Shown piece after piece: positions 1 through 64,000 of a stretch of 64,000 nt of DNA (positions within the stretch are counted from its first letter, which is position 1; each line of letters starts with the position of its first letter). The stretch is from the NCBI GenBank assembly GCA_000004985.1, contig GG738855.1; one strand, given 5' to 3'. The DNA comes from Naegleria gruberi (lineage: Eukaryota). The notes beneath the pieces were generated by a model. The model made no database searches. It saw only the letters and a program-made list of their open reading frames with translations, and had not been told where the DNA came from. A program made the translations under genes and the position numbers.

Positions 1-709
1 AAATGGTTCCTTTCAAAAATCCAATTTTAACATCAGTTCTATTCAATTGTGGAGCAGTTGGTGTTGAAATACTTGGGTCCAAATTAGATCTCATATACGC
101 AGGAGAAGAGTATCCATAATTACATTGAAAGTGTGCTTTTTGCTCTCTTGCTTCGTTTTGAGCTGTTGTGAATAAAATTTACAAATGTGATGAATTACTT
201 ATTTAACTATTTAACTTTCTAAAATTAAACTTACCAACATTTGATGTCACAACATCACACTCACCATTATTTACAGCTTTTGCCATAGTTTCAAAGAAGC
301 CCAAAGCAGCCAAGTTATAGGTTCTATATGCATATGCAAGATTAGTCTTGTAATTTGTATTAATTAATGAAACAATTGACTTTCCAACCAAGTGAAAAAC
401 TTCTGAATATGGATAGACAGCGTCATCTTCAAAACACATTGTTAAATTTGTTCTTCCAACGAAAGGGTTTTTAGTTGGGAAGGCAGTGAGACCAGACCCA
501 CAGAGAGGATTAGCCAACCCCATCAATTCCTCATATTTTGATGTGAAAGAACTGTCTTTCAACATTAGCTTGACTGCATAATCGATGGCATCTGTGAAAT
601 CTTGTGAAACAGTTATCTGAGCATTCAAAGTGGCTACAAGGGAAGCAAGTGCCACCAGTAAAACTATAATGAAATGGATGGTGTGTTTTTGTGATGTGGA
701 GTGTCTCAT
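1..709 (-). CDS. Secreted protein of unknown function (partial; 3' end lies beyond window start)
   Basis: ATG at 709 (minus). N-terminus MRHSTSQKHTIHFIIVLLVALASLVATLNAQ is a typical signal peptide. Exon 1 235-709; GTAAGT donor at 229-234; 62-nt intron 173-234 ending AG; exon 2 runs 172 to 1 in frame (..TSNVAQNEAREQKAHFQCNYGYSSPAYMRSNLDP..) and stays open at the window edge. No family recognised. Confidence 0.5.
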
Positions 710-1210
710 TGTTTTTTATTTTTTGAATGAATCGTTTCAACAACACTTGGTTGCGTCTTTATTCGATTCTTCCACCCAAACCTTGTTTGTGAAGCTTTGG
801 CAATGAACTTGCACCACGAAAATGGCAATTTTTGCTGCAGTTAAGAGGTGAATTTCACAAGGTGTGAAATGTCCAAAAGCACTAGCTTGTTAAAGATGCA
901 AAGTGTTCTGACCACAGAATTGAAACTAACAATATGTGGAATTGTTACCTCAAACCTCCAAGTGTTATTTCATGTTTTGACTGTTGTTGAAATGTGATAT
1001 CGAATTTGGTAGCCATTAACATTTTGGAACAACCAAAATAAAAACTGAGATAACAGTTCCCCATTAAAATTCATAAATGAATCATCGGCAGCCGTAGATA
1101 TTATCCATCTACAACTTTTAGCTTCGTTACTTGCCACATGGATTCGTTACCGAATCGAATGCATTCCTTATGTTTAACTCTCATTAAAGTCTCAAATCAT
1201 CACAACAGAT

Positions 1211-3108
1211 TTATTGGTGCCATGTTTTGGATTCATCATAAATATTAATCTTGTATCTGAAAGAAATAACCTTATTTCTTAAATTTGGTTGTTTTGGAAG
1301 GGGATCTTTGAATACAACCTTGAATTTGCCACTCTGGCCAAATGGTGAATCAATTATACCTGAAAATCTTGGTTGGTCATCAATGAGAATATCAATCTTC
1401 TTTCCAATGAAAAATTGCAGTGATTGAGTTTTGGAAGTGAGAAGATTTTTTCCAATAATTGTGTTGGCATCAACAACTCTATCAACTACAGCTTTCTTTT
1501 CCTTGTATTTAAAAACAGGAAGAGAGTTGACAAGCTGTTCTTTGGAAACATTGGATTTGTTCCACATCTTGATAACTTTACCATTGAATGCCAATCTACA
1601 CATATTCGCATCTATTTGTGTTAGAAAAGATGATCGTAAAAAACTTACTGATATCTGTATCCAGTTTGGAAGCAATATAATTAGAGTTTGGATAGCAACA
1701 CACTGGTTTTTCAAATTCAATTTTAACAAAAACATCTTTTTCTTGATAAGTTGTTTCGGTCAATTCCTCCAATAAAGAGTACTCTACCGTTGTATCGAAT
1801 ATGTTACTTGAAAGGCCTTCTTTCTTGGCTCTGGCGATAAGGGAAACATTTCCCATAACAGTTTCATGCCCAATAGATACTATTTCAATTAGTACAGAAA
1901 TGATTACTAGAATACATACTGTGATATTTTGCAGAGTTTTTGATTTCCTTCTTGAAAAATCTGATTCTAGAAGCATTTGCTAGAATTGTGTCAACAATTT
2001 CAATATAGCCTTTGTCACATGCAAAACCTCTCTCCAGCTTTTTGCTATCCAATTTTGTAACTGCAATACCAATTCGATCTCCTTTAATTGCCTTATCTAC
2101 AGGTGTTTTAAACATTTGGATGGATTTGACCTTCTTTTCCTCCCCAATAGAAGGAATTTGAATTGTTTTACCAATACTAACACTGCCTTGCAAAACAGTT
2201 CCTGTAATAATAGTTCCCTTTCCTTTGATTGTAAAACAGTGGTCAACCATATATAGGAATGGCTCATTTTCATCCTTTTCTGAAATTTTTACATGTTTTT
2301 GGAATTCAGCAATGAGATTTTTAAGTCCTTGTTCCTTTGTTATACTTTCACTTTCTTCTCTTGGATCAGCACAAACAGAAACAATTGGAGGGTTTTTAAA
2401 TTTAGTTTGGGAAAAGACATTCTTAATGAGACTTTTCTTAATCTGTAATGAAAATTAATTTCCTAAATATATTTTGAAATTACTGACCTTATCAACACGG
2501 TCCTCTCTTTGATCTGCTGGAATCATATCGACCTTATTGAGGGCAACAATTAAATTATTACATGAAATTTCTCCAATAACAATGCATTCAGCTGTTTGAG
2601 TTTGTACACCTTTCACAGCATCAATAACCAATACCATGAAATCAATAATTTGAGCTCCACCAATAATTGTTCTAATTAAACTGGCATGGCCAGGACAATC
2701 TACAAGAGTATATTGAATCCTATCATATTCAGATAATGGGGAATCAGAGTAAAATGCAGAGAAACCCAAATCTTGAGTAATACCTCTTTCTTTTGATTGA
2801 GGACTTTTATCAAAGGCTGCTGTTGAAGCGTGAGTTGACAGAGCTTTACATAAACTTGTTTTTCCTTTCAAATAAATCATTAGAATAAATTTCATTAAAA
2901 ACTCACCAGAATCAACATGTCCTATTATTATTGAAATAAGAATTGATATTAGAATTGAGAAACAAACCTAAAATTCCAACATTTACATTTAATATTCTAT
3001 GTGATGATCGGAGAGTTACATTCTCTTCTCCTCCTTGATTATTTGTTTCCGAATCTTGGTTTTGATTTGTGAACTTGATGGCAAACTGGTTTCCTTCTCT
3101 GTAGACAT
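1211..3108 (-). CDS. EEFSEC: Selenocysteine-specific translation elongation factor (eEFSec/SelB), six exons
   Basis: Spliced translation gives ..ILNVNVGILG|HVDSG|KTSLCKALSTHASTAAFDKSPQSKERGITQDLGFSAF..TLVDCPGHASLIRTIIGGAQIIDFMVLVIDAVKG..NKVDMIP (GTPase domain), ..FTIKGKGTIITGTVLQGSV.. (domain II), ..AKYHISIGHETVMG.. and ..CRLAFNGKVIK..IIDSPFGQSGKFKV (C-terminal domain IV), all matching eEFSec as I recall it. Approximate exons: 2968-3108, 2907-2921 (15-nt micro-exon), 2488-2864, 1920-2442, 1649-1879, 1211-1611. Introns of 46, 42, 45, 40 and 37 nt (GTTTGT/GTGAGT/GTCAGT/GTATGT/GTAAGT..AG). Start codon uncertain (see finding). Confidence 0.85.
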
Positions 3109-3300
3109 TTTTTATTAATATCTAACTTTTTAATTTCGCCTCTTTACAGACTTGAATATGCTTCACTGGTAAATAAATGTTTTATCTAAATATTCTCTTA
3201 AGTTATAATTGCTGATTGACTTTGTGATAATCAATCGGATCAATCATTAAATTAATTTTTAAATATTCGTGATGACATCACACAATAATTATTAATAAAA

Positions 3301-3714
3301 ATGAGTGATTTGGATGCTGGAGAGGACATGTTTGATGATTTTTTAAATTCCCGTCTTGAGGATGATGAAACCATAGGCCATGATCAATCTGTTACTGATG
3401 CTATCAATGATGATGAATTTGAGAAATTATTGAATGAATCTGAGACAGAGACTGTACAAAATGAACCGGAAAAGGAATCAATCAATGTTGATTTATCATC
3501 AGCAACAACAATAACTGCATCCACTGAATCCGTCATTGAAAAGAAGGAAGAACAAGTTAAAGATGATGAGGAAGTCATTGAATTTTCGTGGAGCGATGAA
3601 GACTATAGCAAAGACGAAACCGATCAAGTTAATCAAAATAATGCAATTTCAGAAATTAAAATTCAACAAGAAAAACCAGTGACAATTGAAAAGTCAGAAA
3701 ATAGGGAACTCTAA
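3301..3714 (+). CDS. Small acidic protein (Asp/Glu-rich), function unknown
   Basis: ATG-initiated 137-aa ORF MSDLDAGEDMFDDFLNSRLEDDETIGHDQ.. with strong acidic bias. May continue into the next ORF through a +1 frameshift or an unresolved intron near 3686-3714. Confidence 0.4.
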   Translation: MSDLDAGEDMFDDFLNSRLEDDETIGHDQSVTDAINDDEFEKLLNESETETVQNEPEKESINVDLSSATTITASTESVIEKKEEQVKDDEEVIEFSWSDEDYSKDETDQVNQNNAISEIKIQQEKPVTIEKSENREL

Positions 3715-4391
3715 TTTAACAAATAATGCTAGTAATAGTACTACTACTGATCAGGGAACATCAGTTAAAAGTGAGGAAATAATTGAAACTAGAATTAGTG
3801 TAATGATTTCCGACGTTTTGAATAGATTTGGAAAAGTAATTGACATTGATAGTAGATCGGAAGCTATTGAGAATAGAATTAAACATTTGAAAGAAGAAGA
3901 GGTAGAGTCTGAGTATAGTTTTGGAAAATTAAAAGGTAGTATTCAGAGAAAATTGGTAGTTCTCGAATGTGCTGTAGAGAATTTGTGTGTTCTTGTGGAA
4001 AAGAATGTACAAAGAAAATTGAAATTGAGAGAATCTAAACAGGTTTTGAAAGAGCAATTGAGAGCAAACATTGAAAAATACTCTGAAAAGTGCACTCAAT
4101 TAGATGAACAGAAAGAGAAATACTCCAAGATGGAAAATTTATGGGAAAAGGATAGAAAGAACCTTGTAGATCTCATTGAAAAATTGAAGCAACAAGTAGA
4201 AAGCAAGGATCCTGAAAATGAATTCCTCAAAACAATGAAAATTCCAGAAGCTCCTAAAGCAACAGACTCTGAAGACAATACTCTTTCTAACCTTACTAAA
4301 TCTCTCCTATCACTTCCAGAAGCTTGGAAATCCTCTAATCCATCCGATTCTAATCCCCAATCTTCCAACACATCCTCTAGCTCTTCAGCCG
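3686..4391 (+). CDS. Coiled-coil protein, partial (runs into assembly gap; may be 3' part of the preceding acidic protein gene)
   Basis: Open frame ..ISVMISDVLNRFGKVIDIDSRSEAIENRIKHLKEEEVESEYSFGKLKGSIQRKL..LKEQLRANIEKYSEKCTQLDEQKEKYSKMENLWEKDRKNLVDLIEKLKQQVESK.. with heptad-like composition. First in-frame ATG is at about 3803. The frame is still open where the N run begins at 4392. Confidence 0.35.
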
Positions 4392-4903
4392 NNNNNNNNN
4401 NNNNNNNNNNNNNNNNNNNNNNNNNNNNNNNNNNNNNNNNNNNNNNNNNNNNNNNNNNNNNNNNNNNNNNNNNNNNNNNNNNNNNNNNNNNNNNNNNNNN
4501 NNNNNNNNNNNNNNNNNNNNNNNNNNNNNNNNNNNNNNNNNNNNNNNNNNNNNNNNNNNNNNNNNNNNNNNNNNNNNNNNNNNNNNNNNNNNNNNNNNNN
4601 NNNNNNNNNNNNNNNNNNNNNNNNNNNNNNNNNNNNNNNNNNNNNNNNNNNNNNNNNNNNNNNNNNNNNNNNNNNNNNNNNNNNNNNNNNNNNNNNNNNN
4701 NNNNNNNNNNNNNNNNNNNNNNNNNNNNNNNNNNNNNNNNNNNNNNNNNNNNNNNNNNNNNNNNNNNNNNNNNNNNNNNNNNNNNNNNNNNNNNNNNNNN
4801 NNNNNNNNNNNNNNNNNNNNNNNNNNNNNNNNNNNNNNNNNNNNNNNNNNNNNNNNNNNNNNNNNNNNNNNNNNNNNNNNNNNNNNNNNNNNNNNNNNNN
4901 NNN
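4392..4903. other. Assembly gap (512 N)
   Basis: Uninterrupted run of n. ORF-track entries that translate it as X (3686..5614 plus, and 4096..5070, 4377..4973, 4385..4909 minus) are artefacts across the gap. Confidence 0.99.
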
Positions 4904-5614
4904 TTGCATAAATATTTGGGATTTGATTCCAAGAGGACATTGATGGGAAAGATTTTCCGTACAGCAACTGCAATTGTTGTTAAATCAAATCCATACTGGA
5001 AACTCTCTGTTAAACATGTCAACAAGAATAGTTTACCAACACAAGAGAAGAAAACTATTTTTGTTTGCAACCATCAAAGTAATATGGATCCATTTGCATT
5101 AATTTGTGGTGCTTTACCAATTGAAACTAAATGGGTTTCAAAGAGTGATTTGTTTGCAATTCCATTTGCTGGAAGAATGATGTCAAATGCCGGAGATGTT
5201 CCAATTGTTTTCAAGAGCAAGAAAATGGATGATATGAGTACTGACAGAGATTCTGTTAAATCTGCCATGAATAAGCTCAAAGAACATTTACGTAATGATA
5301 ATGCTGTATTTTTCTTCCCTGAAGGAAGAAGATCTTCCACACCTGACCAACTTTTGGAATGGAAGAAGGGTGCCTCAATTATGAGTTTAGAAACAGGAGC
5401 TGACATTGTTCCAATTGGTTTGTATGGTACATTCACTATGTGGGGTATTGAAGAAGCTCTTCCAACACCAGGTAAAGCAGCAATTGTTGTCGGAGAACCA
5501 ATTAGTGTTCAAGGAATGACTTTGGAAAAGGATGTTGAAACTCTCAATGAAAAAACAAGAGAAGCTGTTGCTGAATTGTTGCAAAAAGCTATGGCTGAAT
5601 ATGCTAAAATGTAA
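4904..5614 (+). CDS. Lysophospholipid/1-acyl-glycerol-3-phosphate acyltransferase (PlsC/LPLAT family), 5' end lost in gap
   Basis: ..TIFVCNHQSNMDPFALICGALP.. is acyltransferase motif I (H-x4-D). ..AVFFFPEGRRSST.. is motif III (FPEGTR-like). Ends ..LLQKAMAEYAKM with TAA at 5612-5614. Confidence 0.75.
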   Translation: MHKYLGFDSKRTLMGKIFRTATAIVVKSNPYWKLSVKHVNKNSLPTQEKKTIFVCNHQSNMDPFALICGALPIETKWVSKSDLFAIPFAGRMMSNAGDVPIVFKSKKMDDMSTDRDSVKSAMNKLKEHLRNDNAVFFFPEGRRSSTPDQLLEWKKGASIMSLETGADIVPIGLYGTFTMWGIEEALPTPGKAAIVVGEPISVQGMTLEKDVETLNEKTREAVAELLQKAMAEYAKM

Positions 5615-5799
5615 AGAACCTTAATCAATTTACACAGTAAATTTCCATACAATAGAATGATATAATATCTCGTCACTCTTTATTTGTACCTCAACATGGT
5701 TACATTTTCTCAAAGAGAGTGGAAAACCGATTAGAACTGACCAGAAGATGTCGAGAAGTTTTCCCGCCAATTTAACAACAAAGCAAATAAAATACTAAA

Positions 5800-7648
5800 A
5801 TGCCATCCAGCACAACAACAACCGTGGAGAACATTATCAAAGTCAAAACCTTTGCTCATGCTTTGAATCAACAGGACACGGATTTTGCAATATTATTTAG
5901 ACATGTATATTGTTTATTTAATAGAACACTGTGTTACTCACATGATACTGTTTGTCCCAAAGGTTTCTTCATTACAGATGCTGTTGGCAAAAGTATTAAT
6001 TTGTTTTTCGTGTTGGATACACCAAGATTAGCTTCCGAAGCTAACTTACTCATTGAATCATCTAACCATCTCCTTCATGGATTTGTAAATATCATGGTTA
6101 GGATTACATCACAGAGTTTCACTTCTAATAGTATTAATAATAGTTGTAATATGAACATTCAACACAACAATACAAATAATAATAACTCATTACGGCCCAG
6201 CAACGACAGAGTTGCCATTGTTCCATTCATCGACGAAGATCATCAACAACAGGATCCTTCAATGAAACTTTTCGAAAACTCAATCTTTTCTACTGACATT
6301 AGTCTGAAAACGTTTTGTGAAGAGTATATTAGAGCTGTTAATAACAAGGCAGCTGTTCAACACATTCTGGGATTCTTCAGAGAAATTTCAGAATCTATTG
6401 GCTCTTCTGATCGATTCAAGATTGAAATCTTTAAGAATTGCACCTGCAGATCATTTGTTGGTGATTTTTATACAGTTTCTAGAGATATACTGAGGTATGG
6501 TTGAAATTAATTTCAATTTTATTATAATATTGCTTTCTATTAGCATTTGTAAGGTTGCATCTTTTGATAAATCTGCAAAGAAAGGATTATCTAAAGAACA
6601 AGTTGATTACGTAAATAGTATCAAACAAGATAGGCCATTCTATACCTTAATGTTAAAGATGGATCGTCTTATTAAAGATGTTGTAAATCCTCTATTCGAA
6701 TTTATGAAGTTTTGTCATAGAAAAGCAGATTGTTCTATATCACATCTCCTTTACAAGTATTGTATCAAGTTCAAAATAACCTCAGTTTCCCCTCAACAAA
6801 AGAATTCAAATTCTACATCTACAGGTCCTTACATGTCTGAATCTGAGGAGAGCGAATCTCCTACTGTTTACATACCAGATGTACAAACAGAAGTGAGAGA
6901 ATTAACCTTTCCAAAGAGCTCTCATCTCTACAAACAACTTCCTTCAGATCCAAACACAAGAAAATCACAAATAGAAAAAGATGTATTCAGGTTGGGAGCC
7001 CTCTTTTTAGCCTTTGTTACTGGATCTAAGGAAATTGGAGAAAATACAGTCGACTCTGTTTCTGAAATGTTAAAGCAGTTGAGAATGAGTGTAGATTATT
7101 TGAGACAAACACATGTTCAATTTGAAAATATGCTCATAACCAAAAAGTGTGGAGATGATACGAAAATCTACCTTATGAGTGAGAGGTTGGCTCATTTAAC
7201 AGCCCTTCATTATAGCCTTTCAACATTTGAAAAACTGGTTTCTGAAATGGTGGAGCAAAAAACATGTACCTTGAAACAAATGTTACTAATGGTTGAAAAG
7301 TCTGCCATGGACAAGATGATAGAGAATTTCCGTGACCAGTCATTTGAAGAGAAAATGACCAGTTGTGAACGAATCTCAAACTCAGTCCAGGCAGTATTGG
7401 GAAAGGATTCAGAAAAAAAGAAACAGATTAATGAAAGAAGTAGGATGATTTTGGGAGATTGTACAAACTCGAGCTTTATAACACCAGACTCACCCATGAC
7501 AATTTCTACAACTCCAACCCACAAGAGGAAATTTTCTGATACAACTGTTCAGTATTTCTGTTCACAGAGCAAGATACCTGCAAATAAGGTTGTAAAACGA
7601 GAAAACTTAGAGAATTATCCAAGAAGTGCAATAATAAATAGAAAATAA
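5800..7648 (+). CDS. Hypothetical protein (~599 aa), two exons
   Basis: ORFs 5800..6504 and 6497..7648 join across a 49-nt intron 6495-6543 (GTATGG..TAG), giving continuous ..FYTVSRDILR|SICKVASFDKSAKKGLSKEQ... Asn-rich low-complexity stretch (NNTNNNNS). No family recognised. Confidence 0.55.
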
Positions 7649-7663
7649 TTTTAGTTTTATTAT

Positions 7664-10441
7664 TTATTTTTGTTCAACAGCGGCTGGTTCAGTCTTTTCC
7701 TTCTTCTGGTTGTGCTTTCTTTGATTATTGTGCTTGTTGTTGTTATTATTGTTGTTTGTTCTGTTTCCTTTTTGATTTTGATTTTGCTTTGAGTTCTTTT
7801 GCTTTGATCTCTTTGCTTGTTTGTGATCAGTCATCACAACGTAAGCAGTATTACTTTGCTTGGCTTCATAAAGCTTTTCGTTATATTCAACAAGGGAGGA
7901 AATTTTGTCTGACAATTGGAGGGCAAGATATTGGAGTGGAGTTGGGGCAGAGTGATAAACGACAATAGTATTGTTGGTTTGGTCAAAAGCAGCATAGAAT
8001 TCTTCAGAAATGATCATCTTGTTGACAATTGAATGCACAGATGGAGATGGGAGATCAAACATCTTAGCCATTAAATCAACAGAGAATGTTTCATAATGTC
8101 TGCTATACTTGAAAATGTAGGCCTTCAATGCAGCAACCTTAACCTTCTTCTTCAACATTTCCTTAACAGGTTCATTGTCAGGAATCAAGCTCCATATATC
8201 TTCCAAAGCAAGGAGGGTCTTGTAAGCTTCTTCCCAAGCACCTGATGAAAGTAAATGGAAAGCAGAGTTAATACGTTCCTTAGTATTTTCTGGTTGACCA
8301 ACATAGTGTTGACGGCTAAAGTTTTCCAAAACACGTCTGAAAGCCTTGTTAATAACCTTAGGCTTAACGTTGGAGAATGAATGCATAGCCATATTTGGAA
8401 CTTCCAAAAGCAATGCACAGATCAAGTGAATTCCTTCAATCAAGTCAACACTGATATGTTGATGGTATGGAATCAATCTACTTCTTTCAATCTTTTCATT
8501 TTGTTCCTTCTTTTGAACAGTACCAGTTTGTGGTTGGAATCTGTTGCTTGACAAACCTTGAGCAAGCAATTCTTTTTGCTTTTGAGAACTGTAAAGTTCA
8601 AGCAAAGCACTATGAGATTCTTGGATCAAACCATTCTTGAAAGCACAGATACCAATTTGAGCAATAACTCTGTTGAAAAGAATTTGGGTTGGAATATCAA
8701 AATGATTAATAGTATCTTGCAATTTGCTGGTGACAAGGAGATTTCTAGCTTCAAAGAATTTACCATAAACAGCTCTGTGATAAATGTGCATCAAGAGTGT
8801 TCGTATCTTGGAATGTTCTGTTCCATTTTCATATATGATAGTAGAGAGATGGGACAAAACCTTCGTCAGATTTGGTTCAATGACATCCGGCGAGTCAATA
8901 ACGAATGGGTCAACGGTTGGAGTAACTTCTGTTGAAACCATGAGCTTTTCTTCAGCAATCCAATTTTCCTTAGCTTCTTCAAGTGATTTAAGAGCATTGG
9001 TTCTTTGGGCAGAGAGAAGGTTATCGTGATCTTCTTGCTTTCTATAATATAAATGTTCAAATAATTTGAAGGCAACACGAGCAAGATTTCTCTTATTGTT
9101 TCTCTTAGAGTAGAATGTATAGACTCTTTCTCCAGCTTCAATGAGCAAGTATTCATCCTTCAATCTCTTTGCATAATCTTGTGTATGTGGATCAGTATAT
9201 TGCAAGCTAGTAATAAATTCATCGTACAATCTTTCCAAAATTGATGCAATATTACCCTTGATGACAACTTGACCAGCTTTGTTAGGTTCAGAGGTTTCAC
9301 CTTCAGGAAGTGATTCACCCAATGTTTGATCAACAGATTCAACAATAACTAATTCAGGATGATCCTCAATAAGTTTAACAAGTCTAATAAGACCGAAACA
9401 AGCATTTTTCCAAGTATCAATTGAAAGGTAGTTATTTGTTCCCTTTGGTAAATCAAAGTTAGTAAGAACAATCAAAAGCAATAATTGAATTCTAGTCTTT
9501 GGTTCATGGGAGTGAGCCAAAAGAATCTTCAATTGAAGAAGTGATTCCTTTGGATTAGTTCCCTTGTATCCTTTAACTCTTCCGATTTCAGCAATCTTTT
9601 CTTCAATAGTGCCTGATGTTAAATCAGCCATAAGCCTTTGGATATCATTGAGTGGAACTGATGATGTCTTTGGTTGTTTAACTTTAACAACAGGTTCGGC
9701 TTCATCTTCAGTATCTTGGTAAGTTTCTGGTTCAGTTTTACATGCCTTCATCAATTCCTCGTATGGCTTGTTGGCCTTTTTAATTTTGCTGTAAAGTGTT
9801 GTGAGAAGTTTGGCATCATTAGTTTTTAAATCGGCTTTCTTATCCTTGGCTTCTTCCAATCTATCTTCCAAATAAACCAAGAATCTAACATAAAGATTAG
9901 GAACCTTCTTCTTTCCTTTGTATTCATCTAATTTTTGAATCTTTTCAAGAACCTTGCCGACTTCAACAATATCGTCAGAAACAACCTTCCAGTTGTTGTC
10001 CATAATACTATCTTGAACCTTTTCAGTTATTTCACGCAATTCATCTAAATACTTTTCTCTGTGAGACTTGACTTCAGCTCTTTCTTCTTCTTCTTCTTCT
10101 TCCTCTGATACCCATTCATCATCAGAGTAATCACTTTCCTCTTCTTCGTCCGAATTTTCAAGGAACCATTTTTTCCTCTTATCGTCAAGCTCGGATTGTG
10201 CTGATTTAGGTTCTTCTTTGGCTGGTTTTTTTGTTTCTTTATCTTCCTCATCAGATTCTTCATCAGAACCTTCCTCATCATCAGAATCTACCATTTTAGC
10301 TTTATTAAAGAAGCCTTTTTTCTTGGTGGATTCTTCCTCTTCTTCAGAATCAGTGATTTCTTCTTCAGAAACTTCCTCTTCTGAACGATCTTCCTCTTCG
10401 TCACTGTCGACAAAGTTTGCAGCACGAAAATATGAGCTCAT
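7664..10441 (-). CDS. EIF3C: Eukaryotic translation initiation factor 3 subunit C (eIF3c/NIP1), single exon
   Basis: 925 aa. Acidic Ser/Asp/Glu N-terminus (MSSYFRAANFVDSDEEEDRSEEE..), central ..HFDIPTQILFNRVIAQIGICAFKNGLIQESHSALLELYSSQKQKELLAQGL.., PCI-domain region ..DLPSPSVHSIVNKMIISEEF.. and basic Asn/Lys-rich tail, all matching my recollection of eIF3c. Confidence 0.9.
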   Translation of the reverse strand: MSSYFRAANFVDSDEEEDRSEEEVSEEEITDSEEEEESTKKKGFFNKAKMVDSDDEEGSDEESDEEDKETKKPAKEEPKSAQSELDDKRKKWFLENSDEEEESDYSDDEWVSEEEEEEEERAEVKSHREKYLDELREITEKVQDSIMDNNWKVVSDDIVEVGKVLEKIQKLDEYKGKKKVPNLYVRFLVYLEDRLEEAKDKKADLKTNDAKLLTTLYSKIKKANKPYEELMKACKTEPETYQDTEDEAEPVVKVKQPKTSSVPLNDIQRLMADLTSGTIEEKIAEIGRVKGYKGTNPKESLLQLKILLAHSHEPKTRIQLLLLIVLTNFDLPKGTNNYLSIDTWKNACFGLIRLVKLIEDHPELVIVESVDQTLGESLPEGETSEPNKAGQVVIKGNIASILERLYDEFITSLQYTDPHTQDYAKRLKDEYLLIEAGERVYTFYSKRNNKRNLARVAFKLFEHLYYRKQEDHDNLLSAQRTNALKSLEEAKENWIAEEKLMVSTEVTPTVDPFVIDSPDVIEPNLTKVLSHLSTIIYENGTEHSKIRTLLMHIYHRAVYGKFFEARNLLVTSKLQDTINHFDIPTQILFNRVIAQIGICAFKNGLIQESHSALLELYSSQKQKELLAQGLSSNRFQPQTGTVQKKEQNEKIERSRLIPYHQHISVDLIEGIHLICALLLEVPNMAMHSFSNVKPKVINKAFRRVLENFSRQHYVGQPENTKERINSAFHLLSSGAWEEAYKTLLALEDIWSLIPDNEPVKEMLKKKVKVAALKAYIFKYSRHYETFSVDLMAKMFDLPSPSVHSIVNKMIISEEFYAAFDQTNNTIVVYHSAPTPLQYLALQLSDKISSLVEYNEKLYEAKQSNTAYVVMTDHKQAKRSKQKNSKQNQNQKGNRTNNNNNNNKHNNQRKHNQKKEKTEPAAVEQK
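10081..10103 (-). repeat. (GAA)7 on the coding strand inside eIF3c, poly-Glu
   Basis: Forward strand reads tttcttcttcttcttcttcttcc; translates to EEEEEEE in the acidic N-terminal region of eIF3c. Confidence 0.8.
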
Positions 10442-10938
10442 GTTGTTGGTATTTTTTAAAAAAATTCAATGTGTTTACAACATGAAGAATAAAAACCAAA
10501 TCATCAGGATTGAATCTTTTAAATAGAATTGGTAATAAACTAATTTATTCTTGTTAGATGATTAATACTTCAATTTTATGGTGGACATTGTTGGGTGCTG
10601 TACAGCCATCTGACACCAGCAGAGCTTGCTTCAACAAAAGCCGTGAAGAGAGAAGCAGCACAAATATCCCTGTCTTTTTAAAAATATTGTTGTGATGACC
10701 CAAAAATACTTCATTTGCCGCTTGTATTTGGCGCCTTTCGAAAACAACTACAAAAAAAAGAGTTTGAAAAGAGCAAGCCTTTGTATTCAAGATGAGCATG
10801 CTTAGAAAAAGTTTTACTCTATCGGCAAGTTTTAAGAGGGATCAAACAAGTGAGACCTCTATTAGCCAACTTAATAGATGGATTTTAGAGTATGTGTTGT
10901 TTTTTAACGATTTATAGAGTTGATCGGAAGTTAGATAT

Positions 10939-13002
10939 TTGAATTTTCATGGATTTGTGGAGACTTCATCAATGTTTGAGCAAGAAATTAATAATAGGCT
11001 TCTTAACGAGAGACCAACATCAGCAAGAATTGTGGATAACAAAACAAAAATCATGCCAGAATCTCAGAGAAATCAAATTAAAGATGAAATGATGGGTGCT
11101 TTGGATTCTTACCTCTCAAAGGACTTCTTTTATCTGTGGGAAAAACATGTTTCTCCAATGTTAAGATCTAGTGATCCAGAGACCATCAAATTGGAATTCT
11201 TTATTAGACTTTATTTTGCCACAGTTCCATTTAGACACAATGATAAACAAGAACAACGCAAATATGCAGTGGAATTTAAACAATATTTGGATATGAAAGG
11301 AGCTATCTTGTCAACATTTTTTGATTTACTCCCATATTATGCCTTTCCTTACATGCCAGATCCATCTAGCCATCCTTCTTTTGCTTCAATGTACCAAGAC
11401 AAATGGAAGCAAGATTTATTTGATAAGGTTAAGAGCTATCTCGATGTCACCTTTTCAAGAAGTATTGAACAACCATATCTCCATTCAATTGTTAATAATA
11501 TTAACACAACAAGTTCTATTAATGTTGCAAACTCCATTGGTAAGTGTCTAACAATACCTATAATACAAACATTAACAGCTGGGTTAGGTAATAACGACAA
11601 ACAAGGTTTGGAACAATATAAAAAAGAAATGGGAAGCTACATGGACATCGTTCAAGAAAAATATAGAGAATTATATGGATTGAGTGGAGATTTATTGAAA
11701 GCAATTTCAGGAGTTATGAAAGGGAAGAAGCTCAATAAGCAATTTTTGGCTGTAGTCCAAGACAATCTGAGCTCTCTTCATATTGATGAAATTCTTCCTT
11801 CAATGATTGTAAGTGGGTAATTTGTATTATTTTTTAACTTCGATAGCCACGTAATGATCATATTGAGGATCATTCAGCAACATTCGTTTCTCTAGATTAC
11901 CAAAAATTAAAGTTATTCTTACTCAAAGAAACAAACAACCCAATGATACCATATGTATTACAGGCTCTTAGATGGAGAATTTCAAAATCACAAAATACTA
12001 GAACAAAGATTAACACCTTAAAGACAATGATTTACTATGATTTGTTTGGAATTGTAAACAATGAGAAGGTAAGTTGAAATGGAAAACCTTTAAATTGGCT
12101 AAACATCGGTTTTCCATAGAAAATCTTACAAGCTTTGCTTTTTTCAAAGGATGAAATGGTTGTGGAATATACATTGAGGTTAATTAATATTTTCTCTACT
12201 GAGAATGTTGGTGTGGTTTATTTGACAAAAGATTTAACTCAAAATACCATCATTATGGATTTAATTCAAATTTTGGAATTGGAGCGCTCTGACTCAATTA
12301 TCAGACAAAATGTTGTCTCCATTCTTCAAAAACTAAGCGTGAAATCAAAGCCTCAACAGTAAGTTTCAAATCAATACAAATTGTTTATTAACCCCTCAAT
12401 TTAGACAAATGGTCAATAATGATTTAATTGATATAGTGTGCAAAATTTTATCCAATCCTGAAAATTGTGGAGATTTCACAACTGAGTATGGTGTTTCACT
12501 ATTGATGAATTTATGTCTAGGAAAGGTGTCAATTAGAGCCTGTGAACGATCAGATATTATACCTGTGTTGATGGATTTAATTCAACACGAAAGTCCACAA
12601 GTAAGAACTTACGTCCATGGAACACTTTACAGTGTGCTTAGTTTTTCAAATGTCCTTAAACAACAGGCAAGAGATCATGGTTTGGAGGATAAACTTAAAA
12701 TTATCAGAAAAATGTCAGAAGATGAGCTTTCCAAACAAATTGCATATATTCAAGATGTGCTGTCAAAGGAAGAGACAAGTGATGAGGATAGTAATTTTGA
12801 TGAGGATGACGAGGAAGATCTCAATGCTCTCCTTATGCAGGATGTAGAAACAGACGAAATGGTGGATGGAGAACTAGAGGAAGAAAGCTTGAGTTGGACT
12901 GAAGATCAACAGATAGGAGAAGAGTTATTGTGCAACTTCTTAGCATCAAACGAGCAAGCAGTTGAAGAAAGAGAATTATTGAGATCAGCAAAAATTGAAT
13001 AA
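10939..13002 (+). CDS. ARMC9: LisH/armadillo-repeat protein ARMC9 (ciliary basal-body protein), four exons
   Basis: ..FFYLWEKHVSPMLRSSDPETIKLEFFIRLYFATVPF..YLDMKGAILSTFFDLLPYYAFPYMPDPSSHPSFASMYQDKWKQDL.., ..VLQALRWRISKSQ.. and ..TTEYGVSLLMNLCLGKVS..VRTYVHGTLYSVLSFSNVLKQQARDHGLEDKLKII.. match ARMC9 along its length. Exons about 10939-11809, 11847-12068, 12130-12358, 12405-13002. Introns 37, 61 and 46 nt, all with GTAAGT donors. Confidence 0.8.
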
Positions 13003-13090
13003 TTTATTAAGGTTTCTTTTGTTTTAATGATGAAATCTCCTGATTTAGTCTTGAACTGTTATTTGTAAATAATATGTGTGGTAATTAAAC

Positions 13091-13486
13091 TTACATTTCT
13101 TTTTTGAACTCTTCGGTCACCAACTTGAACTCGTGTGTTAATTTCGTTATTGTTTCTGTATGTACTTTTATCAACTTGTCATATTCTTCTTTTTTTACGT
13201 ATTCTTCCTTAGGTTCGTGTTCTTCCACTGATGGTAAAGTTGGAGTTGTTGATGGTGTTGTTGGGAGATCTAGTGAAGGCTCTAAATTATTACCATTCTC
13301 GTTGGTTGTATCTACATTTAAATGATCAATCTTCCGTTTTTTCTTTTCGGGATTTGTGCTATCGGATTCGGAATTTGTGTTATCCTCTGATGATGATTGT
13401 TCCATTGTATTGTTGTTTTCATTTGTTGTTGCTGGTGAATCCCATTCCGCCATGATGTCTCGTTCAAGTTCTGTCAAGTCAGCCAT
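13091..13486 (-). CDS. Small acidic protein with basic KKKRK patch (putative nuclear), function unknown
   Basis: ATG-initiated 131-aa ORF MADLTELERDIMAEWDSPATTNENNNT..PEKKKRKIDHLNV..EEHEPKEEYVKKEEYDKLIKVHTE... Stop overlaps a GTAAGT, so a short alternative 3' exon (..KKEIQD) is possible. Confidence 0.4.
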   Translation of the reverse strand: MADLTELERDIMAEWDSPATTNENNNTMEQSSSEDNTNSESDSTNPEKKKRKIDHLNVDTTNENGNNLEPSLDLPTTPSTTPTLPSVEEHEPKEEYVKKEEYDKLIKVHTETITKLTHEFKLVTEEFKKEM

Positions 13487-13592
13487 TTTTTTTGAATTTA
13501 TTTGATGGCTCTGTTATTATTAAATTAATCGAATTATGCACGAATACTAGTATTAAAAATAATTTAAATTAATATATTTATTGTACATGTTT

Positions 13593-13959
13593 CTACTTCT
13601 TCATAGAAGCTGATGAAGCAGGTTTTGGTCCCTTTTTCAAATCTTTTTCCTCTTTTTCTAATTGGAATTCAAAAAATTGGAGACAAAACACACAAACATG
13701 CACTTTCTGATACAGTAAGGCTGGAGAAACAGGTTTAATTTTCATTCCCCAACTATTTCCGATTATTTGTCATCTATAAAGTACTAAAAACAAACCTTGA
13801 TCGAAGTTTCAAAACTGAATTGTATGAAATTGCTCCGGGCAGTGATTCTACATAAAATTCTTGTTCGCAAAGTTTGCATCTCCATTTCTTTTGTAACCCT
13901 TGAAAGACCTTATAGTCATTAGGGGATAATTCTGTCTGCAGATCCTTCTTTCCTGACAT
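13593..13959 (-). CDS. Small Cys-rich (zinc-ribbon-like) protein, two exons
   Basis: Exon 1 13796-13959 (MSGKKDLQTELSPNDYKVFQGLQKKWRCKLCEQEFYVES..), 43-nt intron 13753-13795 (GTTTGT..AG), exon 2 13593-13752 (..KVHVCVFCLQFFEFQLEKEEKDLKKGPKPASSASMKK, TAG stop). CxxC..HxCxxC spacing suggests a zinc-binding fold; family not identified. Confidence 0.4.
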
Positions 13960-14508
13960 GTTTTTTCAAATTCCGATGCTAAATTCCTTAATCCTCTCGT
14001 TGTTGATGAAGAACAAATTGTGTTACTAGTGAAATACAACTGGTTGATTTTTTTTGAAAACTTGATGATTGAACAGCCTCGTAAATATTGAGGCGGTAAA
14101 CGGTTTTAAATAAAACCTCTCATGACGTAAATTATTTAAATAAGAAGTGAATGTGTGTTTGATGTTTAATAACAACCTTGTATCAAGAGTTGAAGATTTG
14201 GATTCAATTGGATAGCACAAATAAACTTTCAAGGTTTTTTAAGGGAAGAGGCAGACAAAACCGCCCAAAGACTATCTATTGCCGTTATGTTTGCCGCCAA
14301 AATTTGAATGCAAGAACGTTAGGAATTGTTTTCAATTTCACAAAACAATAGCAAAAAAAATTACATCAACTCCCCACACCACAGAGGATCTGCTGTAGTT
14401 TTCTGTACACAACTAATTACTAACAAACAAACTAATATACAAGGAGTCTGGGGTTATTAATTTAATCACACACATTCTTTATCTTTATACATAGAATACA
14501 ATACGAAA

Positions 14509-17500
14509 ATGAGCAGCGATACCATATCAACTACAACAACATCTTCATCATCATCATCTAACTTTACAACACAATCCGGAGTGAATGTGCAAGTGCTTTT
14601 AAGATGTAGACCACCTAATGATAAAGAAAAGGGACAATCCATCTCTGTTGAAACCTTACCATATATGAGAAAGGAATTAAAGATTCATCAAAAACTTGTT
14701 CATGGAAAGGAAATAACAAAAACATTTACTTTTGATAGAGTGTATGGTCCACAAACAACACAAAAAGAATTCTTTGAAGAATCCATCAAATCCATTGTTG
14801 ATGAAGCCTTGGATGGTTTTAATTGTACAATTTTTGCTTATGGTCAAACCAGTTCTGGTAAAACATACACGTAAGTTTATATCAATTAATCTTAATTATT
14901 AATTACAAATAATTACAGTATGGAAGGAAGAAGAGATTCTAATGATGTGACTGACACACACTCTGGTGTCATTCCAAGAAGTATCTACCACATTTTCAGA
15001 ACATTGGAATCTAATTCAACTGAATACACTGTTAAAGTTAGTTGCATGGAATTATATAATGAAGAATTACAAGATTTACTCACAGATAGACAGAATAAGC
15101 TCAAAATATTCGATGATAGTACTGGTAGAAAGGGTACTGTTGTAGCTGGTTTGGAAGAAATCAATGTTAGGGATGCCTCTCAAATCATTTCCATTGTTGA
15201 GGATGCCCAAAAGAGAAGACAAATGGCTGAAACTAATTTGAACAAATCCTCAAGTCGTTCTCACTGTATTACTACAATTACTATTCATATGAGAGAAGTT
15301 AACGATGAAGGTGAGGAATTTATCAAGACTGGTAAACTCAATCTTGTAGATTTGGCTGGTAGTGAAAATATTGGTAGATCAGGAGCTGTTAAACAAAGAG
15401 CTAAGGAAGCTGGTATGATCAATCAAAGTTTGCTCACCTTGGGAAGAGTTATTACAGCTCTCACTGAACACAGCCCACACATTCCATACAGAGAATCAAA
15501 GTTAACTAGAATTTTACAAGACAGTTTGGGTGGTAAGACAAAGACTTGTTTGATCGCCACTATCTCTCCATCAATTTTGTGTATTGAAGAAACTTTAAGC
15601 ACAGTCGATTATGCTCACAAAGCTAAGAGTATTAAGAACAAACCTGAAGTCAATATGAAGGTTTCTAAGGCCCAATTGATCAAGGAAATGTCTTCTGATA
15701 TGGAAAAACTCAAAGCTGAACTTAATGCCCAAAGACTCAAGAACGGTATTTACATGGCACCTGAAATTTATGAAGAAACTAATAGAAAATTGAAAGAACA
15801 AGAAGCCACCATCAGGGATATGGAAGATCAACTTCAACTCAGAGTCAAAGAATATGAAGAATTATCCATCCTCTTTAAAGAAAAAGAGAGAGACCTCCAG
15901 AGAGAAATAGCTGAACATGGTGAAACTAGACAAACACTTTCTTCTACAAGAGATACACTGAAGAGAACAGAAATCGATCTCAAGAATACCAAGGTTGAAT
16001 TGGGAGCCACTAATTTTGTTCTTGGAAAGACTCAAGAAACCGAGGAACAACTTTTATCTCAAGCTCATTACCTTTTGAATAATCTTAAAGAAAGCATTTC
16101 TGATGTTGATGGATTCATTTCAAAAGTTGACAGAAAGGCTAAAGTTGAAAATGAAAATCAAACATTGATTTCACAATTCAAAAATACGATGGATGAAAAG
16201 TTTGGTAGATCAGTTGATGAGGTTCATCTACTCCAAGCCACTTTTGAAGCACTTAACAGCTCTGCCAAGACATCTGTTTCTGAATTCATTATTGAAAAGG
16301 ATGCTCATACAAAGAATGTTAGAGATCAACTTGTATCCATGTCTGACCTCTTTTCTACATCACAAAATGAAATCATCCAAATGATTGCCAACAAATCTGA
16401 TAGCCAATCCAAGACTTTGGACGATTTGTCTTCCACCAATCAATCATTTGAAGCTACTCTCATCAATAACATGATGACTATGAAGAATGCCTTTGAAACA
16501 TCAATTGGTATCATTAACGAACAAATTGTTGCCCAGAGAAGTGAAATGCTCAATATTCACACTTTCTTTGTTGAAACTCTTACTAGAAACACAAAGTTTT
16601 TGGAAAATTTTGCTGGTAAACACTCTGAAGTGATGAAGGGTTTGAAACAAGAGATTGAACAAACTGTTACTGACCATATCAATCAATCTAATAACAATAG
16701 TCAAAAATTGAATGAAATGCTCAAACAACAAAAGCTTCAAAATGCATCCCTTAAGCAAGAATTGTTGAAGAATTTTGAAAGCCTTATTGACAATACTTTT
16801 ACTTCACAAGAAGTAGAGTTAACCGAGAATGTACAAACAATCCAAAAGTTCTTTGACTATTCTGTCAACTCTGTCCAACAAATGGATGGATCTGTCAAGA
16901 AGAACACTGATGAATCATTGTTCAATTTGGAAAAGATCAAGACCAATCTAGGATCTAATCAACAAGATGCAATTCAATCCATGACCAAGTCAAGAATTAA
17001 CATTGAAAATTTGATGGATAATATTTCAGAAGAAAATACCAACCTTACCACCAACATTAATTCTTTCTATAACAATACTAAGAAAGCTATTGGTTCTAAT
17101 ACTTCATCTCTCGATTTGTTTGTTAATACCTCAAAGCAATCCCAAAAGGTCTTTATGGATGAATGTTCTGCCTCATCATGCAAGAGCATTTCTACCTTCC
17201 AAGAATACCACAATCAATTGCAACATCGTTCTGACAACTACCAAAATCGTCTATCAATGTTTGCTAACACTCATCTTGAACTTCACAATTCTCAACATGA
17301 AAAGGTTAATGAATATAAGAATCAATTTGTTTCTGAAAGAATGAATGATATGAAGCGTAGCTTGGATACATTTAGTTTGAATACTGATCAACCAACAGGA
17401 ACAACTCCACAAAAGAAGAAGAGAAAGCTTCCTGAATCTCTTCCAAAAACTCAACCAAGACAAGAATTGGTTGAATTGTACAAATTAACTTTACCAGAAT

Positions 17501-17781
17501 CATTTGAAGCTGAAGAAGTTTGTTCTGTCTCCACACCAGACTCTGATAATATGGAAGATGTTGAAGCTGATTCCATTAGTGTGTCTAGTAACAAGGAAAA
17601 TGTTGATGACAATAACTTATCACCAATAGCAATCGTACCAACTGTAAAATCTATCAACATTCCAATGAAGAAAGTGAGCTCTGAACCTACTATTGTAAAG
17701 AAGCCAATTGTTAAAAAACCAACTATTACTAAGGTCTTGAAAAATAGTGCTCCAAATTTTGGGGTTTCTTCTTTCAGATAA
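14509..17781 (+). CDS. KIF11: Kinesin-5 (Eg5/BimC-type bipolar mitotic kinesin), two exons
   Basis: Exon 1 14509-14870 ends ..GQTSSGKTYT; 48-nt GTAAGT intron 14871-14918; exon 2 continues MEGRRD... Motor motifs SSRSHC, LNLVDLAGSENIGRSGAVKQRAKEAGMINQSLLTLGRVITAL, HIPYRESKLTRILQDSLGG. Long coiled-coil stalk. C-terminal BimC box ..DQPTGTTPQKKKRKLPE... Confidence 0.9.
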
Positions 17782-17891
17782 ATTTTTAAATGTAAATAAC
17801 CCATACTCTTCTTTTAACTTGTTGCTTCTGACGTGTTCCAGGATTCAAGAAAAACAAATATTCAATAAGCTTAATTGTATTAAGCATGCAT

Positions 17892-20256
17892 TTATTGTCT
17901 CCTATTTACACTCTTCTTCACCTTGGAAGCTTTCTTATAGGCAAGATAATAGTTAAGACTCTCTGGGTCTTCTTGTTGAAGTCTTTCAATTTGGAGCTTT
18001 TCGAATTTTTCACCCTCATCCAACACATCTTCTTTTCCTTCCTGATCTAATCCTCTGTATCTGGAACTTCTAGATGATTGAGTTGGTCTATTGTCTTCTT
18101 CTTCCATGTACCTTTCGTCGTAATAGGCTTGGAAATCAGCTACAAGAGATTGTCTCAAAGTTTCTAAGGCCTTCTCAAGATAATCAATTTCGGATTTCAA
18201 CATCTTTCTTTCCTCAAAGGATTGCTTGTATGTTTCCTTTCTTTCCTTAATGCTTTGGAAGAATAGCATTTCTTCTTCATCCACAATATCATCTCCCACT
18301 TTATAATAATTATAGCGAACTTTAAAACAATTTCAACAACTTACAATGTGCATTTTCAACTTGTTTCTTATCAATCTTGGTCTTTAAATTATCAATATCT
18401 GCCTTGATATCATTAAGCCTTTGGGTTACATTCTTGAAGAGAGATTTCTTTTCCTTCAAGGAAGCAGAATTTTCCTTAATACTTTCACTTAATTGTTTTC
18501 CAACTGTGTGTTTAAACTCCTCAAAGGCATCGTTTCTGGGCATGATAATCTTGCTGGCAGTTTTTGACCTTTCAGTATCAGGAACAACAGCTGAGGTAGA
18601 TCTTTCTTCCCTTGCTGATAAAACTGTAGCTTTCTTTGTTTTCTTTTGGAAATCAACATTTGGTTTTGCCTCTCCAAATCCAAAACCAGTCTTACTTTCA
18701 ACTTCACCAACTCCATTTTCCTCATGAATTTTCTCTTCATGGATTTTTCCTGCAAAATTGGAAGCTGGAGCTGTTTGCTGTTTTTCTCTGTTAGAAGCTG
18801 AATGAATAGACTCTGGTTCTGTGAAAGAAGAGGCCTCTTTCAACAAGGTTTTGAATTGTACGAATATTTCCTTAATTCTTCTGATGTTTTTAATTTCCAA
18901 CTCTTCCACTTCTCCATTTACATAGCTTCTAATTTCCTTTCTCAATTCAACCTTTTGTTCCTCGGTGTATGGGTCATAATTTGCTTGATTGATTCCTCTC
19001 AATTGATCGTGCATGGATAGTTCTTGTTTCAGCTCTTTAATTTCCTTTTCATACTTTTTAATGAGAGCATCTGGGTTCATATGAACATTAATCATTGCTT
19101 CGTTGGAAACTCTCATCATTCTAGTGGCGAATTTAAGCGTACCAATTGTTTCTTCAATATGTTGTTCTTCTCCCCATACGTTCGCAATCATCAAAGTTTT
19201 GCAATTACCTCCTAAAGAATCCTTTAAGAAATAGGTAAGCTTGGATTGTCTGTAAGGGATGTGTTCTCTTGTTGGATTTCCCAATGCAATAACAACCTGT
19301 TCCAAAAACGAAAGTGACTTGTTGATGTATTTTGCTTCAGTGAGAACAAGTCCACTAGAGTGAGTTTTAGAAACTCTTTCACTACCAGCCAAGTCAACCA
19401 AATTCAACTTGGATTGAACGGTTTGACCTTCTGATTCAACTCTACTTCTACTTTCCAAATACATTGTAAAAACACAGTGAGATCTTGTTGAGGCCTTGTT
19501 CAATTGATGTTCACAGATAGCTCTGTTTGTTTCACCTTCAAAAAGCATTGATAAGGCTTCTTCCTCACTATTAACAATGTGACATGACAATCCTCTAACC
19601 ATGATAGTTCCCTTATTATCCTCCATAATAACCATATTGTCATCGTATGCATCATTTTTAGCTTTTGCCAATTGAGTGTCACTAATATCAGATAATAAAT
19701 CAAATAATTGTTCATTATAGATTTCCATATAAGAAACTCGTAATGTAAATGATTTTTCAGGATAATTTGACATTTCGGCAAACACTTGTTGAATTGCTCT
19801 TGGTATTAAACCTCTATTCTTATAATTGTTGGCAGCTCCAATCATGGTGTAGGTCTTACCTTTTTGATTGTTTCAATAATTAGAAATTATAAACTCAAAA
19901 TACAAACCTGAACCAGTTTGACCATAGGCCATCACAGTTCCATTATAACCTTCAAGGAATGATTTTGTAATATCATAACAACATTCATTAAATACTGTAT
20001 CTTGTGATACATTATGAAGTGTTTTATCAAATTTGAATGAATAATCTTCCTTCTTTGTTTCCAAATAATTTACATTTCCCGATTGTTTTCCAGATCTTCC
20101 CTTATTCTTAATCTCAATGCTCTTTTTTGATTCATCAAGAACAATCACATCCTGAGCAAAGAAAGCAGTCGGTCTAAATTATCATTGTATTAATAAATTT
20201 ATAAAATTCTTCACGTACCTCGTTCTGACACAAACTTGTACTGGGGTGTTGACCAT
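17892..20256 (-). CDS. KIF9: Kinesin-9 (KIF9/KLP1-like axonemal kinesin), four exons, 741 aa
   Basis: Exons 20219-20256 (MVNTPVQVCVRTR), 19908-20173, 18345-19859, 17892-18298. Introns 45, 48 and 46 nt. Motor ..YGQTGSG|KTYTMIGAANNYKNRGLIPRAIQQVF..VSYMEIYNEQLFDLLS..SRSHCVFTMYLESRSR..LNLVDLAGSERVSKTHSSGLVLTEAKYINKSLSFLEQVVIALGNPTREHIPYRQSKLTYFLKDSLGGNC.. closely resembles KIF9 as I recall it. Confidence 0.8.
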
Positions 20257-20389
20257 TTTGTTTTTTTAAAATTTAATTTACAGTTTTAAAATTTGGCGCC
20301 ATTTCAAATTGTTTCAAAAAAAGCAAATAAGTATTATTACATCGAAGAACAAATAGAAAGGTGCTTTGACAGATACAACATTGGTTTTA

Positions 20390-23155
20390 TTAGTTAAAGA
20401 AGAATGTAATGTCAGAGAATGTTTTTGGAGTTTGTGGAACTTTTTCAATTAGAGCATTTTCGATTGGAGAGTCAATGATGACCTTAAAGTCAGTATTAGT
20501 GAGATGCTTGGCAAAATATTTGAGAGATGGAATGGAGAGTGGAACATATCGTCTATCAGGGCAGTAGAGTACAAAATTAATGGAGGAGGAAGGTGAGGTA
20601 GCATCCTGTTCACTGTTTCCTGGTGCAGTTTGTTCTTCATTGTTGGTTGATGCTGGTGGTTCTTTCAAGTCCTTAAAGTCATCTTTAGAATCTTTGGTTT
20701 CCTTGGTTGGTTTTTGAGATGGTGAATCATTATTATTGGAAAGTGATTGATTTGGTGGAGATGAGAGAATATATCTCAAATTTTGTCTAATATTTGTCAA
20801 GACCTTTTTCATTTCGTCGTCTACACTCGAATTGAAGAACATGATTTTAGCCAAATTGAGGAAATCACCAATCTTGACGAAAATTGAAGGATCTGCTTTG
20901 TGTATCACATCTGAATCAGAAGGAATGTCATAGTACTTTTCCAAGAATGCTTGTTGCTTTGATCTATTTTGCTTGGTTATTTTAATTTCCAAAATCCAAT
21001 TAAGAATTGTCTTTTTGATTTGACTAGCTTTTTCTGATACTCCTTTGTATTCCTTAGTTTGTAAACATGAATCATGACCAGACATGATATCCAAAAATTG
21101 AGAAATGTGGCTTTCCTTTGATCTGACGTTATTGTTGATGAGAACCTGTTGTAACTTTTTTCTAATCTTGTTAATTCTCAAGTAGGAACTGACAATATAG
21201 GCACTGGCAAGCTCTGTAGAACTAATCTTGTTTCCTGAGGCATTAACATTGGCACTGCTCTTGGAAGCATAATCGAAAATTTGTGTCAAGAAGAAGTGAA
21301 TATAGGCAAGTTTGTACTGATGTTCGAATGGAGCTTCTTTCAAGTGCAAAATCAACTTTTCATGAATCTTGTCAAGAATATTTTCCCATATTTGAATCTT
21401 CTTTTCCAAACTGTATTCTTTAGTTCTGATAGGAATATCCAAGTTTGGATTCTTTCTTGGAGTGGTTGGTGATGAACCAGAACCGTTGCCATTGATTACT
21501 ACAAGACCAGCTCCTTGTGAAAGACTAGCTTGACGCATTTCTTCAAAGTTTTTCATGTCTTGTTGTAATTTGGCACGTTGTTTCATTTTGTTAATGGAAT
21601 CAGAGAAAATCTTCTTCATTCCAACAGTTGGAAATTCAGAAATTGATTGTTCTGAAACATCTGAAGTAGTGTCAAAACTCTTTCTGAACATGGAGGTTCC
21701 ACCAGTTGGAGTTTGAGGGGAAGGAGAAAGATAAGAACTCGTTGATGGACTTCCATACAAATTATTTCCAATACCATTTCCCATAGGAAGACCATTTTCA
21801 TAACTTGAAGGAGCAGAAGAGGAAAGTATGTCATTTGAACGACCAGCTGAATCATAGAGGATACTGTTTTGTTGTGAATTTTCGTCACTAACGCTTGAAC
21901 GTAATGAATCCATACTACCCATTCTTAAATGAGAACCAGCAACAGGTGACATGGTTGTGTGCACTCTTAATTCAAGTCTGTCATCATTGACTGGTGAGCT
22001 AGAGTAAGGAGAAGAACCCAAATAGGAATATCTGGTTGATGGTGAGGAGGAAATCATTTGCTTTCCCAATTCATGAATGGTTGGTGAAGAAGACAGCGCA
22101 GGAGAAGAACCAACACCCAAATAAACAGGTGGTGATTGAGAACTTGAACCAGCTCTAGAACGTCCACTTCCAGTAATCAACACGCTTTGACTACTAGGTC
22201 TGGTTTGAATTGCTATAGCAGTTGTAAGTTGTTGGACAGATGAATTCTCATTTTCTTCATCATCTGATGAAGAGGATTCTCTATTTTCCTTTGATTCATT
22301 ATTTGTATTATGAGCGAGTATTGCACTACTGATATCAGAAATATTATTTGAGAGTGCTTGAGTCGAGTGATCGTTAGCATTTGGTTCGGAAGAGGTACTA
22401 TTCATTGATGCATTATTACCACTACCATTGTTATCATTGCTAGAATCTGTCGATCCCTCAATTCTACCACTACTAGCACTATTATCACCAGAAGAAGGAG
22501 AAGTGGAAGAGTTTGCAGTATTAGTATTGACACCTTTCAATGCACCTCCTCCATATTTACCAAATTCCTGTTGCTCTTGATGATATTGTGAAACCTTACC
22601 ATAATAGACAACAGTTGCACTTCTTCTTTTCATCTTATCCAAATTGACAATTGATAAATCCACACCATGATAATGAGAAAGAACAGTTTCAACAACCTTA
22701 TCCAAATAATTATTTCTTTGAGTGACTGGATCTTCTACTGTCAAAATACTCAACAAATTATCCAATGATTTGTTTCCCTTCAATCTAATCATATAAAGTA
22801 ATTGAATGATGGATCTCAAATAGAGAAACTTTAATCTTTTTGTCTTCATGTGATTAAAAATCATATAAGTTAACTTGATGTATTCCATTTCATCACCATC
22901 ATTATAAGATCCATCATCACCATTCATCTTATCTAGTGCATGTTTAACTAACATGGATAAATATTGTGGTTGTGTCTGTAGTAAGTAGAATACAAATCCT
23001 ATATGTTGTAGTAAACGTTCTCGCTTTTCCCTTCTTAGGTTTTTAACAGTATCATCTTGTATTGAATTGGAATTAGAAACTTCCATAATGTTGGAACTTT
23101 CACTCTCCGAGAAACTCTCAAAGAGAGGATAAGAATTACTATTATTTTGTCCCAT
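20390..23155 (-). CDS. IQGAP-related RasGAP-like protein (GAP-related domain plus RasGAP C-terminal region), single exon
   Basis: 921 aa. ..FVFYLLQTQPQYLSMLVKHAL.. matches the IQGAP GRD stretch LFYLLQTNPQYLAKL; ..KFLYLRSIIQLLYMIRL.. follows. Long Ser/Asn-rich low-complexity insert. N-terminal MGQNNS fits an N-myristoylation consensus. Confidence 0.6.
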   Translation of the reverse strand: MGQNNSNSYPLFESFSESESSNIMEVSNSNSIQDDTVKNLRREKRERLLQHIGFVFYLLQTQPQYLSMLVKHALDKMNGDDGSYNDGDEMEYIKLTYMIFNHMKTKRLKFLYLRSIIQLLYMIRLKGNKSLDNLLSILTVEDPVTQRNNYLDKVVETVLSHYHGVDLSIVNLDKMKRRSATVVYYGKVSQYHQEQQEFGKYGGGALKGVNTNTANSSTSPSSGDNSASSGRIEGSTDSSNDNNGSGNNASMNSTSSEPNANDHSTQALSNNISDISSAILAHNTNNESKENRESSSSDDEENENSSVQQLTTAIAIQTRPSSQSVLITGSGRSRAGSSSQSPPVYLGVGSSPALSSSPTIHELGKQMISSSPSTRYSYLGSSPYSSSPVNDDRLELRVHTTMSPVAGSHLRMGSMDSLRSSVSDENSQQNSILYDSAGRSNDILSSSAPSSYENGLPMGNGIGNNLYGSPSTSSYLSPSPQTPTGGTSMFRKSFDTTSDVSEQSISEFPTVGMKKIFSDSINKMKQRAKLQQDMKNFEEMRQASLSQGAGLVVINGNGSGSSPTTPRKNPNLDIPIRTKEYSLEKKIQIWENILDKIHEKLILHLKEAPFEHQYKLAYIHFFLTQIFDYASKSSANVNASGNKISSTELASAYIVSSYLRINKIRKKLQQVLINNNVRSKESHISQFLDIMSGHDSCLQTKEYKGVSEKASQIKKTILNWILEIKITKQNRSKQQAFLEKYYDIPSDSDVIHKADPSIFVKIGDFLNLAKIMFFNSSVDDEMKKVLTNIRQNLRYILSSPPNQSLSNNNDSPSQKPTKETKDSKDDFKDLKEPPASTNNEEQTAPGNSEQDATSPSSSINFVLYCPDRRYVPLSIPSLKYFAKHLTNTDFKVIIDSPIENALIEKVPQTPKTFSDITFFFN

Positions 23156-23525
23156 CGATTATCTATTTTAGTTGAAATTAAAGATTTCTTCTACCAATTA
23201 AATTTCTCTAATTGTTTTTGTATGAAAGTATTGTATTATTACTTTCTAATAAATTAATTTCTTCTTGTTGTAGAACGGAAGGATGATCGTACGGAAAGTT
23301 GTGCTGCTGGCGAGTGAAACCAACTGATGATGGCAAAATTGTTGGTTTTTTTCTAATAGTGAAGTAAAGTAGTTGAAAGGTGACACAAATGAAAATGAGC
23401 CCAACAAAAAGGAACAGAACATTTACAATATTGTGTAGTCAACCAGTACGATTCTTAAAACCATTCATTTATGGAAAAACAAAGTCTTACAAAAGGTTAG
23501 AATCCTTAATTAAATTGAATTAAAT

Positions 23526-25147
23526 TTATTGGTGAGTGATGATATTCAAATCACTCAAAATATATGAACTGTTATCTGTCATTGAATGCCTAAAATGTTT
23601 GCTGACCTCTTCTTTGCTTTCTTCAACTACAATAACAAAGAAAGTAGTGGTCATACTGAGAATATTTCTAATCTCAAGAGAGCCACAAGCTTCCCATAAA
23701 TTGTAAACAGGTTCAACTTCTGAGGGTAACTTTGGTGCAATATCTTGAACAGATGAGCTAGCTTGACCAACATTAATTTTTCTCCATTTGGTTGGGCGAA
23801 CAACAGGGACTGGTTTCAAATCTCTTGGAAGTTCGATAGCCTTTAATTTTGGAATAGCAGCAGAGGGATACAGTGAATAAATATTATTCCATTTCGAAAC
23901 AATAAAGAATTCATCAGTGGAATTAACTATTCTTCTTACATGACTTATTTCTAAATCAATAAAGTTGGACTTCTTTGAAACAAATAATCTTTTGTCCTCA
24001 TCCCTTACCACAAGCATACTGTTGTCTATTGACCTTATTTCACATATTGGAAAAGGTAAATCTAACAAAAAGCATTCTCTTTGTACTGTATCGATATTAT
24101 CTGTACTTTCATTATTAAAGATCAAATTATTAACTCTCAATGTATGAGAGGAATTATCATTCAACAAATCTGTAATTATATTCAATCTTTCTCTGAATGT
24201 TGAGTATACTTTACCAGATTTGGTAACTAGAAAATTGCCAACAAATAATTGTTGTACGGAAACTATTGTTTCATTAGGTATTTCTATTGAGCAAATATAT
24301 GGAGAATCCATCTCATCTGCCTCAATAAAATCAACTTGTACATCATCAAAATCAATCATTCTCTTTCGTAAAAAGTAGGTATCTTTTCCACAAATGTACC
24401 ACTTTCCATTTTGTGTTCCAAACACAGAACTGTGAGAATTGGTTTTAATGGTTGTTATATACTCATTCTTTGCTATGAAATCAACTTGATTCCAATCCTC
24501 AACGAAATCGCATCTATTGAGTAATCCCAATTCATTAAATGTATTGGTACCTCTAAATACTGTGAGTATAAGTCAATTAAATTTTTAACATACCTTGCAT
24601 ATACCTTACCATTCCTCAATTGAATAAAGTACACTCTTCTATTGGTGTCACAACTAAAGTTGATAAACACCACATCTTCTTTCGTCAAATTTCTTGTTCC
24701 ACTTTGTTGATTTGCATAAAATACTGGAATAACTGGCAATGATATCTCAGTTATCTTTGTGGTATACTCACTAATGTTATTGACATTTGAGAATTTACCG
24801 ACATGGTATAAAACAAGAACTTTCGTTTCTTCCTCTTCGAAAAGAACCACCAACTCACCAAACACACTATTGATGTATACTATCTGACTCAAATCCGTCA
24901 ATTTCTTAATACCAAACAATGACCGTTTCTCTTTTAATTCAGGAGCAGTTGTTAGGAATAATTTTGCCTGATTTACATCTTCACAACTTCCAAACTTTGA
25001 TGGATTCATAGGAGTATAAGGAGAGAAGGATAGAAAATGTCTATTTCCACTCCCTTGAAATATTGGGAAATTGGAATGTTCCTTAAGGATTCTATTAGAT
25101 TCTTCCTTAGAGTTACGATCCATTTCGTCAATAATGATTGGCTCCAT
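23526..25147 (-). CDS. Hypothetical beta-propeller protein (possible RCC1-like repeats), two exons
   Basis: ORFs 24473..25171 and 23526..24530 join across a 41-nt intron 24553-24593 (GTATGT..TTTAG), giving ..RNGKVYAR|GTNTFNELGLLNRCDFVEDW... Motifs YARGTNTFNELGLL and VFGTQNGKWYICGKDTY resemble RCC1 blades. True start is probably the ATG for MEPIIIDEMD at 25147, not the TTG given in the ORF track. Confidence 0.4.
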
Positions 25148-25624
25148 TATAATGGAATGATTATTATTCAATGATGATAAGGGATTTTGTATGAAGCTAG
25201 ATAGGCTTTTTTTTGTGTTTCTTTCTTTGAAAACACAATTTATGCTTCAATACATAATAATAACTCTCTTTTGTATTACGGTACTGTTCTCTTTTCCTGA
25301 ATAAATGTCATCAATGTATGATATATTGTGCTCGTCATATACGGATTGCTTCGCTGACAATCATCAAATTAAATAATTAATAAACTCCATCAAAATATTA
25401 TTGAATAAATAAATTTAAATATGAATATGAAGAATTATGAAATAAATTATTCCTTCTCAATTCTTATCCTGTAATCCAAACATTCTTCATCAAAATAATA
25501 AATTAATTGCTTATCACCAAAAACAATATTCTTCTTCATCTTCTTCACCTACAAACTTTCATCATCCGATTTTCAAAAAATAAATAGTGGTGCTATTTTT
25601 ATTTTTAATGCATTAAACAAAAAA

Positions 25625-26708
25625 ATGACTGGAGAAGACCCACAATATGAAGACATCTTGAATAACTTAACGAGCGCCATGACCCCACATAGTCTTGCGA
25701 CTGGAGGTGGAGGTTTTTTAGGAGGATATGGAATGGTTAGTACACCACTTCCTACAAGTGTTTCTACACCTTTACCACCATCGACACCAGTGCCAGGTAC
25801 ACCAATGATGGCACATTCATCCTATTCTTCTCCTTATACACCAATTCCTGTACAAACACCAATGCCGACATCAACACCTCTTCCCTACGGAACACCTTTA
25901 CCTTATGGTATGAATACATCAAGAGAAATGGGACCTCCAACAACATCAACACCAATGCCTAATCAATATGCCTCTACACCTAGTAATCAAGTCCCTGAAT
26001 TGGACAGTGGAGGTATTATTCCAGTTATTCAGTAAGTAATAGTATTAATTTTAATGTGGTGCTAACAAATTTTGTGATGATCAATATGTTATCCTAATTT
26101 ATTGTTATTAGAAATGTTGTTTCTACGGTAAATCTTGCTTGCGAATTGAAATTAAAGATGATTGCTTTGCACGCAAGAAATGCTGAATATAATCCTAAAC
26201 GTTTTGCTGCTGTGATTATGCGTATTCGTGAACCAAAAACTACAGCTCTGATTTTCCAAAGTGGTAAAATGGTTGTGACCGTAAGTAATAATTTATTTCT
26301 AATTTATATAATTGTCACATTATTTAGGGTGCTAAATCTGAGGAAGAATCTAGATTAGCTGCTAGAAAGTATGCTCGTATTATTCAAAAATTGGGTTTTA
26401 ATGCTAAATTTACAGAATTTAAAATTCAAAATATTGTCGGAAGTTGTGATGTTGGATTTCCAGTTCGTCTTGAAGGTTTGAACTGTCAACATCACAGTTA
26501 TGCAAGTTACGAACCTGAAATTTTCCCTGGTCTCATTTACAGAATGGTTGACCCAAAGGTTGTCTTGTTGATCTTCGTTTCAGGAAAGATTGTTCTTACT
26601 GGTGCCAAACATAGAGATACTATTTATCAAGCTTTCCAAAATATTTATCCTGTTTTGAGAGATTTCAAGAAGGAAGATAATGTACAACCAATAGCAGAGG
26701 AACAATAA
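25625..26708 (+). CDS. TBP: TATA-box-binding protein, three exons
   Basis: Exons 25625-26031, 26112-26280, 26328-26708. Introns 80 and 47 nt (GTAAGT..TAG). Spliced core ..[56 protein letters not shown]|[85 protein letters not shown].. is the conserved TBP saddle. The 135-aa N-terminal region is Pro/Ser/Thr-rich. Confidence 0.9.
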
Positions 26709-26771
26709 ATGTTGCTGCTCTGATTGGCGCACAAATCAATACTAACTTGTTGAATATCAATTTAATACTGT

Positions 26772-29099
26772 TTATTCTTCTCTTGAATTGAGTATTACAT
26801 TATCAAAATTGATATCATATTCCATTAGCTTCTTATTATGAAGATAGTTTCTTCGTTTTTTAACAATGATAACCAAAACTATTAAGGAAACAACAAAAGC
26901 CAACACAAATAATCCTACCACAACAAGGACTACCTGTACATTAAATAAGGTTTCTTTCAAACTTGATGTCAACACAATTGGGACCACAGGGATGATATTG
27001 TTCGACTTGACAATCTTTACACTCACTGAGAATGAATACTCACTACTTGGCAAATGATGAAGTTTTGTAAAATTCATGTAAACTGTGCAGTTAGTTTCCA
27101 ATACGAGAGTGAAAGGAGTTAGCTTGGTACTTGTTGTCTCCGTTCCATCCATTCGGTTGACTATTCGGATAGCACTGGCAACTGCCTCCAAATTCTCAAA
27201 ATCAACGACTATCACTGCCGAGTTGATAAATAGTTTACTTTCTAAGGTTTCTCCTTTTTCCAATGAAGGAGAAACACTAATTATTGGATTTTCAATAATA
27301 CCAATAATGAAATCTAGAAAAGCTTAAAGCATATCGTTACAACTTTGAAACTTACATTGTTCTTCAACTTGTGGAGAAACTAATCCACTTTTAGAATCAA
27401 ATGCAACAACCTTCAAATTGTTAAGTCCTTGATTTTTCAACATAATTGTGGCAAAATCTTGAATAATCAATGTCGTATTGTCATGTGTAATAGTTGAATT
27501 ATTATCGCTTTCACTCAATGCCCTTAGTAATACTGTTGTAGTTCCCAACATATTTGGTTTAGTTATGGAAGAGATGCTACTTTCGGTTGTGTAGATGAAT
27601 CCATCACATGAATGATCTTTGGAATAGATTTGAGCACATTTGAGAGAAATTTCTAATGGACCAACATTTGTTGTGGAAGAAACAGATAGAATTGGTTTCG
27701 GAATGTAGTATAATGAGGAATAAACTTGAGAGGACCATTCACTAGTTATATTCTTTTCGTGATCATAGCATGTACATGTTAAATTTAAAGGATGAGTAAT
27801 TGTTTGGTTAAGGGATGAATGCCGTGTTGAGGTATAGTTGACCGAGTTCAGAAAACACTCAACAATTGAGTTTAGGTTTGGGCAAGTTACAGAAATTTGA
27901 GATCCGAATAAATTTCCAATAATAGCATCATTCAAAGGTTCAAAAATTGGTTTCTCCACCACTTGTTTCATTTGATCTTTTTAAAATTGTTAAAATTCTT
28001 TCACTTGACAATCAACTTACAACTTAATTCAATGATAGGACTTGGATAACAAGTTGAGGAAATAGAATAAACCTCAACATTATGTTTCCTTCCATCATTT
28101 ACAATCATAATAGAACCATTCAACAAGATAAAATCTCCGTCATCGATCGAATAAAAAACTTGAACATTTGATGGAGTGAAACTAATAGAAATAGAATCAT
28201 CTGTGTATGTACCACTGGTTTTTGATGGAACAGGAAGAGAACATTGGGGAGGTATTTCATAAATTCTAGAAGCCACTTCACTCTCTAAAACAATACCATT
28301 TGGATAGATTTTTTGAGTTTTGGCTACAACATGTACAAGTAAATTCTCAGAACTTGCCATGATCGTGAATGGTATTTCATAATTATTGTAAGAAACACCA
28401 TCTAGTGAGGATATTTCATGGGTACTGACATGATACATGATTTCCTCAGTTGACCTACATGCATGTGTTTAAGCATGTGTTAAGGTCACACATGTGTCAG
28501 TATTAATATCAATGATGTGGGACAAATGGAAAAGTGATAAAACCAAAAAGATGAGAAAAAAATCTAAATATGAATAACTTACCAAATATCCAGATCACCA
28601 ACCAGTTGTCCAAACATGTTAATGTAAATAGTTAGAGGTATAGCATCCGCAGCTGAATAATGTTCTGGTAAAATAATAGGTGGTTTGGGATTACTAGTTT
28701 AAAAGGAAATTTCTTATTTAAGAAAATAATTTTCGCTTACCTTAATACAATATGATAATTAAGGAATTTGAATGCTTGGACTCCTCCACTAGTACAAGTT
28801 ACATTGAGAGTAAAGTTTGAATAAAAAGGGGATGAATAATTGTATGTTGTACTTTGGTTTTTGTTGTACAAATTAAGAAGTGGTGATTGCTCATTCTCAT
28901 AAAATGTTGAAATGGTTAAATTAGTTTCCACTCCTGTTGAAAATTCAGTACAAGACACCGATGGAGAGATTGGAAAATAATAAATCACATTATCTGGATG
29001 TGATATGAAGATGAGATCTTTAGAGAGTGCAATCCGATTCAAGAGTAACAGAAGCATGAGTACGAGAATGAAGAAGTGAGGTGTTAAAGTTTGCTGCAT
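26772..29099 (-). CDS. Type I transmembrane glycoprotein (signal peptide, N-glycosylation-rich ectodomain, one TM helix, short basic tail), about five exons
   Basis: ATG at 29099 (MQQTLTPHFFILVLMLLLLLNRIALS signal peptide). Exons roughly 28740-29099, 28566-28680, 27997-28450, 27332-27970, 26772-27290, joined via GTAAGT donors. Many NxS/T sites. C-terminal ..VVLVVVGLFVLAFVVSLIVLVIIVKKRRNYLHNKKL.. is a TM helix plus stop-transfer. Family unknown. Confidence 0.5.
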
Positions 29100-29150
29100 T
29101 TTGTTTTGATTGATTAAATAGGAAACTAACATTTATAGAACTTGGTTTGT

Positions 29151-31331
29151 CTACTCTTGAATCAGCCGTAAAAACTTCTTTTTCAATTCTACCTTGTCTA
29201 TCATTGGTTTCTTCTCTGATTGAACTGATTCTTGGTTTGTGTTTTGTTGAGTATGTTGAGAACCAGTGGTGGTTCCTATTTCGGATGCAGTATCACTTGA
29301 CTTTTCAGATAATTGTTGAATTTTCTTTTCTTCTCCTTCTTTTTCTCTGATTTTCCATCTTTCTTTAAAGTACAGAACCTTTTCATGTTCGCGATTGAAG
29401 AGGTTTCTAACAAGTTTTTCTTCATCTGGAAGAGGTCTTATTAAATTCTTAGGCACCTCAACAACAGATAGAGATCCATTCTGAGTACCAACTGCAATAA
29501 ATTGGAATGAGAGTTTTCCTACTCCCGTTCCAGATCTAAACTTGAGCTCTGTAAGAGGTACATTTTGTTGGGAAATTGAAAAGTGGGAAACCATACTACA
29601 ATCATGAGACTTATCCAAGAAGTCCCAAACTTCAATGAAACCATCACTTCGACCCAGTAGCAAAACACCTGGACGAGTAGGACTCCAACTTCCACATGAG
29701 TACGAAACATTGAACTTGAAACAACTAGTCCAAATTGGATCAGGGCAGCCAACTTTCCAAATTTTGCAAGTGGCTTTGCCAATAGTTAGCAAAATATCGT
29801 CAAAGAATGGACTTCTTGAAATTGAATGGGTCAATCCCAAATGGCCATTCGATCTTCCATAAATTCCGTTAGCAATATTCACAGAATTGAATGTTGTTTC
29901 TGCGTTAGCTCCCTCACCTTCAACCGGTGACCAATCTGCTGTGATAAATTCTCCTTCGGTTGTTGTACAGCACAATTGATATGGATTCTTCATGCTTACA
30001 GATAAGGCAAATGTTGGGAGTTCAGAAGTAAGATCCAACTGAAGAATTGGCATGACAGCAAATGGTATCCAAGCATCTTTCATTCTTTCACTCTTCTTGA
30101 CTGATAATCTTTTCTTTTCCTTTCTAATATCCCAAAGTATTATTTGAGAATCCATTCCTAGTGTTAAAAATTGATAACATTCTTCTTCATTGATTGCAGC
30201 CATTGTTCCATTATTTCTAACCTCTTTTCCTTTTGTAATCCATTGTATTCCTGTAACTGCACTCTTGTGACTCATTTCAGTCAATGAAATCTGAGAGTAC
30301 TCAAGAGTTGGTATCTGAGGCTTTTCAATTTCATCGCCCTTCATATCAATTATAATTTTTTCAAATTCCTTTTCTTCCTTTTCAATGTTCCAAATGAGTA
30401 TTTGGCCATTTATCATACCTCCTGCTAAAATATAGGGCATTGCAGGGTTGAATTGAATCGCACTAACATCATTGGGGGCATTAAGGATATAACTTGGATA
30501 GGTTGGATCTTGGAATGACCATATATACACTTGAGAAGATGTGGGTTTACCCAAATCCAATACCCTAGAGCTAAAATCTCTAATATCTATTGTACTTAAT
30601 GCAATAACGGCTCTATTATTTGGTTGCCAATCAAGGGAAGCAATTTTTCTGTATTTTGACATTGCGTGAGGGAATGATTGTATTTCTATGAATTGTGATT
30701 CCGATTTTGTTCCAATGAAAGAATCATCAATAACCAAATCAACAAAATCATCCTTGAAAATATCTATTGTTGTATTTTGATCTAATGCTTCAAAAAGCAA
30801 TTCGGAAACATTTTTCAAGAATTCTTCCACTGCAGGACTATCCATACTTTCCTGAATATCTGTTTGAGAGACTGATTCAGAAATGTTTACCTGAGAAAAA
30901 TGGTTAACCTTTCTGAACCACTCTGTTTGTGCTGTTGATTCAACTAGAGATTCTCCACATTGTACTCCATAATCCCTTTCCAATCGTTGATCTGCTGGTT
31001 GATATCTTGGGTCCTTAACAGGAGGGAAAAACCTGTATGAATCATTAGTATCCTCTTCAATATTTTGTATTTCCCTTCCGAAATGTTTAAATTTTCTAGT
31101 AAATCTCATCTTAGTCAGAGGTCTCAAAAGCTGGACTTTTTCTGCCATTATTTCCGCAGCAGTGTCTCTTTCCTCTTTTTGCTTTCCCGAATAAACTGAT
31201 GTAACTGTTGGTGGACGAGAGCCATTTTCCTCATTCTTTCCTTCGTTCCAATCTTCATTGTTTTCCTCCACTGGTTCAACGTCCATGTCATCATCGACAT
31301 GCATTGGCTCAATTAGATTATTGCTGCTCAT
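29151..31331 (-). CDS. DNAI1: Axonemal dynein intermediate chain (WD40; DNAI1/IC78-like), single exon
   Basis: 726 aa. Acidic N-terminus, then WD repeats (..IALSTIDIRDFSSRVLDLGKPTSSQVYIWSFQDP..GGMINGQILIWNIEKEE..ILWDIRKEKKR..GRSDGFIEVWDF..AVGTQNGSLSVVEVPKNLIRP..) with length and repeat layout matching outer-arm IC78/DNAI1. An inner-arm IC paralogue cannot be excluded. Confidence 0.65.
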   Translation of the reverse strand: MSSNNLIEPMHVDDDMDVEPVEENNEDWNEGKNEENGSRPPTVTSVYSGKQKEERDTAAEIMAEKVQLLRPLTKMRFTRKFKHFGREIQNIEEDTNDSYRFFPPVKDPRYQPADQRLERDYGVQCGESLVESTAQTEWFRKVNHFSQVNISESVSQTDIQESMDSPAVEEFLKNVSELLFEALDQNTTIDIFKDDFVDLVIDDSFIGTKSESQFIEIQSFPHAMSKYRKIASLDWQPNNRAVIALSTIDIRDFSSRVLDLGKPTSSQVYIWSFQDPTYPSYILNAPNDVSAIQFNPAMPYILAGGMINGQILIWNIEKEEKEFEKIIIDMKGDEIEKPQIPTLEYSQISLTEMSHKSAVTGIQWITKGKEVRNNGTMAAINEEECYQFLTLGMDSQIILWDIRKEKKRLSVKKSERMKDAWIPFAVMPILQLDLTSELPTFALSVSMKNPYQLCCTTTEGEFITADWSPVEGEGANAETTFNSVNIANGIYGRSNGHLGLTHSISRSPFFDDILLTIGKATCKIWKVGCPDPIWTSCFKFNVSYSCGSWSPTRPGVLLLGRSDGFIEVWDFLDKSHDCSMVSHFSISQQNVPLTELKFRSGTGVGKLSFQFIAVGTQNGSLSVVEVPKNLIRPLPDEEKLVRNLFNREHEKVLYFKERWKIREKEGEEKKIQQLSEKSSDTASEIGTTTGSQHTQQNTNQESVQSEKKPMIDKVELKKKFLRLIQE

Positions 31332-32015
31332 TTTTTTTAAAGAGTGTCTACAAAGTTGGCGGGAAATATTGTATCATCGAAATTTGATCCATTTTGTATG
31401 ATCAACCAGGCTATTGATTCTGTGTTTCCGAAAGTTTATAAGATGGTGGTCCATTTGTGAAAATTATTGTCAAGGCTAAGTCCAAAATTTTTGAATTACA
31501 CGCTCAGTAATACTAACCCAAAAACCATTGGACTCACAAGCCAACTGCACTACAACACAGTTAAGCACTGACGAAACAATAAAAACAGAAGTACAAAAAC
31601 GAGACAACCAACCAACACAAGAAAAGAACAACACGCAGTCTAAGTGGGTCAAAGGAGGAGATAAATCACAGTTAATGTCCTGTCTAAGCAAACCAAACAA
31701 AATTTTGGAAGATTAGATTGAAGAATTCAATTGATAACCTATTATCAAGTAGTATTAAGAAGCATTTCTTAGGAGGACATATTCACCACTCTCAATAACG
31801 CCAGAGCAAAATTCAAAATGTTGGCTCTCGCTCAGCTTTCTTTTAAGCATTTTTGAGGACAAGAATTTTGTTTTTATCAAGTTTACAATAATATTGAAAA
31901 AGATATTGAAAGTGAAGGAAATCTCATTTGATCAAAATTGATTGAAGACGCACTAACTTTTACTCAACATGTACGAGTTTGTGCGTGCTCACAAACCCCA
32001 ACTAACCAACAAAAA

Positions 32016-32831
32016 ATGTCAACACAACAACCACAAGACTCTGATAGATTCAAAAAGCAATTTTGGCAGGATCCCAAGCTGATGGATGATAGAGCTAATC
32101 TATACCTTGGTTTCTATGCTCAAAACTTGATAAATAGGGCAAACATTGAAGAGTTCACAACAAAGAATAAGAGAATTGACATTCTAGATCTCTGTACTGG
32201 TACTGGATTGCTTGCATTCCAAGTTTATGATGTTGTAAAAGATCTTGATGTTCATACTAATATTGAGGCAATTGATTTCTCGGCTCCACTCATCAAATTC
32301 GCCAAAGAAAAGAAAGAAAAATTGAGGGCCAGCGTTTTGAATTTTCAAGAAATGGATGGCCAAGAATTGAAATTTGAAAATGAGACTTTTGATTTTGTAT
32401 TCTCTAACGCTGGTGTTTGTTTTTATCCTGACTTTGTTAAGGGTTTCAAAGAGATACATCGAGTTATGAAGCAAGGATCAAATGCTTTCATTAATGCATG
32501 GGCTTATGATTTTCCAATGGCCATTCCAATACAATCTGCTCAAAAGCATGGAACAATGAAAGATACTAAAATGACTTTTCAAACACTCAGCGAACCAGAG
32601 AAATTCACAGAATTATTGAAAGAATCAGGTTTCTCTGATATTTCTACAGACTCGATTTCTCACAAGATTAGAGTCAAGTTTGGCGAATTTGTAGAAACAT
32701 TCAATGGTAATCCATCTCTATTGGATGAAAAGGTTTTGGCTGACACTGCACTTGCTTTCAATGTAAAAGAGGATAACGATGAAATTGAACTAAACACAAC
32801 TATGATTGTTGCCTCTCTCACAAAGAACTAA
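32016..32831 (+). CDS. Class I SAM-dependent methyltransferase, substrate unknown
   Basis: MSTQQPQDSDRFKK.. from the ATG at 32016 (the ORF track begins at an upstream non-ATG codon). ..ILDLCTGTGLLAF.. is motif I (GxGxG); ..FDFVFSNAGVCF.. is the post-I motif. Confidence 0.6.
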   Translation: MSTQQPQDSDRFKKQFWQDPKLMDDRANLYLGFYAQNLINRANIEEFTTKNKRIDILDLCTGTGLLAFQVYDVVKDLDVHTNIEAIDFSAPLIKFAKEKKEKLRASVLNFQEMDGQELKFENETFDFVFSNAGVCFYPDFVKGFKEIHRVMKQGSNAFINAWAYDFPMAIPIQSAQKHGTMKDTKMTFQTLSEPEKFTELLKESGFSDISTDSISHKIRVKFGEFVETFNGNPSLLDEKVLADTALAFNVKEDNDEIELNTTMIVASLTKN

Positions 32832-33187
32832 TATCCAACAAATCAAATAAATAATTGTGTTCTCAATTCTCTTTTTCAACACATGAATCAATACAGAGAA
32901 ATAAAGTCAAAGTAGGAATAATAGCTGACACACTTTGCTTTAATATGGAAAGCAATCCTTTTCGAAAAATTTCAGCGCCTTTTCATTTTAATTTCTAACA
33001 GAAAAAAATACCTAGACCGTTAAAAGTGAACCTTTGGGTCATCACTAACTTTTCATCATCACTCGCTAGTTTTATTCCTTAAAACACAAAGAGAAGGAAT
33101 ATCATCAATCGATTGTTTGGCCAATATTTACCAGTTTGGTCAATTTCTAAATTATCTAGACTAGTTTTATTTATTCACTAGTTGGAG

Positions 33188-36100
33188 ATGAGATCTTTAA
33201 CTAGTTACTTTAATTTAATCACCAGTGTTAATTATGGTGATAAATTTCGTCAGTTTAATGATTGGCTTCCGTGGAACAGGTTACCTCCTGCTCCTCGTGT
33301 CATTCATTTAAACGATCAAGCAATCAACATTAGAAAGGAGAACAAATTTTGCGATAATTCAGGTAGGTAGACAATTGTGATTGATAAGAATAACCTCGTC
33401 TTTTTAGTATCAACTGCTAAGTATAATTTAGTTACATTCATTCCGAAGAACTTGTTGGAGCAATTTAGAAGAGTTGCCAACATTTACTTTTTCATAATTG
33501 CTTTATTGCAATTAGCCACACCTTTTTCGCCTACGTATGTATTTTAATGTTATCGTCGTGTTTTTAACAATTTTCACAGTGGTAGATATAGTACAGCTCT
33601 TCCATTGGTAATGGTTATCATTATTCAAATGATTAAGGATGGCTATGAAGATGTAAAACGTCATATTTCGGATAACGAAGTGAATAATAGAAAAATATCA
33701 ATATTAAGAAATGGGGAGGTTATGGAAGTGTGTTGGAAAGAAGTTCAAGTTGGAGACATTGTGAAAGTGAACCAAGATGAATCTTTCCCTGCGGATTTAA
33801 TTGGTATTTCTAGTAGTGAACATCAGGGAATTTGTTATATTGAAACTTCACAATTGGATGGTGAAACTAATCTTAAAATTAAGAGATGTGTACATCCAAC
33901 TTCAGAACTAATTGATCCAAACGCCTTACTCAAACTCAAAGGTGTTATAAATTGTGAACAACCGAATAACAAGCTTTATAACTTTACAGGAAATATCAAG
34001 ATTGACCCTGATCCAAAACCAATAGCTCTAGATGTTGAAAATGTATTACTTCGTGGTGCTATCCTTAAGAATACCAAATATATTTATGGTTTGGTTGTTT
34101 TTACTGGAAAACACTCAAAGCTCATGATGAACTCAAGAAATCCTCCAACCAAACGATCAAAAGTTGAAAAAATTACTAATCGTATGATTTTGATTTTGTT
34201 CTTTGCCCAAGTAATTTTGGCATTAATTTCTGCTACAGCAATTACTGCATGGGAATCTAATAATAACCACCAAAACAACCATTGGTATTTCACTGATTTC
34301 ACTCCATTAGCATCTCAATTCTTTGGAGGTTTTCTGACATTCTTCATTCTATATAACAATTGTATTCCAATTTCGTTGTATGTGACACTAGAAACTGTCA
34401 AGGTTATTCAGGCTAGAGTTTTCCTTGATAACGACATACAAATGTGTTACTATGACAAACCAAATGATTTACACATACCAGCTATGGCTAAAACATCAAG
34501 CTTGAATGAGGAATTGGGTCAAGTTGAGTATATTTTCAGTGACAAGACAGGAACATTGACACAAAACGTTATGGAATTCTTAAAATTTTCAGTTTGTGGA
34601 GTTGAATATGGTAGAGGTTCTACTGAAATTGGTAGAGCAGCCGCTAAAAGAAGAGGAGAAAAAGTACTGGAAGAACAACCTATTCCTAATGAAGATGGTT
34701 TCCAATTTGCTGATGAAAGAATCATGGAAAATAATTGGAAGAAAGAAAAATGTTCATCTACTATTGAAGAATTTTTGACTCTTCTTGCTGTATGCCATAC
34801 TGTTATACCTGAAGTTGATAAGAATAACCATATTGAATACCAAGCATCTAGTCCTGATGAAGCTGCCCTTGTTAAGGCAGCTAAATATCTTGGTTTTGTT
34901 TTTACTGAAAGATCCCCAAAACAATGTACAATCAATGCCGCTGGTGTCTCCAGAACTTATGACGTTTTGAATATTTTGGAATTCAACTCAACAAGAAAGA
35001 GAATGTCCGTCATTGTTAGAACTCCCGAAAATGAAATCGTACTCTATACCAAAGGTGCTGATAACGTTGTCTTTGAAAGACTCCAACCAGGACAAGAACA
35101 TGTTGAAGAAACAAGAGCATTATTAGAAAAGCATGCTGCTGAGGGTTTAAGAACTCTAGTTTGTGCTAAAGCTGTTTTGGATCCTATTGAATACGAAAGA
35201 TGGAATACGGAAGTTTATGAACCAGCCGAATTGGATTTGAAAGATAAGAAGCAAAAACTTGCTGATGCTGCAGAAGTTATTGAAAAGAATTTGATGCTTG
35301 TAGGAACAACTGCTATTGAGGACAAGTTGCAAGACGAAGTTCCTGATACTATTGCGACCCTTGCTAAAGCAAAGGTTAAAATTTGGGTTCTTACTGGTGA
35401 CAAGCAAGAGACAGCTATCAACATTGGTTATGCATGTGCTTTGCTCGATAATGATATGAGTATTATGATTATTAATGCTGAAAATAGATCATCCCTTAAA
35501 ACACAAATAAGAATGAAATTGAAAAATGCTATGGAAGGCAAAGAGGGAAGTAATCTTGGTCTTGTTGTTGATGGTTCAGCATTGGACATTATTTTAGAGA
35601 GAAAGAAGAAGAAAAAGAAGAAAAAGAAGAAGAAGGAACAAAACAAAGAAAAGATTGTACTTGAAGATTTGGAAACAGAGTTTCACGACGATGAATCAGA
35701 TGGTCAAACAAACCATGAAGCAGAAAAGGATATTGATGATCTTCAAGATGATGCTGATGATCCAAATGAAGAACCTCTCAGATATACTTTCCTTAGATTA
35801 TGTATGCTTTGCAAGTCTGTAATTTGTTGCAGAGTTTCTCCTCTTCAAAAATCCTTAATTGTCAAATTAGTCAAAGACAATTTACCTGGAGCTGTCACCC
35901 TTGCTATTGGTGACGGTGCTAATGATGTTAGTATGATTCAAGCTGCACATATTGGTGTTGGTATCAGTGGTAAGGAAGGTTTGCAAGCAGCTAGAGCAGC
36001 TGATTATGCTATTGCCCAATTTAAGTACTTGAAGAGACTTTTACTTATCCATGGACGTTTGAATTATAGAAGAATTGGTAAGACAATTGTGTACTCTTTC

Positions 36101-37400
36101 TACAAGAACTTGACATTACAATTGACACAATTTTTCTTCATTTTCTTCAATGCATTTACAGGTACTTCATTGTATGAAAACATTTCGTTATCTACATTTA
36201 ACTTGATATTTACATCAGTTCCAGTTATTGGATTTGCTATGTTTGATAGAGATGTTGACGATGAAAATTCTCTTCAATATCCAGAGTTGTACACTTATGG
36301 TCAAAGAGATCACTATGTAAGTAATCAAATAATTTTCAAATTATTCTTAATAATTAATTAGTTCAACATTCCTGAATTGCTGATGTGGATCTTGAATGCT
36401 GTTTGGCATTCTCTTTGCTGTTTCTTTATTCCAATCATTTCTCTCGGATTTATGAACAGCGCTTTATATGAAGGTAAAATGGTATCTTTGGAAGAGCTTG
36501 GTATTTTGATCTATACTTGCATTATCATGTTAGTTAACATTAAATTAGCAGTAGAAACTTGGTAAGTTTATTTTCATAATTTTCCTAACAATGAAAAGTA
36601 CATGGAATTTCTTCAACTCAATCCTTTTATGGGGAAGTGTTGCTGTTTGGTTTTTGTGGACCATTCTTTACTCTGTATTTTACTGGGTTGTTCCAGATGC
36701 AGGCTTTTTCCCATTCAACAGCTTATTGGGATTAGGAAGAAAATATTATTTTAATTTTTACAATTCATCAGGAAATATTCTCTTTTGGTTCACTCTTGCA
36801 TTGGTCTTAGTTGTGGCATTAGGAAGAGATATTACTTGGAAGAGTGCTGTAAGAATTTTACCATGGACTAAACAATTATATCACGTAATTCAACCATACA
36901 GTAGGGCTAAGACGATAGCTCCAAGAGAAGTAGTTGAACAAGAATTTGATTTACAAAAATTACAATCCCCTCTCAGAAAACCATACGACAAATTCAATCG
37001 TATTGGTATTTATATTACACCTGGTGCTCCAATTGAGGAAATTGAAAAATATGAACCAAGAGCTCTCGATAGGAAGAAGACACTCAATGAAACACGATTT
37101 GGTACTGGTTATGCCTTCTCACAAAGAGATGGAGGTGAAAAGGATTTATTAGAGGAAATTTATTCCCCTATTAATAGAGTTGGTCTTATTGAATTGCAAA
37201 CTCTTGACAAGTTGGATATGAAACAGCCAGAAATTGCTGAAGAAGAGAATACAGAAAACCAATCAAGAAAGCAAATCAAGAAGGAACTCAAATCCAAACT
37301 CACTTCATCTGGAAAGAAAAAGAAAAAATCCAAATCAGAAGTTGTGGAGGATCTTGATGATGAAATTATCACATCATACAACCCAAACTTTGACCAATAA
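33188..37400 (+). CDS. P4-type ATPase (phospholipid flippase), five exons, ~1346 aa
   Basis: Exons 33188-33362, 33408-33534, 33580-36316, 36363-36562, 36599-37400. Introns 45, 45, 46 and 36 nt. ..[38 protein letters not shown]..|[10 protein letters not shown].. is the P4 N-terminal signature. DKTGTLTQN phosphorylation motif, [25 protein letters not shown]10 region ..[10 protein letters not shown]|[13 protein letters not shown]... A poly-Lys/acidic insert sits in the N domain. Confidence 0.9.
35596..35656 (+). repeat. Purine-only (AAG/AAA/GAA)n microsatellite inside the P4-ATPase CDS, encoding poly-Lys/Glu
   Basis: agagagaaagaagaagaaaaagaagaaaaagaagaagaagg.. translates to [21 protein letters not shown]. 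Confidence 0.8.
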
Positions 37401-37452
37401 TAAATATTACTTCCTCTTCAATTTTAAAATATTTAATTAAATATTTTAAAAA

Positions 37453-40400
37453 ATGCTTCCTTCGTCATCCGAGGCTTCCTCATCACAGCAGAAGGATCTC
37501 GAACAACAAACAAAGAAGAAAGGATCAAGATGGGATTCAAAAGTAAAAGTATCTTCATCAACAGAAGATCAAAATAACAAGAAACATAAAAGATATGACG
37601 GATCTTCATCAAGTGAAAGTAACTTGGAAAACGAACCACCAAAGAAAATTCAAAAATCAGCTTGGGAAGATATGGACGATGATGTTGAGGATGTAGATGA
37701 CTTTGTTCAAATGAAAAGTGGATATTCATCAGCACAAAGTTCTGGTTTATCTTCGGATGAAGATTATATGCCATTGGAAAGAAAAAGAGGTGACAGATTA
37801 GAGTCTTCTGCTTCTTCTTCATCTTCTAGCAGACCATCCAATGCCACCCCTTTAGTTGGATCTGGAAAATGGGACAATAGTATGAAAACTCCAGTCTATT
37901 CCGGATCCAGTTCGAGTGCTGCAACTCCTCTCCTAACACCAAGAAATTCAGGTTTTAGTAGAAATGGTGCAGTGATTGCCACACCTCTAGGAAATATGAC
38001 TCCACAAGAGTATTCACAGTTAAAGATTGAACAAGAAATAGATTCCCGAAACAGACCACTCACTGATGAAGAACTAGATGCTATTCTTCCATCAGAGGGT
38101 TTTGAGATTCTTCAACCCCCAACAGATTATGTTCCTAAGAGAAGAAATAGAACAAGTTCTTTTTCAAGTGGAGAAGTGACACCATTGAATGGTAGTGCAA
38201 CACCTTACTATAGCATTCCAGATGAATTGAATGCATCTAATTTTGGAATTCAAACAGGAACTCTTGGAGCAGACATGCCTGAAATGAAACCAGACGATTA
38301 TCAATATTTTAGTAAACTCTTAGAGGAAAAGGAAGAAAAGGATATGAGTGATGAAGAAAAAGTGGAGAGAAAAATTCTCAAATTGCTCTTAAAGATTAAA
38401 AATGGTACCCCACAAATGAGAAAACAAGCTATGAAGTTTATTACAGATCATGCCAAAGAATTGGGGGCTGGTCCTTTGTTCGATCAAATATTGCCACTAA
38501 TGATGTCAACAACTCTGGAAGAACAAGAAAGACACTTGTTGGTCAAGTTAATTGACAGAATTTTATACAAATTGGATGACCTAGTTAGACCTTATGTACA
38601 CAAGATATTACTTGTAACTCAACCAATGTTGATTGATGAAGATTATTTCACCAGAATTGAAGGAAGAGAAATTATTGCTAATCTTGCAAAAGCTGCCGGT
38701 TTGGCCACAATGATAGCTGCTATGAGACCTGATATTGATCACGCAGAAGAGTATGTAAGAAATACAACCAGTAGAGCCTTTGCAGTTGTTGCTAGTGCTT
38801 TGGGTGTTCAAAACCTGTTACCTTTCCTAAAGGCTGTTTGTAAATATAAGAAGACTTGGGAAACTAGACATACTGGTATGAGAATCGTTCAACATATTGC
38901 CATTCAATTAGGTTGTGGTGTATTGCCATATTTAACAGAACTGGTAGAAATAATCAAGGATGGATTTAATGATAGTGAACCAAAAGTGAGGAGCATGACT
39001 GGTTTAGCTGTTGCTGCTCTTGCCCAATCATCAGCTCCATTCGGTATTGAATCATTTGAATGTGTTTTGAAACCATTGTGGAAAGGTTTGTCAAACAATA
39101 AGGGTAAGATTCTAGCTGCATACATCAAAGCTGTGGGTTATATTATCCCACTCATGGATGCTACCAGCGCTAAAAAATATACTTCTGTTGTGATTGATAA
39201 TATTGTTAAACAATTTGATAGTCAAGAAGAAGAAATGAAAAGAATAGTTTTGAAGGCAGTAGCTCAATGCGTGGCTACCGATGGTATTGATGCAACTTTT
39301 GTCAGAGAGAGAATTATTCCAAAATTCTTTTCTAGTTTTTGGGACAGAAGTATGGTTAATGATAGAAGAAACTATAATCAACTTGTAGAAACAACTGTTG
39401 CAATTGCCACAAATGTTGGCTGTTCCCTTGTTGTTGGAGAGCTTATAAGCAATTTGAAAGACGAAAATGAACCATTCAGACACATGACCTTGGAAACAAT
39501 CACCAAAATTATTGAAAATCTAGGAACTGCTGATATTGGTGAACGTTTGGAATTGGAAATATTGGAAGAATGTCTCATTTTCTGTATTGTCCAAGATCAA
39601 AGTAGTCCTGTAAATGATAAGAAGAATTATTATCTTGTAATTAACTCTGTTGCCACAATAATGAAAGCATTCGGTATTAGATGTAAAAAGTACTTGCCAA
39701 AGCTTACAGGTACTATTCTTCACAGGTTAACCAACAAGTCTGAGAAGGTTAGACAACAAGCAGCTGATTTATTGACAGACATGATATCAATAGTGAAGCT
39801 TTGCAATGAAGAAACTCGTCTAACTCAATTCAAAATGATAATCTACGAATTTTTAAGAGATGAAGAATATCCTGATGTTTTGGGATCTGTATTAGCTTCT
39901 ATGAATGCCATTGTAGAGGCTCTTGGTGAGGGTGATGAGTCCAAACCATCGATAGACGAAGTTCTCACCAGATGTACCCCAATTCTTAAAAACAGGAACG
40001 AGAAGGTTGAAGAAAATCTTATCAACCTGATTGGTACAATTGCCAAGACATCAGCAAATAGAGTGAGTGGTAAGGAATGGTTAAGAATTTGTTTTGATTT
40101 ATTGGAAGTGCTTAGAGCTCACAAGAAATCAATCAGAAGAGCAGCTATCAAAACTTTTGGTTATATTGCCAAGGAAATTGGTCCATCAGATGTGTTGGTA
40201 ACTCTTCTAAGCAATCTTAGAGTCCAAGAACGTCAAAACAGAGTGTGTACCACTATCGCTATTGCCATTGTTGCTGAAACCTGTGGCCCATTTACAGTGC
40301 TTCCAGCCCTCATGAATGAATACCGAGTACCTGAGCTTAATGTTAGAACTGGTGTACTCAAATCACTCTCCTTCCTATTTGAATATATTGGAGATTTATC

Positions 40401-40830
40401 TACTGATTATATCTATGCTGTTACGCCACTCATTGAGGATGCCTTAATGGACAGAGATCTTGTTCACAGACAAACAGCATGTGCAGCCGTGAAACATATA
40501 GCACTTGGTGTGTATGGCAGAGGAAAAGAGGATATTCTACTCCACTTGTTGAATTATGTTTGGCCCAACATTTTCGAAACATCCGCCCATGTTATCAACT
40601 CTGTCATGGAATCTATTGAGGCTCTTCGTGTAGCATTGGGCCCTTGTGTATTTTTACAGTATTTATTGCAAGGTCTGTTTAGTCCTGCAAGAAAGGTTAG
40701 AAATGCCTTTTGGAAAGTTTACAACAATGTATATATTGGTCACCAAGATGCACTTGTACCATTTTACCCAAGCATAACCAACGAAGAGGAGAACCATTAC
40801 GAAAGAACAGAGCTTAATTGGTTCATATAA
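37453..40830 (+). CDS. SF3B1: Splicing factor 3B subunit 1 (SF3B1/SAP155), single exon
   Basis: 1125 aa. N-terminal TP-dipeptide region (ATPLLTPRNSG.., IATPLGNMTPQEY), ..TDEELDAILPSEGFEIL.., HEAT repeats, and C-terminus ..LLNYVWPNIFETSAHVINSVMESIEALRVALGPCVFLQYLLQGLFSPARKVRNAFWKVYNNVYIGHQDALV.. almost identical to metazoan SF3B1. Confidence 0.92.
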   Translation: MLPSSSEASSSQQKDLEQQTKKKGSRWDSKVKVSSSTEDQNNKKHKRYDGSSSSESNLENEPPKKIQKSAWEDMDDDVEDVDDFVQMKSGYSSAQSSGLSSDEDYMPLERKRGDRLESSASSSSSSRPSNATPLVGSGKWDNSMKTPVYSGSSSSAATPLLTPRNSGFSRNGAVIATPLGNMTPQEYSQLKIEQEIDSRNRPLTDEELDAILPSEGFEILQPPTDYVPKRRNRTSSFSSGEVTPLNGSATPYYSIPDELNASNFGIQTGTLGADMPEMKPDDYQYFSKLLEEKEEKDMSDEEKVERKILKLLLKIKNGTPQMRKQAMKFITDHAKELGAGPLFDQILPLMMSTTLEEQERHLLVKLIDRILYKLDDLVRPYVHKILLVTQPMLIDEDYFTRIEGREIIANLAKAAGLATMIAAMRPDIDHAEEYVRNTTSRAFAVVASALGVQNLLPFLKAVCKYKKTWETRHTGMRIVQHIAIQLGCGVLPYLTELVEIIKDGFNDSEPKVRSMTGLAVAALAQSSAPFGIESFECVLKPLWKGLSNNKGKILAAYIKAVGYIIPLMDATSAKKYTSVVIDNIVKQFDSQEEEMKRIVLKAVAQCVATDGIDATFVRERIIPKFFSSFWDRSMVNDRRNYNQLVETTVAIATNVGCSLVVGELISNLKDENEPFRHMTLETITKIIENLGTADIGERLELEILEECLIFCIVQDQSSPVNDKKNYYLVINSVATIMKAFGIRCKKYLPKLTGTILHRLTNKSEKVRQQAADLLTDMISIVKLCNEETRLTQFKMIIYEFLRDEEYPDVLGSVLASMNAIVEALGEGDESKPSIDEVLTRCTPILKNRNEKVEENLINLIGTIAKTSANRVSGKEWLRICFDLLEVLRAHKKSIRRAAIKTFGYIAKEIGPSDVLVTLLSNLRVQERQNRVCTTIAIAIVAETCGPFTVLPALMNEYRVPELNVRTGVLKSLSFLFEYIGDLSTDYIYAVTPLIEDALMDRDLVHRQTACAAVKHIALGVYGRGKEDILLHLLNYVWPNIFETSAHVINSVMESIEALRVALGPCVFLQYLLQGLFSPARKVRNAFWKVYNNVYIGHQDALVPFYPSITNEEENHYERTELNWFI

Positions 40831-40987
40831 CGGGCTTCTTATTTTGGGATTTCAAACTTCTAGTTTGAAACCTCCTTTCTTTGTTAAAGATACCGTAAAT
40901 GAAAATTTCTAATTAGTAAACTTCCTTAAAAGCAAATTTACCGTACTTTTAACTATTGATCAACGTGTTAAAGTGTATCACCTTAAT

Positions 40988-43309
40988 ATGGATTTACTGT
41001 ACAAGCTTGAGCCGAGTTGTTGCGTGGGTAGAGCTCAATCCACGCACCAACTCACCTCAAGAAGTTCTTCATTCATAAAGCAGATTACCTTGGTACACAG
41101 AATTAAAAAAATCGAAACACTGAATCAAATGAGCTCTTTTTCACAATTTGTAATAAGCTCTTCAACAGGACCTTCTTCTGTCTGCCGCTGTCCTACCTGT
41201 GCCTTTACACAGTATAATCCATTTGTGGCTGCAAATGAAGGCAGATATTCCTATGTCATGAGATGCATGGTACACATGTGTGTTACTCATAATGTATCTC
41301 CACCTGTTACTTTTTCCACTGATAATAATACTATAAGGAAATGCATAATTGCATGTAATGATACCGACAACCTCCATGCAGAAGCAGCTCGAGAATATGC
41401 TCTCATGGATATTGTGAGAACTCTTGGACATCATGTCAACCCATGCATCTTTGATCTCTACTCCAGCTACCTATTTGAGGTAAACCACAGCTGGGCCTTA
41501 TCATTATGGTTGGAAGCAACCAGATTCATTGCCTCAATCAATATAACAATCTCTAAAAAGAGTATTCTTATTCTAGAAAATATGTTCGAAATGATTTATT
41601 CCAAATTAACAGATAATGAAGATTATGAACACCAACCAGATGATCTTCAATTCGTTGACAACATTTGCCATATTTTCTATAAAAGTAATCACTTCCCAAA
41701 AGAACTCATCTCCAAGCTCTATCTGATCGTTGATTGTGATAATGGGATGGAGCTCGTTCCCTTACTCAAACAAACTGGTACCTATCTTGAATATTTAATA
41801 GCAAGGAATGACCCTACTCCAGTAAAGGAATTGGATTGTGATATACTGAAATGGAACTATCAAATCGTTCCACCAGATGATCTGTCAGAGCGTAGACTTT
41901 ATCGTTTGCTGTACTTTAAAATACGGTTAGGCTTACCAAGTTCTGTAACTGACTTGTTTAATTTCATGTTTGTTGAGCAATTGATTGGTGACTCACCAAT
42001 TAAGGAATTGTTGGTTGATAACTTTGAAACATACATTCAATCCCATCCAGAGCATGCAGAGGCTATCAGAGCTACTCTCCTTGAAACCACTATTACCTAT
42101 GCTTATGAGGGTAAATGGGATGTGGCTGGATTGAATATAAGAATTTTGGGAAAGATGGGGAGAGAATATAATGATTTGGTCCATTTGATCCAGTCGTGTG
42201 TTAACCATTATAGACCTAATGAACTGAATGAATTCTTTACGGAATTCTTGATAGATGTTCTTTTCCTTTTTTATAAGGAGAAGCATAATTTTTCACTTCA
42301 GCAAATACAAGCAATAGAAAATCTCTTCAATCTCTTTACGGAACATCTTACGCCTCTTGATTCGTGCTTTGACCTTTCTGAAAGACAATATATAGAAATA
42401 TTGGATTTAGCGTTGTCATTCAAAGAGAACAGGTCCCACAGATACCAAGGAATAACAAAAAAACTAGTTTCTGCATTCGAAAGTGCATTACACTGTTGTG
42501 TGGAAAGCACAGAGTTTCTATTGCAGCTGTTTTGTGAAAGGTGGGCTAACAGCTTGGATGACCATACTCAAGCTTCTAAATTCCATGAGCTATTCGAAGA
42601 TGACACCATTTGGAATCATGCTCTTAGCTCAGAAATCCAAAAAACAACTATATCACGTATTCGAATCCTGAATAAGCTCTTATCAAACAGACCTCTTCTT
42701 GATTTATTCCTACCACAAGAAACTGCAAGAGATCATCTTGGTTACATTTTAGGTGTCACCTCTCAATCTAATGTTGTTGGTTATCGTAAGAACAGTCCAC
42801 ACTATCAAGAGTTTCTGAGGTTTGGTACTTTAGTGAACAGTGTTCTGGAATTAATTGATCAAGACGTTTATAACGGAGCTTTACCTTATGAGATTTACAC
42901 CATATCAATCTACTTTTCAATTTTATGTAAATTCTATGCAGAAGAAGCCAAAGATCAAGAGCTTCAATCCTTTGACAGCTTTTTAAAAGTAATTCTAGTA
43001 ACTGCTGATGAAAATGGTTATGACCATAGTGTTCTCCACACTGTCAAACTATTAACTCAAAAGAAGGTTTATCTTGAAAATTCTGAAGCAACCTTGACTC
43101 TCTTTGGGATTTGTAAACTTTTAAACCTGATTAATTATGTTATGAACAATGATACCAGTGATTCATATGATTTTTCCGAAACTTTGAATTACTATCAAAA
43201 TCAGCCATTAATGAGAGATGCTCCACATCAAAACACAATTCAAAATCTAATTGAAAAGCATCAATTATTGAAGAATTTATCTCAAAGCAATCGAATGACT
43301 GATGAATAA
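40988..43309 (+). CDS. Hypothetical protein (~774 aa), single exon
   Basis: Long uninterrupted frame starting at ATG 40988 (MDLLYKLEPSCC..; the ORF track begins at GTG 40973). Predicted helical, no recognisable motifs. Confidence 0.5.
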   Translation: MDLLYKLEPSCCVGRAQSTHQLTSRSSSFIKQITLVHRIKKIETLNQMSSFSQFVISSSTGPSSVCRCPTCAFTQYNPFVAANEGRYSYVMRCMVHMCVTHNVSPPVTFSTDNNTIRKCIIACNDTDNLHAEAAREYALMDIVRTLGHHVNPCIFDLYSSYLFEVNHSWALSLWLEATRFIASINITISKKSILILENMFEMIYSKLTDNEDYEHQPDDLQFVDNICHIFYKSNHFPKELISKLYLIVDCDNGMELVPLLKQTGTYLEYLIARNDPTPVKELDCDILKWNYQIVPPDDLSERRLYRLLYFKIRLGLPSSVTDLFNFMFVEQLIGDSPIKELLVDNFETYIQSHPEHAEAIRATLLETTITYAYEGKWDVAGLNIRILGKMGREYNDLVHLIQSCVNHYRPNELNEFFTEFLIDVLFLFYKEKHNFSLQQIQAIENLFNLFTEHLTPLDSCFDLSERQYIEILDLALSFKENRSHRYQGITKKLVSAFESALHCCVESTEFLLQLFCERWANSLDDHTQASKFHELFEDDTIWNHALSSEIQKTTISRIRILNKLLSNRPLLDLFLPQETARDHLGYILGVTSQSNVVGYRKNSPHYQEFLRFGTLVNSVLELIDQDVYNGALPYEIYTISIYFSILCKFYAEEAKDQELQSFDSFLKVILVTADENGYDHSVLHTVKLLTQKKVYLENSEATLTLFGICKLLNLINYVMNNDTSDSYDFSETLNYYQNQPLMRDAPHQNTIQNLIEKHQLLKNLSQSNRMTDE

Positions 43310-43633
43310 TATTATTGTAATAAATTGTATTATATTTCGTTTAAACCTTAGGTGGTATTTTCTCATCATCAATATTTACAGTGGGAGAAAGCTCTGTTCG
43401 CTCATAATTGTTCCAACTCCTTTTTTTCAAGTCGTAAATTTTTTAAAAAACCACCAAAAAAAACGGATTAAGGACAATCTTGAGGAAATCGAGACGAGGA
43501 ATATTGAGAGAGTTTCTTGTATAGTAGTAGCGATAGATATAATAATACTCTGAGTTGTTGAGGAGGAATAGATTCGTTCTTCTTCTTCATAATTTATTCA
43601 TCAAAAGTTGGAATAAAATAGTAGTATTGGAAA

Positions 43634-46600
43634 ATGTTAGGCAAGAAACAAGGTTCGAAAATTAATATTCCCCTTCTTCAGAACCTTCCCTCCCATAATA
43701 ATATTGTAAATAGTTATAGTTCTAGGGATCCAACATCGACGGAGAGGAGGAAATTAAACAAACTTTCAACAAAATCGAGAATTAAGGAAGACAATTACAA
43801 TTTGGAACGAAAAATTCTTGTGGATGATGAAGATTTCAATCTTGTCACGGCACCAGCTACGTTTGTACAAGTTATCGAAGAAGAAAATCTCGATAACAAT
43901 GCTAAAAACCAACTATTGGTTCCTAATAATCAAACAAATACTTCTGATGATTCGGAAGATAAGAAAAATGGAACAAGACAAACACGAAGAGTCATGAAGA
44001 AGTCTCCTACAGCTTCAACAGCCATCAGCAAATTTTCTCTTGTACACGGAAAAGTGAAAGCTATTGCATCTATTCAATTGGCTGGTAAAATTAGGAGAAA
44101 GGAATTAAATCAAAAAGTTAAACAATTAAGTGAATATGCTGATCACGATCTTGAAGAAATTCAGAAAGGAAAAGAAAATAGAATTTCACCATCATTCGAA
44201 GAATCTGAGGAAGATGATCAAGCGAGAAGAGATACAGATTATGCTAAATATTTACAAGATAAAAAGAAATTGGAAAAGAAACCTATTGAAGATGATATTA
44301 ATGAAAAAATTAAATTGGAGGATATTAGAAGATTATTTGAAAATAGTTCCGAAGATGGACTTACAGAAGATGAGTTCATCTCTGGAATGAGTAGATTATT
44401 AGGATCTGGAAGAGATAGAGACGAATTTAAAGCTCTATTTGCTCGCATTGATGCCAATGCAAACGGAAGTGTGGATTGGAATGAATTTTCAACCTATGTT
44501 TTGCTAGGTTATGAAGGTGCTAAAAAGATGAAAAACAATTTTGAGGATAAGATGTTTGTAAAACAAACATACCCTGATATCAATACTAAACCAATGTACC
44601 ATAAAGGAAACATTACAAGAATAACAGTGGATGAAAAGAGACAGAGATACTATACAGCAGGAAATGATGGTTTAGTGAAATCGTGGTATTATGAAAATTT
44701 AATGTTTGACAGAAATATTTATTATTCACCGAGCAGTATAATTACAGATATTTCATATTTGCCCTTACATGACGAATTATGTATCTGTAATGTTGACAGA
44801 GTTGTTAGTTTTTATGATCTCGATACTTTCACTGTAAGAAGAGCATTTAAAGGTAGACAATATTATAATAAGGGAATTTATAATATCATATCTAGTAGAG
44901 CAACAGCAGACGATACAACAATCAACAGTCTCATGAGCACAATGGAGGACGATACCAATCCATCTGCCAACTCAAAACCAAATAGACAAACCCAAAAACT
45001 CTCCTCTTCACTACCATCACTTTCTAGAAGAACTTTCAAAGAGTATGCTCCTATTAATATGCCTTCTCGCCTTAAAGATCCTAATCCTCTAATTGAAACT
45101 CTTTCTCCACTTCCTAATAGTGTGAAAATTCACAAGCAAATAGAGAATATGAAGAATGATTATTTTACGAAACCATTCCATATTAGTGATTCAGTTCAGC
45201 TCACTGTTTTGGAAGATTTTATAGACACTCCTACATGTATGACTGATTTTTCTAAATTCTTTGTTGACAGAAAGATGAAAGAAGAAAAACGGAAAACAGG
45301 AGTACTATCACTTCCAACCATAATCAATCAAACTGGGGATTATGTTGGTAGCTATTCAAAACAAGGTATTGAAATCATTAACCCTTGCTTCATTATGTTT
45401 GGAATGGATTCTGGTTATGTGAAATTATTCGATTGTACCACTACCTATACGGGAAGTAGAGTTCAAGAATCTATTCTACCTGAAAAGAAGTGGAAACTTC
45501 ATAATGGGTGGGTTTCAAAAATAATCTATGCACCAAGTATTGACTGTATGATAACGAGCTCGTATGATAAGACCATCTCTGTAACCAATTTTGATGATCC
45601 AAAACGTGGAGGAAGAATATTGCAAGGCCACTCAATGGAAATATACTCTGTTGATTGGTGTGAAAGACATAAATTAGTAGCATCATCCGGAAGAGATAAG
45701 GAAATTAGATTGTGGAATCCGTTCATTCCATCCTCTTTAGTAACACTTTGTGGTCATGAAAAGCCTGTAATAGAAGTCAAATTTAATGTTGACGATAGAC
45801 AAATCATATCTTATGATACTGGAAAAACAATCAAAGTTTGGGATTTAAGAAACTATAAGCTTGTGCAAACAATTGAAGATATCAAGTCTAAACCTACAAC
45901 TGGATCTGCTGATTCTCATATCCAGTCTTTCACTGGTAAATACCCTGGATCAGCTATGATTTATCACCACAAAAAGAGTAGAGTTATAACAGCCAGTCAC
46001 AAAATGAAAACATGGCCAATGAAACGAACACTCACAGAATTTTCATTAGAATACAAGGGTCACAAATCAGCTGTTGTGGCTTGTCTTTACAATGATATGT
46101 TGAGACAACTCATTACATGTGATGAGAAAGTTGTTTGTGTATGGGATGCCACAACAGGTAGGTTACTATTCAAATTTGCTGTTCAAAACAAAATTTCAAA
46201 TGCTGTTCTTGATACTCTAAAACGAAGATTGATCATTTCATCTCACAATGGAGAGGTTTCATTGTGGAATTATATCAATGGTCAGCAGTTATTAGTTTGT
46301 TATTCTCCTCCATTAGAGATTGACGAGATCATAGAAAAACCAGAATACACAGAACCAGCTTATAATGACCTAGCAACTCCAAGAGGTGTTATTGATCAGG
46401 AAACAACTCTTCGATCTTCTTTGGAAGAGAAGAATATTTCATCACTTGATTATAAGGGCCTAGCTTTTGTTTTCAAAGAACTGAGAGGAATTAGATCGAT
46501 AGTCGCTGGAGGTAATAACAAGAGAGTAGTATTTTGGAAAGACGATGATCAGGACTCTTCTGTAGAGGATTTCTCTCATAGCTCAATGAAATTTCCAAAA

Positions 46601-48599
46601 GACATTAATGTAATTCGTCAGTTTAGCGATTATTTGGCAGTGGGGCTTGACAATGGATCAATAATGACCATAGACGCAATCAATGGTGAATTGAAATACT
46701 CTTCTCTCTATACACAAATACCAAATTATACCTATGACATACTTTACTTTATCAACAAGCAGAGAAGAGTTAAAGCAGTACAAACTGATAACCTTCCTCA
46801 ACCAACAACTAATTGTCAAATTGAAGATTTAATGTTTTTAGAGAATAGAGATGGACTTCTTGTTTCCGCCAGAAGTAATGGAATAATATCATTATGGGAA
46901 ACTAGAAAATCCTTAAGTCATCTTTACTCATTCCAAACCACACCCAATGGAGAAGCAATTTCCTGTATTTCATGTAGCAGTACCAATGAAACGATTGTTC
47001 TTGGTGACTCTAGAGGATTTATTTATGTTTATGATTTAACTGATTTGCCAAGAGCCAAATCCTTAGAATTTACAAAACCAGAGAGTATTGTTATACAAAA
47101 GAATAATATTAGACTTGTAAAATCTTTTAAAGCTCATACTGATTCAGTTACAAGTTTGACTTATCTTTCTGGGTTTAACCTTATTGCATCATGTGGCTTA
47201 GATTGTACAGTTGTACTTTTTGATTTGTATGGAATTCCAATTGGATTTTTCGGACAAAAGAATGAGTGGAAAGTTGGTTTGGATTTTACCTATGGAAGAC
47301 ATGAAATAACAGATCTCAAACATGTTATTAATCTCGATCTTTCAATGTATAGAAATGATGATGCAAAAGATAGTGAATTTGATCAAGTCATCAAAAGTAA
47401 AGATGAGCTCAACAAGCTCAATAAGCAATTAGCAAAGAAAAATAATGTAAATAACAGTAACAATACCACCAGTTCCAGTAATAATGGAAGCGTTACTCCT
47501 CAGCCAGATAATAATATGAAGTTAACTATTAACGATCAACCGAAATCACCTGTACCATCAGGTTCCCAAAAGTATAATCATAGCACTGCCTCAACTCCAG
47601 TTCAGAGAAGATCACTAGTTAAAGAGAATTCTAGATCTAATCTAATGTCTCAAAGTCAAACACCACAACCATCAGCAAAACAAAAGACACCAACACTTCT
47701 TGTTTCCACATCTCCATCAGATCAACAACCAGTACAAGCTAAACCTCTCCTTAGTGTATCAGACCCTAACAAACAAGCCAATTTCCTTACTGTAGACACA
47801 AAACCGAATGAGAAGAAGGGAGGAACACTTTCCACCTCTCAGACAAGATATCAAAAATTGCGTGAATTGGAAGATAGAGTTTCAAATCTCATCGAGAAAT
47901 CCCTCAAAGAGCAAGGAGCTGTTGACCAATCCACAACACCAAGAGAGGCTGGGGAAGGGGAAAACTCATACGAAGACTCTAAAGAATCTTCAGAGAGAAA
48001 AGCTCTGGAAAAGTTTCAGAAAACATTACTTTGGTCCCAAGCTCATGATACTAATTGGATAGATAGAGTGAGAACACTAATTGATGTTGATGATTATTCA
48101 TTTGAAAGTAAGTTTTAAGTGATTTTGTTGTAGATAACACCATAATTAAGGAAATATTGAGGATTTCATGGTAGATCACAAGGTTCCCAATACATCACTT
48201 CTCCAAACCACTGTTTCCACAGTAGCTAAACCTGTACCATCTACTCCCTCTTCTAATAAGGGTAGGAACCAAGAAAAGAATATTGTTTCGAGTTCTGTGG
48301 TTGTTGTTGAGCCAAACAAAACAAGAAGTAGATCTATTGCAACTGCTCCATCTGAATTGAATTCGTCAAATAATACCACTCTTCCATCTCCTGTTGCTCA
48401 TCATTCCCCTGCAACTACCTCACACTCTGATAAGTTACCTCACATTTTCAAAGGTAACATGACAGATTCTGCAACAGAGAGAAGATCTCAAGCAAGTTCG
48501 ACATTTGACCAGACGGACAGAGATTTTGAAAAGAAAATCAATAGTTTATTTTCCTCTTTAGACATAACCATTAAGGAGATCAATAAAGTGCTTCTCTAG
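43634..48599 (+). CDS. EF-hand plus WD40-repeat protein (WDR49/EFCAB8-like, cilium-associated family), probably two exons
   Basis: N-terminal EF-hand loop ..FARIDANANGSVDWNEFSTYVLL... Many WD repeats follow (..AGNDGLVKSWYYE.., ..KTIKVWDLRNYK.., ..KVVCVWDATTGR.., ..GEVSLWNYINGQ..). Ser/Thr/Pro/Gln-rich tail. The main ORF ends at 48118, but GTAAGT at 48108 and TAG at 48172-48174 define a 67-nt intron that joins in frame to ORF 48168..48599, which has the same composition. Confidence 0.55.
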
Positions 48600-48634
48600 A
48601 GTTCTTGATACCAATATAATTATTATTTTCATTC

Positions 48635-49438
48635 TTACTTGATAACTCTACTTTGTCTTGCTGAAGCTTCTTTGTAATAACTTAACAAAATTTGTTTTTC
48701 CAAATCACTTGCATGTTCTTTTCTTGTGACGCTCTCAAGTTCAAGACCAATAAGTATTGACACTCCTAATGCCAATACACTTGCTATTGGAATTGTTGTT
48801 TTTGCTCTCTTAATCATTTTCTCTCGTTCCAGTTCTACTCTATAAGATGTCATATTTGGTTTGTTATGCATAAACTGATCCCATGATGTTTTAGATTCAT
48901 CAAAAAATGGTGAAGTTACCTTTTCATCTTCAGCTTTCAACTTTTTTTCATGCAACTTTTTAAGATTTTCTCTAAACTCTCTTTCTTCCTCACTTAAATT
49001 GTCACCCTCATTTGTTTCACTCTTTGGTTTATATCTGTCAGATTGATGCATAATATTGTACATTTTTCTTCTCATAGCTGAATCATAGACAACAGTGTTC
49101 ATATTGGTTCCAAATGGAGATGACGAACTTCCCATAATTCTTCCAAAGTGTGCTCCAATTTCAATTTCTCTATCATATTCTGCTCTCTTTTCTTCATCAC
49201 TTAGAATATCATAACTTTCCTGAATGTCCAACCAGGCTTGGTCATCATCATCCTCATTCTTTTTTTCTACTACTTCATTACTAATATTTGGTGATGGTAT
49301 TGCTTGTGCCTTTTTATTGGTATCTGGATGGTGTTTCTTTGCTAAATTATAATAGGCTTTTTTAATTTGTTGTTTAGTGGCATTCCGAGTAACTCCTAAT
49401 ATTGAATAATAATCCACAATTTGGTTTGGTATTTTCAT
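48635..49438 (-). CDS. J-domain (DnaJ-like) co-chaperone with C-terminal transmembrane segment
   Basis: ..[35 protein letters not shown].. is a canonical J domain with the HPD motif. Hydrophobic segment ..[17 protein letters not shown].. lies near the C-terminus. Confidence 0.7.
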
Positions 49439-49764
49439 TTTAAATTATTAAATTATTATATAAGAGCAGTACTATTATTACTAAAATGTTGGTGTGAGGT
49501 TTGTTGATATTGTTTAATAGTTAATTTTTCTCTGTCGGAAGAATATTAAGTTGTCATCCACAGTGTTTTATTTTTTTTCCTAGTTTGTCGGCGAAACTTT
49601 ATTATCCAAATTTATTACAAGGTAGTGACCCTAGATAATATTAAAAGCACAATGAGTTTATGAATGGAAGTACTTCAACAAGAAACTAAACTTGTGTTTC
49701 CTCAATACTCTAATAATTTACATATAATTTTTGGTTTTTTTTTATTACAAAATTAGAAAATAAC

Positions 49765-50904
49765 TTAGTTCTTAAGTGGCTTTCTGGCCAAGAAGAAGTA
49801 TGATGGAGTGAAAATACCAGTCTTACCACCACCAACCAAACCTTCAGCACCAGCCATCAAGAATTCGTAAGCTTGTTGTGAAGTCTTTGGGACGAGACCG
49901 ATCTTTTCCAAAATACCGACGAGTTTGTGAACTACCCATCTACCGTATGAAGTTTGGAACCAGTTAGTAAGTTCCCAACCACCATTATCCAAAGGTTGAT
50001 ACCATGGAATTGGATTAATCTTATCAGTAATAGCAACATCTTCAGTTCTAATAACTTCAAATCCAGCCTTAACCAAAGCATCATCAATTTCCTTATCCAT
50101 GAGGATTTCTGGCAAACCATCACCCTTCATGATATCAAACTTAATCTTGTTGTGTTCTTCATTCTTAGAATCATACTTTCCAGTAATCATAACCCATTCA
50201 TAACCACCGAAGACTGCACCTGGCTTCAACTTGTTAAAGATTTGCTTATAACAATGTGGTCTATCCTTGGCGTGGCAAGTAGCTTCAATAGCATAGGCAG
50301 CATCATATGATTCAGCTGGTAAATCCTTATTATCATCCAAATTATTGAAATCTCCACGAACAATGTTACATCTTCCATCCATACCCATTTCATTGATGAA
50401 AACCTTAGCACGTTCAGATTGATATGGGTGATTATTAACACCAGTAACATTACAACCAGAGAAACGAGCAATATTAACAGCTGGACCCATAACACCACAA
50501 CCCAAATCCAAACACTTCATACCTGGCTTCAAATCTAATTGTTTAGCTAACCAGTATTCGTGTCTAAGAATGGATTCAATGAGGGATTCTCTAGAGTGAC
50601 TAATCTAGTGTTAATTAAATCATGTTTAAATTTAACAAATAACAACATACCGAGTAGCAAAGTGGAAAGATCTACCCCAACCATACAAGTAGAAATCAGT
50701 AACCATATCATAATATTTACCAGCAACATCCCAACCGGCCTTCTTTCTCTTTTCGTGGGTTTGTTGGTTATCAGTAGCAAAGAGTTCTTGATAAGAAGCA
50801 GTCTTATCAGTATCAGTCAAGTGACTTCCCTTGATTTGTTCACGGAACTTAAAGAGGTAGAGAATGAAACCACCAACAATAACTGTTAAAATGATAAGGA
50901 ACAT
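49765..50904 (-). CDS. ERG6: Sterol 24-C-methyltransferase (ERG6/SMT1), two exons, 359 aa
   Basis: Exon 1 50651-50904 (..VTDFYLYGWGRSFHFATR), 60-nt intron 50591-50650 (GTATGT..CTAG), exon 2 49765-50590 (ESLIESILRHEYWLAKQLDLKPGMKCLDLGCGVMGPAVNIARFSGCNVTGVNNHPYQ..YAIEATCHA..YEWVMI..). Collinear with my recollection of yeast Erg6 and plant SMT1. Confidence 0.85.
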
Positions 50905-51284
50905 TTTGATACGTTCGACAAGGGTTTATTGTAGTGGCGTATTTTTTTTCAACAAAAACTTACATCATTTCACAGAACATAAACAACGCAAGAGCTTGAT
51001 GTCGGTGCTTGCTTTGTGATTTTTCCAATCTGATGGCGTTATTATTAAGAGGCAGCATTAATTGTGTGATTCTTCGTTTTGTGCTAACCTTGATAGGTTT
51101 TGAAAAGGCACTGAAATGCTGATACTCGGAGAGCGTTCGGCCTTCGATAAGCGAAGAGAGGAGAAGCGATTTGTTAACGTTGCGAGTTGTAAAATCAACA
51201 ACCCTTTGCAAAAACATGTATGTAGCCAATTCGAGAATTTAATCATGCTTTTGAAAAGGATTGTTTATTGAGTCGTTTCGTTGA

Positions 51285-54200
51285 TTATTCAGAAGAGGTT
51301 GAGGAAGAAGATCCGTTTCTTCCTTCATTGCTTATTGTTGGAGGATTGATAACAATAAGCGGAATTTTGAGGCATTTCTTAATGAGCTGCAGAGAGTGAA
51401 GGAAAAATCTATAACCATTTCTAGAGTTCTCTGATGGTGTGAGTCTACTGTTGGCCAACTGACCACTATTTGTATAAACAATTTGCATATCCATCAAGAA
51501 TTCAAGAGCTATTGACATGACAGATTCAGGGAAAAACAGTAAAGTGCAGTCTGGTCTGAAATTGAGTAAACAAATAATGGCCTCACTCAAATCCAATAAA
51601 TCTGAAAATGAAAGAATAAATACAGGGAAATCTTGTGCAGAGTTGTAGGATTCAATATGCGTGATAATTTGTGTTGGATTCTCACTTATAGACGAAAGTT
51701 TTACAAAGTTGACGAACTTGTATCTGTCTGATTTGGATTTTGGTTTACGACCATACCCAATGATTGGACAATGGAAAGGTAGGTTTGGAAGGCTATCGTG
51801 GAATACCCCAGAGTTAACACTTTCATTTTGAATATTAAGCCCTTTCTTGATACATTCCAATATCCATTTCTTTCTATCACTTTCGACTGGTGAAATGTAT
51901 TTGAGCTCATCTTCAGAGTAGAAACAAAAATATTGAGGTTTGAATTTCATCTTTCCATTTCTCTTATTCTCTTGAGAAACAACTCTTTGAAGGGAAAAGT
52001 TTCTAGAAATAAAGTGGTCAAACATTAATTCCCAAGGAAGAACTTGTAAACTCCTACTACACAACAAAATTAATTGAGAATTAGGGTAGCAGAGCTCAGA
52101 TAGTCTTGGTAATCCGGAAAAATCTGTAGATCTTGGAGTAAGAGAGAAGAATTTACTCTTCATTCTCTTAAATAATCCAATATAATCAAACTTGTCGAGT
52201 TGTTTGTTAATTCGTTCGTATTTCTTCTTATGTCTAATATTGGGATGATAGTCGTAAGGACCTCTAACAATATTTCTCGATAAATGTTCAATAAGAGAGA
52301 ATGTATTGTCAACTCGAATATTAATTTTCTTATCTTTTCTTGGTTGACAAATCAGACTAAAGAGATAATCTTCAAGTTGGGGAATCACATTTGCAGAGTA
52401 AGCTGGTTTTTGTGAAACAGATTGGCTAGACGATTTGGAGTGTTCACTCTTATAGAATGAGTATTTAGAGTCTGTTGATTTCTTTTCTTCTGATTTTGGT
52501 GAACTATTGTTAAGAGTAGGTTGATTTTTGCCAAGTTTTTGATAGATTATTTGTCCTGTCTTTGGAGTGTAGAATGTAATGACTGAATCAATATGGATAA
52601 TATACACTAGTTTTTCCAAAGTATTCATTCCAAGATTTCTAGTGGATTCAATAGATGAATAATCGATCAAGAGTGACTTCATATAGTCTATTTCTTCTGA
52701 TTTTTGTGCATCTTCAAGTTTAATGTCTACGTATGATGGAAATTGTTGGGAATTCTTTTGTTTAACAATTGACATTAGGTGATAAAGCCTTCTCATAGAC
52801 TCTTGGTTTCTAAAGTTTAACTCTTTCTCAGAAAGATGATGCTTTTTTGCATGAAGTTTCATTCTAAAGATACATCCCCAGATTTTCTCACTAAGCAGGT
52901 CGTGAGGAGAAGGGTAATCCAAATATCCATCTGAAGATTTTGATCCATTTGATGATTGAGTGGATTGTGATCCTGTGCCAGGTCCCATTTTCAGTAAATT
53001 GAAAGACTTTAAGCTTCTCCCAGAATTGCTCTTTACGGAGGATTTTCTTCTTCTCCTCAGGAATGGAAGAGTTCTAACAGAGTTAATCTGTGTATTAATC
53101 AAAAGTGATTCATATATCTTATTTTTAGTTACCAGTGATATTTCTTCTACCTCGGATTCTGAAGATGAATCTGAGTAGGTAGAGTCGTATACAGTCGAAT
53201 CATTTGATTCTGGAGAGGTTCTCTTAAGTATCTGTTCAATTTCTGTTTCTAACAGAAGGTATGAATCAATGATAGATAAGTTATTATTAATCAATTCCTT
53301 AGATCCAAGACAGAACATTAATCGTACAAGACGTTTCAACAATGTTAAGAGTTTTTCAAGGAAAGATGGTGGTGCACCTTTTGAAACGACCACTTCAGTG
53401 TCATTGATAAAGAGTGTAAAGACAACATCTCTGCAGTGCTTCCAAAATATTTCGGCACTTGTTCTCTTGCCTTGTAAAAATTTGGCTTCTGCCATCGTTA
53501 TGTAACCATCGAGAGCAACAAGGACTGAGGTCGTTTTCAAAGCAACCTCAAGTGCAGGAAGTATGTGCTTTGTCTCAATTTCTTTCAAGTCCAACTCCCA
53601 GCCATCACTCTTAGATAAAATTAACAAGTTAGGATCAACACCACAGAAAACTATTGGAACAATTAAATATTCTATCTGGAATCTGGCAATGAAAATATCT
53701 ACTTTTGCAGCATTTAACTCGTTTGTACAAATTATATATAATTCCTTTGATTTGTAAAGGCAATCAAGGGCATCTAGTAAAACTTCTTCTGGGTTGTTGT
53801 AAATTGACCTCTTATTAATTAAACTGCTATCCATAGCGTAATTATATGTGCTTCTCCCAAAAAATTCTCGTAGTCTTTCCACTAATTCAATTTTGTTTGT
53901 ACTAGTGAGGGTGGAAGGGAAAGAAACAGGACTAGTATCTTGACTAATCTTTTGCAAAATTTTTCCTTTTAGGAAAAGAAGGTCAGCCAAAACATACGGA
54001 GCTGTACATTGAGATAAAGCAATATTAATGCAGCATAAAGCATCAGAAAATCGTGATAATTTAAGGAAACATCTAGCTGTGATTTCCAATATTTTGATAG
54101 GATCCACTCCGCTTGTTTCTAGAATTGAAACCTGTTCTGACATTAACACACCCAGTCTAAAAAGAACAAAATCACACTCCTTTAGCCATCTCTTTTTTAG

Positions 54201-57091
54201 GTAAGCTTCGGCTAAATTTATGTACACAGTGCATCTTTGTATTGAGGTGATTTTCTCTTCCATTAGTCTGGCCAGTAAATCCATTCCTCTTTCAAAATTA
54301 TAACTTTGGAGGAATAATTTAGCTAGTGTTAATTGTAGATTAAGTTCATACTCTCCAGATTTTCCTTGAGATCTCATAAATAGTAATGAATTAGTAATGC
54401 ATGATTCTGCATTTTTAAAATCACCTCGCTCAATATAAAGAGAAGATAAAAGAGATGAAAGGTGACCATATTTGGCTGTCATCTTTTCTTCGTTTGCATG
54501 ATTAAGTAACAATGTGTAATAGTAAATTCCAGATCTCCAATCATCTTCTCTTATACTCAATTCTGCTAAATCATTTACAAGAGTATAATCATAGGAAAGA
54601 TTGATTAGCTTTTGATTTTCTACAGCAGCCCTAAATATCAAAGAAGAGTATGTATACTTGTTATTTTCAGTGAGAACTTGTGCAAGTTCAACTAAAACCC
54701 TGGTACATATGTTGCTTAAAAGGCTTGGTATTGCTTTTGTAAAACCACTTGTCTGACAAAATATGTAAACACTTTCGAAAAGAACTCTCTCTGCCTGTTT
54801 GTAATCATTAGAAATGTTTCTGCAATATAAGCCAAGAGAAAAGGCAACAAAAGCTTTAAAAGTGGACATACATGGAAGCTTGTGGTAAAAAATGTTGAGT
54901 AATTCTGTTCGTTGATTAACATCTAGGAGATAGTGGAAGTTTGGATCTAAAGAAGAAGTCATTCTATTTTGAATGGACATTATTCTGAAATCTTTCTTTT
55001 GTGGATCAACTGTATACTCCATTGTCAGAGGGGAAATATTATACAAAAAGTAATGCAGTATAATTAAGGCTTCACATGCCATATCAGCATGAGTTGGAGG
55101 AGTGGTTAAATGTGATTTTGGATCCATGATCATAACAGTAGGAGTTGAAACTTGGCTATTTCTTGAGAAAATTTCTACAAGTTTGGATACAATTTTCTCG
55201 CATCGTTTGAACGTTTCTTGTTTCTTTGAGAATAGTACAATATTGTGACATAAACCCTTGATTTCTATAAGTTCTAACATATCAATGTTCTTGGAATTAA
55301 ATAATAATAGATATGATTTCATATCCAAAAATCTATCATAATTATCTGGATTAACTAACAGTGCGGCTATTTCCAATAAAGCCAAACTAAGTTTAAATAA
55401 TTCATTCAATTTTTGGACATCTTCATGATCAATATCACTCGTTATTCTTGCTGCTGGAATTTTAGAGAAGTATTCTCCTATCAATTTGAAGCAAGATGCA
55501 CAAGACTCCTTTGTTCCGATCCTCATCAATTTCCAAGCTGATTCATAATAAAATTGTGCCCATGCCACAGAGAAAGGATCAATATAATCGATATTGTGTC
55601 TAAATTTCTCCAAAATTAAATCTTTTGAGCTTTCAGCAGATAATTCTTCTTCAGATTTGTATCGGTTCATTTCCTCGAGATTTAGTGATCTCAACCATTT
55701 CAAGAAATGTTCTTTGGATGTTAGAACGGTTTCATCTTCTAATTCTAAAGAATAGAGCTGAGGAATAGTTTCATCATACTTTTGTACAACAAAAGTGTTT
55801 CGGAATAAAGCAAGATTTTTTTTTCTGAAAAGTGAAAGACGAGGAGGGAATAGTTGTTCCTCAATAGGGTCAATTTCATCCTCAGGATTTGAGGAAAAAT
55901 ATCCAGCATACACACCTTTAAGTTGAGTAGCTGATTCAACTCCCCAGTCATCATCATCGTCGTCATCACTATAGCTATGTACACTCGAGGTGGAAAAAAA
56001 CTGTGTTGTACTCTCAACCAGTTTTCTTTGCACTTCACTTTCGATATCTCTTAATTGTTTATCTTCTTTAGTGGATTTAGGACTGATTTTCGCAATAAAT
56101 TGAATGAACTTCAAAGCTGTTTTTACTAAGCTCATTCTAATCAATACCTTAAGTAATACTCTCATCGATTCAATAAACAATTCTTCTCTTAGAAGGTAGC
56201 AATTTGAGTTTCCAAATAAAATTAAATAATGAAGAGAAGGGAGAACGTATCTGAAAATTAGTTTTTCACACTCTTCCTTTTCTATTGATTTACAATCATT
56301 TTCCTCAAGAATGATTCTTGCTTGATAAGTTATTATTTCTCCACAACATATAGAGATACTATGCAACAGATTAGCATTGGAACTGTTGCTAGCATTGAAG
56401 AACGTGTTGATGTAACTAAAATTTGCTGATGATTTGTGATTATATGATGAAAATGATGGTGAGTAATTTGATCCTGTTGATATTAGTCGAAAGAGCGTCT
56501 CTCCTCTTTCTCTTGCTGATGATAAATATTCCTTACAGTCCTCTATCTTTCCTACACCTTTCATAACTTGAGCAAACATAAATAAAACCCTAACGTATAA
56601 CAATTCAACTATAGTAAAGTGAGTGAGATTACTAAGATCACATAATTAACAAACATACGCTTCACATTAAAATTCATCGTTATTTGCTCAATCAGCTTGC
56701 TTTGAAGCTTATTCAATTCAAAGTGAGCCTCTCCATAATATCCATACTGAATAAATATAACAGCCCTGTTTAAACCTAATATTAAGCATGATTCATAGGA
56801 GTGTCCTTGAATCAGTGTTGAGGTCGAATTCTCAGAAGGTAAATTTGATTGTACAAGCGAGTCTACTAGTTGAAGTAATTCATAAACTTCCCATTTCGGA
56901 GCACACTTATCCTTGAACTCTAATATTTGGAAGAAATAGCTTGGTGTTATATGCATACATTCACATGATTGTTTAGCCTCAACTATTAATATTAAAATTA
57001 TCAAAATTATCCACAAACATTGTTACCTACCTGAGTTCAAAAACTCCAATAGCTTTTCCTCGGCGGAAATAGTTTTTGATTGGTCCTTCAT
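51285..57091 (-). CDS. Giant (~1900 aa) helical/TPR-like protein with C-terminal LPWE-containing domain; possible divergent separase
   Basis: Exons 57031-57091 (MKDQSKTISAEEKLLEFLNS), 56659-56982, 51285-56608. Introns 48 nt (GTAGGT..TAG) and 50 nt (GTATGT..TAG); junctions verified in frame (..NFNVK|LELLYVRVLF..). TPR-like helical repeats over most of the length. C-terminal ..LILLCSRSLQVLPWELMFDH.. resembles the separase LQKLPWE motif, but no clear His/Cys catalytic dyad was found. Confidence 0.45.
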
Positions 57092-57373
57092 TTAATGTCT
57101 TTCCTTGTTGTTCATCTAAGGTTTTTATAAGAGAAGATTATATATTTTTAAAAGGGAAGAATTATGATGTTTTTTTAAGGATTAAGGAAGAATGAACCAT
57201 AGCTATCTAATAACCTCCAAAAATATCTATGCAAAAAATTGATCAAGAATATGATAAGTCATATTGAATGGAGGAGATATTCATAATTAAGACCATTTAA
57301 CTCTTGGATTCATTCACTTTCGCGTGTCTCTTGTATTAATTGTGTTAACAGAAAACCTTTCTTCAACAAAAAA

Positions 57374-58693
57374 ATGCTCAAACAATTTTCTGCGTCATCA
57401 TCGGTAAAATGTAGAAATTGCCTTCATCATATTTATTATTGGAGATTTATAAAAAATTATTATTCAAGAACAATAGTATTGTCTGATGAGAGAAAGGATT
57501 CCGATGACCAGGCTATTAGTTCCTTGTTGAATAAATTACATGGTAATTCATCATTCAATCAGAAAAGAGAGGATTTGTTAAAACACTCTGGGAATCATAA
57601 ATCGAAAAAATCAACAAATGCATATCTGGAAGCTCTGGAACAAGAAGAATTTGGTAAACATATTAAAACCAACGATGAAAAAAAACAAAATGTAAATTCA
57701 GAAAAGAAAGTAATAGATGGTTCGAAGGCTTCTAGAGGTTTAATGTCAACTCTTCAAACCTTGAAATCTAAAAATCAAGCAAATGTGCAACAAGTTCCAA
57801 ATGATGATTTTATTACTAGTCAACCTAAACAACTCAAAGCCAATCATGTTTTTAGGAAACATTTTAGACAAGAAAAGACAAACATTATTGAAATGAACGA
57901 CTTGGATGAAAAGTGGACTAAATATGTTGTGGATAAAGATGGATCAATACCAGATTCAATTAGAAAACACCTTTCTCCGATAGAAGTGGATAGCGACAAA
58001 TTAACAGAAGAGGAACAAATTCAAGTGTTCTCAAAAGGATACTCGGAATGGATCAATCCAGACCACAAACAAAAGAACGTTTTGAATCCAGTTGGTGATA
58101 TTTCTCACCTCAAAACTATTAAGAAAATTATAGAGCAAAAAGAAGAATCGACAGTGAAAGAAAAACTTGGTTTAGTTGACTCAATTTCATCAAACCATGC
58201 TGCCAATCCGCTGGATAGTTTACCGTCTGCTCAATGGCAAAAACAACTTGTTCATGAGGATCTTGACTTTTCCAGTATTTCATTCACAGGTGAAGTAAGC
58301 AATGATCCATACGAATATGACTCTTACCTCATGGAAGATATTGAAAACTTGGAATTTGACATTGAAAAAATCGAACAAGAGGCAGCTCTCTATGAGGAAG
58401 CCAAAGAAAAGGAGATAGATCGTTTACTTGTTGGAGGTGACAATGAAGAAGATTTTATGCTGTCAAGAGATGGAACCATGTCTTCTTCAGATAGCTTTGG
58501 TATTGGTAACATGTTCGATAACCAATTCCAAAACATTATGAATCAAAAGGGACAAATGAACATTCCACCAAATCCTCAAATGATTGCCCTTGAAAAGAGC
58601 TATAAAGAGTTTCTCTCCAAATCCTCAAACGTTGCCAATACCATCAAAGAACAAGATAAGAGCAAGACTGATAAAAATCCAAAGAGATCCTAA
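57374..58693 (+). CDS. Hypothetical Lys/Glu-rich protein (439 aa)
   Basis: ATG-initiated ORF MLKQFSASSSVKCRNCLHH... N-terminus basic/amphipathic (possible organellar presequence); acidic central segment. No family recognised. Confidence 0.45.
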   Translation: MLKQFSASSSVKCRNCLHHIYYWRFIKNYYSRTIVLSDERKDSDDQAISSLLNKLHGNSSFNQKREDLLKHSGNHKSKKSTNAYLEALEQEEFGKHIKTNDEKKQNVNSEKKVIDGSKASRGLMSTLQTLKSKNQANVQQVPNDDFITSQPKQLKANHVFRKHFRQEKTNIIEMNDLDEKWTKYVVDKDGSIPDSIRKHLSPIEVDSDKLTEEEQIQVFSKGYSEWINPDHKQKNVLNPVGDISHLKTIKKIIEQKEESTVKEKLGLVDSISSNHAANPLDSLPSAQWQKQLVHEDLDFSSISFTGEVSNDPYEYDSYLMEDIENLEFDIEKIEQEAALYEEAKEKEIDRLLVGGDNEEDFMLSRDGTMSSSDSFGIGNMFDNQFQNIMNQKGQMNIPPNPQMIALEKSYKEFLSKSSNVANTIKEQDKSKTDKNPKRS

Positions 58694-58913
58694 CGGGCCA
58701 AATATTTGACTCTAGATTTTACACATTGAACTCATTTCAGGCAGATTTATCATTGGGTTGAACTGGACACAATTTATTATAGATATAACTACATCAAGAA
58801 GGTACCATGGTACCATTGAGTAGCTTAATAAAGGAGAAGGTCCTAAGTTCCTTATTTGTTCAAATAGGGTCTCAAACAGACTTTGAACACGAAGAATTTA
58901 TACAAAACAAAAA

Positions 58914-59543
58914 ATGGGCAACGCAAAATCGAGAGAGTTGGTATTGAGTGATGAACAAATGGAAGAATTGAAAGCTATTGGTAATTGTAAGTGTTTAATT
59001 TGTGTTGAAGAGAAATAAAAATCACGATCAGTTAGCGAAAGACAAGTTTATTATTACCTGGATTCGTTCTATGATGAATATCCTTCTGGCGCCTTAGATA
59101 AGGAAACATTTGTTAGGGAAAATAGTGAAGCTCATGCTGGTACACGCCAGATGTGGTCACATATTTTTGATCAGTTGGATAAGAATGGAGATGGTTATTT
59201 TGATTTTAAGGAATATTTAATAAGCCTTGCTGTCGGTACAAACAGTACGAACGAGGAAAAATTACTTTTTGCCTTCAAGGTGTTTGATATAGGCTCTGAT
59301 GGATACATTGATTATTATGAATTTTCACAATTATATCATTTTATATTTGGAAATCACAAGGAAAATGAAGAGCGAGCAGCAAAAAATCAAACTGTTAAGG
59401 AAGATAAGGAACTAGATGAAAAATGTAGAAGATTATTCGAAAAATTAGATGCCAATTCACAAGATGGAAAACTGTCCATGCCAGAATTTGTTCACGGTCT
59501 CAAAAACGATCCAGTCATTATTGCTGCTTTTACAATATTTTAA
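58914..59543 (+). CDS. Neuronal-calcium-sensor/recoverin-family EF-hand protein, N-myristoylated, two exons
   Basis: MGNAKS.. (Gly2 myristoylation consensus). Exon 1 to 58986 (GTAAGT donor; alternative GTAATT donor at 58981), intron to CAG at 59031, exon 2 59032-59543. EF-hands ..FDQLDKNGDGYFDFKEYLISL.., ..FKVFDIGSDGYIDYYEF.., ..FEKLDANSQDGKLSMPEFVHGL... Confidence 0.75.
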
Positions 59544-59615
59544 AAGAGGCAAATTATCTTGGAAAATTTTAAGATGTAAACATATTGTAAATACTTGGTC
59601 GAGTTTACTTTTGAA

Positions 59616-60479
59616 TTATGATTGAGTTTGTTTTGAGTATACAATTTTAGTGACCTGACTTGGTTTTCCATGTACTTGTTTGAGTCTTGCCTCGAATGCG
59701 TTGGTCATGTTTTTTACCACTTTAATATTCAGAATAAATATGTTCAGATGAAATCATTACTTACAAAATTCAAAAAACATATTGGCAACATGTTGGTATA
59801 ATTTTGAGGAAAATTCAAAATCCACATGGAATGTTAATCTACAAGTATTTTCAGCTGGACCTTCTGCAATAGTCCAATAATTCGACAGTTTGTTAAATAA
59901 TTTCATATTTTGTGAGACAGCTCTGACACTGACAGGTTCTTTCAGAGTAACAGTAGAGGTATAGGTCTCAACAAATGGTGGAAAACCAACTGTTAAATAA
60001 GCTTCTGATGATTTTTCCACAAGTCCATCTTTATCAGGTTCACTAACTGTCTCCTTTCCATTTTTAACAAAAGCAGAATCCTTAACATTTGGAAGGAAAA
60101 GCTTGTAATCATTGACATTAGAAACTACAGAAAATACTTGTTCGGGAGAAAATCCAATAATTCTCTGTTCCACATATTTAATTCCAGCTGCATTACCATG
60201 TGTTGGTGGTGCAAATAAATTTGGTAAAAATCCTCTAGATTGATTAAATTCACTATTCATTATTAATTTACACTCCACGTTGTGCTTGCTTAGAATTGAT
60301 GATGATTTGAGCACTGATGAAAGAGAGGACTTGTTATTCAATTTCGGAGCTTGAAGGGAACTACTGAAGTATTTAGCAGCACTCACAATCATCGATGTTT
60401 TAATCGGAGAAGAACAATTGCCGAAATTCCTTCTATTGAAAAGCTGTTTGATGGTGGAAGAAGATATCGATTGTTTCAT
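59616..60479 (-). CDS. COQ10: Coenzyme Q-binding protein COQ10 (START/polyketide-cyclase fold), mitochondrial, two exons
   Basis: Exon 1 59765-60479, 45-nt GTAAGT intron 59720-59764, exon 2 59616-59719 (..LVKNMTNAFEARLKQVHG..). ..EAYLTVGFPPFVETYTSTVTLKEP.. matches COQ10 ..LEIGFPPVLERYTSVVTL... N-terminal presequence-like region. Confidence 0.75.
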
Positions 60480-60855
60480 TTTTTTATTATAGAGCCTTGT
60501 ATCAATCAGAACAGACGTCTTGAATTCTAATTGATAAAAGTTAAAATACGTATTATTAATGTTTTTTCATTAAAGAAATTGGTGTGAACATTTTCATTGT
60601 TATTTTCCAGTTTTTAATGGAGATTGGAAAGTTGGCGCGTTTTTTTGCCGTTACACAATTCAAATCAAATAACCAACCAAAAAAAAAGACCATTTCCTAG
60701 TCACACCGGTGAAAGCCAGTTCTTGTTGATTTCATCATAACCGGTTATTGGTCATTAGAAAAACATTTTTATTTCTCTAGTATCATTAACCAAGTTTCCT
60801 CTCCGTATAGTAGTAAATTTATCAACAATAGTAGCGAAATAGATCATCACAAATT

Positions 60856-62949
60856 ATGACTGAAGTTTTCGAAAGAGTTTTATTGGGCAATCGTCATGAC
60901 GCCTGTGATTTAATATTGTTCAATGAACAAAAAATTGGTCTAGTAGTCAATGTAACCGATAACATTGACAATCACTTTGAAGGTTGTAGTCATGTGAAGA
61001 GAAAAATACCAAAACGTGAACAAACCGATGAGATGATATCACTCTCACAATCATCAACTGGTGAGGTGATTTTTGATAGTGAGGGACGAAACATTACTCC
61101 AACCAAACAATCCCAAGAGTTGTTAGGAAATCCACTTTTATTCGATGATGAAGAATCCAATAGTTCAATGTGTGAAACTACTCCATTGAGAGAAACCTTG
61201 TTCACTACCACAACTTCTGAGAGTGATTATCTGGCTATTCCTTCTCAAGTTTCTGATAGCTCTGATTTTTCATCAGCTCCTTCAGATCCAATGTTAACCT
61301 TTGATGATGAAAATTCCATAATGTCATCTGTTAGTGCCTCTGAGAATGATCCATTACTTATCGACCAAACCTCAATGTCCTCTGTCATTAGAGAAGAAGC
61401 TAGTAACAACTCTCAAGCAACTCCTCAAAAGAGTCAAGATGAACCAGTAGTAGTATTTGCCACTCCAAAATCAAAAGCCAAGACACCTAAGAAATCATCT
61501 CAAAAGAAGGAACGGAAAAAGGCTGTTCCAGTCTATGAATATGTAAAATTGGATCACACTGTAATGTATCACAAGATTTCCATCGAAGATTCTCGTGAGA
61601 AAAGAATTGTAGAATACTTTGATGAGGCAATTAGTAAGATTGAAATTTTTTTGGAAAATCATCCAGATATGAAAGTAATGATTCACTGTCGTGAAGGTAA
61701 AAGTAGAAGCGTCTCTACATTAATTGCATATGGTATGAAGAGCCTCAAATTATCCCTCCATGACTGTTACAATCACGTCACTAAAAAGCTTGAAGGAAAT
61801 GATCGTATCAATGATGGTTTCAAGTATCAGCTCATGGACTATGAATTGCAATTGTTAAAAGCTAGATCTTTTGAAAATCCAGATATTGCAGTTGTTAACT
61901 CTTTTACCTTTTTCGAAAAGAGAGGTAGAGGAAGAAAAATGAATTATTCCCTTAATGATGACAATGATGATAAGGATGATGTTGACTATGATGAAGAAGA
62001 TAATTTCGAGGAAGAAGACGACAATGAGGATGAAGATGATGGAGACTATGAAGAAAAGAAGAAAAAGCCAAAGAAGAAAACTGGTGGAAGAAAGAAGAAA
62101 GGACCTCAATTTGCCAAAGATTGGAAAGATATCGATATCCAAGAAAGCAAACCACAAAAAGGAAAGCAATTAAGCTTGTTTGATATGTTTACAAAGAAGA
62201 ATAAGCCAGCACCTACTATTGCTGCTGAACCAACCCAGCCATCAAAGCAGGCATCTCTAGATTCTCTCTTTAGTCCAAAGAAGCCAAAGAAATCATCTAC
62301 AAAGAAATCATCCTCTGCTAAGAAACTAGACTTTGATAACCTTCCACAAGAGGCCACCATTCCAGAAGTCAAGGAAGCAACTAGCAACAATGTTGTCACT
62401 GAGCCAATTGTTCTTATAGCTGATGATAACAAGATGGATACTACTGAAGACATTAAGACACTAGACACCACCTCAAAATCTGAATCATCAGAAATTGAAA
62501 AGTCAGAAGTTAAGGATGGAAAAAAGAAGAAGAAGGAAAAGGATCAAAACAAATCAACCAAAAAGGTTTTCAAGAGAACTCCAAGATTCTCTACTCCAGA
62601 AGAACCAGTAGTTGTTGAAGAGCCAAAGAAGAAGGAAGAATCCAAGAAGAGAAAGAAGACTGAAGAATCTGAATCTAAAACTGAATCCAAAAAGAAAAAG
62701 ACCAAGAAGGAAAAGTCAAAGAAGGATAAAAAGAAAACTGCTTCTGAAACCGAAGCTAAGCCATCATCTGATGAAAGTGCAGCCCAACCAACCACTACCA
62801 CAACAGAACAAGACACAGCTCCTACTGGCTCTTCTTCTGAAGTTATGGAACAAGCTCCACTTGAAGCAGAAAAACCAAAGAAGGTTGAAAAACCAAAGAC
62901 AGGAGGTTTATTCAAATACTTTAAACCAAAAACTGTTACAACTCAATAA
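60856..62949 (+). CDS. Dual-specificity protein phosphatase with a large Ser-rich insertion and a long Lys/Glu-rich tail
   Basis: N-terminus MTEVFERVLLGNRHDACDLILFNEQKIGLVVNVTDN.. is the start of a DUSP fold. After a Ser/Thr-rich segment of roughly 190 aa come ..VMIHCREGKSRSVSTLIAYGM.. (HCxxGxxRS P-loop) and ..NDGFKYQLMDYE... C-terminal ~330 aa are KKEK/E/S low complexity. Confidence 0.7.
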   Translation: MTEVFERVLLGNRHDACDLILFNEQKIGLVVNVTDNIDNHFEGCSHVKRKIPKREQTDEMISLSQSSTGEVIFDSEGRNITPTKQSQELLGNPLLFDDEESNSSMCETTPLRETLFTTTTSESDYLAIPSQVSDSSDFSSAPSDPMLTFDDENSIMSSVSASENDPLLIDQTSMSSVIREEASNNSQATPQKSQDEPVVVFATPKSKAKTPKKSSQKKERKKAVPVYEYVKLDHTVMYHKISIEDSREKRIVEYFDEAISKIEIFLENHPDMKVMIHCREGKSRSVSTLIAYGMKSLKLSLHDCYNHVTKKLEGNDRINDGFKYQLMDYELQLLKARSFENPDIAVVNSFTFFEKRGRGRKMNYSLNDDNDDKDDVDYDEEDNFEEEDDNEDEDDGDYEEKKKKPKKKTGGRKKKGPQFAKDWKDIDIQESKPQKGKQLSLFDMFTKKNKPAPTIAAEPTQPSKQASLDSLFSPKKPKKSSTKKSSSAKKLDFDNLPQEATIPEVKEATSNNVVTEPIVLIADDNKMDTTEDIKTLDTTSKSESSEIEKSEVKDGKKKKKEKDQNKSTKKVFKRTPRFSTPEEPVVVEEPKKKEESKKRKKTEESESKTESKKKKTKKEKSKKDKKKTASETEAKPSSDESAAQPTTTTTEQDTAPTGSSSEVMEQAPLEAEKPKKVEKPKTGGLFKYFKPKTVTTQ

Positions 62950-63020
62950 TAATATTGGATTGCTTAAGAGGAATTCATTATTTATAATAATTATTAAATA
63001 ATAAAAAACTAAATTAAAAA

Positions 63021-64000
63021 ATGAAAAATGTTGTTGTGTGTTTGAATAGGTGCAACGCAATTAAAAGCACCGGAATGCAAAGCCTTCTTCTTTGGAATAG
63101 AACAACACATCAACAACAACAACAATACTTGAATAATTATTATCAACAACAATCATATTATCATACTTGTTCAATTGTGAGAAATGTTGTGGATCCTGCT
63201 GGTTGGACAATCCCTGAAAAGAATTCGTCGGGATCAATTGCATCGGAAGAAGATAATTTAAAAAAAAGAATTACAGTATTAATTAATTCCTTCATCAAAA
63301 AGAATGAATCTATTCAAATTAAACATCCCGAAACAACATCTGAAAATTCACAAAATGATATTCCACAAAGTAACACTCCTGAAATGAATGCATCAATAAC
63401 CAAGCTTCAAAATAGTACATTTTCTATTTGTGATCGTATTTTCATGCTTGTTGAAAGATATGGCGAATATCTATCCGAGGGAACAGTTCATAGAGTTCTT
63501 GAACATTTTGCTTCCATGCATCAACATAAATTGAATGTTCTCATTGTGTTTTCCTATCTCAATCCACAAACAAGTAACGGAGAGAAGAAGAGACAAATTA
63601 ATTTGAGACTTTCTTCAAGCTATGGACCACTACTGGAGTCATATGGTAAATTACATTTATTCCAAAACATGACCCATATTTTCTCAGCCATCACTAATTC
63701 TTTGACTACTGTAAAATGCAATGATTTAGAATCCATTCGCGTTAATATGAGGAAAAGAAATCAAATTGTTAACTCATTCCTCTATAATTTTTCAAGTAAT
63801 GGTGGTCCACTGACAATTCTTTACAGAACTTTGAGAGAAGAAAGATCAAAGAGACTTGAATTTTTCCATGAATACGAAAAGAATCTTCCAACAGATGAAA
63901 CAAGATCACGAGAAGAAATATTTATTCAAGACTTTGATATATCTTGGGATCCAAAAGCCATCTCGTCATATTTCATGATTCAAAATACCAATGTTGATAT
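63021..64000 (+). CDS. Hypothetical protein, 5' partial (frame open to window end)
   Basis: Starting at ATG 63021 (alternatively 63075, MQSLLLW..), one frame is open for over 320 codons to position 64000: ..HQQQQQYLNNYYQQQSYY..DRIFMLVERYGEYLSEGTVHRVLEHFASMHQHKLNVLIVFSYLNPQ... Missing from the ORF track because it lacks a stop inside the window. Confidence 0.4.
   Translation, partial: MKNVVVCLNRCNAIKSTGMQSLLLWNRTTHQQQQQYLNNYYQQQSYYHTCSIVRNVVDPAGWTIPEKNSSGSIASEEDNLKKRITVLINSFIKKNESIQIKHPETTSENSQNDIPQSNTPEMNASITKLQNSTFSICDRIFMLVERYGEYLSEGTVHRVLEHFASMHQHKLNVLIVFSYLNPQTSNGEKKRQINLRLSSSYGPLLESYGKLHLFQNMTHIFSAITNSLTTVKCNDLESIRVNMRKRNQIVNSFLYNFSSNGGPLTILYRTLREERSKRLEFFHEYEKNLPTDETRSREEIFIQDFDISWDPKAISSYFMIQNTNVD

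What the first reader, a model, noticed from the sequence alone, without database searches (positions are those of the whole stretch)
2865..2967. 15-nt micro-exon in the P-loop of the selenocysteine elongation factor
The G1/P-loop motif GHVDSGKT is split across three exons: ..ILNVNVGILG | HVDSG | KTSLCKAL... The middle exon is only 15 nt (2907-2921), flanked by introns of 46 nt (GTTTGT..TAG) and 42 nt (GTGAGT..AAG). Without it the frame and the invariant Asp-Ser-Gly-Lys are lost. Micro-exons this small are rare and hard for gene predictors; the gene would be mis-annotated by automated pipelines.
Basis: partly seen in the sequence, partly recalled or inferred. Interest (0 to 1): 0.6.

Follow-up and report, generated by a model that had tools for sequence, protein, structure and literature searches.

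The report
15-base exon inside eEFSec P-loop
In the amoeba Naegleria gruberi, five amino acids of the GTP-binding loop of the selenocysteine elongation factor sit on a separate 15-base exon; the public gene model misses it, but tiny exons that annotators miss are already a known phenomenon.

Summary
Confirmed from sequence and comparison; no transcript data were available. The window is Naegleria gruberi NEG-M. The eEFSec gene lies on the minus strand (about 3108..1211). GACATGTTGATTCTG (2921..2907) lies between canonical introns of 46 nt (2967..2922) and 42 nt (2906..2865). Only this splice solution gives GHVDSGKT, a motif found as GH[VI]DSGKT in 118 of 118 homologues. The spliced protein matches human eEFSec at E=4e-130 with no gap across the P loop. 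A second, 99%-identical strain keeps the exon exactly but carries a SNP in intron 1 and a 1-nt deletion in intron 2.

RefSeq XP_002680038.1 starts at an ATG inside intron 2 and lacks GHVDS.

One claim is wrong: skipping 15 nt keeps the reading frame and removes only the motif.

New here: N. fowleri and N. lovaniensis have no introns at these two positions. They split the same loop with a conserved 5-nt exon (ACAAG), and both N. fowleri models get it wrong. Willaertia and two related metagenome or sequencing-run contigs have an unsplit loop.

This is a new example of a known kind (a mis-annotated constitutive micro-exon). The 5' end of the gene still has an unresolved 1-nt frame discrepancy.

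The parts
2968..3108 (-). Coding exon 1 of eEFSec, from ATG 3108-3106 to the phase-1 end TTTTAG|. It contains an unresolved +1 frame discrepancy near 3066-3060.
   Evidence: The start context aaaaaATGTCT matches that of L004, and the upstream P-loop-frame peptide NVTLRSSHRILNVNVG matches homologues.
2922..2967 (-). Intron 1: 46 nt, GTTTGT...CTAAT (27 nt before the 3' splice site)...AATAG. Its only AG is the terminal one. Found at this position only in N. gruberi.
   Evidence: The second strain (L003) carries an A>G SNP here.
2907..2921 (-). 15-nt micro-exon GACATGTTGATTCTG, encoding (G)HVDS(G) of the G1/P-loop motif.
   Evidence: It is identical in strain L003.
2865..2906 (-). Intron 2: 42 nt, GTGAGT...CTAAT (15 nt before the 3' splice site)...GAAAG.
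   Evidence: It is 41 nt in strain L003 because of a 1-nt deletion, so it is not under a coding constraint.
2878..2880 (-). False start codon of the public model XP_002680038.1 (MIYLKGKT..), inside intron 2.
   Evidence: compared with the sequence.
2488..2864 (-). Exon 3: KTSLCKAL...DRVDK. It holds switch 1, DCPGH (G3) and NKVD (G4).
2443..2487 (-). Intron 3: 45 nt, phase 0. The position is shared with N. lovaniensis.
1920..2442 (-). Exon 4: end of the G domain, domain II and the start of domain III.
1880..1919 (-). Intron 4: 40 nt, phase 1. The position is shared with N. lovaniensis and Willaertia.
1649..1879 (-). Exon 5 (domain III).
1612..1648 (-). Intron 5: 37 nt, phase 1. The position is shared with N. 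lovaniensis.
1211..1611 (-). Exon 6 (domain IV, ...KTWHQ, with stop TAA at 1213-1211).

Best explanation
This is an ordinary constitutive coding micro-exon of the Naegleria gruberi eEFSec gene.

Two very short introns (46 and 42 nt) are each recognised on their own (intron definition). Each has a GTNNGT donor, a CTAAT branch-like motif and the first AG downstream of that motif as acceptor. Removing both joins exon 1, the 15-nt exon and exon 3. The mRNA then encodes an intact G1/P-loop, GHVDSGKT, which the GTPase needs to hold the alpha and beta phosphates of GTP and so deliver Sec-tRNA(Sec).

Both introns are specific to the N. gruberi lineage. The N. fowleri/N. lovaniensis lineage splits the same loop at two other positions around a 5-nt exon (ACAAG). 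Willaertia and two related contigs have no intron there.

Shown:
- the genomic anatomy;
- that only one splice solution restores the motif;
- orthology to eEFSec;
- the polymorphism pattern between the two strains;
- the mis-annotation of the public model.

Inferred:
- actual inclusion of the exon in the mRNA;
- the intron-definition mechanism;
- that the introns were gained separately in each lineage.
For: - The spliced 554-561 aa product aligns to human eEFSec (5izk/7zjw) at E about 1e-130, with LNVNVGILGHVDSGKTSLCKALSTHASTAAFDK against VNVNVGVLGHIDSGKTALARALSTTASTAAFDK and no gap.
- Pfam GTP_EFTU, GTP_EFTU_D2, euk_SelB_III and eEFSec_4th all score above their cut-offs.
- All 118 other full-length homologues have GH[VI]DSGKT. 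Profile scores are 686.7 bits with the exon, 659.0 skipped, 662.3 with intron 2 retained and 648.7 for the public model.
- Only 1 of 17 canonical in-frame splice solutions restores the motif, and 0 of 300,000 shuffles do.
- Both flanking introns have the same size (37-46 nt), GTNNGT donor and CTAAY/TTAAT motif as the three introns whose positions are conserved in N. lovaniensis.
- An independent metagenome assembly of a 99%-identical strain (L003) has the same arrangement. The exon is identical, intron 1 has a SNP, and intron 2 has a 1-nt deletion that would shift the frame if intron 2 were coding. The exons carry 7 substitutions, 6 of them synonymous.
- A parallel case: the 5-nt exon ACAAG and its AG/GTAAAT borders are a conserved island between diverged introns in N. 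lovaniensis and N. fowleri. It is required to reproduce the N. lovaniensis RefSeq protein.
Against: - No cDNA, EST or RNA-seq junction was available. The protein collection holds no transcript-derived N. gruberi ORF across the junctions, and the metagenome scan found none.
- The acceptor of intron 2 is AAG rather than the more usual YAG.
- The ATG at 3108 is not in frame with the P-loop exon in this assembly. The gene model is therefore not closed at its 5' end. If that frameshift is real, the NEG-M copy could be defective.
Confidence: 0.85

Rival explanations
1. The 103 nt (2967..2865) are removed as a single intron and the 15-nt segment is never included. The result is an in-frame protein ..GILGKTSL.. 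with no functional P loop.
For: The skip is in frame and stop-free, using the same outer GT and AG.
Against: - It deletes HVDSG, which is invariant in 118 of 118 homologues, and costs 27.7 bits.
- The internal AG|..|GT sites and a second CTAAT motif would then be coincidental; 0 of 300,000 shuffles reproduce them.
- The 15 nt are identical between strains while both flanking introns vary.
- The other introns of this gene are 37-46 nt, not 103.
Confidence: 0.03
2. The micro-exon is alternatively spliced. Regulated skipping, or retention of the in-frame 42-nt intron 2, produces a GTPase-dead eEFSec isoform that tunes selenoprotein synthesis.
For: Both alternatives keep the reading frame in NEG-M. 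Micro-exons are often regulated in animals (PMC8378409, abstract listed).
Against: - The in-frame property of intron 2 is not conserved: it is 41 nt in the second strain.
- Nothing suggests regulation, and no Rfam match or repeat copy lies around the exon.
- The related species split the loop at other places. This argues against a conserved regulatory design.
Confidence: 0.07
3. The locus is a decaying or mis-assembled copy, and the apparent micro-exon is a by-product of insertions into a dead gene or of an assembly error.
For: The annotated start region shows a +1 frame discrepancy between ATG 3108 and the P-loop frame. The scaffold contains an N gap nearby, at 4393-4903.
Against: - After splicing, the rest of the 1.7-kb CDS is open and 79% identical to N. 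lovaniensis.
- Strain-to-strain exon substitutions are 6 synonymous to 1 non-synonymous.
- An independent assembly shows the same micro-exon arrangement.
- The inserted segments carry complete splice signals.
Confidence: 0.05

Closest known systems
Mis-annotated constitutive micro-exons of 15 nt or less in plants (Yu et al. 2022, PMC8831610), and extreme cases such as the 1-nt exons in Arabidopsis (PMC4674806) and Fusarium CYP621A (PMC12940212)
   Same: A tiny internal coding exon inside a conserved domain, flanked by canonical introns, needed to rebuild a conserved motif, and missed or mangled by automatic annotation.
   Different: This one is in a heterolobosean amoeba with 40-nt introns. 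It is not conserved even within the genus: sister lineages cut the same motif at other positions. No RNA-seq support has been examined yet.
Human eEFSec (PDB 5IZK/5IZL/5IZM, 7ZJW; P loop 14-GxxxxGKT-21)
   Same: The same four-domain architecture and the same G1, G3 and G4 motifs. The micro-exon encodes the counterparts of His15-Ser18.
   Different: Whole-protein identity is roughly 45-50% (one search gives 44-51% for animal homologues). The Naegleria protein lacks the long insertion after switch 1 seen in the alignment. The human gene's exon structure was not examined here.
N. lovaniensis eEFSec model XP_044543647.1 (C9374_010757) and the N. fowleri locus FDP41_007310
   Same: They are orthologues (79% identity for N. 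lovaniensis) sharing three intron positions with N. gruberi. Their P loop is also interrupted by a micro-exon flanked by two lineage-specific introns.
   Different: Their micro-exon is 5 nt (ACAAG, Thr plus two bases of Ser). It lies after GK rather than before it, with introns of 86-103 nt. None of the four intron positions coincides with another.

Membership tests
eEFSec (eukaryotic selenocysteine-specific elongation factor, SelB midfamily) | Translational GTPase G domain with G1 GH[VI]DSGKT, G3 DxxGH and G4 NKxD | tested here: met
   GHVDSGKT (only with the micro-exon), DCPGH and NKVD are all present in the spliced product. PF00009 matches at E=1.3e-31. The motifs align with human 14-GxxxxGKT-21, 92-DxxGH-96 and 146-NKxD-149.
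eEFSec (eukaryotic selenocysteine-specific elongation factor, SelB midfamily) | Eukaryote-specific domain III and C-terminal domain IV | tested here: met
   PF21208 euk_SelB_III scores 103.9 bits (cut-off 27) and PF21131 eEFSec_4th scores 57.3 bits (cut-off 27).
eEFSec (eukaryotic selenocysteine-specific elongation factor, SelB midfamily) | Closest solved and annotated relatives are eEFSec, not EF-Tu, eEF1A or eIF2-gamma | tested here: met
   Human eEFSec scores E=3e-130, archaeal SelB 2e-52 and EF-Tu 4e-37. The named hits among the top 120 database matches are overwhelmingly eEFSec.
eEFSec (eukaryotic selenocysteine-specific elongation factor, SelB midfamily) | Binds Sec-tRNA(Sec) and GTP and supports UGA recoding | not testable with these tools
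   This needs biochemistry. Other papers cite work on the Sec machinery in N. gruberi (titles seen), but that paper could not be read here.
Constitutive coding micro-exon (15 nt or less) | Internal exon of 15 nt or less, bounded by canonical AG and GT, in phase with both neighbours | tested here: met
   AATAG|GACATGTTGATTCTG|GTGAGT, phase 1 at both ends.
Constitutive coding micro-exon (15 nt or less) | Needed to restore a conserved protein segment | tested here: met
   Only 1 of 17 splice solutions gives the motif. The profile gains 27.7 bits, and 118 of 118 homologues have the motif.
Constitutive coding micro-exon (15 nt or less) | Observed in mature transcripts | not testable with these tools
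   No N. gruberi transcript-derived sequence was found in the collections searched.
Constitutive coding micro-exon (15 nt or less) | Evolutionary conservation of the micro-exon across species | tested here: not met
   It is conserved only between two N. gruberi-type strains. It is absent from N. lovaniensis, N. fowleri, Willaertia, L004 and L005. This feature is typical of micro-exons, not a strict defining one.

The most novel reading that the evidence does not exclude
The eight codons of the eEFSec P loop are a hotspot of intron turnover in Naegleria. Two lineages have each acquired a different pair of introns within about 25 nt, or have shifted an ancestral intron by 5 nt (N. gruberi G^GA AAA against N. 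fowleri/N. lovaniensis GGA AAG^). The result is non-homologous micro-exons of 15 nt and 5 nt in the same motif.

The 2-nt-offset intron pair at QTQTAE|C (Willaertia against N. lovaniensis and L004) adds a second such site. That would make this gene a compact natural example of recent intron gain or sliding in a lineage where introns are sparse.
Probability: 0.45. Interest if true: 0.55.

Novelty: new member of a known kind. Interest (0 to 1): 0.38.

Why it matters
**Practical value**
- The reference proteomes of N. gruberi (XP_002680038.1 / D2V719) and N. fowleri (XP_044558636.1, CAG4709028.1) carry eEFSec models with a destroyed GTP-binding loop.
- Anyone scoring the presence or integrity of the selenocysteine machinery, building trGTPase alignments, or considering the selenoproteome of the brain-eating amoeba as a target would be misled. 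Corrected models follow directly from the coordinates given here.

**Conceptual value (modest)**
- It adds a protist example to the known problem of missed micro-exons.
- It offers a tidy case of lineage-specific intron gain or sliding inside an invariant motif, where the coding constraint fixes the exon boundaries unambiguously.

Tried and rejected
1. **A 23-nt intron (3019..2997, GTAACT..CATAG) to link ATG 3108 to the P-loop frame.** It closes the frame. I rejected it because it deletes the peptide VTLRSSHR, which is conserved in L004/P0252 and similar in N. lovaniensis, and because its donor lacks the GTNNGT pattern.
2. **A 20-nt intron, GTTCAC..CCAAG.** It is frame-compatible, but it has no branch motif, a poor donor and about half the length of any other intron in the gene. 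I judged it unlikely but could not exclude it.
3. **Looking up the spliced protein in the assembly index.** Look-ups of N. gruberi proteins P0124, P0249 and P0253 found no record.
4. **Metagenome scan with a 24-mer matching both the spliced and unspliced forms.** It returned 45 hits. Of these, 44 are marine archaeal aIF5B-like genes sharing the codons for LGHVDSGK, and one is a ciliate-like eEFSec. No Naegleria DNA or cDNA was among them.
5. **Searching with the upstream neighbour protein to find a second-strain contig covering exon 1.** Only the NEG-M protein came back.
6. **Looking for other copies of the two introns in the 64-kb window (introner-like origin).** None were found beyond 9-16-nt chance matches.
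7. **Rfam scan of 1..4390.** Nothing relevant appeared, and no tRNA genes were found.
8. **Literature.** No open paper links Naegleria with eEFSec gene structure or with micro-exons.

Full report
**Origin and gene**

Intronless ORFs elsewhere in the window are identical to Naegleria gruberi NEG-M RefSeq proteins on a 613-kb scaffold (XP_002679937.1, XP_002679939.1, XP_002680039.1). The window is therefore N. gruberi nuclear DNA, about 34% G+C. The finding lies on the minus strand.

**Checking the observation**

Read on the minus strand, the sequence is ...AGA ATA TTA AAT GTA AAT GTT GGA ATT TTA G | gtttgt...aatag | GA CAT GTT GAT TCT G | gtgagt...gaaag | GA AAA ACA AGT TTA TGT AAA GCT...

- intron 1 is 2967..2922 (46 nt);
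- the micro-exon is 2921..2907 (15 nt);
- intron 2 is 2906..2865 (42 nt).

Three more short introns (45, 40 and 37 nt) complete the gene. The spliced CDS is open to a TAA at 1213..1211 and reads ..RILNVNVGILGHVDSGKTSLCKALSTHASTAAFDK...

**Identity of the protein**

- The product matches human eEFSec structures at E about 1e-130, archaeal SelB at 2e-52 and EF-Tu at 4e-37. The P-loop block aligns without a gap.
- Pfam finds GTP_EFTU, GTP_EFTU_D2, euk_SelB_III and eEFSec_4th, all above their cut-offs.
- The best database relatives are N. lovaniensis (79% identity) and Willaertia magna (69%). After them comes a mix of unnamed metagenome or EukProt sequences and eEFSec from animals, algae and Acanthamoeba.
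- In human eEFSec the P loop is 14-GxxxxGKT-21, and its backbone amides hold the alpha and beta phosphates (PMC5059743). The micro-exon encodes the counterparts of His15-Ser18 plus parts of both flanking glycine codons.

**Is it more than chance, and is the exon needed?**

- All 118 other full-length homologues retrieved have GHVDSGKT (100) or GHIDSGKT (18).
- A profile built from them scores the micro-exon isoform at 686.7 bits. The skipped isoform scores 659.0, the isoform retaining intron 2 scores 662.3 and the public model scores 648.7.
- I enumerated all canonical GT-AG solutions with introns of at least 30 nt that stay in frame without a stop. There are 17, and only one restores the motif. 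None of 300,000 shuffles of the 103 nt contains such an exon.
- Both flanking introns resemble the three introns whose positions are conserved in N. lovaniensis. They are 37-46 nt long, have a GTNNGT donor, carry a CTAAT/CTAAC/TTAAT motif 9-27 nt before the acceptor, and use the first AG after that motif.

**Independent strain**

An ENA metagenome contig (L003, 3,370 nt) is 99% identical and starts inside intron 1.
- It has the same arrangement, and the 15 nt are identical.
- Intron 1 has an A>G change.
- Intron 2 has lost one T and is 41 nt long, so it cannot be coding.
- Intron 3 has one change.
- The exons carry seven substitutions, six of them synonymous.

This rules out an assembly artefact. 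It also shows purifying selection on the exons and relaxed constraint on the segments called introns.

- Skipping the exon does not break the frame. It yields ..GILGKTSL...
- Retaining intron 2 is also in frame in NEG-M.
- What is lost in both cases is the nucleotide-binding loop.

- The public N. gruberi model was hidden inside a cluster represented by a metagenomic fragment. It is XP_002680038.1 / EFC47294.1 / D2V719 (NAEGRDRAFT_31689), a 515-aa 'predicted protein'. It starts MIYLKGKTSLCKAL.., at the ATG at 2880..2878 inside intron 2, and lacks exon 1 and GHVDS.
- Both N. fowleri models are also wrong at the same loop. XP_044558636.1 reads through an intron (GHVDSGKVSGGICFDF...), and CAG4709028.1 jumps from GK to ALSTMAST.

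**Comparative anatomy**

- In N. lovaniensis (L001) and N. fowleri (L006, with L053 as an independent assembly) there is no intron at either N. gruberi position.
- Instead the sequence is GGA AAG | gtgagt...(91 or 86 nt)...tag | ACAAG | gtaaat...(98 or 103 nt)...ag | T CTC TGT AAG. This is a 5-nt exon encoding Thr plus two bases of Ser.
- That exon is required to reproduce the N. lovaniensis RefSeq protein from the genome.
- TTAG-ACAAG-GTAAAT is a conserved island between diverged, indel-rich introns.
- Willaertia (L002), a Naegleria-like metagenome contig (L004) and a more G+C-rich related contig from a public sequencing run (L005) have an unsplit P loop.
- Mapped on a protein alignment, three N. 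gruberi introns are shared with N. lovaniensis, and one of those also with Willaertia. The four P-loop introns occupy four different positions.
- N. gruberi intron 2 and N. lovaniensis intron A both begin GTGAGTTTT(T)AAT and lie 5 nt apart. Homology through sliding is possible but cannot be demonstrated.

**Mechanism**

The most likely reading is plain constitutive splicing of two independently defined short introns. The 15-nt exon simply carries coding sequence. Nothing points to regulation: the in-frame length of intron 2 is not conserved between strains, no RNA family or repeat is associated with the region, and the related species cut the loop elsewhere.

**What remains open**

- No transcript evidence could be reached with the tools.
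- The ATG at 3108, whose context and first residues resemble L004, is in a different frame from the P-loop exon. Homologues support both the ATG and the upstream P-loop-frame peptide NVTLRSSHRILNV. The simplest explanation is a 1-nt indel in the A run near 3066-3062. A 20-nt intron is a poor alternative, and a 23-nt intron is rejected.

**Verdict**

The observation and interpretation hold. This is a new instance of a well-known class, the mis-annotated micro-exon (PMC8831610, PMC4674806, PMC12940212). It has practical value for Naegleria annotation, and the lineage-specific cutting of the same motif is a modest evolutionary curiosity.

Noticed in passing
window 3108-3000 (minus strand): ATG 3108-3106 opens a frame that stops at TAA 3021-3019. 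The P-loop frame is offset by +2 and has no ATG. Homologues support both the ATG and the upstream P-loop-frame peptide, which implies a 1-nt indel near the A run at 3066-3062 (an assembly error or a strain mutation) or, less likely, a 20-nt intron.
   Followed up: partly
L001 4248-4252; L006 3240-3244; L053 about 2990-2994: N. lovaniensis and N. fowleri eEFSec carry a 5-nt micro-exon (ACAAG) in the P loop (GK|TS|LCK). The N. lovaniensis model includes it. Both N. fowleri models (XP_044558636.1, CAG4709028.1) are wrong there.
   Followed up: yes
L002 4409/4410 vs L001 4618/4619 and L004 about 1233/1234: A near-intron pair at QTQTAE|C. The intron is phase 0 after Glu in N. lovaniensis and L004, and phase 1 inside the Glu codon in Willaertia (a 2-nt offset). 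N. gruberi has no intron there. Either the intron slid or it was gained independently.
   Followed up: partly
window 4393-4903: A run of about 510 N (a scaffold gap) interrupts the ORFs of the next gene(s) on the plus strand.
   Followed up: no
window 3301-3714 (+): A divergently oriented neighbour, 193 nt from the eEFSec ATG. It is an acidic 137-aa 'predicted protein' of N. gruberi with no homologue outside NEG-M in the 5.8-billion-protein collection.
   Followed up: partly
L007-L051 (metagenome contigs): The 19-mer TAGGACATGTTGATTCTGG also occurs in 44 marine archaeal aIF5B-like genes (MRIRQPIVSVLGHVDSGKTSLLDK...). L016 is a ciliate-like eEFSec with in-frame TAA codons.
   Followed up: no
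protein cluster of P0125: The 515-aa RefSeq N. gruberi protein is filed under a 141-aa metagenomic fragment as cluster representative, so homology searches did not display it. It surfaced only through the cluster listing.
   Followed up: yes

Follow-up and report, generated by a model that had tools for sequence, protein, structure and literature searches.

The region 1211..3108 on the minus strand of the 64-kb window, the whole stretch of Naegleria gruberi NEG-M DNA analyzed here, very probably contains a functional nuclear gene for the selenocysteine (Sec)-specific elongation factor eEFSec (eukaryotic SelB). Judged from its sequence, the product is an intact member of the eEFSec family that carries the defining features a sequence can reveal, with the basic motif of domain IV in reduced form. 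Joining open reading frame (ORF) pieces at GT..AG sites gives an intact gene of seven exons, and the spliced coding sequence of 1656 nt extends from the ATG at 3108-3106 to the TAA at 1213-1211 and encodes 551 amino acids with no internal stop codon. The first-pass annotation had proposed an intact eEFSec-type factor, distinct from EF-Tu/eEF1A, at 1211-3108, which is exactly the span from the ATG to the TAA of the joined exons, and the two peptides it quoted are found in minus-strand ORFs, TLVDCPGHASLIRTIIGGAQIIDFMVLVID in 2455..2895 and FGQSGKFKV in 1211..1735. The assignment to eEFSec and not to EF-Tu/eEF1A is borne out by the presence of the eukaryote-specific domains III and IV, by a best match to solved eEFSec structures, and by the retention of the Sec-pocket and GTPase residues.

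Exon Structure and the 5' End

The overlapping minus-strand ORF pieces behind the exons are located at 2455..2895, 1885..2250, 1596..1976, and 1211..1735, and the complete model has six GT..AG introns of 32, 46, 42, 45, 40, and 37 nt. The last five introns have GTNNGT donors and a CTAAY motif (once TTAAT) shortly 5' of the AG, and they look like one coherent intron population. Exon 2 (2968..3054, minus strand as for all exons and introns of the gene) ends with ...RILNVNVGILG, the start of the conserved G domain, and its translation aligns with the eEFSec sequences of Naegleria lovaniensis, Naegleria fowleri, Willaertia, and metazoans, with residues Leu-29, Asn-30, Asn-32, Gly-34, Leu-36, and Gly-37 invariant in an alignment of eight sequences. 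Intron 2 (2967-2922, 46 nt) and intron 3 (2906-2865, 42 nt), both GT..AG with a CTAAT motif, enclose exon 3, a microexon of 15 nt (2907..2921) that encodes (G)HVDS(G) at the center of the P-loop GHVDSGKT. The invariant residues Gly-37, His-38, Asp-40, Ser-41, Gly-42, and Lys-43 are regained only by including the microexon.

Exon 4 (2488..2864) encodes the core of the G domain, with the RGIT of switch 1 (Thr-71), Phe-76, the DCPGH of switch 2 (Asp-97 and His-101), and NKVD (residues 151-154). It is followed by intron 4 (2487-2443, 45 nt) and exon 5 (1920..2442), which completes domain I, carries domain II and its Sec-pocket residues Asp-234, His-235, and Arg-290, and begins domain III. Intron 5 (1919-1880, 40 nt) leads to exon 6 (1649..1879), containing the remainder of the eEFSec-specific domain III, and intron 6 (1648-1612, 37 nt) to exon 7 (1211..1611), which encodes the linker and domain IV (the C-terminal RIFT barrel, including FGQSGKFKV) and terminates with the TAA at 1213-1211. 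Introns 4, 5, and 6 each occur at the same position and in the same phase in N. lovaniensis.

The beginning of the gene is defined less sharply. In the frame of the conserved core, a TAG lies upstream and no ATG precedes the core; the one ATG located just ahead of it, at 3108, does not share its frame, so that an extra short intron is needed at the 5' end. Enumeration of single GT..AG introns yields 15 open solutions, in which the donor at 3086 (GTTTGC) is the sole one that resembles the GTNNGT of the other introns; with the acceptor at 3055 it forms a 32-nt intron and with the acceptor at 3034 a 53-nt intron. A clear branch-point motif (CTAAY) is absent from both the 32-nt and the 53-nt versions, unlike the other five introns. 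The model adopts a tentative exon 1 (3087..3108), starting at the ATG and predicted to encode MSTEKET(N), and an uncertain intron 1 (3055..3086, 32 nt, GTTTGC..AAG), and a 99-nt intron following an alternative start at 3247 is another formal possibility. The N-terminal extensions of the Naegleria species show no conservation in the alignment, and homology therefore cannot decide between the solutions; given several GT..AG combinations, the first ~8-17 residues of the model are unsettled, with the G domain itself unaffected. The 15-nt HVDSG microexon in the P-loop and a 5' end whose exact position cannot be fixed from sequence alone are details that are new but minor.

Domains, Active-site Residues, and Family Assignment

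Pfam profiles cover the 551-amino acid product from the G domain to domain IV. GTP_EFTU matches residues 31-196 (E = 1.2e-31), above its curated cut-off, and GTP_EFTU_D2 (PF03144) matches residues 243-307 (E = 5e-11, 43.2 bits compared with a cut-off of 30.3). The eEFSec-type domains follow, with euk_SelB_III (PF21208) at residues 323-429 (E = 1.1e-29, 103.9 bits compared with a cut-off of 27, profile positions 3-120 of 120) and eEFSec_4th (PF21131) at residues 449-525 (E = 2.7e-15, 57 bits compared with a cut-off of 27, profile positions 3-74 of 119). The features that define two other families are missing. For EF-Tu/eEF1A, no match to GTP_EFTU_D3 is found by Pfam in the 551-amino acid protein, and the E value for EF-Tu lies ~94 orders of magnitude behind that for eEFSec. 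For bacterial SelB, the same scan gives no match to the winged-helix domains with which the C-terminal part of that factor binds the SECIS hairpin directly, and the C terminus instead matches the eukaryotic domain IV.

In a phmmer comparison with solved chains the best matches are the eEFSec chains 7zjw_E and 5izk_A (E ~5e-131), a similarity far above what chance would give, with weaker matches to archaeal SelB (E = 1.4e-52) and EF-Tu (E = 5.6e-37 or weaker). Residues 389-523 of the query align with residues 428-556 of chain 7zjw_E. Domain IV keeps the FGQSGKFK motif, and the C-terminal FRYKINIYD, a last strand with a hinge-like character, aligns with the vertebrate FKRYMFD.

The G motifs are intact, with GHVDSGKT at residues 37-44, Thr-71 in RGIT, DCPGH at residues 97-101, and NKVD at residues 151-154. 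In vitro UGA read-through by human eEFSec depends on each of the residues Thr-48, Asp-92, His-96, Asp-229, His-230, and Arg-285, and Phe-53 sits in the Sec pocket (PMC5059743). Human Thr-48, Phe-53, Asp-92, His-96, Asp-229, His-230, and Arg-285 correspond to Thr-71, Phe-76, Asp-97, His-101, Asp-234, His-235, and Arg-290 of N. gruberi, all seven of which are invariant in alignments of 8 and of 30 eEFSec sequences. The basic motif 549-KKRAR-553 of human domain IV has been proposed to face SBP2. In the three Naegleria species, and likewise in Willaertia, the segment aligned with it reads NLRNK and the 20-25-residue Lys-rich loop that comes next is absent.

These features bear on the possibility that the gene encodes a SelB/eIF2-gamma/EF-Tu superfamily paralog that serves some other function, as an aSelBL-like or eIF2-gamma-like protein would. 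The G domain and domain II are common to all such factors, and the match to the domain IV profile is limited to positions 3-74 of 119, with a degenerate KKRAR motif. Against this, the eEFSec-specific domains III and IV both score above their Pfam cut-offs, the similarity to eEFSec exceeds that to archaeal SelB by ~80 orders of magnitude and that to EF-Tu by ~94, the Asp/His/Arg of the Sec pocket that distinguish eEFSec from EF-Tu are present, and the G motifs are intact, unlike those of aSelBL as described in the literature. A paralog with a different function is thus very improbable.

As an eEFSec, and by homology with the human factor, the N. gruberi protein would bind GTP through its canonical EF-Tu-type G domain. 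The selenocysteinyl end of Sec-tRNA(Sec) would be held by a pocket of positive charge that Phe-76, Asp-234, His-235, and Arg-290 form between domains I and II, whereas the extra C-terminal domain IV may contact the tRNA and the SBP2-SECIS complex. Sec-tRNA(Sec) would then be delivered to in-frame UGA codons in selenoprotein mRNAs. We infer the biochemical activity, the partners, and the substrates elsewhere in the genome by this analogy, and it is the literature that supports the existence of such substrates.

Conservation, Pathway, and Genomic Setting

A homology search among 5.8 billion proteins, with the best 120 matches listed, identifies the closest relatives in N. lovaniensis (77% identity), N. 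fowleri (75-76%), and Willaertia magna (68%). The other 117 matches listed have 45-51% identity, and those with names are mostly annotated as selenocysteine-specific elongation factor from animals and protists. The N. lovaniensis protein stands for a 90% cluster in which two N. fowleri models are also included. The proteins of N. lovaniensis (XP_044543647.1), N. fowleri (XP_044558636.1 and CAG4709028.1), and W. magna are colinear with the N. gruberi model, starting at the G domain and continuing to the C-terminal ...NIYDE(S/T)KTW(H/Y)Q.

All eight exons of the N. lovaniensis locus could be mapped exactly, and three of its seven introns match N. gruberi in position and phase (..VDK|IKK, ..KYH|(I/V)S, and ..DTDI|(N/H)AN). 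The introns around the P-loop differ. The 15-nt microexon encoding HVDSG belongs to N. gruberi; two codons downstream, N. lovaniensis contains one of 5 nt (ACAAG, locus positions 10248-10252), and the N. lovaniensis gene has two further introns without a counterpart in N. gruberi. Both N. fowleri database models are wrong exactly at the P-loop, one reading through the intron and the other without TSLCK.

Comparison of the 551 codons with N. lovaniensis by the Nei-Gojobori method gives pN = 0.139, pS = 0.715, and dN/dS = 0.067, with dS near saturation. A second comparison is provided by an environmental contig (ENA ERZ929261, run ERR1078381, PRJEB11402, labelled "metagenome") that is 99.3% identical to positions 1-2955 of the window, with 18 mismatches and three gaps, which places a second N. 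gruberi-like strain or allele in that public sample. Seven differences fall in the coding exons, six synonymous and one non-synonymous (N323T), and the sole indel inside the gene is intronic, at 2901. Both comparisons point to purifying selection on the exon model, which at the level of sequence they indicate to be strong.

The first-pass annotation had predicted that tRNA-Sec, SBP2, SPS, and selenoproteins would be encoded in the genome, and genes for such partners of the factor (tRNA-Sec, SPS2, PSTK, SepSecS, SBP2, and SECIS-bearing selenoproteins) were sought in the same 64-kb window. ARAGORN detects no tRNA gene there, and Rfam finds no family at the gathering threshold and neither SECIS nor tRNA-Sec at E ≤ 5, with two chance-level matches, MIR396 and GlsR14, the only ones at that level. 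No Sec-pathway gene or selenoprotein family is present among the 27 long ORFs of the window according to the Pfam scan. The remainder of the N. gruberi genome amounts to ~41 Mb. EFSec is reported, in an abstract of 2013, as one of the genes found and verified by RT-PCR. With no Sec partner gene in the window, the case for genome-wide use of Sec in N. gruberi rests on the literature. The Sec machinery of N. gruberi has been published (da Silva et al. 2013, as represented in papers citing it), SPS genes are reported on scaffolds GG738852.1 and GG738883.1 (Mariotti et al. 2015), and the methyltransferase-SPS fusion of N. gruberi is functional and complements SPS function (summarized in Mariotti et al. 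2015). According to Leitsch et al. (2021), who cite da Silva et al. (2013), the large thioredoxin reductase (TrxR) of N. fowleri has a predicted Sec residue. The remark in the first-pass annotation on loss of the pathway from fungi and plants does not apply here, since the organism is a heterolobosean amoeba.

It could still be asked whether the gene is a decaying relic or pseudogene left after the loss of Sec, as in some insects, nematodes, most fungi, and land plants. Such a reading would fit a window with no Sec-pathway partner or selenoprotein gene, an ATG brought into frame only by assuming an extra short intron, and the fact that no N. gruberi protein model was returned from the protein collection. 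It is opposed by a frame that stays open across six introns, by the dN/dS of 0.067 against N. lovaniensis, by a within-species ratio of synonymous to non-synonymous changes of 6:1 with the indel confined to an intron, and by the invariance of all the essential residues. The published work also describes the full machinery and a Sec-type TrxR in Naegleria. The probability of a relic is accordingly very small, and a functional eEFSec gene is much the better description of the locus.

The surroundings of the eEFSec gene are those of an ordinary N. gruberi scaffold. Three intronless ORFs of the window are identical to the N. gruberi NEG-M proteins XP_002680039.1 (an eIF3 subunit), XP_002679937.1, and XP_002679939.1, which belong to one scaffold of 613,270 nt, and these identities establish the organism. 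Pfam assigns the 27 long ORFs to an acyltransferase, eIF3c, ARMC9, two kinesins, WD40 proteins, a UbiE/COQ5-type methyltransferase, a P4-ATPase, SF3b1, DnaJ, a sterol methyltransferase, a START-like protein, and a dual-specificity phosphatase, the others having no match. Those with no match at E ≤ 0.001 include the ORFs at 51285-56603 (minus strand, 1772 amino acids), 20390-23155 (minus strand, 921 amino acids), and 40973-43309 (plus strand, 778 amino acids).

A possible origin of the gene as a contaminant or a recently transferred sequence foreign to the host genome, for which one could cite that the next-best matches listed after Heterolobosea are mostly from animals, is the least probable of the alternatives, as the GC content (~0.32-0.34) is the same as that of the flanks, spliceosomal introns with consistent CTAAY/GTNNGT features occur throughout, orthologs sharing intron positions exist in two other Naegleria species and Willaertia, the flanking ORFs are exact N. 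gruberi NEG-M proteins on the same 613-kb scaffold, and the independent ERZ929261 contig has the same gene with the same downstream neighbor.

Several other features of the window can be described. An assembly gap (a run of 512 N at ~4385-4900) splits a plus-strand gene that has an acidic Ser/Lys/Glu-rich ORF upstream of the gap and a PF01553 acyltransferase domain downstream of it. This gene has its ATG at 3301, at a distance of 192 nt from that of eEFSec, which makes the pair divergent, with a short intergenic region in common. At 31938-32831 on the plus strand there is a stand-alone ORF for a UbiE/COQ5- or type-11-like S-adenosylmethionine (SAM) methyltransferase, with the P4-ATPase next to it and no fusion to SPS. 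Broadly, the N-terminal domain of the methyltransferase-SPS fusion described for N. gruberi belongs to this class as well; the SPS loci given in the literature map to other scaffolds. Two kinesin motor genes, at 14920-17781 (plus strand) and 18322-19845 (minus strand), are arranged tail to tail ~540 nt apart, one with a kinesin-5-type microtubule-binding tail and the other with a KIF9 domain, and both must have upstream exons because the ORFs start inside the motor domain (profile position 96).

Annotation Status and Comparison with Known Systems

The N. gruberi eEFSec protein was not returned by the homology searches, and the 551-amino acid model is absent by exact look-up, whereas the protein collection does contain further N. 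gruberi NEG-M proteins encoded on this scaffold. The search seems to be filtered by length, as a query with the C-terminal 210 amino acids returned only proteins of up to ~367 amino acids and missed the N. lovaniensis ortholog, and for this reason the missing model is no proof that the gene lacks annotation. In the N. gruberi reference set, the gene may have been missed or wrongly modelled. A bolder combination of proposals is possible but doubtful: that eEFSec is absent or broken in the N. gruberi set because of the 15-nt P-loop microexon, that the P-loop is a hotspot of intron turnover, and that the trimmed heterolobosean domain IV would engage SBP2/SECIS in a manner unlike the metazoan factor.

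Taken as sequence evidence permits, the N. gruberi eEFSec is real, presumably functional, and already known, the Sec machinery of the organism having been published in 2013. Retention of the decoding factor in this amoeba agrees with da Silva et al. (2013) and later comparative work, and in itself it matters little. The practical value is one of annotation: an exon structure with a microexon missed by predictors could be used to repair the N. gruberi and N. fowleri models, and UGA-containing genes in the N. gruberi genome, such as that for the large TrxR, are likely to be truncated in automatic annotation.

With EF-Tu/eEF1A the N. gruberi protein has the G domain and domain II in common, and similarity is restricted to residues 30-310 (E = 6e-37 or weaker), the Asp/His/Arg Sec pocket of N. 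gruberi eEFSec contrasting with the aminoacyl site of EF-Tu. Archaeal SelB (PDB code 4AC9) and bacterial SelB have homologous domains I-III and the same role in delivery of Sec-tRNA(Sec). The alignment with archaeal SelB ends at residue 349, and domain IV of N. gruberi is of the eukaryotic type. Eukaryotic factors need SBP2, in contrast to archaeal and bacterial SelB.

The closest likeness of known structure is to human/mammalian eEFSec (PDB codes 5IZK, 5IZL, 5IZM, and 7ZJW), which has the same four-domain order and aligns with query residues 26-370 and 389-523 at ~47% identity. N. gruberi differs from human eEFSec in having no vertebrate insertion in switch 1/domain I, in its unrelated N-terminal extension, and in domain IV, where the 20-25-residue Lys-rich loop is missing and KKRAR is replaced by NLRNK. 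The P-loop, the switch 1 Thr, the switch 2 DxxGH, the NKxD, and the Phe/Asp/His/Arg of the Sec pocket are identical to those of the mammalian factor, and FGQSGKFK is kept.

Follow-up and report, generated by a model that had tools for sequence, protein, structure and literature searches.

Naegleria gruberi is a textbook organism for de novo flagellum building, and its centrioles as well as its flagella are built de novo. Differentiation involves de novo transcription of the flagellar genes (PMC4819266), expression of most dynein genes, inner-arm and outer-arm alike, is specific to this phase (PMC10802493), and microarray and RNA-seq profiles of the process have been described (PMC4819266, PMC10802493, PMC12183034). 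Among the described ciliary proteins closest to those considered here, kinesin-9A is confined to flagella-building organisms (PMC2867816), and CFAP337, WDR64 and FAP337 have known axonemal locations, with docking on the CCDC96/CCDC113 coiled coil and dependence on CFAP57 established in Tetrahymena, bovine sperm and Chlamydomonas (PMC10504270, PMC11779644, PMC6761771). ARMC9 is described as belonging to a ciliary-tip module and as a primary-cilium protein linked to Joubert syndrome.

We analyzed a 64-kb stretch of N. gruberi DNA (the window) that holds ~27 genes, including four flagellar-apparatus genes that all lie inside positions 10939-48599: ARMC9, a KIF9-type kinesin, a dynein intermediate chain and an EF-hand/WD40 protein (Table 1). 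Interleaved with these are housekeeping or unrelated genes for eIF3c, kinesin-5, TBP, a methyltransferase, a P4-ATPase flippase, SF3B1, a DnaJ protein and a sterol methyltransferase. The initial annotation had recognized four cilium genes here, and all four are present where it placed them, with only the dynein chain assigned to the wrong arm. It had also deduced a non-metazoan organism that builds motile axonemes, which is correct for Naegleria gruberi, an amoeba-to-flagellate model, but is textbook knowledge and trivial once the source of the DNA is given.

Table 1. Genes and E2F-like promoter sites of the window, with exon positions in order of transcription.
Feature	Position	Strand	Exons	Remarks
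Two E2F-like sites, TTTGCCGC and TTTGGCGCC	10714..10734	+		65-78 bp upstream of ARMC9 start codon
ARMC9 gene	10792..13002	+	10792-10889, 10935-11808, 11847-12068, 12120-12358, 12405-13002	5-exon model, 676 aa; Pfam domains, splice sites read from sequence
E2F-like site TTTGCCGCCAA	14290..14300	+		about 215 bp upstream of kinesin-5 start codon
Kinesin-5 (Eg5/BimC type)	14509..17781	+	14509-14870, 14919-17781	2 exons, 1074 aa; Pfam Kinesin motor and kinesin-5 tail domain Microtub_bind
KIF9/KLP1-type kinesin-9	17892..20256	-	20256-20219, 20173-19908, 19859-18345, 18298-17892	4 exons, 741 aa; exact NCBI match
Near-palindromic E2F-like site TTTGGCGCC	20292..20300	.		36 bp upstream of KIF9 start codon
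Inner-arm I1/f intermediate chain IC140/DNAI3/WDR63 ortholog	29151..31331	-	single exon	structure matches
E2F-like site TTTCCCGCCAA	31356..31366	-		25-28 bp upstream of IC140 start codon
CFAP337-family gene (FAP337/WDR49/EFCAB8/WDR64/WDY)	43634..48599	+	43634-48107, 48151-48599	2 exons, 1640 aa; exact NCBI match

Gene structures and family assignments were established directly. The ARMC9 open reading frames at 10939-11820 and 12409-13002 matched the Pfam domains CTLH_Armc9 (3e-34) and ARMC9_ARM (1e-34). When the gene was spliced across introns of 38-51 nt, all of them GT..AG, CTLH_Armc9 (PF23138) scored 116.8 bits (1e-33) against a cut-off of 27, and the armadillo repeats of ARMC9_ARM (PF21050) scored 115.4 bits (2e-33) against a cut-off of 27.3, in agreement with the earlier family call. 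ARMC9_LisH (PF21051), a match that depends on modeled exon 1, reached 24.2 bits (E 3.9e-5), under its 27.3-bit cut-off. The exact 676-aa model had no identical entry in the protein collection searched, and a comparison with solved structures returned no match for it. Because known ARMC9 also acts in immotile primary cilia, it is a general ciliary-tip/basal-body protein and not a specific marker of motile cilia, and the earlier description of all four as motile-cilium genes was too narrow in this respect.

The KIF9 model is identical to XP_002680042.1 / NAEGRDRAFT_64648, and its designation as a KIF9-type kinesin held up against solved structures, where KIF9 was the best match (1e-156, 526 bits), followed by the 776-aa kinesin chain of 7n61 (2e-128, 433 bits) and the human KIF9 motor (7e-109); the next kinesin family scored 4e-64 (220 bits). 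Pfam placed a Kinesin motor (2e-100) together with the KIF9 tail domain (PF23735; 2e-25, 89.9 bits vs a cut-off of 31.9), which aligned over positions 1-139 of the 140-position profile. Where a family was named in the 120 best KIF9 matches, it was KIF9, KLP1 or the generic 'kinesin family 6/9', and none carried KIF6 alone as its name. The named organisms among these 120 were chytrids, Neocallimastigomycota, animals, ciliates, Thecamonas, Andalucia and Heterolobosea, in line with a distribution confined to flagellum builders. We know of no flagellate stage in Acrasis kona, which has a KIF9 gene and retains flagellate-type tubulins. A 2025 paper reportedly describes cryptic flagellate stages in Heterolobosea. 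The second kinesin in the window, which lies tail-to-tail with KIF9 so that the two stop codons are 110 bp apart, is a mitotic kinesin-5 and does not belong to the cilium genes; kinesin-5 is reported to be mitosis-specific in Naegleria (PMC10802493).

The dynein gene had been labeled an outer-arm intermediate chain, a label that is wrong because IC140/DNAI3 (245 bits) outscores the outer-arm chains (109 bits at best). Its best matches among solved structures were IC140 (7e-72), DNAI3 (3e-69) and WDR63 (1e-67), with two more IC140/IC3 chains at 7e-64 and 6e-60, and the IC140-type chains from these five axoneme structures scored 206-246 bits. Outer-arm IC2 scored 1e-30 to 5e-22, at most 109 bits and over the last ~200 residues only, outer-arm IC1-type chains scored 1e-6 to 2e-5, and a cytoplasmic intermediate chain scored about 5e-6; all chains besides the IC140 type and IC2 stayed at or below 40 bits. 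The outer-arm candidates (IC1/DNAI1, IC2/DNAI2) were ruled out by the lead of more than 130 bits that the IC140 type holds over all other intermediate chains of dynein. The annotated protein, XP_002680045.1 / NAEGRDRAFT_57343, is 717 aa long and 100% identical over 99% of our 726-aa open reading frame, a length that fits translation beginning from the second ATG (31304).

The EF-hand/WD40 protein, previously described as being of the WDR49/EFCAB8 type, is a member of the CFAP337/WDR49/WDR64 family. It corresponds to XP_002679936.1 / NAEGRDRAFT_57344 (UniProt D2V737, 'FM145'), and its 43-nt intron was located via the N. lovaniensis ortholog, to which it is only 50% identical, compared with 74% for the IC140 orthologs of the same two species. 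A profile of the protein and its homologs ranked WDR64 (9fqr_No) first at 4.8e-88, matching in one collinear stretch (chain residues 271-931) plus the EF-hand region, and gave the Tetrahymena 'EF hand protein' 8tid_Z 1.6e-64. The sole comparable score came from a repetitive cyanobacterial WD40 protein, matched six times over one profile segment. The EF-hand directly precedes the WD40 region; its Pfam match, EF-hand_7 over residues 242-289, scored 22.4 bits, under the cut-off of 30, and calmodulin-like and troponin C chains matched it at 1e-5 to 1e-4. Eight residues (F269, I272, N275, D281, W282, E284, F285 and Y288) are invariant in six homologs including fly WDY, whose alignment is collinear with the Naegleria protein and includes the EF-hand motif DWNEF. 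A predicted structure of residues 200-1299 was of low confidence (mean pLDDT 58.7, pTM 0.41), and a Foldseek search with it placed 9fqr_No (3e-34) and 8tid_Z (2e-33) at the top, with other tandem propellers trailing by five orders of magnitude; TM-scores were only 0.25-0.36.

Both the EF-hand and the ARMC9 LisH domain thus fall under their curated cut-offs, and the WD40 part of the EF-hand/WD40 protein scores high against generic WD40 proteins, as might be seen if one or more of the four were a non-ciliary paralog: a generic WD40 or armadillo protein, a cytoplasmic dynein intermediate chain or a transport kinesin. Non-ciliary roles of mammalian KIF9, reported in a preprint (10.1101/2024.04.03.587821), point the same way. 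We consider such misassignment extremely improbable, given the family-specific Pfam domains above cut-off in ARMC9 (two domains) and KIF9, the clear separation of IC140-type chains from all other intermediate chains, the agreement of homolog profile and fold search in putting the same two solved CFAP337-family chains first, the FM145 name, and the fact that the organism-named entries among the best 120 KIF9 matches belong to groups with known flagellate stages. Best matches in non-ciliary paralog families were looked for and were seen for none of the four genes.

With the four assignments to ciliary families in place, we considered whether their grouping carries meaning, as the initial annotation had hinted. 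The gaps between the four genes are 4.9, 8.9 and 12.3 kb and contain 2, 4 and 4 unrelated genes, and none of the four borders on another or shares a promoter with it. Chance was modeled with 27 genes per window, 16,000 genes in the genome and an assumed 300-1000 cilium genes, which gives a mean expectation of 0.5-1.7 cilium genes per window. The probability of at least four in a window is about 0.0015 for 300 cilium genes, nominally unusual for so narrow a set, 0.017 for 600 and 0.085 for 1000. These values translate into roughly 1 to 54 such windows expected genome-wide, or 11-54 by chance if 600-1000 cilium-related genes are assumed.

Comparison with relatives showed directly that two of the four genes lack conserved linkage. 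The IC140 ortholog of N. lovaniensis lies on contig PYSW02000030.1, inside a TBP/flippase/SF3B1 block, and the CFAP337 ortholog lies on a separate contig (PYSW02000034.1) with entirely different neighbors. ARMC9 was absent from the 10-kb flanks on each side of N. fowleri KIF9. In both N. fowleri and N. lovaniensis a distance of roughly 10-20 kb separates KIF9 from IC140, as judged by the shared run of genes from TBP to an RCC1-like gene, and in Acrasis kona KIF9 adjoins SF3B1, indicating that part of the neighborhood is old. A selected flagellar neighborhood, in which proximity, for instance within a common chromatin domain, helps the genes to be induced jointly at differentiation, could draw on this Acrasis adjacency, on the KIF9-IC140 spacing common to three Naegleria species and on four cilium genes among ~27 exceeding the mean expectation. 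We regard it as very unlikely, however, because the intervening genes include constitutive ones (TBP, SF3B1, eIF3c, flippase) and a kinesin-5 specific to mitosis, no pair of the four is adjacent or shares a promoter, the N. lovaniensis CFAP337 ortholog and the surroundings of N. fowleri KIF9 break the grouping, and such windows are numerous by chance under the broader gene sets. As ARMC9 and CFAP337 are unlinked to the others in N. fowleri and N. lovaniensis, the grouping appears to reflect chance together with ordinary conservation of local gene order. We conclude with high confidence that these are four separate, independently transcribed, single-copy genes for different parts of the flagellar apparatus within 38 kb, whose closeness is best accounted for by chance and inherited gene order and not by selection for a cluster.

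Homologs and the literature on this class of genes suggest where each protein would act. ARMC9 would belong to a ciliary-tip/basal-body module with TOGARAM1, CEP104 and CSPP1 that controls axonemal microtubule growth, and KIF9 would sit on the central pair and tune the beat. The two-headed inner dynein arm I1/f would contain IC140 as a WD40 scaffold at its base. The CFAP337-family protein, with its EF-hand, WD40 propellers and helical tail, would lie on the CCDC96/CCDC113 coiled coil, next to the nexin-dynein regulatory complex. There it would touch both CFAP57 and an inner arm of the single-headed type, and it may serve as a calcium-sensitive hub. Since Naegleria amoebae have no flagella, all four genes should be silent in amoebae and induced during the roughly one-hour amoeba-to-flagellate differentiation. 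The co-expression studies that the initial annotation proposed have already been done for Naegleria differentiation.

As a separate observation, an E2F-like element (TTTSSCGC / SSCGCCAA) occurs shortly upstream of ARMC9, KIF9, IC140 and kinesin-5. TTTSSCGC has 6 matches in the window against 1.17 expected, a count reached in 0 of 100 shuffles. The 250-bp zones preceding start codons account for 9.7% of the window and contain all six. When 1680 permuted patterns were tested, SSCGCCAA alone exceeded 3 matches in this 250-bp upstream zone. In N. fowleri, CGCGCCAAAA and TTTTGGCGG lie about 155 bp and about 50 bp upstream of the KIF9 ATG, and the roughly 85 bp before the kinesin-5 ATG contain GGCGCCAAA and CCCGCCAAT. 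An alignment of the IC140 upstream region from N. gruberi, N. lovaniensis, Willaertia magna and one ENA metagenome-assembly contig showed a T(T/C)CCCGCC block as the only conserved island besides an A-run before the ATG. The element is present upstream of CFAP337 in N. lovaniensis and was looked for and found absent upstream of CFAP337 in N. gruberi. Its occurrence at three of the four flagellar genes points to co-regulation through individual promoters and not through position.

To our knowledge, Naegleria lacks RFX, FOXJ1 and XAP5. E2F, DP and pRb have been reported in Excavata (PMC4862756), and according to a recent review it is not known which transcription factors drive cilium genes in Naegleria, Chlamydomonas or Tetrahymena. 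We tentatively suggest, as a possibility raised by promoter sequence and still rather doubtful, that an E2F-type element (core SSCGCCAA, often TTTSSCGCCAA) located 5-220 bp upstream of starts could be part of the transcriptional switch for Naegleria microtubule genes. This would cover ARMC9, KIF9, IC140, N. lovaniensis CFAP337 and the mitotic kinesin-5, with the IC140 site kept from Naegleria to Willaertia. If true, it would parallel the E2F4/5-Multicilin program of vertebrate multiciliated cells, and as a concrete hypothesis that is testable genome-wide, this side observation could outweigh the main finding.

The EF-hand/WD40 gene is already listed as FM145, in what we take to be the flagellar-motility gene catalog of the N. 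gruberi genome paper; the 'FM' label reportedly comes from Fritz-Laylin et al. 2010. Naegleria cilium genes have also been profiled already, and the four-gene finding is accordingly known and adds little to that catalog and the differentiation transcriptomes. Its practical value lies in moving the dynein chain from the outer to the inner arm and in cautioning that the co-location of the four genes should not be taken as a cluster. Three proteins whose database names are 'hypothetical' or 'uncharacterized' (for IC140 the only labels in NCBI and UniProt) can also now be named: XP_002680045.1 as IC140/DNAI3 of inner arm I1/f, XP_002680042.1 as KIF9, and XP_002679936.1 as a CFAP337-family protein.

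Compared with human and Tetrahymena ARMC9, the Naegleria protein has the CTLH-like and ARMC9-type armadillo domains in the same order, preceded by a putative LisH motif whose match is just short of the Pfam cut-off. Naegleria KIF9 shares the N-terminal motor and KIF9-specific tail domain of mammalian KIF9 and Chlamydomonas KLP1, the central-apparatus kinesin-9A, and is 40-46% identical to KIF9 of chytrids and marine invertebrates over nearly its full length; it shows no notable difference and carries a low-complexity insert between coiled coil and tail domain. The dynein chain matches Chlamydomonas IC140 (IDA7) and human DNAI3 (WDR63) best, in alignments that span residues 24-436 and 337-687 of the 726-aa frame and include the C-terminal WD40 propeller, but at 717-726 aa it is shorter than these proteins (809-1024 aa) and lacks roughly the first 110 residues of human DNAI3. 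The EF-hand/WD40 protein is much longer (1640 aa) than its CFAP337 relatives (about 1000-1080 aa), with an extra N-terminal extension of ~200 residues, long low-complexity loops within the WD40 region and a serine/proline/glutamine-rich tail of ~400 residues. It nevertheless has the EF-hand directly before the WD40 region (motif DWNEFSTY in Naegleria), as do FAP337/CFAP337A,B of Chlamydomonas and Tetrahymena, mammalian WDR49/EFCAB8/WDR64 and Drosophila WDY, and it is collinear with WDR64 across 660 residues.

The window is AT-rich eukaryotic DNA (~34% G+C) with long ORFs. Besides the ORF at 48635-49438, two of the spliced models and another protein were exact matches to N. gruberi entries. Four of five raw ORFs lacked an exact protein match because of start-codon or intron differences, and KIF9 and CFAP337 matched exactly once spliced. 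All nine modelled introns are very short (38-51 nt), start with GTAAGT, GTATGT, GTACGT or GTTTGT, and end in AG (mostly TAG, with three AAG and one CAG). An assembly gap interrupts one ORF, leaving gene models that span it incomplete. N. gruberi is the classic amoeboflagellate, whose amoebae have neither centrioles nor flagella and make both de novo in about 1 h (PMC4819266).

Features of the window and of matching loci in relatives (L numbers denote comparison loci; other positions are in the window)
Feature	Position	Strand	Details
ORF broken by assembly gap	3686-5614		512 N at 4392-4903
Two ORFs	5800-7648	+	234 and 383 aa
ARMC9	10792-13002	+	5 exons, 676 aa; introns 10890-10934, 11809-11846, 12069-12119, 12359-12404
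Kinesin-5	14509-14870, 14919-17781	+	1074 aa, kinesin-5 tail domain; intron 14871-14918
KIF9-type kinesin	20256-20219, 20173-19908, 19859-18345, 18298-17892	-	4 exons, 741 aa, identical to XP_002680042.1; introns 18299-18344, 19860-19907, 20174-20218
KIF9/kinesin-5 pair	14509-20256		Stop codons 110 bp apart
KIF9/kinesin-5 pair, N. fowleri	L003 10001-16102		57 bp between called genes
KIF9/kinesin-5 pair, ENA metagenome contig	L008 160-5721		~100 bp spacing
KIF9, Acrasis kona	L005 3001-5203		Full length
921-aa ORF	20390-23155	-	
TBP/membrane protein/IC140/flippase/SF3B1 block	20390-40830		
IC140	29151-31331	-	726-aa ORF
P4-ATPase flippase ORF	33605-36361		Twelve-lysine run at ~35500-35600
778-aa ORF	40973-43309	+	
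CFAP337	43634-48599	+	Intron 48108-48150; last-exon ORF 48168-48599 (143 aa)
CFAP337, N. lovaniensis	L002 10001-15727		
ORF identical to N. gruberi XP_002680046.1	48635-49438	-	Exact protein match
1772-aa ORF	51285-57016	-	
E2F-like sites, window	5760-5770, 10714-10734, 14290-14300, 20292-20300, 31356-31366, 60632-60639		
E2F-like sites, relatives	L003 9840, 16152, 16180; L002 9815; L004 2989; L007 1721		

The dynein intermediate chain had been assigned to the outer arm in the initial annotation. Its ORF is represented by XP_002680045.1, which at 717 aa is nine residues shorter, as expected if translation begins at the second ATG. The ORF product best matched the IC140, DNAI3 and WDR63 chains of five axoneme structures (206-246 bits), whereas outer-arm IC2 chains scored at most 109 bits, confined to the last ~200 residues, and outer-arm IC1, IC138/DNAI4, dynein-2 and cytoplasmic chains at most 40 bits. 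The gene therefore encodes an inner-arm I1/f chain: the axonemal, motility-specific reading stands and the outer-arm placement does not. For ARMC9, two family-specific Pfam domains lay on separate ORFs (10939-11820 and 12409-13002), and four GT..AG introns (38-51 nt) were placed by inspecting the DNA that separates and precedes these ORFs. Pfam domains on the full model occurred in the expected order (CTLH_Armc9, 117 bits; ARMC9_ARM, 115 bits), with ARMC9_LisH at 24.2 bits, slightly below the 27.3 cut-off. The model had no match among solved structures and no exact counterpart in the protein collection searched, so the annotated ARMC9 model is different or absent, and exon 1 is where our model is least secure.

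The window holds two kinesin genes. When the KIF9-type protein was compared to all solved chains, KIF9 scored 526 bits, the 776-aa kinesin of 7n61, the Chlamydomonas central-apparatus model, 433 bits, and the next kinesin family 220 bits. The KIF9-specific tail domain is present in full, and the family-named matches among the best 120 were all KIF9, KLP1 or generic "kinesin family 6/9". The flagellar KIF9 and the mitotic kinesin-5 lie tail to tail in N. gruberi, N. fowleri and the ENA metagenome contig. Their 3' ends may overlap, in which case interference by antisense transcription between them could be conceived. Naegleria kinesin-5 is reported to be mitosis-specific (PMC10802493), and the two expression programmes are probably mutually exclusive.

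Acrasis kona, which is not known to have a flagellate stage, retains a full-length KIF9 (54% identical, tail domain included). Other papers have noted that flagellate-type tubulins are likewise retained in this species, and the title of a 2025 paper refers to cryptic flagellate stages in Heterolobosea.

Identifying the EF-hand/WD40 protein as a CFAP337 family member required a profile, as single-sequence searches with its non-canonical parts returned only generic EF-hand/WD40 matches. tblastn against the N. lovaniensis orthologue showed that a 143-aa ORF is the last exon of the gene; joined across a 43-nt intron, the product is 1640 aa and identical to XP_002679936.1 (UniProt "Uncharacterized protein FM145"). 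Generic WD40 matches dominated its single-sequence search, with WDR64 and a Tetrahymena "EF hand protein" prominent among them, and its alignment with fly WDY was collinear, EF-hand included. A profile built from six homologues ranked WDR64 first (4.8e-88, a single 660-residue stretch plus the EF-hand region) and gave 1.6e-64 for Tetrahymena chain 8tid_Z. The same two chains again came out top by fold for a predicted structure of the WD40 region, whose low confidence (pLDDT 58.7) makes this search supporting evidence only. Published work groups the CFAP337-type chains of Chlamydomonas, Tetrahymena and mammals as one family (PMC10504270, PMC11779644, PMC6761771): Chlamydomonas FAP337 is an EF-hand/WD protein that is lower in the FAP57 mutant, Tetrahymena CFAP337A/B sit on the CCDC96/113 coiled coil and contact the dynein d stem, and WDR64 is found in sperm, with WDR49 proposed as its counterpart in epithelial cilia. 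CFAP337 evolves fast for an axonemal protein, with 50% identity between N. gruberi and N. lovaniensis, compared to 74% for IC140 (N. lovaniensis) and 80% for KIF9 (N. fowleri). It carries long low-complexity inserts, and its genomic location differs between N. gruberi and N. lovaniensis.

None of the four cilium genes are adjacent to each other. The genes between and around them encode eIF3c, kinesin-5, TBP, a membrane protein, a small-molecule methyltransferase, a P4-ATPase flippase, SF3B1, a DnaJ protein, a sterol C-methyltransferase and several proteins without a detectable family, bearing out the initial description of housekeeping neighbours. A search for further cilium genes found no Pfam domain in ORFs of 921, 334, 232, 778, 1772 and 439 aa or in the two ORFs at 5800-7648, and the 1772-aa and 778-aa ORFs had no match to solved chains, axonemal ones included. 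The 921-aa ORF shares 86% identity with N. lovaniensis across ~200 residues. The lysine run of the flippase derives from an A-rich tract and is followed by an acidic insert, both within the cytoplasmic domain.

Chance was weighed as an explanation for the grouping, taking the window to hold ~27 genes and the genome ~16,000 (PMC4819266). The probability of at least four cilium genes in such a window is 0.0015 if the genome holds 300 cilium genes, 0.017 for 600 and 0.085 for 1000, and 1 to 54 such windows are expected per genome. The N. lovaniensis orthologue of IC140 belongs to a conserved block that also holds the membrane protein, TBP, the flippase and SF3B1, and the CFAP337 orthologue of this species is on a different contig with unrelated neighbours. 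N. fowleri keeps the tail-to-tail kinesin pair ~7 kb from TBP, with ARMC9 not found within 10 kb either side of KIF9, and in Acrasis kona KIF9 comes immediately after SF3B1. Gene order in these relatives thus indicates that KIF9 and IC140 have a common old neighbourhood that has since been rearranged, and the linkage of ARMC9 and CFAP337 to it is found in N. gruberi only, which argues against selection for the grouping. N. lovaniensis shares the block around IC140 with N. gruberi, and its TBP and membrane-protein end is seen in N. fowleri (comparison with L001, L003 and L005). The 921-aa gene adjoins KIF9 in N. gruberi and its N. lovaniensis orthologue adjoins SF3B1, which suggests an inversion between the two species.

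Judging from homologues, the four products would serve four sub-structures: ARMC9 the tip/basal-body module, KIF9 the central pair, IC140 the base of inner arm I1/f, and CFAP337 a hub beside the nexin-dynein regulatory complex. Each gene has its own promoter, and class-level data suggest that all four would be switched on during differentiation; five of six inner-arm and three of four outer-arm Naegleria dyneins are differentiation-specific (PMC10802493). The presence of cilium genes is itself already known, since publications cover the organism as well as its flagellar gene catalogue and differentiation transcriptomes.

A de novo search for k-mers common to the four upstream regions found none beyond shuffles. 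An E2F-like site was first spotted by eye as GGCGCC/CCCGCC boxes, and the textbook E2F consensus, TTTSSCGC, was then applied. This pattern occurs six times in the window (1.17 expected; 0 of 100 shuffles reach six), every time in the 250 bp preceding a start codon, a zone covering 9.7% of the window. The matches belong to ARMC9 (two), KIF9, IC140, kinesin-5 and a gene of no known family at 5800, where the site is 40 bp upstream of the ATG. The SSCGCCAA core also occurs six times (0.4 expected), the sixth match lying between genes at 60479 and 60856, and among 1680 permuted patterns of equal composition SSCGCCAA alone exceeds three promoter-zone matches. Sites are carried by four of five microtubule-related genes and 2 of 22 others (hypergeometric P 0.004, post hoc). 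A CCAAT box was ruled out as the identity of the motif, with CCAAT in only 3 of ~14 sites. The element was seen only a short distance upstream of start codons, and the genes it precedes include the mitotic kinesin-5 and three of the four for cilium proteins.

When the region upstream of IC140 was aligned for N. gruberi, N. lovaniensis, Willaertia magna and an ENA metagenome contig, the only conserved islands were the site (TTTCCCGCCAAC) and the A-run before the ATG. E2F-like sites are also present at N. fowleri KIF9 and kinesin-5 and at N. lovaniensis CFAP337. No such site lies upstream of N. gruberi CFAP337, where CCACCAAA is a candidate for the decayed equivalent of the site seen in N. lovaniensis, the MAFFT upstream alignment being too poor to show this. 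Drawn from ~150 kb of sequence, the putative element is a lead and not a result. E2F, DP and pRb have been reported in Excavata (PMC4862756). According to a 2025 review, Naegleria lacks RFX, FOXJ1 and XAP5, and the factors behind its cilium genes are unknown (PMC12183034); the E2F-like element could thus offer a handle on the cilium-gene regulator of an organism reported to be without these three factors.
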